The notes beneath the pieces are model-generated. The model saw only the letters and a program-made list of their open reading frames with translations. It searched no databases and was not told the origin of the DNA. From Saprospiraceae bacterium (GTDB taxonomy: Bacteria > Bacteroidota > Bacteroidia > Chitinophagales > Saprospiraceae), in NCBI GenBank assembly GCA_043720935.1, contig JAYSRS010000377.1, forward strand, positions 1-37,028: a stretch of DNA of 37,028 bases, given 5' to 3'. This document shows, one piece after another, positions 1 through 37,028 of this stretch. Made by a program: the position numbers and the translations under genes. Numbering within the stretch: position 1 is the first letter of the stretch; every line of letters starts with the position of its first letter.

Positions 1-135
1 CGTTAAAGAAAAACAAATGGATGACCTTTTGCAGAAAATACTCAACATATAAAGTTGAGTATCAACAGATTAGGAGCATTTTAATAACTACAAATTAAGG
101 ATTCGGTAGCCCGTTTTTACGTCGGTTACACGATT

Positions 136-483
136 GTGAAAGCCGAGCGCGAAGTGAAAAACGGCGTAACGACTTACGAAGTGACGGTTACAAACGGCAC
201 AATTACCCGCGAACTTACGTACTCCGCTACGGGTCAATTGATTAGCGATAAAGTGAAGGGAAGCGGCGGCAATAACGGCGGCGGCGGTAATGTTCTTGTA
301 AGTGCTATTCCGCAAGCGGCGTTGACTTATATTTCAACGAATTACGTTGGCTATACCATTCAAGAAGCCGAGCGCGACGTGGAAAATGGCGTAACGACCT
401 ACGAAGTAAAAATTAGAAATGGGTCGCTCAAAAAGACTTTGCTTTTCAGTGCCACTTGGGTTTTCTTACGTGAGAAACGTTAA
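136..483 (+). CDS. PepSY-like (DUF2874-type) two-repeat protein, probably a 5'-truncated remnant
   Basis: ORF track 136..483. It has two internal repeats (YVGYTI[VQ][KE]AER[ED]V[KE]NGVTTYEV). Similarity to the repeat continues upstream to nt 85, where an in-frame TAA (82-84) cuts it. There is no signal peptide and only a GTG start. Confidence 0.45.
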   Translation: MKAEREVKNGVTTYEVTVTNGTITRELTYSATGQLISDKVKGSGGNNGGGGNVLVSAIPQAALTYISTNYVGYTIQEAERDVENGVTTYEVKIRNGSLKKTLLFSATWVFLREKR

Positions 484-517
484 TTCTTTAATCGGTTTGC
501 TTTTCTAAAATTTGTCC

Positions 518-562
518 GCGCCTCCGAGTTATTGAGAATAGAGCGAGGAGGCGCATTTTTTT
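518..562 (+). terminator. Intrinsic terminator after the PepSY-like ORF
   Basis: GCGCCTCC (518-525) pairs with GGAGGCGC (547-554) and is followed by a T7 run (556-562). The loop is long (21 nt). Confidence 0.45.
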
Positions 563-730
563 AGTTTAAAAAAACAACGTTGATGGAAGCCTTTAAGCTA
601 ATATTTGAGCGACATAAACGACATAATTGTCTGTTTACTTGCTCGTCTTTTTGACCAATTAATGGATAAAATACAGTTGGTTTACTTTGCATACAGCGTA
701 TTGAAAACGCTTGATTTTAGGTGAGTTATT

Positions 731-762
731 GGTCGTTTTCGCATAGAAAACGACCTTTTTTT
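731..762 (+). terminator. Orphan canonical intrinsic terminator (possible sRNA or leader end)
   Basis: Perfect 10-bp stem GGTCGTTTTC (731-740) / GAAAACGACC (746-755), 5-nt loop, then T7 (756-762). No plus-strand ORF lies between 483 and 731. Confidence 0.5.
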
Positions 763-789
763 GATTTTAGCACCCCCTCAGTATTTTTG
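760..789 (+). promoter_or_regulatory. Candidate Bacteroidota sigma-A promoter for the 859..3159 receptor gene
   Basis: TTTG at 760-763 and TATTTTTG (TAnnTTTG form) at 782-789, with an 18-nt spacer, about 70 nt upstream of the ATG. The first TA of the -7 box is the last two bases of a CCCCTCAGTA motif copy. Confidence 0.35.
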
Positions 790-858
790 CTCAAAACGGA
801 CGTTTTTCATTACTTTTTCATCTATCGCATCATTCATATCATAAAATTACCTTTCTAA

Positions 859-3159
859 ATGTCACGCATTAAACTCCTAAAAATTGGCGTATTTCTACTG
901 ATGTCAACGGCAGTTTTTGCCCAAAATATCACATTAAGCGGCTATGTCCGCGATGCCAAAAATGCAGAATCGCTGATTGGAGCGACCATTTTTGAAACCA
1001 ACCACAAACTCGGCACGACGACCAACGAATATGGCTATTATTCCCTCACCGTTCCGTTAGCGGATACGATTGGTTTGGTCATTTCTTTTGTCGGATATCA
1101 GGCGCAAGCAAAAAAAATTTCCACTAAAATAAACACCCGTGTTGATGTTGATTTGAACGATAATGCCGCCGAATTAGGCGAAGTCGTGGTGCAAGCAACG
1201 CGCAACGACGACAATGTGCAACGCGCCAAAATGGGCGTTATTGACGTGCCGATGCGGTCAATCAACACGCTGCCCGTCATTGGTGGTGAACGCGATATTT
1301 TAAAAATTATTCAATTGTTGCCCGGTGTTCAAGCGGGGCAGGAGGGAACAACGGGCTATTTTGTGCGCGGCGGCAATCTCGACCAAAATTTGGTTTTATT
1401 GGACGAGGCAACGGTCTATAATCCGAACCATTTATTCGGTTTGTTCAGCACGTTTAATGTCAACGCTATTAATAATGTGAAGTTGATAAAAGGCGGTTTT
1501 CCCGCCCAATTTGGGGGTAGATTAAGCTCGATTTTGGATATTCAGATGAAAGATGGCGACAAAAAGCACTTTCATACTGAGGGGGGTATTGGTTTGCTAT
1601 CCGCTAATATAACGCTGCAAGGCCCGCTTCAAAAAGAAAAATCATCGTTCATTATTTCGGCTCGACGGAGTTATATTGACCTACTTTTAAAACCCTTTAC
1701 ACCCGCCGCACAACAAGGCACAACGTATTATTTGTACGATGTAAACGCCAAATTGAACTATGAAATCGGCAAAAAAGACCACTTATTTTTGAGTATTTTC
1801 AACGGTAAAGACAATGCCGCTTACACGGGCGCGAACAGCTTGAACTATGGTATTGATTTTGGCAACACGGCAGGTACGTTTCGTTGGAATCACCTCTTTG
1901 GCAACAAATTATTTATGAATACATCGGTCGTTTTCAACGATTATCACCTTGGTTTAGGGTCAACGCAAGGGCAATATTACGCCTTGTTGTACACAGCGAT
2001 AAACGATGTGGCGGCAAAAACGGACGTAACTTTTATCCCAAATCCACAGCACGAAATTAAATTTGGCGTGAATTATACCTATCACACCCTCTATCCCGCG
2101 TCGGCTTCCGCCAAAATTCCGAAAAGCGGCAACCGCACAACCGTCAACCGCGACAGTATTCCACGCCGTTATTCCAACGAATTTGCCGCTTATTTTAGCG
2201 ACGAATGGAAAATTAGCGACCCCCTCAGTATAAACGTCGGTTTGCGCGTTCCAACTTTTTTTACCACGACAAAATCTTACACTTTCGTTGAACCCCGCGT
2301 CACGGCTAAATATTCACTTGACAAAATGACTTCGGTAAAGGCTTCTTTTACCCAAATGAATCAGTTTTTACACCTCGTTCCAAGCAGTACCGCGTCGCTG
2401 CCGACCGATATTTGGATTTCGTCAAGTGCGCTCGTCAAGCCGCAAACGAGTACGCAATTTGCGCTCGGCGTCTTCAAAAATTTTCAAGATAACGGCATTG
2501 AGGCAAGCATTGAAGGCTATTACAAGGACATGAAAAACCAAGTTTTGTTCAAAGAAGGCACGCAAGTCATTTTGGCAACCGACCTCGAAAGCGTCCTAAC
2601 TTTCGGAAATGGAACGTCTTACGGATTAGAATTTTTTGTAAAGAAAAACTTTGGCAAACTCACAGGTTGGACGAGTTACACCTTATCAAAAACGACTCAA
2701 ACCTTTGCCGCACTCAACAACGGCAGCCCGTTTCCTTTTACTTACGACCGCCGCCACAACCTCGCTATTGCCGCGACTTACGACCTCACACCCCGTTGGA
2801 CACTCTCGGCAGACTTCGTTTTCACAACGGGCAGTGCCTTTACTTTACCCGCAGGACGTGTTCCCGTTTTTCAAGACGGCTCGTTGTACGATGGCGTTTA
2901 TTACGATTACACAACCCGCAACAACGCCCGTTTGAACAATTATCATCGGCTCGATGTGAGTGCTTCGTACAAAAAAGAGCGCAAGATATTTGGCAGAAAA
3001 TACGAATCTGAATGGGTTTTTGGAGCTTATAATTTGTACAGCCGCTTGAATCCATATTTCGTTTATTTGGCAACCGACCCAATTACAAAAGTACCCGAAG
3101 CAAGGCAAGTGTCTTTGCTGCCTATTATTCCAAGTGTGGCATTTAATTTTAAATTTTAA
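859..3159 (+). CDS. TonB-dependent outer-membrane receptor (CarboxypepD_reg N-domain, plug, beta-barrel)
   Basis: 766-aa ORF with a signal peptide ending AVFAQN and a GYVRD..ESLIGATI carboxypeptidase-regulatory-like domain. It has plug motifs (PGVQ, FVRGG), a long barrel and a terminal aromatic residue (FKF). Confidence 0.9.
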   Translation: MSRIKLLKIGVFLLMSTAVFAQNITLSGYVRDAKNAESLIGATIFETNHKLGTTTNEYGYYSLTVPLADTIGLVISFVGYQAQAKKISTKINTRVDVDLNDNAAELGEVVVQATRNDDNVQRAKMGVIDVPMRSINTLPVIGGERDILKIIQLLPGVQAGQEGTTGYFVRGGNLDQNLVLLDEATVYNPNHLFGLFSTFNVNAINNVKLIKGGFPAQFGGRLSSILDIQMKDGDKKHFHTEGGIGLLSANITLQGPLQKEKSSFIISARRSYIDLLLKPFTPAAQQGTTYYLYDVNAKLNYEIGKKDHLFLSIFNGKDNAAYTGANSLNYGIDFGNTAGTFRWNHLFGNKLFMNTSVVFNDYHLGLGSTQGQYYALLYTAINDVAAKTDVTFIPNPQHEIKFGVNYTYHTLYPASASAKIPKSGNRTTVNRDSIPRRYSNEFAAYFSDEWKISDPLSINVGLRVPTFFTTTKSYTFVEPRVTAKYSLDKMTSVKASFTQMNQFLHLVPSSTASLPTDIWISSSALVKPQTSTQFALGVFKNFQDNGIEASIEGYYKDMKNQVLFKEGTQVILATDLESVLTFGNGTSYGLEFFVKKNFGKLTGWTSYTLSKTTQTFAALNNGSPFPFTYDRRHNLAIAATYDLTPRWTLSADFVFTTGSAFTLPAGRVPVFQDGSLYDGVYYDYTTRNNARLNNYHRLDVSASYKKERKIFGRKYESEWVFGAYNLYSRLNPYFVYLATDPITKVPEARQVSLLPIIPSVAFNFKF

Positions 3160-3190
3160 ACGTGTTGCGTCATTTAACAATCAATCAACG

Positions 3191-4081
3191 ATGAAAAATA
3201 GCTTATTCTTAATTATTTCTATTATTTTTTTCGCCGCTTGCGAAAAAACAATCAGCATTGCGCCCGTCGCTTACACCAACAAACTAAACATTCAATGTGC
3301 CCTTGAGCCCGATTCAACGCCCGTTTTGTACCTCTACCGAACAGTGCCCTTTTTTGACCCCGCCATTACCGCAAGTCAATTGTTTGTTCGCAATGCCACC
3401 GTCGAAATCAACAGCACCGACGGCACAGACCGCCTTGCACCTGACAGTGTTTACAACGGTTTGAAATGCGAGTACGAATATTTTTATCGGGGTAAAAGTC
3501 TAACGAAAGCCAATAAAACGTACAGCCTTAAAATTGTTTGGAATGGGCAAACATTCAACGCAACAACGGCTACGACGCCGCAACCCGTCAAGGTTGACAG
3601 CGTTGGTTATACGACCGCATTTAACGATTTATACGGCGAACACGAAGGCGTTATTGTCTATTTCAATGGTTTGGCGGGGCGGTCGAATTACTACCGTTAC
3701 GAAATGCGGCGGCAAGTGGATTCGAGCCAAAAATATGCGAGTAGTGCTTTGAATAAAGTGTGTATTGGCAATAAAATCCTAAATGTTTTAGAAATCGGTC
3801 GCTCCGTTTATGACGGTACAGACCTCGGTGGGCAGCAGAACAAACTGGTCATTGAACCCGCTTTTTCACATCGAAAAGATTTAGTCGGGGCAGTTCGTAT
3901 CCAAACGATTGACAAAGCCACGTATGATTTTTTTAACAATCTCGACCGTCAAAAATTAGCGCAACTTAATCCGTTTGTCGAACCCATTTTTGTCAAATCG
4001 GGGCAATTTGGTGAGACGGCGATTGGCTATTTTGGTGCTTTGGTGAGAAGTCCGCCCGTTAGGTTTGTGTTTCCTGAATAA
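3191..4081 (+). CDS. DUF4249-like lipoprotein, partner of the upstream TonB-dependent receptor
   Basis: The internal ATG at 3191 gives MKNSLFLIISIIFFAAC (lipoprotein signal with Cys). It lies directly downstream of a CarboxypepD_reg receptor, a pairing common in Bacteroidota. The family call is from memory, not a search. Confidence 0.6.
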   Translation: MKNSLFLIISIIFFAACEKTISIAPVAYTNKLNIQCALEPDSTPVLYLYRTVPFFDPAITASQLFVRNATVEINSTDGTDRLAPDSVYNGLKCEYEYFYRGKSLTKANKTYSLKIVWNGQTFNATTATTPQPVKVDSVGYTTAFNDLYGEHEGVIVYFNGLAGRSNYYRYEMRRQVDSSQKYASSALNKVCIGNKILNVLEIGRSVYDGTDLGGQQNKLVIEPAFSHRKDLVGAVRIQTIDKATYDFFNNLDRQKLAQLNPFVEPIFVKSGQFGETAIGYFGALVRSPPVRFVFPE

Positions 4082-4315
4082 CGTAAGGAACGTAAAATAA
4101 ATAAAAACGTGATTTGATACGCACTGTTTTTCGCTGCGCGAAAAAGGCGTGCGGGAAGAAAATCTATCGGAGGCAGCTTGTTTTTTGAAAGGAAATCTAC
4201 GATTTCCTTTCAAAAAACAAGCTGCCTCCTTAAAAAACCCTTGGAAGGGCGTCTTTCGAGCGCAGCGAGAAACAGCCCGTAAAACGCGCTTTTATTTTTC
4301 CAACATTCCTTATGT
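4081..4315. repeat. Family B nested long palindromic element, copy 1
   Basis: Three tiers of inverted repeats. The outer tier is 4081-4109 / 4287-4315. The middle arms are about 4119-4160 / 4246-4280. The centre is a perfect 29-bp stem, 4169-4197 / 4201-4229, with a 3-nt loop. The middle arms recur at 34415-34577. Confidence 0.85.
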
Positions 4316-4376
4316 CTCTATGTGTTTCACAATAAAATCATGATTCTATATATTTCACTCTTTAAAAAATGATGTA

Positions 4377-5141
4377 ATGACAACTAAATTCTTTTTCAAC
4401 GCCGTAAAATACGCATTGATATTTACGGTACTTTGCAGCAGTCAATCCGTTTTTTCACAAAAAATACGGCTTGACACCTTGACTGATTTGAGTAATCCCG
4501 CTTCAAAAGAGGCGATATATAAAACGCCTCAAGGCGCGTTGTACAAAGTAAAATTTGTCAACGACCCTTTTGAGGTGGTTACAGAAAACGCAGTAACCAT
4601 CAATTGTGCAGACAGCACCTTTGCGGGTCAAGCGCGAAAAGGGGCGAAAACCTCCGTTGTCAAAGCCACAACCGAAGATTTTGCGACCGTATCGGCACTC
4701 ATAAACGGATTAGCCAAAGATGCCGTCGTGCGGTCAAAACTTACGAGCCGCAGTGCGCGTATTGCAGAAGAGAACCGTTATGTTCGACTTGTGAAAGATA
4801 CGTATCTTTTTGCTTTAAAAAAAGAAAGTGATAACGATTATCACGTTATCATCGGCGACAACAAAAATCCCAAAAAAGCGACCTTTTTCAATGTCGAAGT
4901 ATCGGGATTGGCAGCTTCAAACAAGCAAATAGCCGCCGTTCGCAAGGCTTTTGAACAACAATTTGTCAATCTATGCAGCAGCAGTTACGTGTTGTTTGCG
5001 GCAAATCCAATTAAAATTCAAATTGAAGGCAGTGTTTTTTTTGATGTTGACCACAAACCCGGGCAAATTGGTCCCGCAGGGTTTCAACCCGCAACGAGTT
5101 GGGAAATTCATCCGATTTCAAAAATTGCCTTTTTGAAATAA
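4377..5141 (+). CDS. Secreted hypothetical protein
   Basis: 254-aa ORF with an N-terminal signal peptide (FTVLCSSQSVFSQ). No family recognised. Confidence 0.6.
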   Translation: MTTKFFFNAVKYALIFTVLCSSQSVFSQKIRLDTLTDLSNPASKEAIYKTPQGALYKVKFVNDPFEVVTENAVTINCADSTFAGQARKGAKTSVVKATTEDFATVSALINGLAKDAVVRSKLTSRSARIAEENRYVRLVKDTYLFALKKESDNDYHVIIGDNKNPKKATFFNVEVSGLAASNKQIAAVRKAFEQQFVNLCSSSYVLFAANPIKIQIEGSVFFDVDHKPGQIGPAGFQPATSWEIHPISKIAFLK

Positions 5142-5177
5142 ATAAGCATTAAGTGCTTAGACAAAATGATTTAGCAG

Positions 5178-5214
5178 ATAACTTGACGCGGGTTCAAAAC
5201 CCGCGTCAAGTTAT
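5178..5214. repeat. Family C (AACTTGACGC-type) gene-end hairpin
   Basis: Perfect 17-bp stem ATAACTTGACGCGGGTT / AACCCGCGTCAAGTTAT with a 3-nt loop, 37 nt after the stop at 5141. No U-tract follows. Confidence 0.8.
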
Positions 5215-5317
5215 AACTCATTCTAACTCATTGAAAATCAATTTTTTAGTAAAAATACTGAGGGGGTATCTACACTTTGAATTTTTTAAAAAATCATCAA
5301 ACTAAATTTTAAAATCT

Positions 5318-6061
5318 ATGAATAAACTACCAATTCTTACAATTTCCTTTTGGATAATGAAAATTTGCGCCACCACACTTGGCGAAACGGCGGGCGATTT
5401 ATTGTCCATGACGTTAAACATTGGTTACGCCTTGAGTTCAATTTTACTGTTGGCTTTTTTCATCGCAACGCTTAGTGGTCAACTGTTGTCAAAGACTTTT
5501 AACCCGCTTATTTATTGGTCGGTCATTCTCGCAACGAGTACCGCAGGCACAACAATGTCCGATTTTATGGACAGAACTTTGGGTTTAGGCTATGCAACAG
5601 GCTCAATAATTTTATCCGCATTGCTCATAATCACTTTAATTATTTGGAAAAAAACCGAAAAATCATTGTCCGTCACCGACATCAAATCCTTTCGCGGGGA
5701 GATTTTTTATTGGACAGCTATTTTATTTTCCAATACACTCGGCACAGCCTTAGGCGATTTTTTAGCGGACAGTTCGGGATTAGGTTTTGAAGGCGGTGCG
5801 TTACTCATTGGTAGCCTTTTGGCTTTGATTATTGTGGCTTATTATTTCACCAAAATATCGCGTATCGCTTTATTTTGGTTGGCTTTTGTTCTCACAAGAC
5901 CTTTCGGCGCAACGCTTGGCGACTTATTGACCAAAACAAAAGAAAAAGGCGGCTTAAATTTCGGCACGGTCGGTTCGTCTTTAGTCCTCTTTGTTATCTT
6001 GGTTATTTTAATTGCGATTTCAATTTTTCAACTTAAAAAAACGCCTAAAAGCAATGTCTAA
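5318..6061 (+). CDS. Polytopic membrane protein with four internal repeats (COG4705-like, tentative)
   Basis: 247-aa hydrophobic ORF. A repeated signature occurs four times: LGETAGD, TTMSDFMD, LGTALGD, GATLGD. Confidence 0.6.
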   Translation: MNKLPILTISFWIMKICATTLGETAGDLLSMTLNIGYALSSILLLAFFIATLSGQLLSKTFNPLIYWSVILATSTAGTTMSDFMDRTLGLGYATGSIILSALLIITLIIWKKTEKSLSVTDIKSFRGEIFYWTAILFSNTLGTALGDFLADSSGLGFEGGALLIGSLLALIIVAYYFTKISRIALFWLAFVLTRPFGATLGDLLTKTKEKGGLNFGTVGSSLVLFVILVILIAISIFQLKKTPKSNV

Positions 6062-6105
6062 AAACGAGCTTATAAAATAGCGCGAAGGTGTTAAATTTAC
6101 TTTTT

Positions 6106-6290
6106 TACTGAGGGGGTATCTTATTGCGGCGTAGCTGCAAAATCTCGGTAATACTAACTTTGAGCATGAGTTTTACTATGCGGTGTAACCGCAAAACAGC
6201 GCGTTTAGCGGTTACACCGCAAAGGAAATTGGGCTATCGAGTCGTGTTACCAAGATTTTGCAGCTACGCCGCAATAAGACACCCTTTACT
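6106..6290. mobile_element. Family A MITE-like palindromic element, copy 1
   Basis: Perfect 26-bp terminal inverted repeat CTTATTGCGGCGTAGCTGCAAAATCT (6120-6145) / 6253-6278. Inner 13-bp hairpin GCGGTGTAACCGC...GCGGTTACACCGC. TACTGAGGGG (6106-6115) abuts the left repeat. A second copy is at 27553-27730. Confidence 0.8.
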
Positions 6291-6344
6291 ACCTTGCGAC
6301 ATAAAGCCAATAATTCCGTAATCAATAATCAACTACTCGCTAAT

Positions 6345-8721
6345 ATGCAACGAAAAATACAACGGAAAATACAACTCCTCAATCTACTTTTAACGCTCTG
6401 TTTAAGCACCGCGTTTGCTCAAAACATAACAATTCCAAGCATGAAGACCCCCAAAATGGGATTAACCCTTAATGGCGGCGGCGTAAAAGGCTTGGCGCAC
6501 ATTGGCGTTTTGCGGATGATTGATTCGCTCGACATTCGGATTGATTGCATTTCGGCAACGAGCATGGGCAGCATCGTCGGAGCGATGTACGCGGTGGGTT
6601 ATTCGGGTGACGACATCAAACGCATCGCCCTAAATGACATTGATTGGTCGCGGATGCTCTCTAACGCGCCGCCTCTCAACGAAGTGGCTTTTGAGGAAAA
6701 AGACGAATTTGGTCGCTATACGCTTGAATTGCCGATGACAGGTTGGCGACCTACCGCGCCGCGTGCGTTCATCGAAGGGCAGTACGTTTTGGCACTTTTC
6801 AACTATTATACCCACAATGTTCGCCACATTTCACGTTTTTCAAAGCTGCCAATTCCTTTGCGGCTCATGGGTTCGGACATTCTCAACGGCGGCTCGGTAC
6901 GCTTAGATTCGGGCAGTTTAGCGGTAGCTATGCGGGCATCAATGGCGATTCCTGTGGTGTTTACGCCCTTATTTTGCAACGGATATTTGCTCGTGGACGG
7001 TGGTTTAGATAAAAATTTTGCCGTTGATGAAGCCCTCGACATGGGCGCGACGCAAGTAATTGGCAGCTACACGGGTTTTTCGGGTTTATGACAAAAGTGA
7101 AATATCAAGCCCCGCCAAACTCATCGCTCAAACTTACGCTTTTAGTTCGGTCAAAGAAGCAACGGCGCAAATGAAACGGGCAACGCTCGTCGTTAACCAC
7201 AACGACGCCCTTAAAAAATATTCGCCAACCGATTTTGCTAATTACGCCGATATTATCCGCATCGGCGAAATTGAAGCCCGTAAAATGCTGCCTGAACTCC
7301 AACGCCTTGCCGATGAACAGCACCGACACCCGACCGCCGCAAAACCACAACACCCCGCCGACCCGCAGTTGCCGATAGATAAAATTGATTTTTTGACCAC
7401 GACCGACCAAAATATACCCCCCTCAGTACAAAAGTTTGCGGAGGCTCGTTTGGGACTAAAAGTGGACAGTATTTACACGGCAAACCAAATTCGACAAGCA
7501 ACTAACCGACTTTATGGCAGTCGTTTTTTTGAAAATGTCTATTTGGCTTTCGACAGCACCCGCCTCCGTGTGCATCTCAAAAATGACGACCCTGACCACC
7601 TCAAAGTGGGTTTACACTACGATAGTTACAGCAGCGTCGGTGTGATTGTAAACTACACCAATCGGCATTTAGGCTTGCCAAATAGTCGTTTTGTGGCAAC
7701 TTTGGCGGCTGCCGAACGCTTGAAAGGACGCGCCAACTACCAATTTTATGTAGATAAAAATTTTAGATTTTGGTCAAAAACCTTTTTTAACTACGAAAAT
7801 CAAACGGGCAAAGAGGTTATTGGTCAATACGAGGATTTTCAGAATTACAATGCCGAACGCTACGATTACGGCACGGGCTTGGGCTATTCGAGCAGCGTAA
7901 ATAGCGGTTTTTTCCTTAGTTTTCAACGCGAACACCATCTTTTGCGCCGCAACCGCGCCCTTCGTCTCCTTTTTGACGACGTGCCAATTTACGCCTACAA
8001 CCACGTTTCCAACAGCCTTAATCTCAATTGGACGCGCAATACTTTCAACAACGTTTATTTTCCGACGAAAGGCAGCCTCACGCAATTTGACGTTAGTTGG
8101 CGGTTTCAAAATCGCCTCGAACTCGACATTTTAGGACTCGAAGGGGCGACCGATTCAGTGGCTTTGCGGTTGCTGATTGCCCCAAAAGCGACCGATTTTG
8201 TCCCGTCGCAAGTGGGGCGTTTTTTGTTCCGTCATCAATCCGTGTTACCGATTTCGCCGCATCTTTCGTTGATTATGGGTGCAAATTGGGGCGGACTTTG
8301 GGATGCAAAAGGGCGTGATAGTTTGTATTTTCCGACGGATACGGTAGTTGGTTCGTCTCGCTACGTTTTTCTCAACAACCGTCTTTCCGTCGGCGGGACA
8401 CGGTTGCGCGAAGCCCCGAATCAACTCAATTTCACGGGTTTGTATCCAGGAGAAATAGCTACTTTTTCCAACGTCACCACTTTCAATTTAGCCATTCAAT
8501 ACACGCCGCTTCGCCATTTGTTTTTGACGCCTTCGCTGTCTTTTGGCTTCGCTAATCCACTCGGTTTTCGTCCTTTTAGCGGTTGGCAACGCGCCGATTT
8601 GCATTGGTTTGGTTATGGTGTTCGGTTGAGTTATCAGTCGCCGATTGGACCTTTTGTGCTTGGTTTTGAGCAAAGCAATGACCTTTGGCGGGGGTATTTT
8701 TCGGCGGGTTTCCCGTTTTGA
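6345..8721 (+). pseudogene. PlpD-like patatin phospholipase fused to an Omp85-type beta-barrel (type Vd architecture), split by a +1 frameshift
   Basis: The ATG at 6345 gives a signal peptide (LCLSTAFAQN). Patatin motifs are present: GGGVKG, SMGS, LVDGG. The reading frame changes inside a T5 run (7076-7080); deleting one T joins ..GSYTGF to RVYDKSEISS... The C-terminal barrel ends GFPF. Confidence 0.7.
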
Positions 8722-8741
8722 GTGACCCCCTCAGTATTTTT

Positions 8742-10880
8742 TTATAACAAATTGATTTTCAACGACATATTCACCACACGCCCGTCAATCGGCGCCCACA
8801 AAGCCCTAAAAGCGGGGTTTGTTTTAGTCCCATCGTACAAGGGTTCTAAGCGGCTTTGTCGAAAATCGGCGAGGTTTTCACCATTCAAAACCAAGGCAAA
8901 ACGCTTGAATTTGCGCTCAATCATACCCGCAAAAAACCAATAATTTTGCGCCTTCGTGCCGTCCGATTTGTATTGATTGCCGACCCACGCGTTTTCGACG
9001 CCAAAACGCCATTTGCCTTCAATATCGTAAGCCAAAGTCATGGCGAATTTGTCTTGTGGACTGTATTTGAGATAAGTTGATGCGTTGTTATTGTCAAAGT
9101 TTTGCGCCAACGTATGGTTATATCCCAAATATAATTCGACAGCGTTGTAAGCAAATCGAACGTAAGTATCTGTTCCCAAAGTCTGAACTGAACCGTTGGA
9201 ATTGGCTAAAAAATCCAAATCTTTAACAATTGGTTTATCAATTTTGACGTAGTAAAACGCTTGATTAATCGTCAAACTAACCTTATCGAATAGGAGTGTG
9301 TGCCAATTGCCATCAAAGTTTAAACCCGTTGATTTTTCAGCTTTTGCGCGGTTGTCAACGCTCAAATTGCCGTTTGCGTCGCTAAAAACGTCGGGTGTTC
9401 GGTAGCCACTGCCGCCGCCGACTCGGAGAGACCAATCGTGGGCGGGTTTGAATAAAACGGACAAACGCGGCAAATAAAACACGCCAAAATTATTCGTTTT
9501 ATCGGCTCTAAAACCGCCTTCGACAATCCAACGCGGGTTTGGTTTCCACGTGTTTTGAACAAATGCGCCGTAGGTTTGATAATTAAAATCACCGCTAACT
9601 GATTGATTGACAAAGGATTGTGTGATAAAATTAAGACCGCCAACTAAATCGTTTTTAGTCGTCGTATTCAAAAAAGACAATTCAGAATAACTCGTCGAAA
9701 ACTTGCCTTTGAAGGGCGAAGCCGCCGAAAAATCCGTCGTTCTGTCCAACAAACTCACCGCCGATTTAGCGGCAATAGAGAAGGTTTTTGACACATCATG
9801 GGCGAAATGACCGTTAAATGTGTTGCGTTGCGTCGCATTTTTTTCAAAAAATTGATGCGACGCACTTGCCGCCGACCCCCTCAGTATATCGATGTCTCCG
9901 CCGTCTCTTTGCTCAAAAGTGCCTGACCAACCCGCATTGATTTTCGTTTTTTCGTTCGACCAAAACAAACGCGGATGCAAGAGCAAACCCCGCACTTTTG
10001 GCACATCCGAAAAGCCGTCACCGTTCACGTCAACGGCTTGTTGGAAGGTTGTACCACCAAAAAAAGTAACGCCAAACTGTCCCCATTTCTTTGATAAATA
10101 GGTATTGATATTCGATTCTTTCAACGTGCTTTGGTTCAAAGTTAGCGTCGCTTCGGGTTTATCAGTCGGAGTTTTTGACACCAAATTTATTAGACCACTA
10201 ATCGCGCCGCCGCCGTAAAGCGTTGACACAGAGCCTTTTATGATTTCAACTTGTTTTAAATCCAAGGGCGGGATTTGCAAAATACCCAAGCCGCCCGAAA
10301 AGCCATCGTACAACGGCAAACCGTCGCGCAGCAACTGCGTGTATTTGCCATCCAAGCCTTGCATCCGCACGACTGAACCACCACTCACCGCCGACGTTTG
10401 TTGAATATGAATGACCGACAAATCGCCCAAAAGACTGCCGATATTTGACGGTTTTATCCCGTTTTCTTCCGTCAATTCTTCCAAACCCAAGACTTCCACC
10501 TTTGTCGGCTGGTCCTCGATACGGGCATTTGTCCGCGTTGACGTGACGACCGCTTCGTCTAAATCGGTGGCTTCGGGCGTCATTTTCAAATTAAAATTTT
10601 TCGATACATCAGTAAGCGGTAACGAGAGCGTCAAAGTGTCCGATTTGTAGCCCACGAAGGAATAAGCCAACGACATTGCCCCATTTGAGAGACCCCTCAG
10701 TATCAAGCCGCCGTCGAGGTCGGTAACGCCGCCTTTTGTTGTGCCGACTTGCACGACGGCAACGCCCACAAGCGGCTCACCATTTTTTTCGTCTGTAATT
10801 TTTAAACTAACATCATTTTGCCCCAATAAATGGGCTGAATTTAGGAACAACAACGCGATAATTAATTGTGATATTTTCAT
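8742..10880 (-). CDS. TonB-dependent outer-membrane receptor
   Basis: 712-aa ORF with a signal peptide, a CarboxypepD_reg-like N-domain (PLVGVAVVQVGTTKGGVTDLDG), a plug (RMQGLDGKYTQLLRDGLP) and a barrel. Confidence 0.9.
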   Translation of the reverse strand: MKISQLIIALLFLNSAHLLGQNDVSLKITDEKNGEPLVGVAVVQVGTTKGGVTDLDGGLILRGLSNGAMSLAYSFVGYKSDTLTLSLPLTDVSKNFNLKMTPEATDLDEAVVTSTRTNARIEDQPTKVEVLGLEELTEENGIKPSNIGSLLGDLSVIHIQQTSAVSGGSVVRMQGLDGKYTQLLRDGLPLYDGFSGGLGILQIPPLDLKQVEIIKGSVSTLYGGGAISGLINLVSKTPTDKPEATLTLNQSTLKESNINTYLSKKWGQFGVTFFGGTTFQQAVDVNGDGFSDVPKVRGLLLHPRLFWSNEKTKINAGWSGTFEQRDGGDIDILRGSAASASHQFFEKNATQRNTFNGHFAHDVSKTFSIAAKSAVSLLDRTTDFSAASPFKGKFSTSYSELSFLNTTTKNDLVGGLNFITQSFVNQSVSGDFNYQTYGAFVQNTWKPNPRWIVEGGFRADKTNNFGVFYLPRLSVLFKPAHDWSLRVGGGSGYRTPDVFSDANGNLSVDNRAKAEKSTGLNFDGNWHTLLFDKVSLTINQAFYYVKIDKPIVKDLDFLANSNGSVQTLGTDTYVRFAYNAVELYLGYNHTLAQNFDNNNASTYLKYSPQDKFAMTLAYDIEGKWRFGVENAWVGNQYKSDGTKAQNYWFFAGMIERKFKRFALVLNGENLADFRQSRLEPLYDGTKTNPAFRALWAPIDGRVVNMSLKINLL

Positions 10881-10987
10881 TTTAAATAATCAGTTAATAC
10901 AATTGTTAAATGATGATTAATGGCAATATGTACATGTTTTTGAGTCGAGATTTTAGGAGCTTACAACATTGAAAACAAACTAAAAAA

Positions 10988-11410
10988 TCACTTCCACACC
11001 AAAACAAGCATACCCGCCAAAATCAAACTACCACCCAGTAAGATTTTAGGCGTAACAGGCTCTTTTAAAACCCAAAATGATAACAAAAGTGTGATAACAA
11101 TGCTCGCTTTGTCAATACTGGCTACATAACTCACATCACCAATTTTGATGGCTTTGTAGTAAAAAATCCATGAAAGCGAGGTCGTCAAAGCTGAAATTGC
11201 GAGAAATAGAATGGCTTTTGGCGTTGCTTGCTGCCACATTTTCACTTCATTGAAAATAAAGGCATTGGCAAGTACGAACACCGTTACAAACAGCGTCCGA
11301 ATGGCTAAACCCACATCAGAAGGCAAATCTTTTAAGCCAAATTTGGCGATAACGGACGTAATGCCCGCAAAAAGCATGGAGATAAGCGCGTAAAGCGTCC
11401 AATTTTGCAT
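10988..11410 (-). CDS. Small EamA-domain (DMT superfamily) transporter
   Basis: 140-aa ORF with about 4-5 hydrophobic helices and an EamA-like N-terminus (LYALISMLFAGITSVIAKFGL). Confidence 0.7.
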   Translation of the reverse strand: MQNWTLYALISMLFAGITSVIAKFGLKDLPSDVGLAIRTLFVTVFVLANAFIFNEVKMWQQATPKAILFLAISALTTSLSWIFYYKAIKIGDVSYVASIDKASIVITLLLSFWVLKEPVTPKILLGGSLILAGMLVLVWK

Positions 11411-11426
11411 GATGAATAGGTGTTAA

Positions 11427-11459
11427 AACTTGACGCAAATTTCTAATTTGCGTCAAGTT
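11427..11459. repeat. Family C gene-end hairpin
   Basis: AACTTGACGCAAATT / AATTTGCGTCAAGTT, a 15-bp perfect stem with a 3-nt loop, 18 nt downstream of the kinase stop codon. Confidence 0.8.
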
Positions 11460-11476
11460 GTTTATTGTTGTTTACG

Positions 11477-12763
11477 TCAAGTCGCCGCCGTTTTGAAATC
11501 CACCGAAAACCGATGCGCGTTTGCCTCAAACCGATAGCCGATGCCAAAACCGTATTGTTGCCCGATGCGCTCCACTAATGACAGGCCCAAACCGACCCCC
11601 TCAGTATCTACGCCCTTTTTGAAGCGTTTAAAAATTTGCTCGGCGTCTAAGGCAGTCGATTTGCCCGTATTGCTCACAACTAATTGATTATCAGTTAGTT
11701 TTATGTGGATTTGACCTTTCAAAATATTGTGTCGAATGGCGTTTGACAAGAGATTGGAGACTAAAATTTCGGCTAAAACGGGGTGAATACTGAGGGGGTC
11801 GGTTTTTGATAACTCGGTCGTGACGGTCAATTGTTTTTTCTCAATAATGGGGGCGAGTAAATCCAAACGTTCGTTTATGAGGTGCGCTAAGTCTATTTTT
11901 TCGGTTTTCTGAAACTGTTGATTGTCAATTTTAGTCATCAACAACAAGGTTTTCGATAGCCGCGACAAACGCCCCACAACCCGAAGCGAAGCCGCAATGT
12001 CATCAACGGCAACGGCGGGTAAATCGGAATTTTGCAGAAGATTGTCGAGCCGATTTTGCAGCAAAGCAAGGGGCGTTTGCAGCTCGTGCGAGGCATTGTC
12101 CGTAAATTCTTTGAGCGTTTGGTAGTCCAATCTTAGGCGGTCGGTCATGCGTTTTAGGTGCCGATTGAGGTTGTTAAATTCATCAATTGTCGTGGGCGCA
12201 AAACTTAAAGAATCCGTTTCTGTAAGTTGTAAACGGTTGATTTTCAACAAAGTATCGTTAAAAGGCGACCATACTGTTTGCGCCAAACGTTGATTTGTCC
12301 AAAAAGTCAACACCAACAAAATGGCCCACAAGACAACGGCTGAACCCGCCGCCACGCCAATTAAATCTTCATCCTCAAGGCTCGATTCGTTCAGTTTAAC
12401 CTCATAAAGTTGCCCTTTCACGCCGAGCGTAAAAGCCAATTGTCGGTAAGGTTCTAACTCACCCGATTCGCTCGGATTGCCGATAAAGGTGTCGCGGAGG
12501 GTTTGATACTGAGGGGTGTTGACAGGCAGCGTCTGCACCTCAAAAACGAAGTCTCTTGTCGAGAAAAACGAAGGTAAACTGTCGTTTTTTCCTACAAATT
12601 GCCGAATTTCGGCGTTGATTACCCGTAAATTTTCATCGGCTTGACGGGTGATAAGTTGCCGAATACCGATGTAAAAAAGCACCGCGCCCACCACAAAAAT
12701 AGCCGCCGATTGCAAAGCATACAGTCGGTTTGTTTTGGTAAGAAGTTTCATCTGTCTGTCCAT
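11477..12763 (-). CDS. Sensor histidine kinase
   Basis: 428-aa ORF with two TM segments, an H-box (SHELQTPL), an N-box (LLSNAIRHN) and a G2 box (GVGLGLSLV). Confidence 0.9.
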   Translation of the reverse strand: MDRQMKLLTKTNRLYALQSAAIFVVGAVLFYIGIRQLITRQADENLRVINAEIRQFVGKNDSLPSFFSTRDFVFEVQTLPVNTPQYQTLRDTFIGNPSESGELEPYRQLAFTLGVKGQLYEVKLNESSLEDEDLIGVAAGSAVVLWAILLVLTFWTNQRLAQTVWSPFNDTLLKINRLQLTETDSLSFAPTTIDEFNNLNRHLKRMTDRLRLDYQTLKEFTDNASHELQTPLALLQNRLDNLLQNSDLPAVAVDDIAASLRVVGRLSRLSKTLLLMTKIDNQQFQKTEKIDLAHLINERLDLLAPIIEKKQLTVTTELSKTDPLSIHPVLAEILVSNLLSNAIRHNILKGQIHIKLTDNQLVVSNTGKSTALDAEQIFKRFKKGVDTEGVGLGLSLVERIGQQYGFGIGYRFEANAHRFSVDFKTAAT

Positions 12764-13425
12764 TTATAGCCCACGCCATAGACCGATTTGAGGTAATCGC
12801 CGCAGCCTTTATCGATCAGTTTTTTACGTAAATTTTTGACGTGCGTGTAAATAAAATCGTAGTTGTCGGCTTGGTCAATCGCATCGCCCCACGCGTGTTC
12901 GACGACGGATTCTTTGGTCAAAATACGGTTTTTATTGCTCAAAAAATAGAGCAACAAATCATATTCCTTTTTGGTACAAATCACTTCGTTGCCGTTTACC
13001 AACACTTGCCTAGTATCGGTATCTATTTTCAACTCATTGAAAATCAATTCATTATGTCCCGCGAATTTACGCCGCCGCAACAAGGCTTTCACCCTTGCGT
13101 TGAGTTCGGCGAGGTGAAAAGGCTTGGGCAAATAATCGTCTGCGCCCAATTCAAGCCCTTTGATGCGGTCGTCGAGCGCGTCCTTTGCGGAAATGATGAT
13201 AACACCCGTCTCCACGCGGCGTTTTTTGAGGTCTCGAATCACGTCTAAACCACTGCCATCGGGCAAACCAATGTCCACAAGCAGACAATCGTAGGCATAG
13301 ACGTAGCTTTTTTCTTCCGCTTCGGCAAGGCTCGCGGCAGTCTCCACGATGTACCCCTCAGTATGAAGATAGGCGGCAACGGTGCTACGAAGTTCGGGTT
13401 CGTCTTCTATCAATAAAATTTTCAT
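12748..13425 (-). CDS. OmpR-family response regulator
   Basis: Start moved to MKILLIEDE (ATG at 13425). It has a receiver domain (LLVDIGLPDGSG) and a winged-helix C-terminus (VYGVGYKW). It overlaps the kinase start by 16 nt. Confidence 0.9.
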   Translation of the reverse strand: MKILLIEDEPELRSTVAAYLHTEGYIVETAASLAEAEEKSYVYAYDCLLVDIGLPDGSGLDVIRDLKKRRVETGVIIISAKDALDDRIKGLELGADDYLPKPFHLAELNARVKALLRRRKFAGHNELIFNELKIDTDTRQVLVNGNEVICTKKEYDLLLYFLSNKNRILTKESVVEHAWGDAIDQADNYDFIYTHVKNLRKKLIDKGCGDYLKSVYGVGYKWTDR

Positions 13426-13666
13426 AGCGCAAAAGTCGAGTTTGATTTTGAAGAAAAACTGAAGTTGATAAAACATTTACGAAATCTATAAGATTTCGTA
13501 AATGTTAGCGCACCTCAACTGTAACCTATTAACGCTCGACTCTATAAACTTGCACAAAGTTTTTCGGGATGGAAAAATCTACTTCAAAATCGCTTCAGAA
13601 TCGTCTTTTACCTTTGCACCATAATTTTTTAAACCGCACGGCAACGTGCTTAAATTTGATTTTACA

Positions 13667-14215
13667 ATGAAAAAGATTTTGTTATCCGTAGCATTTATGC
13701 TCCCCCTCAGTATCGCCTTGATTTCGGCGCAAAATGCAGCATCTACCGTTAATAATAAGGTGGAAAAACACGCGCAAGGCAAAGGTCACGCTGCCAAAGA
13801 GCAAGCAGAACAGACTGAACAAACGGCAAAAAAGGCGAAAACGCCGAAAGCTAAAACCGCCGTTCCCGAAGCCGTCAAAACGGCGTTCAAACAGCGTTTT
13901 CCGCAGGTGAAAAAAGTCGAATTTGACCGTGAGCGCAACGGCGAATACGAAGCCGAATTTAAAGAAAACGGCGTGAAAATGTCCGCTAATTTCACCGCCG
14001 ACGGCATTTGGCGCGAAACTGAAACCGAAATTAAGGTAGCCGAATTGCCCACGGCAGTAACGCAAGCGATTGCGGCTAAATACCCAAAAGCCAAAGTGGT
14101 CGGCGCGGCAAAAATTGAGACGGCTGATAAAGGTACGCACTACGAAGCGGATTTAAAAACGGGCGCGAAAAAGTCGGAAATCTTGTTCGACGAAGCGGGT
14201 AATGTCGTGAAGTAA
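13667..14215 (+). CDS. PepSY-like (DUF2874-type) periplasmic protein
   Basis: The ATG at 13667 gives the signal peptide MKKILLSVAFMLPLSIALISAQ. A Lys/Ala-rich linker is followed by two PepSY-like repeats (VPEAVKTAFKQRFP.., LPTAVTQAIAAKYP..). It is divergent from the two-component pair. Confidence 0.7.
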   Translation: MKKILLSVAFMLPLSIALISAQNAASTVNNKVEKHAQGKGHAAKEQAEQTEQTAKKAKTPKAKTAVPEAVKTAFKQRFPQVKKVEFDRERNGEYEAEFKENGVKMSANFTADGIWRETETEIKVAELPTAVTQAIAAKYPKAKVVGAAKIETADKGTHYEADLKTGAKKSEILFDEAGNVVK

Positions 14216-14239
14216 ACGATTATTGCCAATTTAATGCTC

Positions 14240-14270
14240 ACTTGGCGCAAGTTGTTGACTTGCGCCAAGT
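14240..14270. repeat. Family C gene-end hairpin (GGCG variant)
   Basis: ACTTGGCGCAAGT / ACTTGCGCCAAGT, a 13-bp perfect stem with a 5-nt loop, 25 nt after the stop at 14215. Confidence 0.75.
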
Positions 14271-14344
14271 TGCGTTTGATAGCTTAGTTTTATGATTTTG
14301 CAGTTTGTTTATTGTTGCTTTATTGAAATTGTGCTAAACCTTTT

Positions 14345-14548
14345 TTAGGGTGATACAATCTGCGAAAATCTGAATTGTTGCGTTTTGACCCTTGTATGCA
14401 CCAAGTTCGATGTTGAGTTCGCGCAAGAAGTCTCGCCCGGTGAACCCGTCGAACCTGCCCGCCCGTTTTCGTCCACCGTGTCGTAGCGGTGGGATAGAAA
14501 CAGCGAAGACGCGGCCATTAGAATGAAAAAATAATAAGTTAATTTCAT
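14345..14548 (-). CDS. Small secreted ORF, possibly an N-terminal fragment of a paralog of 20230..21060
   Basis: Signal peptide MKLTYYFFILMAASSLFLS. The stretch GRAGSTGSPGETSCANS resembles PPVGSTGAPSENASCNYSGCH of the T9SS protein, but the ORF stops shortly after. Confidence 0.3.
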   Translation of the reverse strand: MKLTYYFFILMAASSLFLSHRYDTVDENGRAGSTGSPGETSCANSTSNLVHTRVKTQQFRFSQIVSP

Positions 14549-14783
14549 AACTTTTACGGTTTTAAACATTTAAAGAATTATGAGACAGACATAAAAAGGG
14601 CTAGATTGAACCGCCCGTAGGCTGCCAATCTGATTATGTTTTTTTTTAAAAAATGGCTGAACCAAGTTTGAATAGCGGTAAAAACCTGCGTGTGTGGCGA
14701 TGTACAATCGCTGTTAGCCGATTTTAAAACACGGCTTTTGAAAGCTTTTACGAATACCTATTTGTAAAAAAAACGAAAGGGCA

Positions 14784-14816
14784 AACTTGACGCAAGTTCC
14801 AAACTTGCGTCAAGTT
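14784..14816. repeat. Family C gene-end hairpin (consensus form)
   Basis: AACTTGACGCAAGTT / AACTTGCGTCAAGTT, a 15-bp perfect stem with a 3-nt loop, 9 nt downstream of the stop of 14825..16375. Confidence 0.8.
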
Positions 14817-14824
14817 GTCCACCT

Positions 14825-16375
14825 CTAAAATCTATAAACCAGTCCCCCCCTCAGTACCCCAAGCACGGAAGCATCTTTTATATCATACAAAAAATCTGTC
14901 CGCAACTGCACCATCCACCGCCGCGACACATCGGACTCAATACCCACACCGCCGCCGAGCAATTGCTCAATCCGTTTGTCAGTCGTGCGGGTGATATAGC
15001 GTTCATCGCCAACCGACATTTTCTTAAATTCAAATTGGACTGCGCCCGTTGGAATAATCCGACTGCTGTAAGTGGCACTCAACACCGTGCGGACGCGGCG
15101 TTGTGGACTCAAAACGTACTGCACCGAAGCCGTCAACAAGCGGCTGAGCTGTGTCCCTTGAACATATCTAAATTCATAGTCGGGTGCGGGTGCTTCGGGG
15201 CGTTCTGGCAGGTGCAAAAAAGCGGGTGCTTCGGCAGTTTCAAACTTGAAACTTGAAAAAGCCGTGGTTACGTTCAGCCGCCAACGACTGTTGAAGGCAA
15301 TTCCTGCTTCCAAACCAATACTTACTGAGGGGGTCAATTTTGGGGTAAAAGGCAAAAAATTCATCGCGCCCACCTGCACACCTAAGAAATAATTTTCGAT
15401 AAGCGGCTTTTTAATCGGTTCAATTTTGGGTGCTTTTTTCTCAAATTCTATATCTGCCAATTTGAGGGCAGAAGTGTCGGGCGTTTTAGCGCGGCGGGGT
15501 TTAACGGCTGCCATTGAGTCGGTTTTAGGCATAGCCTCTGTGGGTTTAGCGGTAGGCACGGCGGCGGTAGTTGTGTCTGCATTGCGGACAGTAGTGACGG
15601 CGGCACGGTTTTGTTGAGCCGTGTCCGCCACCGCGTTTGCCGCAGGGAATGAAACGGCGGCATTTGTCAAACTATCGCCTGTTTTTGCCAAAACATCAGT
15701 CGGGTGTTGCGGGCTTTCAGCTATTTTGATGGCGTTCGAGTTGGGAATTAATTGGTTTTTAGTATTTTCCGTCGCGTTTTTAGGCGCGTCTGATGCCAAA
15801 GCCGCGCTGTTTGTCAAGTCTTGATTCGCTTTTTGAGTAGAGGTTGAGCCTATATTATTGTCTTGTTTTTTTGAATTATTGTTTAAAAAATCGTCTAAAA
15901 CGGGGCTTGTCGCCTCCATTTTGCGCCCCGTTTCGGTGTTTGAAAAAGTTGGTGTGGCTGTTGTGGTTATGGGTGTTGCGGTCGGTATTATTTTATCAAC
16001 GACATAAATATTGCGGTAAATGGTATCGGTTTTTACCACGACAGTTGTGCGATAAATGGTATCGGCAAGCTGTTCGGCTGCCAAAAGGTTGGGCGCAGTC
16101 ACTGGATTCGGCGACATACTGAGGGGTGTGTTTGGCAACTTCAAAGCCGCCAATTCCTGTTTCAAATGACGCATTTCCCATACTTGCCACCCGTTGCCGA
16201 GTAACAATAAACCCAACGGCAACCAATAAACCCATTTGCCGAGCCACGCGCCACGCGGTTTTTTGAGCGCGTCGAGTTGGGCAAATACTTTCTGTTTGTT
16301 GGCTTCGCGGTTCGGAAAATAAGCGTCGCGGTTTAATCTATCCGCAAAAAAATTGTCTAAGTCCTTATCATCCAT
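14825..16375 (-). CDS. ECF-sigma partner: short N-terminal region, one TM helix, low-complexity linker, C-terminal OMP-like beta-barrel
   Basis: 516-aa ORF, 20 nt downstream of the sigma gene. TM helix WVYWLPLGLLLLGNGW at about residue 50. The linker is Thr/Ala/Pro-rich. The C-terminus has alternating beta-strand patterns and ends LVYRF. It is a paralog of 35555..36931. Confidence 0.65.
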   Translation of the reverse strand: MDDKDLDNFFADRLNRDAYFPNREANKQKVFAQLDALKKPRGAWLGKWVYWLPLGLLLLGNGWQVWEMRHLKQELAALKLPNTPLSMSPNPVTAPNLLAAEQLADTIYRTTVVVKTDTIYRNIYVVDKIIPTATPITTTATPTFSNTETGRKMEATSPVLDDFLNNNSKKQDNNIGSTSTQKANQDLTNSAALASDAPKNATENTKNQLIPNSNAIKIAESPQHPTDVLAKTGDSLTNAAVSFPAANAVADTAQQNRAAVTTVRNADTTTAAVPTAKPTEAMPKTDSMAAVKPRRAKTPDTSALKLADIEFEKKAPKIEPIKKPLIENYFLGVQVGAMNFLPFTPKLTPSVSIGLEAGIAFNSRWRLNVTTAFSSFKFETAEAPAFLHLPERPEAPAPDYEFRYVQGTQLSRLLTASVQYVLSPQRRVRTVLSATYSSRIIPTGAVQFEFKKMSVGDERYITRTTDKRIEQLLGGGVGIESDVSRRWMVQLRTDFLYDIKDASVLGVLRGGLVYRF

Positions 16376-16394
16376 ATTCCTTCATTTTCTGATT

Positions 16395-16865
16395 TTAAAA
16401 AATATTTTCACTCAACATCCGCCGCAAATCCTCTCTTGCCCGCGATAAAGCGGACTTGCAAGCCCCCTCAGTCGTGCCGAGCAATTCGGCAATTTCGGCG
16501 TGTTTGTAGCCTTCAATGACGTACATATTGAACACCATACACCGAATAGGCGAGAGGCGTTGCACCAATTCCAAAATCTGTTCGCGGGTGAGGCGGTCAA
16601 CGATTGAGTCTTCATCTCGAACCAAAGCTGCCTCTTCCAAATCGTATTGCACCAATTTATCGCGCCGCCGATAGTGGTCAATTGCCGTATTGATAACAAT
16701 ACGCCGCAGCCAACCTTTGAAAGATAGGTCGGGCGAGTAATGGGTTGCAATGCGGGTAAAAACCTTGACAAAAGCATCATTTACCACTTCTTCCGCTTCT
16801 TGAAAACTCGCTATATAAAGCGTCGCTACGGTCATGGCGTAGTTGTAGAAGTTATCAAAAAGCAA
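16395..16865 (-). CDS. ECF-type RNA polymerase sigma-70 factor (N-terminus uncertain)
   Basis: Region 2 (VVNDAFVKVF, WLRRIVINTAIDHYRRR) and region 4 (GYKHAEIAELLGTTEGACKSALSRAR) are present. The first canonical start is a TTG at 16865, yet similarity to the paralog continues upstream to about 16931. Confidence 0.8.
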   Translation of the reverse strand: MLFDNFYNYAMTVATLYIASFQEAEEVVNDAFVKVFTRIATHYSPDLSFKGWLRRIVINTAIDHYRRRDKLVQYDLEEAALVRDEDSIVDRLTREQILELVQRLSPIRCMVFNMYVIEGYKHAEIAELLGTTEGACKSALSRAREDLRRMLSENIF

Positions 16866-17229
16866 TTCCTGTGCGCCTCGCTTTTGTTTGATGCAACCTT
16901 CGATGATTGATATGTCTGTTGAGTATTTGATACGCTTTTCGTTTTATTAACCCACACGCAAAGTTTGATTAAAAGGTCACAAGGAAGTGAAAAAAAAGTG
17001 AAAAAAGGTGAAAATACTGAGGGGGGTGTTTTTATTGCGTAAGCCACGCCGCCGTATTTTCAAACCCAATCCAAGTTTTATTTCCCGCTATTTGCCAGCG
17101 TCGACTGCAAATAGTACGCGCCTTTGCTCACAATCTTTGCGCCTTTGGGCAGTTCTGCCAAGAGCCTATAATCTTCGATTTACTGAGGGGGGTAAATGGA
17201 TGATTTGCAAACCTTATATTCCTATTTTT

Positions 17230-19266
17230 TCAGCGCAATTTTCCCAACGTATTCGTTTTGCTCGATTGGCTATTCATCTCAAAAGCCTGTTTGCCACAAT
17301 CTAAAAACGCCTTGTAAGTCGCCACATCGGGCATATAAGCCACGGGGCGATTGAGCAAAGTTTTCCCGTCATTACTCATCAAAACATAATAGGGCTGTGA
17401 AGAAATACCGAAATTATTGACTTGAAAAGACGACCACTTTGCGCCCACCGTCCGCAGTTTTTCCTGCGTGTGTTTGTCCACCAAAAATTTCTGTTTGTCA
17501 TCGGGAAAAAGCCTCTGTTTATCGTCCACGTAGAGCGAAACAACCACATAATCGTTCCGCAAGGCATTGATAATTTCGGGTTTTACCCAAATATTTTCTT
17601 CCATTTTGCGACAATTGACGCAGCCATAGCCCGTAAAATCCACGAAAAGCGGCTTGTTGACCTTTTGCGCGTAGGCAACAGCTTCGTCAAACTCATGGAA
17701 ACAATTTAAGCCGTGCGGACACTCTGCTTGTCCCCAAAAACTATAGTGTACAGGCGGCGCGAGACCACTCAAAAGGCTCAAAGGTTTGTAAGTAAAACCC
17801 GTTGCCAAATAGCCCACAAACAACACCGACAATGCCCCGACGATTTGCGAACCGCGTGTGATTTTGGCATTTTTAGAATCGTGAGGAAAGCGGATAAAAC
17901 CAAAATGATAGAGGGCTAAACCTGCAAAAATCACTATCCACAAAGCCAAAAAGAGTTCTAATTTCAAGAAATTCCAATGGCGCACCATATCGGCAGTCGA
18001 AAGGAATTTGAACGCCAAAGCCAATTCAACGAAGCCCAAAGTCACTTTTACTTTCGTCATCCACGCACCTGAACGCGGCAGGGTTTTGAGCCAACTCGGA
18101 AACGCTGCAAACAAGCTAAACGGCAAAGCCAAAGCCAACGAAAACGCCACCATACCGACCAAAGGTTTCAACGGAATTAAGCCCAAAACCGAGTCCTGCG
18201 CGTTCTGAACGGTCTGCACCAACAGCGTCCCGATAATCGGACCGGTGCAGGAAAACGAGACCAAAGCCAGCGTGAAAGCCATGAAAAAAATGCCAATCAA
18301 ACCGCCTTTTTCGTCCGCCATTTGGTCGGTTTTGGTTGACCATGAACTGGGCAAAGTCAGTTCGTAGTAGCCAAAAAATGACCCTGCAAAGGCAATAAAA
18401 ACCACAAAAAACAAAAGGTTGAAATACATATCGGTGGACATTTCGTTGAGAATTGTCGGGCCGAAAAGACTGGTCAAAACAATCCCAATGCCTACATAAA
18501 TGCCAATGATAGACAAGCCATAAATCGTCGCGTTTCTGATACCTTTGGCGCGCGTACCGCTATTTTTGGTAAAAAAACTAACGGTCAAAGGAATCATCGG
18601 GAACACGCAAGGCGTGAGCAAAGCCAACAAACCACCAAGAAAACCAAAAATAAAAATCCACAAAACGCTGTCCGTCTGCTCAACGCTATCGGAACTGCAC
18701 GTTGCTAAAAATTGGTCGCTTTTGATGTCCCTTTTGGAGTCAAAAATGCCTTCGGTGGCGGCGGTACTGAGGGGGGTGTTTGCGCCCGTCGGGTCGAGAT
18801 TAAAATTAAAATCCACATCTTTTGGCGGCAAACAGGATTTGTCGTTGCAAGTCATAAAAGTCAAATAACCTTTAACGGGTTGGCTCGCGTTGGTGACTTT
18901 GACGACTTGCGAAAAGGTGGCTGTGTGGCTAAATTTCAAGAGTTTCATACCGAAATTAGGGTCAAAATTCTCTTTCAAATCACCACTTTCAGTCACTTTA
19001 CCCACTAATGAAAAGTGGCTACTCGAATCATATTCAAAAGTCGTCGGCACGGGGCCTTCCTCGCCAAACATCTTTGTGGAGTACAAATACCACCCCTCAG
19101 TAATGGTGGCTTTGTACCGCAATTCATATTCTTGATTGCCCTTCGGATGGGCTTCAAACGTCCAACTAACGGGCGATTCGGAGGCGGATTGCGCCATGAG
19201 GGTACGCGCTAAAAACAGCGCAGCCACGAACAGCAAGCGCGTTTTTGAGACAAGTTGAGTTATCAT
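17230..19266 (-). CDS. dsbD: Thiol:disulfide interchange protein DsbD
   Basis: 678-aa ORF with a signal peptide, an N-terminal DsbD-alpha-like domain (FMTCNDKSCLPP), a polytopic core with Cys in TM helices (LTPCVFPMIP, SFSCTGPI) and a C-terminal thioredoxin domain (GYGCVNC). Confidence 0.9.
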   Translation of the reverse strand: MITQLVSKTRLLFVAALFLARTLMAQSASESPVSWTFEAHPKGNQEYELRYKATITEGWYLYSTKMFGEEGPVPTTFEYDSSSHFSLVGKVTESGDLKENFDPNFGMKLLKFSHTATFSQVVKVTNASQPVKGYLTFMTCNDKSCLPPKDVDFNFNLDPTGANTPLSTAATEGIFDSKRDIKSDQFLATCSSDSVEQTDSVLWIFIFGFLGGLLALLTPCVFPMIPLTVSFFTKNSGTRAKGIRNATIYGLSIIGIYVGIGIVLTSLFGPTILNEMSTDMYFNLLFFVVFIAFAGSFFGYYELTLPSSWSTKTDQMADEKGGLIGIFFMAFTLALVSFSCTGPIIGTLLVQTVQNAQDSVLGLIPLKPLVGMVAFSLALALPFSLFAAFPSWLKTLPRSGAWMTKVKVTLGFVELALAFKFLSTADMVRHWNFLKLELFLALWIVIFAGLALYHFGFIRFPHDSKNAKITRGSQIVGALSVLFVGYLATGFTYKPLSLLSGLAPPVHYSFWGQAECPHGLNCFHEFDEAVAYAQKVNKPLFVDFTGYGCVNCRKMEENIWVKPEIINALRNDYVVVSLYVDDKQRLFPDDKQKFLVDKHTQEKLRTVGAKWSSFQVNNFGISSQPYYVLMSNDGKTLLNRPVAYMPDVATYKAFLDCGKQAFEMNSQSSKTNTLGKLR

Positions 19267-19281
19267 TTTTGAATGATTTTT

Positions 19282-20208
19282 TTAAGAAACTCGAATGTTT
19301 TCGGACGTAAACAAGCTGTTTTCGTCGTCAATAATGATACAAGCAATGTGTTTCATTTGGTTTATCAAACTCAAACCGACACTTACACCCATCACCATAA
19401 CGGGCGTTGTCAGCACGTCGGCAAGTTCGGCGTTCGGGGCGATAATCGTGACGCTTTTGATGCCCGACACAGGCATACCCGTCTTTGGGTTAATCGTATG
19501 GGAATAGCGTTTGCCGCCAATAACAACGTATTTTTCGTAATTGCCCGAAGTCGCTACTGCCCGATTGCTGATGTCGAGATACGAAAACGGCTGCATTTTA
19601 CTGAGGGGGTCGGCAATGCCGATTGTCCACGCTTTGCCGCTTGGTTGATTGCCCCAAGTTGTCAAATCGCCCGAAGCGTTGATGATGCCGCTTTTTACGC
19701 CGTTTTGTTGCAAGAGTCGTTTTGCCCTTTCCGCCGCGTAGCCTTTGCCGATGCCGCCAAAACCAATCCGCATACCCGCCAATTTTAGGAACACCGTACG
19801 CGCCGCCCTATCCAATTCAATGTTTTTGTAATTGATAAGATGCACGGCTTTTTTCGCCAATTCTGGGTCGGGCAGTTGGGTCATTTGGGTATCAAAATTC
19901 CAAAAACGTTTGTCCATCGAGCCATAACTGAGGTCAAACGCGCCTTGTGTAAGGTCTGAAATCCGAATCGCTCTTTGTATCAAATCAAACACTTCGGCAT
20001 CAACGCGCACGGGCGCAATGCCCGCATTTTCGTTGATTTGGAAAGTTTGGCTGGTGTTGCTAAAAGTCGTCAACAGCCGTTCGATGCGCTCAATTTCGGC
20101 AACGGCGCAGTCAATTTGAGCTTCTGCCCAAATTGCATTGTCGGCAACCACGCTGATTTCAAATTGGTTGCCCATGAGTTTCTGTTGGCGTTTTTGCAGT
20201 TTTGACAC
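19282..20208 (-). CDS. apbE: FAD:protein FMN transferase (ApbE family)
   Basis: ApbE signatures are present: LMGNQFEISV and GGIGKGYAAE. The start is either the GTG at 20208 or the ATG at 20175. No signal peptide is visible. A motif copy sits immediately upstream of the GTG. Confidence 0.85.
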   Translation of the reverse strand: MSKLQKRQQKLMGNQFEISVVADNAIWAEAQIDCAVAEIERIERLLTTFSNTSQTFQINENAGIAPVRVDAEVFDLIQRAIRISDLTQGAFDLSYGSMDKRFWNFDTQMTQLPDPELAKKAVHLINYKNIELDRAARTVFLKLAGMRIGFGGIGKGYAAERAKRLLQQNGVKSGIINASGDLTTWGNQPSGKAWTIGIADPLSKMQPFSYLDISNRAVATSGNYEKYVVIGGKRYSHTINPKTGMPVSGIKSVTIIAPNAELADVLTTPVMVMGVSVGLSLINQMKHIACIIIDDENSLFTSENIRVS

Positions 20209-20229
20209 CCCCTCAGTATTTTAGCTAAT

Positions 20230-21060
20230 TTATTGAATTACAATTTTTCTACTCATCATTTTGCCACCCGATTCGACGGCAACCGAGTACACGCCTTTCG
20301 CCAAATGCTTAACGCTAATCGGTTGTTGACTGCCCTGCACAACGGTATTCAAAACGGCTCTGCCTTGCACGTCAACAAGCATGACGTTCGCTTCGGTTTT
20401 GTCCGCAAGTTCGACAAATAATACATCGCTCGTTGGGTTTGGATAAACGTGGGCGTTCAAAGTCGTTTCCAACTCGTCGGTGGGTGTCGTTATTTTTTTA
20501 TAAACCAATTTTTTGCCCGTAATGCTGTTGTCGCCACCTTCTACGCCGTCGCTGTTCGCCACCATACCGACGTAATAAAATGTAAGGGGCATAGTCGGCA
20601 AGGTCGCGGGAGCTGTCCAATTGTACGTCCATGCTGCTACATTTGCCGCGAAATTGATAGGTTTGGCTTGACGTGGGTATTTACGTCCCGTTGTGGCGGT
20701 GGTATTACCCGAACCGATGGAAACAACCGTCGCGTTGGGAGAAACAAAAGTGCCAGCAGGCGCATTGGTAGCATCCAAACAGGTCATTTGAAAACCGCCG
20801 CGTCCGCCTGCTGCGTTGTTGCGGACGGTGAGGGTAATCGCGTAGGTTTGACCCCCCACGATGGAATCTGGTAAGCCTGTTACGGTGACAGTTCCCGTCA
20901 TATTGCCGTTGGTGTGGCAACCCGAATAGTTGCAAGAAGCGTTTTCGCTCGGCGCACCCGTCGAACCCACAGGCGGGTTGTTCGGGTCGCGTTTGAAGGC
21001 ACTGAATGTTGAAAAGCCCATAAAAAGGCTGAGACAAGTAGCGACAATTTGAATTTTCAT
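20230..21060 (-). CDS. Secreted protein with a T9SS C-terminal sorting domain
   Basis: Start moved to MKIQIVATCLSLF (ATG at 21060). The N-terminal domain contains GSTGAPSENASCNYSGCH. The C-terminal roughly 80 aa have the typical Por/T9SS tail (VYPNPTSDVLFVEL...GVYSVAV...KIVIQ). Confidence 0.8.
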   Translation of the reverse strand: MKIQIVATCLSLFMGFSTFSAFKRDPNNPPVGSTGAPSENASCNYSGCHTNGNMTGTVTVTGLPDSIVGGQTYAITLTVRNNAAGGRGGFQMTCLDATNAPAGTFVSPNATVVSIGSGNTTATTGRKYPRQAKPINFAANVAAWTYNWTAPATLPTMPLTFYYVGMVANSDGVEGGDNSITGKKLVYKKITTPTDELETTLNAHVYPNPTSDVLFVELADKTEANVMLVDVQGRAVLNTVVQGSQQPISVKHLAKGVYSVAVESGGKMMSRKIVIQ

Positions 21061-21138
21061 TGTTGACGAGAGATGTTTATGATTTTTAAAATCGTTTTTG
21101 ACAAAATACTGAGGGGGTGTGTTTTGACGCAAGTTTGG

Positions 21139-21421
21139 AACTTGACGCAAGTTTGAAACTCTGTCCATTACCCACAAGTTTTTTGACTTCTCAAATCCGT
21201 AGGATTTGCACGTTTATAGAAAGTAAACAGAGGCGTTTTTCCTCGAATCCGTTAGGATTCGCACGTTGAAAGTTCGCAGCTTCTTTGAAAAAAACGTGCG
21301 AATCCTAACGGATTCGGAGTCCTATTCCTGTATTTTTTATCTATAAATGTGTAAATCCTAACGGATTTATGAACTTCAAAAACTTGTGGGTAATGGACAG
21401 GGTTTGAAACTTGCGCCAAGT
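21139..21421. repeat. 283-bp composite long palindrome with family C termini and four AATCC(G)TTAGGATT sub-palindromes
   Basis: The outer arms 21139-21183 / 21377-21421 match at 42 of 45 positions. The inner arms 21244-21267 / 21293-21316 are a perfect 24-bp inverted repeat. A further pair is 21192-21216 / 21343-21371. A motif copy at 21107-21116 flanks the element. Confidence 0.85.
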
Positions 21422-21453
21422 TGTTGACAATCAAATTTTTACATAAAATACAG

Positions 21454-22725
21454 CTAAAACTTGACTTTCAAATGAAGCGAAACAATGTTAGAAGTCAAAG
21501 CCGTGTTGCGGATATAATGCCCATAGCGCAACTCAATAATGGGTTGAATCCCAAAAAAGGCTTTGTCACCAACTGACTTTTCTTGTCCTTTTCGCCAATT
21601 TTTCAAGCGCGGAATCCCAAAAATGGCTTTGTCGCAGACCCACCGCACGCCCGTCCCGAAAGAATGGCTATTGAGTGTTGAGAGGTCGTAGTCGCTGGTG
21701 TAAAAATCAGTAGCGGAACTGTGTTTTTCGTAAGGTGCGAAGTACTTGACCGCGTTTTGAGCATAAAACCGATAATAAGGACTGACCGACAGTTTGGGCG
21801 TAATTTTTATCGCCGATTCGAGGCTCAGCGAATTGCCGATTAAGCCCCATTGGTCGGCATAAAACCGATAAAAACCGCGCAAAACGACCCTATCCCCCGC
21901 AAAATAACTGGCGCGAACCCCCAACGGTAGTTTCCACCGTTGGCTCGGCAGTTTTTCATTCGTCACGGTTTGGTCGGTAAAAAAGACGCGCTGATAAGGC
22001 GTTGCCAATTGCCCTTGTTGGTATGAAGGCTCAATGACGAACGCTAATTGCAAACGCGGATTGATGATTTTTGCCCATGCCAAAGCCAAATTGAAGGAAT
22101 TGCGCGGACTGCGCGGCACATTGGGCAGTGTCCTTTCGCTGCCCGACGGGTAGTTTTCGGGACGTACTTCTACGGGCAAAATCATCGTCCATTCGTCAAA
22201 AAATGCGCCTGCTTTGACACTGAACTCGCTGCTTTTGTCCGCCGATGTTTTGGCAAAATTTAAACCGCCGCCGTAGGATTGGTAGTCCCATTCGGTCGAA
22301 TAAGACAAATTTGCGCCCGTTGTTGTGCCTTTTGCAGGGTCGAGTACCGACCACGCGACTGAGGGGTAGTACCGTTGGTCGTTGTAGGAAGGCGATGAAA
22401 TCGTATTGTAATCAATATTGTCCGACGAAGCCGACGAGTAAGAATCATAACCCATTTCGAGAGTCAAGCTGTGCTGCTGGTTTGTTTTTGACCATTTGGA
22501 CAAGCGTAAATCGAGCGTATTTGAGAAATCACTCAATTTTTCCGTACCGATGCCGCCCATAACGGCGGAATTGTTCCCGTTTTGGGTATAATAACTCGTG
22601 ACCAAATTGACTTCTTCAACCTTCAAACGGCGGTCAACGTAGTTGGAATCTTGCGGCGTTTTTTGGGCAAAAGCACTTAAAATGCCAATGAAAATGCCCA
22701 AAACCGCTAAGGATATTTTTTGCAT
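21454..22725 (-). CDS. DUF3570-like outer-membrane beta-barrel protein
   Basis: 423-aa ORF with the signal peptide LSAFAQ, alternating beta-strand patterns and a C-terminal KVKF. Its position next to a DUF4266-type lipoprotein and ApbE matches the usual DUF3570 neighbourhood (from memory). Confidence 0.65.
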   Translation of the reverse strand: MQKISLAVLGIFIGILSAFAQKTPQDSNYVDRRLKVEEVNLVTSYYTQNGNNSAVMGGIGTEKLSDFSNTLDLRLSKWSKTNQQHSLTLEMGYDSYSSASSDNIDYNTISSPSYNDQRYYPSVAWSVLDPAKGTTTGANLSYSTEWDYQSYGGGLNFAKTSADKSSEFSVKAGAFFDEWTMILPVEVRPENYPSGSERTLPNVPRSPRNSFNLALAWAKIINPRLQLAFVIEPSYQQGQLATPYQRVFFTDQTVTNEKLPSQRWKLPLGVRASYFAGDRVVLRGFYRFYADQWGLIGNSLSLESAIKITPKLSVSPYYRFYAQNAVKYFAPYEKHSSATDFYTSDYDLSTLNSHSFGTGVRWVCDKAIFGIPRLKNWRKGQEKSVGDKAFFGIQPIIELRYGHYIRNTALTSNIVSLHLKVKF

Positions 22726-22741
22726 GAGATTTGCGAGATAA

Positions 22742-22857
22742 GTTTTTTCGTAACTAATTAGCCAATGTCTCCAAAGTGGGTCTTTAATTTTTTTTCAAAA
22801 AAATGAAAATAAACCCGCTTTGGAGACTTGCTGCTAAATAATTACGTTTTTTCGTAA
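22742..22857. mobile_element. Small MITE-like insertion flanked by a 12-bp direct repeat
   Basis: Identical GTTTTTTCGTAA at 22742-22753 and 22846-22857 brackets a 92-bp segment. The ends of that segment are imperfect inverted repeats (TAATTAGCCAATGTCTCCAAAGTGGGT versus the reverse complement of ACCCGCTTTGGAGACTTGCTGCTAAATAATTA). Confidence 0.6.
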
Positions 22858-22955
22858 GAGAAAAAGGGAAAATACTGAGGGGGGTAATTGCGTTTTTTTT
22901 GAACATCACGTTAGGAAAATTTTGAAAGTTTGCCTAACGTGATGTCCTTTCATAC

Positions 22956-23198
22956 TCAATTACAACCACAACCACCACCTGATTTACCACCATTTGCGCC
23001 TGATGCGCCTTCGCGGTAGAGTTGGAAATTTTGCTCGAATTTTTCCGCTTTTCGAGCAGATAAGTCCATTTCGGAGTCGTTGATGTACATTTTTTCGTAC
23101 TCTTTGACTGATACGCAAGACGGCAATGTGAGGACAATCAGCAAACCCAACAGGGCAATTAGCTTTTGAGCGCGATAGCTTTTCTTAGAATTTTTCAT
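22956..23198 (-). CDS. DUF4266-like small lipoprotein with a Gly/Cys C-terminal tail
   Basis: 80-aa ORF with a lipobox-like LTLPSC. The C-terminus is GANGGKSGGGCGCN, the GGCGCN-type ending I associate with DUF4266. Confidence 0.65.
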   Translation of the reverse strand: MKNSKKSYRAQKLIALLGLLIVLTLPSCVSVKEYEKMYINDSEMDLSARKAEKFEQNFQLYREGASGANGGKSGGGCGCN

Positions 23199-23258
23199 GC
23201 TTTTGACTATTAAAATTGAGATAAAATAAGCAAAATACTGAGGGGGGTGTTTTTGAAA

Positions 23259-23289
23259 ACTTGCCGCAAGTTTGAAACTTGCGGCAAGT
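23259..23289. repeat. Family C gene-end hairpin (CCGC variant)
   Basis: ACTTGCCGCAAGT / ACTTGCGGCAAGT, a 13-bp perfect stem, 9 nt downstream of the thioredoxin-like stop. A motif copy lies at 23236-23245, 14 nt beyond. Confidence 0.75.
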
Positions 23290-23297
23290 GGTACGCC

Positions 23298-23729
23298 CTA
23301 TTTTTTCACCGCTTTGACTTCTGCAACAAAAGCTGCTGCATCACCTTTTGGCAAACCGTCCCAAGATTTCAGTACAGTGCCTTTTGAGTCGAGTAGGACA
23401 GTGAAAGGGAATTTGCCTTGCGGATTGTATTTTTCTGCTAAGGCTTTGTTTGCGGTCGTGAGTTTTGCTTCGAGTTTGTTTTTTTTCAAACGGGGAAAAT
23501 CGGCGCGGAGCAAAACCAAGTTTTTAGACGCGTAGTCGGTAAAGGCAGCCGACTCGAACACGTCTTTTTTCATTTTGATGCACGGCACACACCAATCAGA
23601 ACCTGCAAAACTGAGTAAAATCGGTTTCTTATCGTGTTCGGCAGTTGTTTTGGCTTGCTCAAAATCGGTTGACCATTGCACCGCAGGGGTGAAAAAAGTG
23701 AGTGCGAACAGAATTGACAGAATTTTCAT
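23298..23729 (-). CDS. Periplasmic thioredoxin-fold protein (WCVPC active site)
   Basis: 143-aa ORF with a signal peptide and the CxxC motif SDWCVPCIKM in a thioredoxin-like context. Confidence 0.8.
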   Translation of the reverse strand: MKILSILFALTFFTPAVQWSTDFEQAKTTAEHDKKPILLSFAGSDWCVPCIKMKKDVFESAAFTDYASKNLVLLRADFPRLKKNKLEAKLTTANKALAEKYNPQGKFPFTVLLDSKGTVLKSWDGLPKGDAAAFVAEVKAVKK

Positions 23730-23803
23730 TGTTGAGTAAAATGATTAAGAATTTTAAAAAAATAGCTTTAAAAATCGGTGTTTTTGAAGTTTATGAGCAT
23801 TAG

Positions 23804-23836
23804 AATTTGACGCAAGTTTTGAACTTGCGTCAAGTT
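23804..23836. repeat. Family C gene-end hairpin
   Basis: AATTTGACGCAAGTT / AACTTGCGTCAAGTT (14 of 15 paired) with a 3-nt loop, 31 nt downstream of the Rieske gene stop. Confidence 0.75.
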
Positions 23837-23866
23837 GTACTTTGCTGCTTTGAAACCAGAAGTGAT

Positions 23867-24277
23867 TTAAGAGTAAACGCGGAGAGAATTACCCGTCAAG
23901 GTCGTTTTGTAAACGGTTAATCCCTTGCTGGCTTCACTGTTCAAACCCTTGCCTGCTGTGTCGAATTTGGCATCGTGCAAAGGGCAGAAAAATTGCCCAC
24001 TTTGGAAAATGACATTTGCGCGGTTCTCATGGCTACACACTTGGGTAGCGGCGACATAAGTACCCGCCGCCGTTTTTGCCACGACAACCCCGTTGGAAAT
24101 AACATAACCGTTGGCATTTTTAAGTGACGCATTGGTAGCTACCGTCACATCAAGGGTGAAATCAACGGGACCCGTCGGGGCAACAATGCCGTCTTTGCCG
24201 CAAGCGGTGATAGTGCCGATAGTGGCGATAGCAAGGCCGCCAAAGCCAAGCGTTTTCAAAAATTCTAAGCGATTCAT
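23867..24277 (-). CDS. Rieske [2Fe-2S] domain protein, exported
   Basis: 136-aa ORF. It has the CSH...CPLH Rieske ligand pattern (VCSHENRANV..FFCPLHDAKF). The N-terminus NRLEFLKTLGFGG.. with a lipobox-like ITACG resembles a degenerate Tat signal. Confidence 0.8.
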   Translation of the reverse strand: MNRLEFLKTLGFGGLAIATIGTITACGKDGIVAPTGPVDFTLDVTVATNASLKNANGYVISNGVVVAKTAAGTYVAATQVCSHENRANVIFQSGQFFCPLHDAKFDTAGKGLNSEASKGLTVYKTTLTGNSLRVYS

Positions 24278-24439
24278 TTAATAATGGATTTTTTATTTTA
24301 AGAATATTGTTCTAATAATCCCCTTCACGCAGGTTTTTTGATTTTGGTTACACGGGTTTTGAAAGAAACTGTCTTAATAATTTGTTAAGACAAAAAAGGA
24401 TAACATTACTGAGGGGTATCAACGGGGTCAATTCGTGTA

Positions 24440-24595
24440 TCAAAACGCCTTGCACCATGCCAAAAGGGTACTGTCTCCCGAGATACCGTACTTTTCACAT
24501 AATTCGGTCTTGGTAAAATGACCAGATTCGTACTCCCGTACCACTTGACGTTTCAAGCTAACACTGTAATAAATTGATTTTGAACACTTTGTCAT
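24440..24595 (-). pseudogene. Transposase N-terminal HTH fragment (IS3-type OrfA-like remnant)
   Basis: My translation of the minus strand gives 51 aa: MTKCSKSIYYSVSLKRQVVREYESGHFTKTELCEKYGISGDSTLLAWCKAF. This is the typical HTH_Tnp pattern. No catalytic ORF follows. Confidence 0.5.
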
Positions 24596-24885
24596 ATCAA
24601 CCACTTTGAGTGGTCAACTTTTTTAGGGGTGATTCCTACTGAATGACAAAGGAAAACGGGCAAAATTTTCAAGAATTTTAAAACAACTATCCATAATATC
24701 AATTATTTTATACGAAATGTTCGCGTGTAGATACACACGGCCGTGTGTATCTACGGTTGACACATACATTGTAAATTAAGGGAAATCAAAGCGTTATTTG
24801 AACTGAATTATCCTAAAATTTAGGCCTTTTTCAGTACCCTCCTTGTGTTACGCGTGGCTTTTTTAGTCGAAATACTGAGGGGGTC

Positions 24886-26052
24886 TTATTCAAACAAATT
24901 GGACAAATTGGCATAACTCACCACTTCAAAACCATCTTTCAAGGGATAATTTTCCGAAACGGGCGCAACGATAACATTCCGACGCGTTTTGAGGTCAACC
25001 GATGCTGTCCAAAGGCTTTTGGTGATAACAGGCGCGGAAGTGTGCTTGATTTCGACCAATATTTCGGGAATACCCGCTTTTACGATAACCAAATCGGCTT
25101 CTGTGCCGTCTTGGGTTCGGTAAAAATAAAGCTCATGTCGAGGTGGCAGCATCGTCGCTATTTCTTGAAAAATATAGCCTTCCCACGACGCCCCCAACGA
25201 AGGATGTCCTTGCAATTGCTCGAAACTGCCGATGGCCAAAAGCGCGTGCAAAATACCCGTATCTCGAATGTATATTTTGGGCGTTTTGACAAGCCGCTTC
25301 GATATGTTCGTGTACCAAGGCTGCAACTGCCGAATGAGATACGAGGCTTCAAAAAAATCAATATACCGCCGAATTGTCGGGGCCGTTACGCCCAATGAAT
25401 TACCAAAAGATTGGAGATTCAACAAATTGCCGTTCCAATGCGCCAACATCGTCCAAAGCCGACGCGTCAACAAAGGATTTGCATTCAAACCCAACATCGG
25501 CAAATCCCGTTCAAGATAAGTTTGGATAAAATTTTCTCGCCAATCCATACTGTTTTGGTCGTCTTTTGCCAATAAACTTTCGGGAAAACCGCCACGCAAC
25601 CAATGCGTTTTGTAAGTCGCCAAATCCGCCGTTTCAAGGTGCGACAAAGGCGATAATTCAAAATAAGCAATCCGCCCTGCCAACGATTCGGAGGTGTCCC
25701 GTATCAAATCGGGCGAGGCTGAACCCAACAAAATGAACCGATTTGGGATGCGGTGTTGGTCAATTAGGCCCCTCAGTATCGGAAACAAATTCGGCACGCG
25801 TTGTATCTCATCCAAGATAACTGTCTGTTCTTGGAGTGGTTCAAGAAACAAAAACGGGTCGCTCAATTTGTTAAGGTCGCGCGGATTTTCTAAATCAAGG
25901 TACAGCGTCGGACGCGTCCACGCTGCCGCAATGTGTTGCGCTAAGGACGTTTTACCAACTTGTCGTGGGCCCACAATCGCCACCGCAGGGAACTGATGCA
26001 ACAGCCGTAAAATGTCCGTTTCTGCCGTCCGTGAAATATAAGGTCTTATCAT
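24886..26052 (-). CDS. AAA-type ATPase with a DUF4143-like C-terminal domain
   Basis: Start moved to MIRPYISR (ATG at 26052). Walker A is GPRQVGKTSLA and Walker B-like is VILDEIQ. The C-terminal part is typical of the AAA_14/DUF4143 family (from memory). Confidence 0.75.
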   Translation of the reverse strand: MIRPYISRTAETDILRLLHQFPAVAIVGPRQVGKTSLAQHIAAAWTRPTLYLDLENPRDLNKLSDPFLFLEPLQEQTVILDEIQRVPNLFPILRGLIDQHRIPNRFILLGSASPDLIRDTSESLAGRIAYFELSPLSHLETADLATYKTHWLRGGFPESLLAKDDQNSMDWRENFIQTYLERDLPMLGLNANPLLTRRLWTMLAHWNGNLLNLQSFGNSLGVTAPTIRRYIDFFEASYLIRQLQPWYTNISKRLVKTPKIYIRDTGILHALLAIGSFEQLQGHPSLGASWEGYIFQEIATMLPPRHELYFYRTQDGTEADLVIVKAGIPEILVEIKHTSAPVITKSLWTASVDLKTRRNVIVAPVSENYPLKDGFEVVSYANLSNLFE

Positions 26053-26132
26053 ATTTTTTATTTTTTCCCTGCAAATCAAAAACAAAATTTTCGATTTACA
26101 GGGAAAAAAATGAAATTTAATACTTGAGGGGG

Positions 26133-26969
26133 CTATTCTGCGCCGTCTGTTGGCAATTCTTTGGCTGATTCGCTTCCTTTCAGCCCCAAGAAATTATCTT
26201 TGGATACGACTTTCAAACCTGATTCTTCTTCATAATTGTTGCGGGCTTTACCGCCAATTCTGCCGCCGATTTGCGCCGCGTCGTGGCTATCCGCAAAACC
26301 TTGAGCATTGTCTCTTAGCGTTATTTGACGCGTGGCCTCTTCACCAAGAGCCGTAAAAATCAGTTCTAAGGGTGTCATGTGGTCGCGGAGATTTTGACGG
26401 TCTAAACCCTTAATTTCTTTGTGTTCAGTCGGCGTTACGCCAAATGTTCCTTTGGCGATGGTTGCCGTCAAAATGGCGTATTCTTGATTTTCTTTGACAT
26501 CCCGCGCTTTCCATTCATCGGTTAGTTCTTTGCGCGTTTCGATGGTTTGAACACGTCGCCCAATCCATTCTTCGGTATAACCTTTGGCACGGTAGAGTTC
26601 CGTCTGTCGAGCGGTCAACAATTCAGGGTTTTCGGTTTCATCAATCGCCTGTTTGCCGAGCGATGCCAACCAAAGTTTTAGCGGTTCGGCCTTGGGCGAC
26701 GGAACAGCCATGAGGATTCTAAACACCCCCTCAGTATTCGAGCAGTCTGACGGGCGTTCCTTCCCATCAAGCCCTACTAATTTCAACTTTTCGCAAATTG
26801 CGAAAAGTTGAGGTTCTTTTTTCTTTATGCCGTTCCAATACCGCGATGGTTGTGGACTATCCGTCAAAACGCCAATAACATCAACGACCGAAAAATACCA
26901 TTGTTCGTTGTACCAAATCTTGCGGATTCTTTCGCCCTCAAAAGGGCTTAATGCGTTGTCTTTCTCCAT
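26133..26969 (-). CDS. Bro-N domain / DinD-like DNA-damage-inducible family protein
   Basis: 278-aa ORF. The N-terminus (FEGERIRKIWYNEQWYFSVVDVIGVL) has a Bro-N pattern. The C-terminal half (NLRDHMTPLELIFTALGEEAT) resembles E. coli DinD as I remember it. Confidence 0.6.
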   Translation of the reverse strand: MEKDNALSPFEGERIRKIWYNEQWYFSVVDVIGVLTDSPQPSRYWNGIKKKEPQLFAICEKLKLVGLDGKERPSDCSNTEGVFRILMAVPSPKAEPLKLWLASLGKQAIDETENPELLTARQTELYRAKGYTEEWIGRRVQTIETRKELTDEWKARDVKENQEYAILTATIAKGTFGVTPTEHKEIKGLDRQNLRDHMTPLELIFTALGEEATRQITLRDNAQGFADSHDAAQIGGRIGGKARNNYEEESGLKVVSKDNFLGLKGSESAKELPTDGAE

Positions 26970-27039
26970 TTTTATTACGTTTTTTTATTGCCTTTTTTTA
27001 TTGCGTTTAGCCTTCCAGTAGATTAGAATGCACGTTTGT

Positions 27040-27540
27040 TCGTATTTCAATTTTATATTAGAATACATATTTTGTACACTTTTTGTACGTATAAAGTACA
27101 TATAGCTCTACGAAATACATACAAAACAAGTATTGCATACACATACTGTACGTATCTCAATTTTACTCATATTACACAAGCTGCTAAGATGGCACACTGA
27201 TTTGACTGATATGACTGATTCAAAAGGATTTCTTTTTTTGATAGAAACGTTTACAGAAAAAATCAGTGTAAATCAGTCGCATCTGTCAAATTAGTGGCCC
27301 GTTGCGTAACATCAGAATTTTAAATTAGAATACATATTTTATACGCTTTTTGTACGTACAAAGTATGTATAAATTTATAAAATACATACATAATACATAC
27401 ATAATACATACATAATACATACATAATACATAATACACATACTGTACGTATTTTTTTGAATCTACTCCCCTACCCTCTTTTGATAGAAACATCGTTCTGA
27501 TAACCATTAAAAATTGCGAAATTATCGGCTTCATGTCGCA
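27040..27540. repeat. AT-rich non-coding block of two imperfect 240-270-bp direct repeat units
   Basis: TTAGAATACATATTTT occurs at 27058 and 27325. TTTTGTACGTA occurs at 27081 and 27347. ACTGTACGTAT occurs at 27145 and 27441. TTTTGATAGAAAC occurs at about 27236 and 27478. The 11-bp tandem AATACATACAT is repeated four times at 27381-27424. Confidence 0.8.
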
Positions 27541-27552
27541 AAATGATAAAAG

Positions 27553-27730
27553 CTGTCTTGTTGCGGCGTAGCTGCAAAATCTTGGTAATAAAATCCCTAA
27601 ATACCCGATTTCAAATGCGGTGTAACCGCTAAACCGCTTGTTTTGCGGTTACACCGCATAGAAAAAAGCGTTTTTACGTTAATCGTTATCAAGATTTTGC
27701 AGCTACGCCGCAATAAGACACCCCTCAGTA
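27553..27730. mobile_element. Family A MITE-like palindromic element, copy 2
   Basis: It has the same terminal repeats (27557-27587 / 27688-27717) and the same inner GCGGTGTAACCGC hairpin as 6106-6290. CCCCTCAGTA (27721-27730) abuts the right repeat at the same 3-nt offset. Confidence 0.8.
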
Positions 27731-27852
27731 TTTTACGACGTAAAACCGATAATTCCGAAACTACCAAGGTATGTATTTTTTACGTAAAATATACATACCG
27801 AATACATAAATACGTATCTAATACATACAACATACGCAAATAACACGTATTT

Positions 27853-29241
27853 TTAAAACGCATCGGGGCGCAGTTTCTTAACCGAATTGTAGAAAGCTCC
27901 TTTAAAACTCGGATTTTGAAGGTTCTCACTGAGCGATTTTAAGGGATTGTATGAACCCGAAAACATGGAATATTGGATTTGTTGAAGCGCAGTTTTAAGC
28001 AATTCTTCATCCGTTACGACCAAGGCGAGAACAATTTGTTCTTCGTGCTTGTACTGTTCTTTCTTTTTTTCCTCTGCAAGTAGCATGGCTTGGTTCTGTT
28101 CCTTTTGCTGAACACGTGTCTGTTCCTTAACCACCGTTTCTTTCTTCTTTTTCTCCGTAATTTTAAAATTACCTCGGACGGCTTCAACAAAAAAACCTGC
28201 TGCCGATTCCTTAATTTTACCCTCATTAATGGCACTTTCTGTAACTTTTACAGCTTCTCGAATCACCCCCTCAGTATAATCCTCAACAAGTGCCATAAAC
28301 ATTTTGAGACTCACGCCAAAGCGGGTCACGACAACGGGGGATAAATCGACTGTCAATTTTTCTTTCGCTTGTTGCACCTGTTCGTCCGTTATTTCAGTCA
28401 CGATATTTCCGACAATTACTGTCTTTTCAGTCGTTTTTACGGTTTCAATCGGCACTATCTGCAGCGTTTGACGTTTAGGTTCTGCCCGCAATTCGCGCAA
28501 AAGAGGTGGTTTTTCTTCTGTTTTACGACTGAAAAAGAAATGAAGTGCCGTTACTTTTCGTCCTTCCTTCACTTTTTCATAACGACTAATTTTAATATCC
28601 GTGTATTTATTAATCTCCTTGACGGCAGGTTTGATAACCCACTGATGAAAATTGGAAAAATCGGGATATTCTTTATCATATTCCAAGATTCTCTTCATGT
28701 ATTCGATGTCCAAAACCCGTCCTTCAAGCGATTCATATTGCTTCAATAATTCATATATTCGTACCGATTGCGCGCTCAATCGAGAGACATTACTAAGGTC
28801 ATAAGCCGTAAAATTCTTTTGCAATTGCAGCAGCAAAGGCTTCATTTCAGGCTCAATTGTCACGTCAATATACTCCTGATTTTGAATTCCGTCGCCCGCT
28901 TGCCCTTCTTTCAGATAGTCCGTACTCCTGATGATGTGGTACTCTTTTTCGCGCGTAAATCCACCTTCTTGATAGTTGACATGGAGTGTTTTTCGCATCA
29001 AATTTTTCACACCTGCCCGCAGTAAATCGTATGATTGGTGCGATTTTATGCCGAAAATATCAATCACATCGCTGTACCAAATCCTGTATGTTTGCAAATC
29101 CGCATCCTCCTTCCGTATGCACGAGAGCAAGGACAGAAACATGCGGGTTTCCCAAGTGTCGAATCTGTACCGTGCCTCAATGAGTTGATTCGATTTTTTT
29201 ATGATGCGGATGCCTTTATTTCTTTTTGAACTTGCACTCAT
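27853..29241 (-). CDS. Plasmid replication initiator, Rep_3 (RepB/RepA iteron-binding) family, with a roughly 200-aa C-terminal extension
   Basis: 462-aa ORF with N-terminal Rep_3 signatures (KSNQLIEARYRFDTWETRMFLSLLS, SVRIYELLKQY). An iteron array lies directly upstream. Confidence 0.85.
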   Translation of the reverse strand: MSASSKRNKGIRIIKKSNQLIEARYRFDTWETRMFLSLLSCIRKEDADLQTYRIWYSDVIDIFGIKSHQSYDLLRAGVKNLMRKTLHVNYQEGGFTREKEYHIIRSTDYLKEGQAGDGIQNQEYIDVTIEPEMKPLLLQLQKNFTAYDLSNVSRLSAQSVRIYELLKQYESLEGRVLDIEYMKRILEYDKEYPDFSNFHQWVIKPAVKEINKYTDIKISRYEKVKEGRKVTALHFFFSRKTEEKPPLLRELRAEPKRQTLQIVPIETVKTTEKTVIVGNIVTEITDEQVQQAKEKLTVDLSPVVVTRFGVSLKMFMALVEDYTEGVIREAVKVTESAINEGKIKESAAGFFVEAVRGNFKITEKKKKETVVKEQTRVQQKEQNQAMLLAEEKKKEQYKHEEQIVLALVVTDEELLKTALQQIQYSMFSGSYNPLKSLSENLQNPSFKGAFYNSVKKLRPDAF

Positions 29242-29270
29242 CGTTGATTCAGCTATTTTGATTTTGAAAA

Positions 29271-29534
29271 ATTAGAAATTTGGGAAAGCAAAGCGCATTT
29301 ATTAGATTAATGGGATAAAAGTAGCAAACCTAAACGAACTATTAGGAATTTGGGCGTAATTATTAGGAATTTGGGAGAAAAAAGGATGCGAATAAGAAAA
29401 TTAATGGGAGAATGTGGTTATTAACCTTAGATTTTCCCAATTTACTAATACTATGTCCCAAATATCTAATAGTTGAGTCCCAATTTACTAATACTATGTC
29501 CCAATTTTCTAATAGTTAGTCCCAATTTTCTAAT
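29271..29534. promoter_or_regulatory. Iteron array / candidate oriV
   Basis: ATTAGRAATTTGGGA-type repeats occur at 29271, 29301 (degenerate), 29341 and 29362. The inverse form GTCCCAAWTWNCTAATA occurs at 29434, 29456, 29477, 29498 and 29519 (the last four spaced exactly 21 bp), plus a solitary copy at 29878-29893. AT-rich DNA follows (29576-29850). Confidence 0.8.
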
Positions 29535-29540
29535 AGTTAA

Positions 29541-29575
29541 GCTCATAACTAATTTATAATCAATTAGTTATGAGC
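29541..29575. repeat. Perfect 14-bp-stem palindrome at the iteron/AT-rich boundary
   Basis: GCTCATAACTAATT (29541-29554) / AATTAGTTATGAGC (29562-29575) with a 7-nt loop. Confidence 0.8.
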
Positions 29576-29971
29576 GTCTAAAACAATAAAAGATTTAAAA
29601 ACAATTTAAAAAGATTTAAACAACAACAAAAGCGTTTGATGTTGTTTTTAATAAAAATTGTAGAATAGAGCAGGAGCAAGGTGTTGAACTCTGTTTGTTT
29701 TTATAATAGTACTTATAATAACGTCGAATAAACGCCTTTTTAATCAAAAATAAGCGGCTAATAATTAAAATTAAGATACTTACGCCTTTTTTTTAGAAAG
29801 GGGCTTAAAATCAAAATTATGAAGCAATTATGAAACAACTAAAAATAGACCCCCTCAGTATGAATCTCTAATTTGATGTCCCAATTTTCTAATTTTTCAG
29901 TTAAGTCAAGATTTCTACAATTTTCCAATACAAAACAGAGACAATTTGACATACGTGCAATTTATGTATGA

Positions 29972-30004
29972 TGTACGTATTTTGTACGTATTTTGTACGT
30001 ATAA
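29972..30004. repeat. 11-bp tandem TGTACGTATTT x3 (candidate centromere-like or host-factor sites)
   Basis: Three head-to-tail copies lie downstream of the par operon. Related TTTTGTACGTAT is found at 30108-30123 and 31163-31176. Confidence 0.7.
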
Positions 30005-30144
30005 TTTTACATGAGTTCAATATCTGTCCGAATCAGCTTTTTAGATGAAATCCTTGCGTTTCAATATTATTCGTAAATTATACGTATTTTTTACACATGC
30101 TATATGTATTTTGTACGTATTTTAACTACTCTTTCAAAACTACT

Positions 30145-30378
30145 TCATTCTTCGTCCAAATCTTTACGCACAAGCGAGAGTAAATAATTGGTTAGATTAT
30201 AACCCTTTTTCTGCATTTTGTCGCGGACCAAATCGTGCAGATATTTTGGCATATTGAAGTTGACCCGATGAATATCCCCTTCCATTTCCTTTTGTTTTTG
30301 CTTTTTAATGATTTGTTCGACGACATCAATCTGTGTGTCAACTTCTGCTTGTTTGGGTGCGAAACGGTTTTTACTCAT
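30145..30378 (-). CDS. Small ribbon-helix-helix-like partition/centromere-binding protein (ParG/CopG-like)
   Basis: 77-aa ORF that overlaps the parA stop by 8 nt. The C-terminal IHRVNFNMPKYLHDLVRDKMQKKGYNLTNYLLSLV fits an RHH strand-helix-helix pattern. Confidence 0.55.
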   Translation of the reverse strand: MSKNRFAPKQAEVDTQIDVVEQIIKKQKQKEMEGDIHRVNFNMPKYLHDLVRDKMQKKGYNLTNYLLSLVRKDLDEE

Positions 30379-31045
30379 TGTTATCTTCTTTTAATGTTGA
30401 CATGATTTGTTCTATTTCATCCGTAAAACGGCTAAATTCTTCTTTTGCTTTGCGGTCTTTGCCTTCTACTACGCCGAGACCGTCCGTTGCATTATCGGCA
30501 TAAGCTGTGCGATTGACAAGCCGTGTTGTCAAAATAGGTGTCTCCAACGAGCCAAGTGCTTCTCCGATTTCTTTGGCAATATTGGCCCTTTCGTTGACCC
30601 GATTCATGACAACGTAGGCAGCGACACTCCCTAAATTAGCGGCTACGCGGTTGCCATTCATTTCTTTTAGGAGTTTCAAAAAACTCTCGAAGGCGCGAAA
30701 ATCAAAAATACTCGGTGAAATCGGAATAATGACAATATCGCTCACTAAAATCGTTCGCGTGGCCAATTCTGATAATTGTGGTGTGCCATCAATGATAACA
30801 ATATCAAATTTATCTTGCAAATTGTTCAGCACTTTGCTATTGATTTGATTTTGCTCCATCGCAAAAACTTGAATGATTGCACGGTCTTGGCTTCGACAAC
30901 TCGCCCATTCCAATGAAGAATGTTGCTTTTGGTCGGTATCAATGATACAAACACTTTTACCTCTTTGGGTAAAAGAAGCGGCTAAATTAACGGCAATTGT
31001 TGTTTTTCCAACACCCCCTTTTAGGTTTGTAACGGCTATTTTCAT
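30371..31045 (-). CDS. parA: ParA/Soj-family partition ATPase
   Basis: 224-aa ORF with the deviant Walker A motif KGGVGKTT at residues 9-16, and IIDTD and IIDGTP motifs. Confidence 0.9.
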   Translation of the reverse strand: MKIAVTNLKGGVGKTTIAVNLAASFTQRGKSVCIIDTDQKQHSSLEWASCRSQDRAIIQVFAMEQNQINSKVLNNLQDKFDIVIIDGTPQLSELATRTILVSDIVIIPISPSIFDFRAFESFLKLLKEMNGNRVAANLGSVAAYVVMNRVNERANIAKEIGEALGSLETPILTTRLVNRTAYADNATDGLGVVEGKDRKAKEEFSRFTDEIEQIMSTLKEDNNE

Positions 31046-31120
31046 TTCTATTACGCTTAATTTTTGAAAGTCAAAGGTAGTACTTTTTTTGTGGCAAAGT
31101 TTATTTATGTGTATAAATCA

Positions 31121-31174
31121 TGTACAAAATACTGATATAATACGTAAATACATATTTTATCAGTATTTTGTACG
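31121..31174. promoter_or_regulatory. Inverted repeat upstream of parA (candidate operator/centromere)
   Basis: TGTACAAAATACTGATA (31121-31137) / TATCAGTATTTTGTACG (31158-31174), located 76-129 nt upstream of the parA start. Confidence 0.5.
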
Positions 31175-31630
31175 TATAAATACGCTCAACAATGGCAAAA
31201 CCTTATAGCTTTCAATCGGAAGGGCAAAGATTTAAAAACCTATCAAGCTAATTTCAATGGTGATGTTGCCAAGCAATAATTTTTTAGGTTTGAAAGGCGG
31301 TGACGCGGCGGCTGAACTGTCGAAATCGAAAGAAGATTAAAATAAAATCAAATTTTTGGATGGTTGTAGAATAAGGTAGTGGCCTATTTTTGAAGGCTAA
31401 TTTTGCTAAATTAGGTTGAATTTGGGCAATAAATTTTGAAAATCATATTTCTAAAAACGGACTTTCGCTTGACGGCGAAAATCCGTTTTTTTATGCAAAA
31501 ATGTGACAAAAGCGATGTGCCTAAAATTTGATTTTAGGGTGTTAAATCGCGTAAAAAAGGGGGGGGTAAAATCAGACTTTCGTATATTTTCACCTACAGG
31601 CTTTTTCGCGTTTTTGGCGTGTTTTGCATA

Positions 31631-31692
31631 ACATTTAAAATTGACATTTAAAATTGACATTTAAAATTATCATTTAAAATTATCATTTAACC
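31631..31692. repeat. 13-bp tandem repeat (ACATTTAAAATTG x2, ACATTTAAAATTA x1, TCATTTAAAATTA x1, plus a partial copy)
   Basis: Units start at 31631, 31644, 31657 and 31670, with a partial unit at 31683. Confidence 0.85.
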
Positions 31693-31734
31693 GTGTAAAC
31701 ACTTTTTGAACGCTCGTTAAAAAGTGTTTACACG
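31692..31734. repeat. Perfect 16-bp-stem palindrome CGTGTAAACACTTTTT / AAAAAGTGTTTACACG
   Basis: Arms are 31692-31707 and 31719-31734 with an 11-nt loop. A third half-site, CAAAAGTGTTTACC, lies at 31821-31834, about 125 nt upstream of the receptor gene at 31957. Confidence 0.8.
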
Positions 31735-31956
31735 CACTAAACCGCGCTTAATGTGTTTTTGGTGCGGTTAAATTTGAGTAGGATATTCAAAGAATTGTTT
31801 ACTTTTTTATTTTAACTGCTCAAAAGTGTTTACCTAAATAGTTTCCCAACACGCTCTAACTTAGTCTGAATAAAATTTCAAAAACAGTAGATATTTCAAA
31901 AAGCTGTTCTAGTTTTGCGCCTTTATTTTAATTCAGTCTAAATAAATTTTGTTAAA

Positions 31957-34395
31957 ATGAAAAAATTTGTATTTATTTTCTTTCTTTTAGTTTTTCTATT
32001 ACCATTGTCCAACGCTGCTAACGGTGAAGTTGGAACATTAACAGGCACAATTACAGCTAACGCAAACCAACCCATAGCGGGCGCAAATATCGTTGTGAAA
32101 GGTACTGTCAGAGGGGTTGCCACTGATGAAAATGGTAAATACATCATCAAAAATATAGAAGTTGGCACTTATATTCTTGTCATTTCAGGTGTCGGCTTCC
32201 AACCGCTTGAAAAAAAGGTCGAAATACTGAGGGGGGTAATAACAACTTTTGACTGCTCTCTTGAAGAAAGTAGTTTAGCCTTAGAGACGCTTCATGTTAT
32301 TTTTAATCGCGGTGTTGGTGGTACAGGTCACTTAGCAGAAATAGGGGACTACGCCATTAATGCGGCTAAAAAAAATGAGGTCGTTAAATTAGATAAAATT
32401 GATGCTAATTTAGCCATGAATAATTCACGTCAAATATACGGTCGCATACCGGGTATTCAGATTTGGGAGAGTGATGGTTCAGGTATCCAACCTGGTTTAG
32501 CTTCTCGTGGTTTAAGTCCGAATCGTTCGTGGGAGTTCAACGTGCGTATGAACGGATATGATATTACTCCCGACCCAATGGGCTACCCTGAAGCATATTA
32601 TAATCCGCCGATGGAAGTGGTTGATAGAATAGAAATCGTTAGAGGCGCTTCTTCATTGCAATATGGCTCTCAATTCGGCGGTCTTTTGAATTATGTTTTA
32701 AGAAAACCTGATATATCAAAGCGTTTTGTTTGTGAAAGTCAAAATACAGTAGGCAATAATGGCTTATTCAGTACTTTTAATTATATAGGTGGTACGGAGG
32801 GCAAATTAGGATATGCTGCCTATTATCAAAAACGAGTAGGTGATGGTTGGCGCAATAACAATAAATTTAATACTGACCATTTCCATTTTGAAACCAATTA
32901 TGCGTTCAGTAATAAATTTAAAATGGGTGTTGAGTTCACCTATATGACCTATATCAGCCAACAACCGGGCGGCTTAACTGATAGCCTTTTCAATATAGAT
33001 GCACGTCAAAGTCTGCGTTCTCGCAACTGGTTTAATACACCGTGGGTGATACCTTCCCTCAATGCGGAATATGTTTTTAATGAAAACACTCGTTTGAATT
33101 TCAAAACATTTGGGACGATTGGCGAACGCAATAGTATTGGTTTTGTCAATGCCACTACCACTAACGACCCACTCAATTCAAAACGTCAAATTGACCGTGA
33201 TTTGTATAAAAACATAGGTTCAGAATTGCGTTTGATGCACAGTTATACTTGGATTAACAAAAAGCATACTCTGGCAACGGGTGTTCGTTATTTCAATGGC
33301 AATACGGAACGTTTGCAAAGAGGCTTGGGTGATACTTTAGCGACTTTCAATTTAGATCTAAAAGATAAGTATATCAATGATTTACGTTTTAAAAATATCA
33401 ATATGGCGGCTTTTGTAGAAAACATTTTTTATTTCTCAAACCGTTTTTTGATGACGGCAGGCGCACGTTATGAACATATAGCTACTGATGCCCAAGGTCG
33501 TTTGGGTTTTAAATCCGACGGGTCAGAGAATCTCATTGCTAATCAAAAAAGCAGCCGTAATTTCTTTTTGTTAGGGACAGGCTTTGAATTTCACGCTACT
33601 AAACAAACAGAAATTTATACCAATTTTTCACAAGCCTATCGCCCCGTTTTATTTTCTGATTTAACCCCTCCTGCAACAACTGATGTGATAGATGCGAATT
33701 TGAAAGATGCAAGAGGTTGGAATTTTGATATTGGTTATAGAGGAAAAATAAGCACTTGGTTGAATTTTGACGTTGATTATTTTTATTTAAACTATAATGA
33801 CCGTATTGGTATAATTAGCTTGTTAGATGCGAACAACAAACCCTATCAGTTTCGTACCAATTTAGGTCAATCTATCTCAAAGGGTTTTGAGGGTTATATT
33901 GAAATTGACCCTCTATCAGCCATTAATCCTAAGTCACCATTAGGAAATTTGAGTTTGTTTGCGTCTATAAGTTTTATTGATGCCCAATATCAAGATTTCA
34001 AAACGCAAACAGTATCAAACGGCAAACTTGTAGAAGGCAACTTAAACGGCAATACTGTGGAAAATGCCCCTCAGTATATACATCGTTTCGGAGTGACTTA
34101 CGCCAAAAAAGGGTTTTCTTTGACTTGGCAATTAAGTAGTGTTGGAGAAGCCTTCGCTGACGCTATCAACACAGTTAAACCCAACGCTGCGGCTACATCA
34201 GGTTTGATACCCGCTTATCAAGTGCAAGACTTATCCGCCAGTTTCAAGTTTTTGAAGCATTACAATGTTAAGGCGGGTATCAATAATCTTACAGATGTTC
34301 GTTATTTTACACGGCGTTCTGGGGGCTATCCGGGACCGGGTCTTTTGCCTGCTGATGGACGCACATGGTATGTTTCAGTAGGCGTTAAATTCTAA
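31957..34395 (+). CDS. TonB-dependent outer-membrane receptor
   Basis: 812-aa ORF with a signal peptide, a CarboxypepD_reg-like domain (GTITANANQPIAGANIVVKGT..TDENGKY), a plug (IEIVRGASSLQYG) and a barrel ending VSVGVKF. Confidence 0.9.
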   Translation: MKKFVFIFFLLVFLLPLSNAANGEVGTLTGTITANANQPIAGANIVVKGTVRGVATDENGKYIIKNIEVGTYILVISGVGFQPLEKKVEILRGVITTFDCSLEESSLALETLHVIFNRGVGGTGHLAEIGDYAINAAKKNEVVKLDKIDANLAMNNSRQIYGRIPGIQIWESDGSGIQPGLASRGLSPNRSWEFNVRMNGYDITPDPMGYPEAYYNPPMEVVDRIEIVRGASSLQYGSQFGGLLNYVLRKPDISKRFVCESQNTVGNNGLFSTFNYIGGTEGKLGYAAYYQKRVGDGWRNNNKFNTDHFHFETNYAFSNKFKMGVEFTYMTYISQQPGGLTDSLFNIDARQSLRSRNWFNTPWVIPSLNAEYVFNENTRLNFKTFGTIGERNSIGFVNATTTNDPLNSKRQIDRDLYKNIGSELRLMHSYTWINKKHTLATGVRYFNGNTERLQRGLGDTLATFNLDLKDKYINDLRFKNINMAAFVENIFYFSNRFLMTAGARYEHIATDAQGRLGFKSDGSENLIANQKSSRNFFLLGTGFEFHATKQTEIYTNFSQAYRPVLFSDLTPPATTDVIDANLKDARGWNFDIGYRGKISTWLNFDVDYFYLNYNDRIGIISLLDANNKPYQFRTNLGQSISKGFEGYIEIDPLSAINPKSPLGNLSLFASISFIDAQYQDFKTQTVSNGKLVEGNLNGNTVENAPQYIHRFGVTYAKKGFSLTWQLSSVGEAFADAINTVKPNAAATSGLIPAYQVQDLSASFKFLKHYNVKAGINNLTDVRYFTRRSGGYPGPGLLPADGRTWYVSVGVKF

Positions 34396-34613
34396 GAAAC
34401 TGTTTTAAAACTTTACGCACTGTTTCTCGCTACGCTCGAAAGGCGTGCGAGAAAGTTTTTTTTAGGAGCGAGCGTGTTTTTGAAGTAAAAAATCGAAGAT
34501 TTTTTACTTCAAAAACACGCTCGCTCCGATAGATTTCTTCAAGGGGCGTCTTTTGAGCATAGCGAAAAACAGCCCGTGAACCATGTAAATAGGTTTTAAA
34601 ACAGTTTCTAAGA
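34391..34613. repeat. Family B nested long palindromic element, copy 2
   Basis: The outer inverted repeat is 34391-34411 / 34593-34613. The middle arms are homologous to 4119-4160 / 4246-4280. The centre is a perfect 30-bp stem, 34465-34494 / 34498-34527. The element starts within the stop codon region of the receptor gene. Confidence 0.85.
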
Positions 34614-34665
34614 GAATTATCTGAAGAAATATTTGTCCTATGTTTCATATTGTGGATATAGGATT

Positions 34666-34716
34666 AAAAAAAAACAGTGTTGATTTGATTGGAATCAAAT
34701 CAACACTGTTTTTTTA
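34666..34716. terminator. Bidirectional intrinsic-terminator-like hairpin
   Basis: An A9 run, then a 17-bp perfect stem ACAGTGTTGATTTGATT (34674-34690) / AATCAAATCAACACTGT (34693-34709), then a T-run. Confidence 0.55.
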
Positions 34717-34947
34717 TTTCCGTTTGTCATCTGATGCGTTGTTTTCAATGTTATTGTTACATCAATCATCTAAAAAAGCCCAATACAGAGGAAAATATTT
34801 TCTCGCAAAAGTATTGAAATATTACGGGCGTTCATATTTCCTTTTTTTCGGATCCTGACTACTCACCGCCCTCATTTTTTCGGATAATTTCACAAAAAAA
34901 AAGCTGTGGGCAACCGCACCGCTTTTTTTTCTTGAATTGATAATTAA

Positions 34948-35541
34948 ATGACTGATGACCGACTGCACACCCTCATTTTGGACTGTCGCCGCAACGACCG
35001 CCGCAGCCAAAAAGCCTTGTATGACCTGTTTTACGGTTATGCTTTGGCGGTGGCATCGCCTTATTGCAGTCGGCAAACGGAGGCGCGGGAAGTTGTTAAC
35101 GATGCGTTTTTAAAGGTATTTTTAAATTTAGATAAATACGATGTGCAGCAGCCGTTTAAGCCGTGGTTTCGGACGATTGTGGTGCGTTCGGCGATAAATT
35201 ACTACCATAAATACGTCGAAAAATTGCCTTTGTCGGATTTGTCGGAAGCGGAAATGGTGGGTTTTGAAGCCGATTTTTTAGACAGTTTGTTGCCCGATGA
35301 ATTGGTCGGTTTGCTTCAAAAACTGTCGCCTTCGTACCGTCTTGCCTTGAATTTATACGTTTTGGAGGGTTATTCGCACCCTGAAATTGCGGAAATGTTA
35401 GGTATTTCGGTCGGGGCGTCAAAGTCAAATTTATTTAAAGCCAAACGCGATTTGAAACTGCTGTTTGACACGACGAATTTAACGCAGGTTTTGAACGTCC
35501 GTTCAATAAAATCATCCATTAAATCTCAAAATTTGAATTAG
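34948..35541 (+). CDS. ECF-type RNA polymerase sigma-70 factor
   Basis: 197-aa ORF with region 2 (VVNDAFLKVF, WFRTIVVRSAINYYHKY) and region 4 (GYSHPEIAEMLGISVGASKSNLFKAKRDL). Confidence 0.85.
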   Translation: MTDDRLHTLILDCRRNDRRSQKALYDLFYGYALAVASPYCSRQTEAREVVNDAFLKVFLNLDKYDVQQPFKPWFRTIVVRSAINYYHKYVEKLPLSDLSEAEMVGFEADFLDSLLPDELVGLLQKLSPSYRLALNLYVLEGYSHPEIAEMLGISVGASKSNLFKAKRDLKLLFDTTNLTQVLNVRSIKSSIKSQNLN

Positions 35542-35554
35542 AATTTTTTACAAA

Positions 35555-36931
35555 ATGACTGAAAAAGACTTCTCCAAACGCTTGCAAGACAAGCTATCTG
35601 CCTTTCAACCCGACGCGTCGCACCGCGCCGAAGATTGGGATTTGCTGAATCAGCAATTAGACGCGGTTTTGCCGACGGCCAAAAAACGGCGGCGATTGTT
35701 GTGGTTGCCGTGGGCATTAGGGGCGGTTTTGGTCGTTTCAAACGGGTTGTGGTGGTTCAATCAAGGCAATAATGCGGACAACGTAAGGGTAGAACAGCGT
35801 TTGGATAAATTAGAAAATCGGGTGTCAATGGTTGAAAATAAAGACTTAGAAGTGAGTGAAAATCTGAAAACCCCACCTAATTTAAGTTCAAAGCCTCAAA
35901 ATACTGAGGGGGGGCAAAATAAATTTCAATTGTCGAATTTAGGATTTCGGCGGCAGTCCGTAGCTCAAAATTCATCATTAAAACCTCAAAATACTGAGGG
36001 GGTAGGAAATAGATTTCAGATTTCAGATTTCAGATTTCAAGTGTCAGAATCAACTCAAAATTCATCTTCATATTCTCAAAATTCGATAATTACACCGCTT
36101 GATTTAAGTAAAAATAAGGGTTTGGTAACGGAAAACGATAGCCAAGCGGCGATAAATAACAACCTTCAAAACATTGGTAATCAATCAGTTGTAACCAATA
36201 ACGATGCACAAGATAAACAAAATAACTTTCAAGCTATTGATTTTTTAAAACCTGTTTTAAAGCCTTTAATTGTTGCTGAAAACGGCGTTACACCATTGAT
36301 TAAAGCGGCTCAATTCACCCCTTTGTCGAAGCGTTTTAGTTTTCAATTGGGCCTAAAAACGGAATTGATTACACCCCGCAGTACGGGCGTGACATCCGAG
36401 GCGGGTTATGGCGTAGGCGTTCAAGGCGGCGTCGGATTTGGTAAACATTGGCGCGTTGTCGGCGGCCTTGGTATGGTGTATTTGAATTATACGGCGACCG
36501 ACAAAAACGCCCTATTGGGTTCACCCGAAGGACTGCCTAACGTCGTCAATACGCCGAACACGACGACGCAAATGCAGATGAACAATCAAAGTTGTATGCG
36601 TTACGAGTTGAGTGCGCGGTATGCTTTGCAGCCTTCTTGGCGGCTAAAACCTTTCGTCGGTGTGGGCGTGAGTGGTATGCTTATGAGTGCTTATCAGATG
36701 GATTTACAAGTGCAAAATATGCAAAATATGACGGTGCATCAAGCCAATATTCACGTTAATCCTCAAACGCACCGCCAACAAATGTACCGATTGAGTACGG
36801 GTTTTGAGGTGGCTTTGTCGCGTCGCGTAAGTTGGGGTTTGGAGGCGTATTATCAACGCTTATTCAAGAAAACAACCGCCGTTGCGCCCGATTTTATGGG
36901 TCTGCAAGCGGAGATTTTTTATATTTTTTGA
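35555..36931 (+). CDS. ECF-sigma partner: N-terminal region, one TM helix, repeat-rich linker, C-terminal OMP-like beta-barrel
   Basis: 458-aa ORF, 14 nt after the sigma gene. TM helix LLWLPWALGAVLVVSNGLWW. It contains a 30-aa tandem duplication. The C-terminal beta-strand pattern ends EIFYIF. It is a paralog of 14825..16375. Confidence 0.65.
   Translation: MTEKDFSKRLQDKLSAFQPDASHRAEDWDLLNQQLDAVLPTAKKRRRLLWLPWALGAVLVVSNGLWWFNQGNNADNVRVEQRLDKLENRVSMVENKDLEVSENLKTPPNLSSKPQNTEGGQNKFQLSNLGFRRQSVAQNSSLKPQNTEGVGNRFQISDFRFQVSESTQNSSSYSQNSIITPLDLSKNKGLVTENDSQAAINNNLQNIGNQSVVTNNDAQDKQNNFQAIDFLKPVLKPLIVAENGVTPLIKAAQFTPLSKRFSFQLGLKTELITPRSTGVTSEAGYGVGVQGGVGFGKHWRVVGGLGMVYLNYTATDKNALLGSPEGLPNVVNTPNTTTQMQMNNQSCMRYELSARYALQPSWRLKPFVGVGVSGMLMSAYQMDLQVQNMQNMTVHQANIHVNPQTHRQQMYRLSTGFEVALSRRVSWGLEAYYQRLFKKTTAVAPDFMGLQAEIFYIF
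36011..36038 (+). repeat. Heptanucleotide repeat (AGATTTC) x4 inside the CDS
   Basis: Read directly: agatttc agatttc agatttc agatttc. The unit length is not a multiple of 3. Confidence 0.9.
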
Positions 36932-36936
36932 TGGAG

Positions 36937-37028
36937 AAAATAGCTTGAAAATAGCTTGAAAATAGCTTGAAAATAGCTTGAAAATAGCTTGAAAATAGCT
37001 TGAAAATAGCTTGAAAATAGCTTGAAAA
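36937..37028. repeat. Perfect 11-bp tandem repeat AAAATAGCTTG, at least 8.4 copies, running off the window end
   Basis: It starts 6 nt after the stop codon at 36931. There are eight complete identical units plus AAAA at the window edge. Confidence 0.95.

Follow-up and report, generated by a model that had tools for sequence, protein, structure and literature searches.

A hyper-abundant asymmetric word in a clade of uncultured Saprospiraceae is the core of a composite signal and a candidate uptake or self-recognition sequence

In one clade of uncultured Saprospiraceae, the 10-mer TACTGAGGGG occurs lineage-wide and forms the core of a composite signal of ~55 bp. The elements of this signal are (A/T tract)x3-4 with a phasing of ~10.3 bp, followed by aAAA-TACTGAGGGG-G-t, and it is probably recognized as double-stranded DNA. 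Judged from its sequence properties, the word may, with roughly even confidence, be an uptake or self-recognition signal of the USS type, convergent with that of Pasteurellaceae.

The window (the whole stretch of DNA analysed, 37 028 nucleotides) contains 37 exact copies of TACTGAGGGG, 19 on the plus and 18 on the minus strand, at the positions and on the strands originally predicted (Table 1). Markov models of order 1-5 were trained on the window with these copies masked. They gave an expectation of 0.006-0.02 copies, hence an excess of more than 1,500-fold, and the predicted over-representation is real. No copy occurred in any of 100 dinucleotide-preserving shuffles of the window. Position -1 was A in 28/37 copies, as predicted; the enrichment of G at +10 was also confirmed, with 28/37 copies instead of 27. 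The statement that T usually follows the G-run was somewhat overstated (+11 is T in 17/37 only). Two of the three predicted one-off variants are one-mismatch forms (GACTGAGGGG), whereas the third has a one-base insertion; an additional substitution variant, TACTGCGGGG, was found. The gene/spacer split was 23/14, as predicted, or 24/13, because two gene starts are doubtful.

Table 1. Copies and variants of the word in the window. A core copy is an exact TACTGAGGGG match; placement is according to gene calls.
Feature	Position	Strand	Placement
core copy	774..783	-	intergenic; TonB-type receptor gene 859-3159 starts 76 bp downstream
core copy	1575..1584	+	receptor gene 859-3159(+), sense, T-E-G
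core copy	2221..2230	-	receptor gene 859-3159(+), antisense, P-L-S
core copy	5256..5265	+	intergenic, 4377-5141 / 5318-6061
core copy	6106..6115	+	intergenic; DUF347 gene ends 45 bp before
core copy	7419..7428	-	Omp85-like gene 7060-8721(+), antisense, P-S-V
core copy	8727..8736	-	intergenic; convergent genes either side, 6 bp to each
core copy	9877..9886	-	TonB-type receptor 8742-10880(-), sense, (I)L-R-G
core copy	10693..10702	-	TonB-type receptor 8742-10880(-), sense, (I)L-R-G
core copy	11597..11606	-	histidine kinase 11477-12763(-), sense, T-E-G
core copy	11788..11797	+	histidine kinase 11477-12763(-), antisense, P-L-S
core copy	12507..12516	+	histidine kinase 11477-12763(-), antisense, P-Q-Y
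core copy	13354..13363	-	response regulator 12748-13476(-), sense, T-E-G
core copy	13703..13712	-	within PepSY-like gene 13667-14215(+), antisense
core copy	14847..14856	-	gene 14825-16375(-), sense, L-R-G
core copy	15323..15332	+	gene 14825-16375(-), antisense, P-S-V
core copy	16117..16126	+	gene 14825-16375(-), antisense, P-L-S
core copy	17015..17024	+	intergenic, sigma factor / DsbD
core copy	17181..17190	+	intergenic; DsbD stop 40 bp away, copy beyond stop
core copy	18765..18774	+	DsbD 17230-19266(-), antisense, P-L-S; window-private, not in L115, L116, L119
core copy	19093..19102	-	DsbD 17230-19266(-), sense, I-T-E-G-W; also in L115
core copy	19599..19608	+	ApbE 19282-20208(-), antisense, P-L-S
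core copy	20209..20218	-	intergenic; adjoins ApbE start
core copy	21107..21116	+	immediately upstream of T9SS-tail gene (20230-21060, Logan gene call); then palindromic AACTTG...CAAGTT repeat
core copy	22873..22882	+	intergenic
core copy	23236..23245	+	intergenic; then palindromic repeat
core copy	24407..24416	+	intergenic
core copy	24873..24882	+	intergenic; 4 bp past stop of 24886-26085(-)
core copy	25769..25778	-	AAA_14/DUF4143 gene 24886-26085(-), sense, L-R-G
core copy	26727..26736	-	BRO-N gene 26133-26969(-), sense, T-E-G
core copy	27721..27730	-	intergenic; 123 bp past Rep3 stop
core copy	28267..28276	-	plasmid Rep3 initiator gene 27853-29241(-), sense, T-E-G
core copy	29851..29860	-	intergenic, iterons one side, ParA other
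core copy	32225..32234	+	TonB-type receptor 31957-34395(+), sense, (I)L-R-G
core copy	34067..34076	-	TonB-type receptor 31957-34395(+), antisense, P-Q-Y
core copy	35902..35911	+	OMP gene 35555-36931(+), sense, PQNTEG
core copy	35992..36001	+	OMP gene 35555-36931(+), sense, PQNTEG; 90 bp downstream of copy 35902
one-mismatch variant GACTGAGGGG	16464..16473	-	
one-mismatch variant GACTGAGGGG	22357..22366	+	
one-mismatch variant TACTGCGGGG	36374..36383	-	
one-base insertion variant TACTtGAGGGG	26121..26131	+	

Species-representative genomes were scanned with AATACTGAGGGGGT, and matches were obtained in at least 20 different Saprospiraceae MAGs and in almost no other genomes. Each of these species-level MAGs carries TACTGAGGGG at 0.5-1.1 per kb; genomes matching AATACTGAGGGGGT by chance have their one ascertained copy and no more. 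Host loci were mostly ascertained via the motif, the only exceptions being the window, L115 and L324-L326; in loci retrieved via proteins instead, densities were 0.93, 0.64, 1.00 and 0.51 per kb. The nearest motif-free relatives (L116, L119 and L327) have 0 copies of TACTGAGGGG in 20-22 kb each, and 50 kb of a Haliscomenobacter plasmid contain none. The check on related genomes that had been suggested thus gave one identical core in many species of the clade, free of dialect variation among 20 MAGs, and sister lineages devoid of copies in 20-22 kb each. No substitute hyper-abundant word was found in the sister lineages close to the clade either. Core specificity was sharp, with 517 exact copies versus 86 for all 30 one-mismatch variants summed.

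On its A-rich (5′) side, the core is flanked by 4-5 A/T tracts with a period of 10.3 bp. Around intergenic copies, W% peaks at -2, -11, -21, -32 and -42 (98, 90, 80, 77 and 76%) and has troughs at -7, -17 and -26 (43, 50 and 55%). The same phasing was seen in coding copies, in phage copies and in the window alone, and was absent (flat profile) around the word-free AAATAC control. No flank sequence is shared beyond -4..+12. The description as a free-standing word calls for correction: flanking sequence is not conserved, but flank composition is. Since the flanks are phased as a duplex, recognition of double-stranded DNA is argued for.

Copies are spaced more evenly than chance (CV 0.73 versus 0.95 simulated, z -6.1), and gaps below 200 bp are depleted 2.6-fold (32 observed, 83 expected). 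The claimed lack of strand bias holds for the totals (19/18) but not for neighbours, which show weak orientation clustering: adjacent copies are co-oriented in 57%, above chance, and some loci and phage contigs show long same-strand runs. A two-state orientation model gave p = 0.625 (CI 0.555-0.675), equivalent to a skew of about 0.62. Orientation and local GC skew are weakly correlated (r = 0.25). Among about 550 copies there are just 7 closely spaced inverted pairs of the terminator-hairpin type.

About two thirds of the copies lie within genes, at frame-compatible positions. Coding copies occupy all five stop-free frames (183 sense versus 182 antisense). Density is 2.6-fold higher between genes (1.69 per kb) than in coding DNA (0.65 per kb), and intergenic copies have no preferred orientation relative to flanking genes. 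At the DsbD site, ITEGW (ATT ACT GAG GGG) is present with the motif versus IDEGW or IEKGW in motif-free relatives, with no indel. In a second substitution case, KPLSLL (CCT TTG AGC) is found versus TPLSML (CCC CTC AGT ATG), and a permease site shows the states TTTACTGAGGGG, TTTACTGAGAGG and TCTATTGGAGGG across genomes. Certain sites are kept between genomes of just 68-92% identity. These site states indicate that copies form where they stand, through point substitution and free of indels, and not as a mobile repeat. Copies confined to a longer mobile repeat, the outcome set against the original prediction, were not what was found: their origin is substitutional and their flanks are unconserved in sequence.

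The word is also present on a plasmid-type replicon, including within its Rep3 gene, and, at a host-like 0.5-1.1 per kb, on bona fide phage contigs encoding terminase, portal and capsid protease. Some phage contig segments show near-uniform word orientation; in one phage contig, orientation flips though the genes are all co-directional. No integrase was found in the motif-rich phage contigs, which are partial; a host-like density in lytic phages, if true, would not fit an uptake drive. USS is known to accumulate in the temperate phages of Pasteurellaceae (PMC6776037).

At the sequence level, the proposed analogy with DUS and USS was borne out wherever it could be tested, and the interpretation is supported in that part: density is ~1 per kb genome- and lineage-wide, the two strands are near-equal, sense and antisense are balanced in genes, and every stop-free frame is used. 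Three further USS-like traits, absent from the original prediction, are the phased A/T tracts, the even spacing and the accumulation in phages. USS consists of a core and rigid or bent AT-tracts thought to aid kinking, with a spacing of ~1,000 bp (PMC7811141). The Saprospiraceae word is unrelated in sequence to the USS cores (Hin-type AAGTGCGGT, Apl-type ACAAGCGGT). Like USS, it has a sharp 9-10-bp core common to a family-level clade and, on one side, A/T tracts that recur about every helical turn (PMC7811141). Its copies are likewise evenly spread at about one per kb in both orientations, sit in several frames within genes, accommodated by amino-acid and codon choice, accumulate in the clade's phages (PMC6776037), and form close pairs that are rare or without added benefit. 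Unlike USS, it belongs to Bacteroidota, not Proteobacteria, its uptake role is a prediction, and no type IV pilus takes part in known Bacteroidota competence (PMC8459023).

Other differences count against the uptake reading. Overlapping or close inverted pairs acting as terminators are very few, orientation is weakly clustered at the kilobase scale, and the 4-5 phased tracts exceed the two of USS and could equally mean DNA wrapping by an intracellular protein. Orientation clustering of neighbours is, to our knowledge, a feature of neither USS nor DUS. The Neisseriaceae DUS (GCCGTCTGAA, with the 12-mer AT-DUS) is likewise an asymmetric 10-12-bp word at about 1 per kb that many species of a single family have in common, that is commoner in spacers than in genes and that is dense enough to be usable for recognizing foreign or mobile DNA (PMC3630211, PMC7371117). 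DUS has dialects, which the Saprospiraceae word lacks among 20 MAGs, and paired-terminator copies are rare in Saprospiraceae. We know of no phased A/T flank in DUS. For DUS, the minor pilin ComP serves as receptor, and no pilin was found when 634 kb of clade DNA were crudely screened by motif. The same screen gave no ComEC, DprA, ComEA or pilus signatures, and its single lead was false. The uptake reading does have a precedent in the phylum: natural competence without type IV pili is known in Bacteroidota, and Riemerella columbina takes up its own DNA by preference (PMC8459023, PMC7965970).

The main rival, which we consider rather unlikely, is that an abundant protein of the cell interior, specific to the clade, bends or wraps DNA at these sites, which would be selected singly about every 1 kb on each replicon that has to persist in the cells (chromosome, plasmid and phage). 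Such a protein could be a nucleoid-organizing factor, or its sites could be a 'self-identity' mark that protects DNA bearing them against a nuclease or silencing system of the host. A curved or wrapped duplex is suggested by the sharp core with 4-5 A/T tracts in helical phase across ~45 bp; even spacing with neighbours excluded below 200 bp, host-like density on the plasmid-type replicon (Rep3 gene included) and phage structural modules, and kilobase-scale orientation runs hinting at local organization also fit. However, we know of no nucleoid protein or self-marking system with thousands of asymmetric 10-13-bp words. This rival is also less apt because absence of the word, or of a substitute, in close sister lineages would be surprising if the function were a core architectural one, and all its supporting features either occur in USS or agree with it (PMC7811141, PMC6776037). 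Sequence-biased repair or gene conversion turning near-matches into the word with no cellular reader, as proposed for the cyanobacterial HIP1 (GCGATCGC), would account for substitution in place, the strong depletion of one-mismatch variants and presence on all replicons in the cell, phages included. HIP1 is likewise a hyper-abundant short word in genes and spacers, spread by nucleotide substitution, lineage-specific and of unproven function. It is a palindrome of 8 bp associated with methyltransferase sites, unlike the Saprospiraceae word, which is asymmetric, longer (10-13 bp), flanked by phased A/T tracts and evenly spaced. A short-patch process would not make phased A/T tracts 10-45 bp off, nor would even spacing and exclusion of neighbours within 200 bp be expected, and we regard this explanation as improbable.

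Signals read by DNA-translocating machines, Chi (RecBCD/AddAB) and KOPS/SRS (FtsK/SpoIIIE), are also oriented, G-rich, over-represented oligomers, of 5-8 nt and rarer than the Saprospiraceae word. A Chi-like signal would switch an AddAB/RecBCD-type helicase-nuclease, coming from a DNA end, from degradation to recombination, protecting self DNA. The G-rich oriented word, the slight excess of same-orientation neighbours, the GC-skew correlation and the near-uniform phage segments agree with this, but it is improbable. Chi is read as single-stranded DNA, so helically phased duplex tracts should not matter, and in E. coli Chi occurs about once per 4.5 kb, far less densely than this 10-mer at 1 per kb. 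Chi and KOPS/SRS are clearly co-oriented with replication, whereas the equivalent skew here is at most ~0.68: p = 0.75 was rejected (worse by 13 log-likelihood units), orientation switches about 15 times along the 37 kb of the window, and orientation flips among co-directional phage genes. Least credible is a miniature mobile or REP-like repeat, or an FtsK/SpoIIIE-orienting polar sequence. Copies are numerous and dispersed, and the G-rich core loosely resembles GGGNAGGG and GAGAAGGG. Yet flanks are unshared, genic copies arose without indels, no inverted-repeat structure is required, and an Rfam search gave no match. KOPS-type polarity is excluded because neighbours cluster so weakly in orientation (p = 0.85 worse by 59 log-likelihood units); at the testable level, both forms are refuted.

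In the uptake reading, the tag would be a clade-specific 'self' mark for DNA uptake during natural transformation, functionally analogous by convergence to the Pasteurellaceae USS and Neisseriaceae DUS. A DNA receptor belonging to the competence machinery, at the surface or in the outer membrane, would bind the G-rich core, and the one-sided rigid or bent A/T tracts would aid bending or kinking of the duplex into the uptake pore. Tagged fragments would be preferentially taken up and then recombined into the genome, so new or improved copies from point mutation would be over-transmitted (molecular drive) and would build up to about one every ~1 kb wherever coding constraints permit. Plasmids and temperate phages long resident in the clade would gain the tag likewise, or be selected for it. 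We infer both uptake as the process reading the tag and each of these steps. Self tags are used by Haemophilus and Neisseria to choose DNA for uptake, and this one would be of a kind undescribed in Bacteroidota.

The 10-mer TACTGAGGGG was counted 37 times in the 37,028 bp of the window, 19 of them in + and 18 in − orientation, and all the coordinates in the original prediction were right. Dinucleotide-preserving shuffles of the window produced 0 copies, and Markov models of order 1–5 gave an expectation of 0.006–0.02 copies in the same sequence. The word is asymmetric, its reverse complement being CCCCTCAGTA. Among the 37 window copies, the base at −1 is A in 28, the base at +10 is G in 28 and the base at +11 is T in 17. 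Three one-off variants had also been proposed. Those at 16464(−) and 22357(+) correspond to GACTGAGGGG, but the third, at 26121, is an insertion variant (TACTtGAGGGG); an additional substitution variant was found at 36374(−). A search of the window against Rfam returned 0 RNA families.

In 634 kb of Saprospiraceae sequence, the exact core was found 517 times, vs 86 times for its thirty one-mismatch variants summed. The flanks of the core are conserved in composition and not in sequence. In 186 intergenic copies, the A+T content of the 5′ (A-rich) side peaks at −2, −11, −21, −32 and −42 (~98, 90, 80, 77 and 76%, respectively) and drops at −7, −17, −26 and −37 (43, 50, 55 and 62%); on the 3′ side of the intergenic copies, weaker A+T peaks are present at +16, +26 and +36. 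Identical phasing was obtained with 363 coding copies, with 93 phage copies and with the window taken alone. The best-fit period is 10.3 bp, over 4–5 tracts. Control positions anchored on AAATAC and devoid of the word gave a flat profile (58–69% A+T). Because A/T composition is phased around the word and the control is flat, the signal is a ~55-bp composite, in which phased A/T tracts are followed by aAAA-TACTGAGGGG-G-t. Its information amounts to ~25 bits, of which the core contributes 21 bits.

Genomes representing one species each (GTDB representatives) were scanned for exact matches to AATACTGAGGGGGT, and at least 113 stretches were matched. About 100 of the 113 listed stretches belonged to MAGs named 'Saprospiraceae bacterium' (hereafter carriers), of which at least 20 were represented, and the few matches in other phyla had a single ascertained copy apiece. 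The isolate names of the carriers mostly start with GFS, OTE, VAR or GL, which we take to be glacier-fed-stream series; one further name refers to Salar de Ascotan and another is 'new MAG-358'. That the word is present in related genomes was borne out, the same core being found in at least 20 MAGs: the 517 copies were distributed in 103 Saprospiraceae blocks, at 0.5–1.1 per kb in each MAG. Host DNA was mostly ascertained through the motif, and this was corrected for using the non-ascertained copies and loci anchored on proteins. In the 634 kb of blocks, 370 copies (0.58 per kb) lie outside the ascertaining 14-mer. The protein-anchored loci, which were not selected with the motif, had 0.93 copies per kb in L115 and 0.64, 1.00 and 0.51 in the others. 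The closest relatives outside the clade (L116, L119 and L327) had 0 copies in 20–22 kb each; they encode either a DsbD with 62–65% identity or a conserved membrane protein with 72% identity. The Haliscomenobacter hydrossis plasmid pHALHY03 contained 0 copies in 50 kb, and likewise no alternative hyper-abundant word. A metagenome scan gave mostly single chance matches and a few further contigs of the clade. Dialects were looked for among 20 carrier MAGs, and no variant of the core or flanks set MAGs apart. Since the genes shared by the carriers are just 66–85% identical in DNA and the core is identical across 20 species representatives, the core has remained stable across deep divergence.

Copies are more evenly spaced than random ones: the CV of the gaps is 0.73, and simulations give 0.95 (z = −6.1). 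For the window taken by itself, the CV is 0.64 (p = 0.002). Gaps shorter than 200 bp are depleted 2.6-fold (32 observed vs 83 expected) and there is a surplus of gaps of 600–1000 bp. The absence of strand bias noted in the original prediction holds for total counts (276/282), as for the 19 and 18 copies of the window, but not for neighbours, 57% of which are co-oriented. A two-state block model on stretches of 8–37 kb gave an equivalent strand skew p of 0.625 (95% CI 0.555–0.675). Relative to this estimate, p = 0.75 loses 13 log-likelihood units and p = 0.85 loses 59. The window itself shows ~15 orientation switches in 37 kb. Because the block model bounds strand skew, a KOPS-type polarity is excluded and a Chi-type skew is unlikely at the scale of these 8–37-kb stretches. 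The excess of co-orientation comes mainly from pairs with an intergenic copy. Orientation follows local GC skew only weakly (r = 0.25). Neither this skew, nor transcription direction, nor a shared gene accounts for more than a part of the orientation runs, if for any. All nine copies of L324, a carrier locus reached through its proteins, are in + orientation, as are six out of six in L062 in the orthologous host region. L324 and another such locus, L325, are 77% identical over the CBS-permease genes and 87–98% identical over the adjoining 4 kb, forming a mosaic over 10 kb. This pattern suggests a recent homologous exchange between the two genomes and is compatible with frequent recombination.

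The position of the copies relative to genes was determined with gene calls that, in the comparison loci, are crude longest-ORF approximations. Density is 1.69 per kb in non-coding DNA vs 0.65 in coding DNA (2.6-fold intergenic enrichment), and 66% of the copies sit inside genes. Coding copies are found in sense (183) and antisense (182) and use all five stop-free frames, in which the core encodes T-E-G (133 copies), L-R-G (50), P-S-V (75), P-L-S (75) or P-Q-Y (32). Intergenic copies show no preference for the direction of the flanking genes (the four configurations have 54, 51, 27 and 25 copies). As a general explanation, a promoter, terminator or RNA element was ruled out by this use of frames and strands and by the lack of flanking-gene preference. 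By eye, the copy at 774(−) overlaps a TAnnTTTG-like −7 box. Close inverted pairs are rare (7 pairs among ~550 copies, 20–43 bp apart; see table). Like the terminator pairs of the Pasteurellaceae uptake signal (USS) and of the Neisseriaceae uptake sequence (DUS), they could fold into hairpins.

Codon alignments with orthologues showed that the word was formed in place by substitution, with 0 indels. At one DsbD site, the window and L115 have ATT ACT GAG GGG TGG (ITEGW), and the motif-free relatives have ATC GAC GAA GGT TGG (IDEGW) or ATA GAA AAA GGC TGG (IEKGW). At a second DsbD site, the window has AAA CCT TTG AGC CTT (KPLSL) vs ACC CCC CTC AGT ATG (TPLSM) in L115; the core arose there from synonymous changes and the flanks from replacements. 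A site in an amino-acid permease reads TTTACTGAGGGG, TTTACTGAGAGG and TCTATTGGAGGG in three carriers. Some sites and their flanks, especially the intergenic ones, are conserved between genomes that are 68–92% identical; others are private. The alignments show a pressure on the DNA itself, strong enough to alter amino acids. Because copies arise in place by substitution without indels, a mobile element is excluded.

A plasmid-type replicon module is carried by a low-GC segment of the window (35–39% GC; 26–34 kb). The order KilA-N – Rep – ParA is common to this module and pHALHY03. Given the presence of BRO-N, Rep3, iterons and ParA in the low-GC segment, the window is probably a piece of a plasmid. 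A terminal overlap was sought in the window in order to check circularity and none was found; as assembled, it is no closed circle. At the end of the contig, the 11-bp unit GAAAATAGCTT is repeated 8.5 times without mismatch, and the assembly probably broke at this tandem repeat. Word density is 0.63 per kb in the low-GC replicon module vs 1.1 per kb in the rest of the window. The gene content of the window is typical of Bacteroidota (CarboxypepD_reg-TonB receptors, T9SS sorting tails, ECF sigma factors, DsbD, ApbE), and the best homologues of its DsbD are Saprospiraceae or Lewinellaceae MAG proteins with at most 73% identity. Its three CarboxypepD_reg-TonB receptors are of the generic Bacteroidota type, and one of them is accompanied by a DUF4249 partner gene. 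In an OMP beta-barrel gene, two copies of the word lie 90 bp apart, each within a PQNTEG-encoding stretch, and are followed by four AGATTTC units (7-bp tandem repeat). Palindromic AACTTGnnnCAAGTT units make up a second small repeat family. Several of them form a hairpin followed by a T-run, in a terminator-like arrangement, and three sit 10–60 bp 3′ of a motif copy; one similar palindromic unit (n = 1) was seen in the comparison locus L087.

Coordinates of features in the window and in comparison loci
Feature	Sequence	Coordinates	Strand	Remark
BRO-N/KilA-N-like gene	window	within 26133–31045		replicon module (26133–31045)
Rep3 initiator	window	27853–29241	−	48.6% identity to Rep of H. hydrossis pHALHY03
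Iterons, five × 21 bp	window	29435–29539		
ParA gene	window	30371–31045	−	
Tandem repeat AATACATACAT ×4.7	window	27381–27437		replicon module
Tandem repeat TGTACGTATTT ×2.8	window	29972–30002		replicon module
Tandem repeat TAACATTTAAAAT ×4.8	window	31629–31690		replicon module
Tandem repeat GAAAATAGCTT	window	36936–37028		contig terminus
CarboxypepD_reg-TonB-type outer-membrane receptor	window	859–3159		
CarboxypepD_reg-TonB-type outer-membrane receptor	window	8742–10880		
CarboxypepD_reg-TonB-type outer-membrane receptor	window	31957–34395		
DUF4249 partner gene	window	3134–4081		
OMP beta-barrel gene, copies and 7-bp repeat	window	35902–36039		
Palindromic AACTTGnnnCAAGTT units	window	14784, 14802, 21139, 21408, 23258, 23822		
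Inverted pair	L030	3295–3337		hairpin-capable
Inverted pair	L039	6796–6844		hairpin-capable
Inverted pair	L070	59–111		hairpin-capable
Inverted pair	L072	251–291		hairpin-capable
Inverted pair	L078	6290–6333		hairpin-capable
Inverted pair	L097	102–131		hairpin-capable
Inverted pair	L101	7457–7490		hairpin-capable
ParB-like–DNA methyltransferase fusion	L165	10225–11628		PHROG 498/620

The word was also found in phages. In two scans of IMG/VR, most matches were single chance copies, and ~10 contigs had 0.5–1.1 copies per kb. These motif-rich contigs encode terminase, portal, head protease, head-tail adaptor, baseplate hub and endolysin. The orientation of their copies is often uniform over several kb and independent of transcription: in contig IMGVR_UViG_3300037882_004998, it flips while the genes all point in one direction. 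On this contig (L129, L152, L286), the − strand bears 11 of the 12 copies of two blocks, and the + strand four of the five copies of a third. An integrase was searched for in the motif-rich phages, whose contigs are partial; phmmer with a Saprospiraceae integrase gave no match, and no integrase was among the top 25 families of a PHROGs batch scan. In another motif-rich phage contig (L165), a ParB-like domain and a DNA methyltransferase are fused in one protein, for which an anti-restriction or self-marking role is possible. Temperate phages of Pasteurellaceae, IMG/VR assemblies included, accumulate USS up to host-like levels, but the large, probably lytic ones do not (PMC6776037).

Natural competence without type IV pili is known in Bacteroidota; its parts are ComEC, ComF, DprA and an HhH protein, together with a CarboxypepD_reg beta-barrel and a DUF5689/DUF5017 surface protein (PMC8459023, PMC7965970). 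In Riemerella, the CarboxypepD_reg beta-barrel is essential for transformation (PMC8459023). Riemerella columbina favours its own DNA, and the k-mers found are low-complexity and A-rich only (PMC8459023, PMC7965970); in competent Bacteroidota, the one reported k-mer search yielded no words other than A-rich, low-complexity ones (PMC7965970). Competence genes were screened for by regex in 634 kb of carrier genome fragments; this gave nothing usable and no pilin signature, but also supplied the protein-anchored orthologous loci. A 'secretin-like' regex match in the clade loci was an amino-acid permease. The ORF beside this permease, with a weak match to DUF4131 (ComEC N-terminal), encodes a conserved 240-aa membrane protein and not ComEC. 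For the 10-mer and its complement, literature searches gave PCR primers of unrelated papers and nothing else, and those on uptake sequences in Bacteroidetes, Bacteroidota or Saprospiraceae returned no earlier description of the word or of an uptake signal. The signal is real and lineage-wide, and apparently undescribed.

To our knowledge, sequence-specific DNA uptake signals are established in two proteobacterial families only. DUS, with the core GCCGTCTGAA or its dialects, is read by the minor pilin ComP; the word described here differs from that core. The Pasteurellaceae core is AAGTGCGGT or ACAAGCGGT and here it is TACTGAGGGG, which makes the latter an analogue of USS and not a member. As with USS and DUS, the word occurs about once per kb, far above compositional expectation, and is shared by a family-level clade whose neighbours are devoid of it. 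It also resembles them in its use of several frames and of intergenic DNA, its origin by substitution and its even spacing. The architecture is that of USS, with helically phased AT-rich tracts on one side of the core, although the phased flank is longer here. By analogy, these features taken together characterise the two known uptake-sequence systems, above all Pasteurellaceae USS. Judged from sequence, the signal would be USS-like in every testable respect, with a longer phased flank and in a new phylum, and belongs by its letters to neither USS nor DUS. USS are spaced by ~1,000 bp, and their AT-tracts, rigid or bent, are thought to assist the kinking that brings DNA into the uptake pore (PMC7811141).

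We rate a USS-type uptake or self-recognition tag as the best explanation and give it an even chance. This rating is based on the combination of core, density, spacing, use of strands and frames, enrichment, origin, clade limit, presence on mobile elements and A/T phasing, and on the existence of natural competence in Bacteroidota without type IV pili. Such a tag would be maintained through uptake bias and recombination. It is possible, with lower probability, that the putative sites are read by an intracellular DNA-bending or self-marking protein, which would explain the long reach of the phasing, the regular spacing and the occurrence on plasmid and phages as well as uptake does; however, we know of no precedent, and the total absence of the word from sister lineages fits poorly with it. 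Rather unlikely is the reading in which the word is no uptake tag but a genome-wide site of a new type, for identity or for architecture. A clade-specific protein would then bind the G-rich core, wrap the phased A/T tracts next to it and label chromosome, plasmid and phage DNA as 'self' at intervals of ~1 kb. The mark may serve compaction, or sparing by a host nuclease or silencer, and mobile elements would have to copy it to persist in carrier cells.

Biased conversion of the HIP1 type is very improbable: HIP1-type words are short palindromes, whereas the word is asymmetric here, and conversion leaves the distant A/T phasing and the spacing unexplained. Chi is a word of 5–8 nt, co-oriented with replication and read as single-stranded DNA by RecBCD/AddAB. 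With a core of 10–13 nt, duplex-phased flanks and a bounded skew (p = 0.75 rejected at block scale), a Chi-like signal is very improbable. KOPS/SRS have a strand polarity of >80% toward dif, in contrast to the orientation switches of the window and the rejection of p = 0.85 by the block model. REP/MITE repeats have a longer conserved unit, are usually palindromic and intergenic, and are inserted as blocks, unlike the present copies, which are mostly genic, have unconserved flank sequences and show no indels. Flank alignment and orthologue comparison both speak against a mobile repeat, and such a repeat is considered refuted, as is KOPS.

Whatever its function, the word is a near-perfect barcode of the clade and can serve to assign metagenome contigs, plasmids and phages to it. 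Should the uptake reading be wrong, the word would be a new kind of genome-wide protein-binding or self-marking site, which would be still more surprising. If it is an uptake signal, it would be of a third independent origin, in a new phylum, and shared by at least 20 uncultured Saprospiraceae species. The repeated evolution of uptake tags by molecular drive, the reader of such tags where the pilus is absent, and the share of transformation in shaping the genomes of cold-stream biofilm communities would then become testable.

Follow-up and report, generated by a model that had tools for sequence, protein, structure and literature searches.

The window analyzed here, i.e., the whole stretch of 37,028 nucleotides, encodes outer membrane receptors, a two-component system, a DsbD protein, and a plasmid-type replicon, and a DNA word of 10–12 bases, aTACTGAGGGGg, recurs approximately once per kilobase in its genes, spacers, and plasmid replicon and, outside the window, in phages of an uncultured Bacteroidota clade. 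The first TonB receptor (859..3159) contains one sense copy (1575..1584, + strand, encoding HTEG) and one antisense copy (2221..2230, −, PLSI), and an Omp85-like open reading frame (ORF; 7060..8721) contains an antisense copy (7419..7428, −, PPSV). Two sense copies encoding ILRG are located in the second TonB receptor (8742..10880): 9877..9886 (−, residues 332–335) is shared with L022, the L-numbers being labels of the compared loci, and shows no indel relative to the relatives, and 10693..10702 (−, residues 60–63) is shared with L022 and L019, the outgroups reading LKN or LQG. The histidine kinase (11477..12763) carries a sense DTEG copy directly 5′ of its G2 box GxGLGL (11597..11606, −; shared with L010, with ACT GCG GGT in L009) and antisense copies encoding PLSI (11788..11797, +; shared with L011) and TPQY (12507..12516, +; shared with L010), followed by a sense HTEG copy in the response regulator (12748..13476; copy at 13354..13363, −, shared with L010). 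Further downstream, a PepSY-like ORF (13646..14215) has antisense PLSI (13703..13712, −), ORF 14825..16375 has sense VLRG (14847..14856, −) and antisense TPSV (15323..15332, +) and PLSM (16117..16126, +), and region 4 of an ECF sigma factor (16395..16865) has the variant GACTGAGGGG in sense, encoding TTEG (16464..16473, −). The gene for DsbD (17230..19266) is read as PLST in antisense within a variable linker (18765..18774, +) and as ITEG in sense (19093..19102, −), where the relatives have AEG, DEG, EEG, or QDG without any indel. Antisense copies are also found in ApbE (19282..20208; 19599..19608, +, PLSK), a T9SS-sorted ORF (20230..21177; 21107..21116, +, PPQY), and a DUF3570 ORF (21454..22725; 22357..22366, +, YPSV, again the variant GACTGAGGGG), and sense copies in an AAA_14/DUF4143 ATPase (24886..26085; 25769..25778, −, ILRG), a Bro-N ORF (26133..26969; 26727..26736, −, NTEG), and the plasmid-type Rep3 initiator gene (27853..29241; 28267..28276, −, YTEG). 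A third TonB receptor (31957..34395) bears sense ILRG (32225..32234, +) and antisense APQY (34067..34076, −), and an OMP beta-barrel ORF (35555..36931) bears two sense NTEG copies 90 nt apart (35902..35911 and 35992..36001, both +), which are identical over a 19-base stretch that contains the motif and therefore probably represent an internal duplication, not independent origins.

The remaining copies are intergenic, at 774..783 (−), 5256..5265 (+), 6106..6115 (+), 8727..8736 (−, with convergent genes on either side), 17015..17024 (+), 17181..17190 (+), 20209..20218 (−, in a 21-nt spacer between co-directional genes), 22873..22882 (+), 23236..23245 (+), 24407..24416 (+), 24873..24882 (+), 27721..27730 (−), and 29851..29860 (−, close to iteron-like repeats at 29435–29539). 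Accordingly, 26 copies map to ORFs and 13 are intergenic, corresponding to 0.9 per kb of coding and 1.7 per kb of non-coding sequence, an approximately twofold difference, and the strands are used 20 (+) versus 19 (−) times. The 9-mer ACTGAGGGG is present in 39 copies versus 0.06–0.18 expected from Markov models of order 0 to 3, and the 10-mer TACTGAGGGG in 37 copies versus 0.012–0.047 expected from the same models, an excess of 800 to 3000 times; one-off variants of the 10-mer number three. From the tripeptides, the full motif is deduced to be (A)TACTGAGGGG(G/T); position −3 is preferentially A and position +8 preferentially G or T, and beyond approximately 12 nt the flanks of the copies show no relatedness. 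An earlier note on this DNA placed its claim at 9877–13363, a range covering just six copies, although the claim concerns the whole window.

Coding copies are distributed over all five stop-free reading frames, as the earlier note had claimed, and none of the 26 uses the stop-containing TAC-TGA frame. The TEG frame accounts for eight copies in addition to the sigma region-4 variant at 16464, the LRG frame for five, the PLS frame for six, and the PSV frame for two in addition to the variant at 22357, reproducing the previous counts, whereas the PQY frame accounts for three, one of the copies having been overlooked. Similarly, the 13 perfect copies in sense orientation stand, while the antisense copies are 11 instead of 10, and the coding copies, reported as 23, amount to 26 with both variants included. 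The peptide contexts quoted previously (HFHTEGGIG, VDTEGVGLGL, LHTEGYIV, ITEGWYLY, NTEGVFRI, YTEGVIRE, QNTEG twice, DILRGSA, and LILRGLS) were all recovered. Codons at the tripeptides fit the word, against codon usage: ACT-GAG-GGG encodes 9 of the 11 TEG tripeptides in the window, and 5 of the 7 LRG tripeptides are written with two rare codons, CTG (8% of Leu codons) and AGG (5% of Arg codons). The TEG tripeptide is 5 times over-represented in the window because of the word alone.

Orthologs could be aligned at eight sites, i.e., TPQY, PLSI, and DTEG in the kinase, HTEG in the response regulator, both ILRG sites in the second receptor, and ITEG and PLST in DsbD. At all eight, ordinary residues of close relatives stand opposite the word-encoded residues and no lineage-specific insertion is observed; even at the PLST site, where the surrounding linker is rich in indels, the nearest relative does not differ in length. 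The tripeptides are not universal either, since outgroups have TAG, SES, LKN, LVG, AEG, or DEG, and the response regulator of L009 encodes the same peptide (LTEGY) with ACA GAG GGA at TEG and hence lacks the word. This retention of TEG with other codons in one relative, together with the prevalence of ACT-GAG-GGG, indicates that selection acts on the DNA word itself. In 4-residue windows, conservation is below the median of the respective protein at 7 of 7 scored sites (percentiles 2 to 43); the word thus occupies permissive positions inside domains and not the conserved protein positions announced by the earlier note, whose central proposal of an origin by substitution and not insertion is borne out by these alignments. 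It is scarcely conceivable that the copies were left behind by a small mobile element (MITE or REP type) or mark its termini, or that they merely follow from selection on TEG, LRG, and PLS peptides. Such an origin could draw on the two of 39 copies that adjoin one end of an approximately 175-nt palindromic MITE-like element (6106, next to 6116–6290, and 27721, next to a second element at 27550–27720), on the probable 90-nt duplication in the beta-barrel ORF, and on the E-G dipeptide conserved at the response regulator and DsbD sites. It is countered by the alignments, by the unrelated flanks, by L022, in which the MITE-like element stands 45 nt from the word and the word is not terminal, and by the L009 codons, the cause of the TEG excess, and the 13 non-coding copies, and for the bulk of the copies it is refuted by the ortholog alignments. 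The earlier note had also argued against mobile-element scars. The word was created by point substitutions, both synonymous and non-synonymous, at permissive positions.

Across six divergent lineages (123 kb) of a clade of uncultured Bacteroidota, apparently related to Saprospirales, the 9-mer occurs at 0.81 per kb, and 94 perfect 10-mers are found versus 11 one-off variants (ratio 0.12). No copy is present in 445 kb of outgroup Bacteroidota loci or in 50 kb of the Haliscomenobacter plasmid bearing the closest Rep. The L009/L014 lineage has no copies though it is nested among carriers (bootstrap of the enclosing clade, 100%), which suggests secondary loss and decay of the word. At orthologous sites, the exact 9-mer is kept in 16 of 37 directed comparisons versus 1.0 expected given the nucleotide identity of 54–74%, a persistence 16 times the expectation, and the word outlasts the surrounding sequence by far. 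The signal is specific to the lineage and is carried by the DNA, not by protein or RNA, and we are nearly certain that this signal is made by substitution and actively maintained.

Regarding arrangement, copies are spaced more evenly than random (CV 0.67 versus 0.98, p = 0.004). Inverted word pairs fold into strong hairpins in relatives (L022:7264–7311 at −32 kcal/mol, L071, and L086), whereas none of the 13 intergenic copies in the window lies in a motif-pair hairpin of the DUS/USS terminator kind; a weak 6-bp match resembling a terminator overlaps the coding copy at 35992. A polar signal for recombination or segregation, like Chi, KOPS, or SRS, that is read in one direction along the replichore would be over-represented and chromosome-wide as the word is, and two loci are indeed skewed, with 12 of 14 copies on one strand in L016 and 6 of 6 in the L070 phage locus. 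Nevertheless, such a signal is very improbable: besides the balanced strands, a hand count gives 18 orientation runs in the window versus approximately 20.5 expected, near random, adjacent copies in the pooled data share orientation in 50 of 93 cellular (p = 0.53) and 35 of 57 viral pairs (p = 0.11), and the length and approximately 1000-fold excess far exceed those of known Chi or KOPS motifs. Another process, resembling HIP1, is a modification or repair bias in which a methyltransferase and a mismatch-repair or very-short-patch (VSP)-type system would turn near-matches into the word on any replicating DNA, the word having no necessary function of its own. Substitution origin in all frames and in non-coding DNA, clade specificity, presence on all replicon types, and the near absence of one-off variants agree with this process, and cyanobacterial HIP1, a hyper-abundant word tied to methylases, is a precedent (10.64898/2026.06.24.733823). 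We consider it distinctly unlikely, as the word is non-palindromic and, at 10–12 nt, exceeds the usual length of methylase or VSP targets, no transition-type pattern is seen among the one-off variants, and a purely mutational process predicts neither even spacing nor inverted-pair hairpins; it also partly merges with the uptake reading discussed below, because a role in transformation is now argued for HIP1 itself.

The plasmid-type replicon region (Rep3, iterons, ParA, and Bro-N; roughly 25.7–31 kb) contains approximately 0.8–0.9 copies per kb, including the one inside rep, and at least seven distinct IMG/VR viral contigs carry the word at approximately 0.8 per kb, or 0.7 per kb once seeding hits are removed. 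Several of these contigs have genes for terminase, baseplate, tail sheath, or tape-measure proteins, and copies fall within the terminase, baseplate hub, baseplate wedge, and tape-measure genes. These densities in the plasmid replicon and the phage contigs had not been foreseen by the earlier note. They would be accounted for by an intracellular "self" watermark, for which chromosome, plasmid, and phage in these hosts are all selected to carry the word, read by a host system such as a nuclease-recombination complex or a defense system that spares or favors word-dense DNA. Density is equal in chromosomal-type loci, the plasmid replicon, and phage contigs, spacing is even, and purity is lower in phages (63 perfect versus 24 one-off) than in cells (94 versus 11), the expected look of mimicry in progress. 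However, the phage sample was gathered via motif match, so that phages without the word would go unseen, a candidate reader protein was not found, and temperate phages and resident plasmids could gain the word through uptake-driven recombination. Chi is 5–8 nt long, few-fold over-represented, strongly strand-polar, and co-oriented with replication; the present word, without polarity, 10–12 nt long, and approximately 1000 times over-represented, is unlike it. We regard such a watermark as unlikely, albeit less so than the repair bias, and either of the two is a serious rival to uptake.

By analogy, the word most likely acts in the manner of a DNA uptake (enhancing) sequence, a reading that fits its anatomy and that we hold tentatively, at somewhat less than even odds. 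A DNA receptor of the competence machinery would prefer fragments bearing the word, and homologous recombination of these fragments would replace word-less alleles; the word would therefore rise, in either orientation and wherever proteins tolerate it, to approximately one per recombination-sized fragment (~1 kb), and lineages losing the receptor would let it decay. Since no competence gene, pilus, or receptor was present in any fetched locus, uptake is purely what we infer. The spacing of neisserial DUS reportedly matches conversion-tract size, and genes of recent acquisition lack DUS (PMC2397512); DUS depletion has been used for locating mobile elements (PMC7371117). Against uptake, the word is not depleted in the plasmid replicon or phage contigs, unlike classical uptake sequences, and its purity exceeds that of both classical cases.

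Among known systems, Chi (RecBCD/AddAB) is likewise a host-specific over-represented word, a possible mark of self DNA that may be carried by phages, but its shortness, few-fold excess, and co-orientation with replication are all absent from the present word. HIP1 of cyanobacteria (GCGATCGC) is likewise short and hyper-abundant, having spread by substitution across coding and non-coding sequence throughout a clade, and its long obscure function is now proposed to be an aid to transformation (10.64898/2026.06.24.733823); it is, however, an 8-nt palindrome and methylase target, whereas the present word is a 10–12 nt non-palindrome. The USS of Pasteurellaceae (AAGTGCGGT/ACAAGCGGT) resembles the word in its build-up by point substitution in pre-existing sequence and not by insertion (PMC1939737), in the use of every stop-free reading frame at approximately 1 per kb, and in orthologous positions common to different species. 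By contrast, the one-off/perfect ratio of 0.12 compares with 0.52 in Haemophilus influenzae (764 one-off versus 1471 perfect copies; PMC1939737), and AT-rich, helically phased flanks are not evident in the present word, which shows only the preferences at −3 and +8. The DUS of Neisseriaceae (GCCGTCTGAA and dialects), which is bound by the minor pilin ComP, differs in its unrelated sequence and phylum, the present word belonging to Bacteroidota, apparently to a Saprospirales relative. Furthermore, no ComP-like receptor was found in the fetched loci, the word is undepleted on plasmid and phage DNA, its share of one-off variants is even lower, and the intergenic copies of the window lack the motif-pair hairpins, while approximately half of DUS and USS are reported in terminators (10.1101/2025.10.24.684340). 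The two nevertheless share a non-palindromic 10–12 nt word with weaker flanking positions, approximately 1 per kb at intervals near 1 kb, over-representation of several hundred times or more, both orientations, coding and non-coding DNA, permissive protein positions, high conservation at orthologous sites, clade specificity with loss or change in some lineages, and inverted pairs forming hairpins, seen here in relatives. Up to 2025, uptake sequences had been described only in Neisseriaceae and Pasteurellaceae (10.1101/2025.10.24.684340); the present word resembles this type of signal, until now known solely among relatives of Neisseria and Haemophilus.

Back-translation of the tripeptides listed in the earlier note yields one DNA word, the 10-mer TACTGAGGGG with its 9-mer ACTGAGGGG, which is by far the commonest among the 9-mers and 10-mers of the window. 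In 37,028 bases with a GC content of 42.6%, the 9-mer occurs 39 times and the 10-mer 37 times, whereas Markov models of order 0–3 predict 0.06–0.18 and 0.012–0.047 copies, respectively, corresponding to an approximately 1000-fold over-representation. Only three one-off variants, i.e., single mismatches to the 10-mer, are present. The aligned copies share a consensus of 12 nt, aTACTGAGGGGg/t, outside which the flanks are unrelated. Copies are spaced more regularly than under random placement (mean 927 nt; CV 0.67 versus 0.98, p = 0.004) and are divided between the strands (20 plus, 19 minus), with 18 orientation runs by hand count versus approximately 20.5 expected. Upon pooling of the cellular loci, 50 of 93 pairs of adjacent copies have the same orientation (p = 0.53), indicating that polarity is absent. 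Locally, copies favor one strand in L016 (12 of 14; a relative's locus, JGI Ga0654655_000184), in locus L017 (9 of 9), and in the viral locus L070 (6 of 6); the bias in L016 was rejected as real polarity since it is not significant after pooling all loci. Motifs of the Chi/KOPS type are polar along the replichore, 5–8 nt in length, and modestly in excess; orientation, a length of 10–12 nt, and the magnitude of the excess directly contradict this reading for the word. By contrast, the DNA uptake sequences of Neisseriaceae (DUS) and Pasteurellaceae (USS) share with it a short, non-palindromic form, at least 100-fold over-representation (for the word, measured in the window), a density of approximately one copy per kb (for the word, both in the window and in 123 kb from six lineages), and both orientations without replication-strand polarity. 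One main rival explanation is a HIP1-like origin of the word through modification or repair; HIP1 is, however, a palindromic methyltransferase target, whereas the word differs from its reverse complement.

Copies were assigned via long open reading frames (ORFs) with Pfam annotation. Twenty-six are coding and 13 intergenic, such that 33% lie within non-coding DNA, which constitutes 21% of the window. The coding copies encode TEG (eight, and a sigma-factor variant), LRG (five), PLS (six), PSV (two, and one variant), and PQY (three); the list in the earlier note is right except for one PQY copy that it missed. The ORF mapping also agrees with its statement that all five stop-free frames are used, none of the window's coding copies being read as TAC-TGA. 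The codon-usage comparison it had proposed was carried out, and the motif tripeptides deviate from usage in the window: ACT-GAG-GGG spells 9 of the 11 TEG tripeptides, although these codons account for 19%, 23%, and 12% of their families, and five of seven LRG tripeptides use CTG (8% of Leu codons) with AGG (5% of Arg codons). TEG itself is five times commoner in the window than amino-acid composition predicts. Furthermore, the response regulator of L009, which belongs to a motif-less sister lineage, contains the same peptide, LTEGY, encoded with ACA GAG GGA. Because the word dictates which codons are used and L009 retains the peptide with other codons, the selected object is the DNA word and the peptides are a by-product; selection on the peptides is thereby contradicted directly. 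Separately, two copies at 35902-36001, 90 nt apart in a single outer-membrane beta-barrel ORF, are identical over 19 bases (cctcaaaatACTGAGGGGg) and both encode PQNTEG, which suggests an internal 30-codon duplication.

The origin of the copies was assessed by aligning the histidine kinase (11477..12763), the TonB-dependent receptor (8742..10880), and DsbD (17230..19266) with homologs from protein collections, and the response regulator (12748..13476) by codon alignment. At all eight sites, residues encoded by the motif face ordinary residues of close relatives, and a lineage-specific indel was found at none of these sites, which bears out the claim that the word arose by substitution and not by insertion. 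At the kinase G2-box site, the window and the word-carrying relative L010 have ACT GAG GGG, and L009 has ACT GCG GGT. At one receptor site, ATA CTG AGG GGT is found in the window, L022, and L019, TTT TTG CAA GGT in L016, and GAA ATT AAA AAT in an outgroup. The accompanying claim that these are conserved protein positions did not hold: at 7 of 7 scored sites, the 4-residue windows fall below the median conservation of their own protein, at percentiles 2 to 43. Substitution origin, permissive positions, and the use of all stop-free frames are features likewise seen in DUS and USS. An exact look-up of the kinase ORF gave no match because its start differs from that of the called gene. The word might otherwise be a scar of a mobile element; MITE and REP sequences are inserted units, conserved past their core, accompanied by a length change, and largely intergenic, whereas two thirds of the copies here (26/39) are coding, flanks are unrelated beyond approximately 12 nt, and indels are absent at the aligned sites, so that this reading is contradicted by direct test. 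A MITE-like palindromic element of approximately 175 nt, with terminal inverted repeats GTRTCTTATTGCGGCGTAGCTGCAAAATCT and an inner palindrome GCGGTGTAACCGC, does occur at 6116-6290 and 27550-27720, and a related copy is found in L022 (approximately 448-610); one end of both window elements adjoins a motif copy, and in L022 the motif is 45 nt distant.

The word was counted in contigs encoding close homologs. Six divergent lineages carry it (the window, L010, L011, L016, L019 of assembly GCA_031424115.1, and L022), the relatives having 43-57% identity to the window in the kinase and 65-75% in the receptor. Together they contain 99 9-mers in 123 kb (0.81 per kb) and 94 perfect 10-mers versus 11 one-off variants (ratio 0.12). 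In 445 kb of outgroup loci, no perfect copy and nine one-off variants were found. A contig scan with the kinase recovered only relatives of at most 37% identity, all without the word, and a metagenome contig scan with the receptor alignment recovered only outgroups of 43-54% identity, which provide a 286-kb negative control. In a tree of the response regulator and kinase, the motif-less L009 and L014 branch within the carriers (the enclosing clade has 100% bootstrap support) and yet contain no copies, which points to secondary loss of the word followed by decay in this lineage. Among carriers, 16 of 37 directed comparisons show the exact 9-mer kept at the orthologous site, versus 1.0 expected from a background nucleotide identity of 54-74%, and lineage-specific new sites are also present. 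This retention test replaced third-codon-position identity inside shared motifs, which was rejected as circular. As with DUS and USS, the word is thus clade-restricted and its orthologous positions are conserved beyond background. DsbD homologs with names derive from Saprospiraceae and Lewinellaceae metagenome-assembled genomes, and the taxonomy rests on these and on a Rep match to Haliscomenobacter. In the 6.9 kb of L009 (GCA_043739285.1), AATTTTTTGC occurs four times, in both orientations and partly within genes, with a fifth site fitting only ATTTTTTGC; these sites may represent a further dialect or simply AT-rich bias. As an alternative dialect of the motif-less lineage it was set aside as too weakly supported, being absent from L014 and L015.

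In L022 (7264-7311; -32 kcal/mol, followed by TTTT) and in the viral loci L071 and L086, closely spaced copies of the word in inverted orientation fold into strong hairpins. No motif-pair hairpin was found in the window, including at its intergenic copies, and a weak terminator-like match of 6 bp overlaps one coding copy, at 35992. The clearer terminator-like hairpins of the window are built on a different palindrome, AACTTGACGC...GCGTCAAGTT, which forms intergenic hairpins at 5178-5214, 11427-11459, 14782-14816, 21124-21160, 23252-23289, and 23801-23839; these look like its real terminators. Scanning the window for Rfam families and tRNAs gave no matches. An 11-bp tandem repeat, GAAAATAGCTT, in 8.5 perfect copies closes the contig (36936-37028) and probably caused the assembly break. 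Patatin and Omp85 domains are combined in a single 774-800 aa protein in L010 (2553-4955) and L019 (7484-9808) and are split in the window (6258-8721) over the overlapping ORFs 6258..7091 and 7060..8721, for which a frameshift or pseudogene is possible.

The window also contains a plasmid-type replicon (27853-31045) of low GC content (0.34-0.39), comprising a Pfam-annotated Rep3 initiator (27853..29241) with a copy of the word inside rep, five 21-bp iteron-like repeats (29435-29539), and ParA (30371..31045). Rep3 is closest to Rep of Haliscomenobacter hydrossis plasmid pHALHY03 (48.6% identity), of which 50 kb contain no copy of the word. No overlap was found between the contig ends, so the replicon-bearing contig gives no sign of circularity. 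The Rep3/ParA/Bro-N region has the usual density of approximately 0.8-0.9 copies per kb. IMG/VR was scanned with one 14-mer form of the word, and the phage sample is thus ascertained through the motif. Most matches are lone chance ones (108 loci, 913 kb, essentially nothing besides the seeding match); however, at least seven distinct viral contigs have loci with 4 to 12 copies each (L129, L107/L101, L109/L071, L134, L070/L142, L149, L126/L086, and L098). Several encode the terminase large subunit, baseplate hub and wedge, tail sheath, tape-measure, and virion proteins, and copies lie within terminase, baseplate, and tape-measure genes. In this motif-ascertained sample, density is approximately 0.8 per kb, or 0.7 without the seeding matches, and purity is below that of cellular loci (63 perfect versus 24 one-off). 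DUS are depleted in recently acquired DNA (PMC2397512); unlike them, the word shows no depletion in the replicon or in these motif-ascertained phages. The other main rival explanation builds on this equal density: the word, instead of or in addition to being an uptake tag, would be a clade-wide "self" watermark read intracellularly by a putative host system, so that the hosts' plasmids and tailed phages would have to mimic it at host density. We consider this unlikely.

The reading ranked first is that the word may be an uptake-sequence-like signal maintained by biased exchange, since its anatomy matches that of DUS and USS and is quantitatively more extreme. It is held tentatively, at somewhat less than even confidence, because depletion is absent from the plasmid replicon and phages and because the window's intergenic copies lack motif-pair terminator hairpins. 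DNA uptake sequences are a standard example both of molecular drive and of "safe sex" among relatives. An uncultured Bacteroidota clade carries a word with the same, but stronger, genomic signature; if uptake bias is true, the phenomenon would extend to another phylum. Equal density in phages and the replicon is what a specialist would not expect, and it is relevant to a long-standing question, namely whether uptake-driven drive or intracellular selection maintains such words; a self watermark, if true, would be a new discrimination of self from non-self in Bacteroidota based on a sequence word. Carriers and the nested lineage that appears to have lost the word offer a clean comparative test for finding the word-reading gene. 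Since the clade's plasmids and phages bear it too, the word also provides an inexpensive marker for binning and host assignment.

Known DUS/USS sequences include GCCGTCTGAA and AAGTGCGGT. Direct comparison does not identify TACTGAGGGG as a dialect of these: it has only CTGA in common with GCCGTCTGAA and shows no match to AAGTGCGGT. According to a 2025 survey, uptake sequences were described in only two proteobacterial families (10.1101/2025.10.24.684340); our literature search found no paper joining "uptake sequence" with "Bacteroidota" and, for the word itself, only unrelated primer matches; the sample and assembly accessions gave no literature match. Known uptake sequences promote entry of the DNA that bears them into competent cells by way of a specific receptor. 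No competence or pilus genes were found in the loci examined. Approximately half of the copies in known DUS/USS families are reported to lie in transcription terminators, which inverted pairs form (10.1101/2025.10.24.684340). The word has no such pairs in the window and clear pairs in L022, L071, and L086. The word resembles DUS and USS in length and density, in lacking polarity, in its origin by substitution at permissive sites, and furthermore in being clade-specific, conserved in position, and spaced at close to 1 kb, as well as, in L022 and the viral loci, in its inverted pairs. Its over-representation exceeds the approximately 180-fold and 390-fold values of two known cases, and its ratio of one-off to perfect copies is lower than the 0.52 of a known uptake sequence (PMC1939737).
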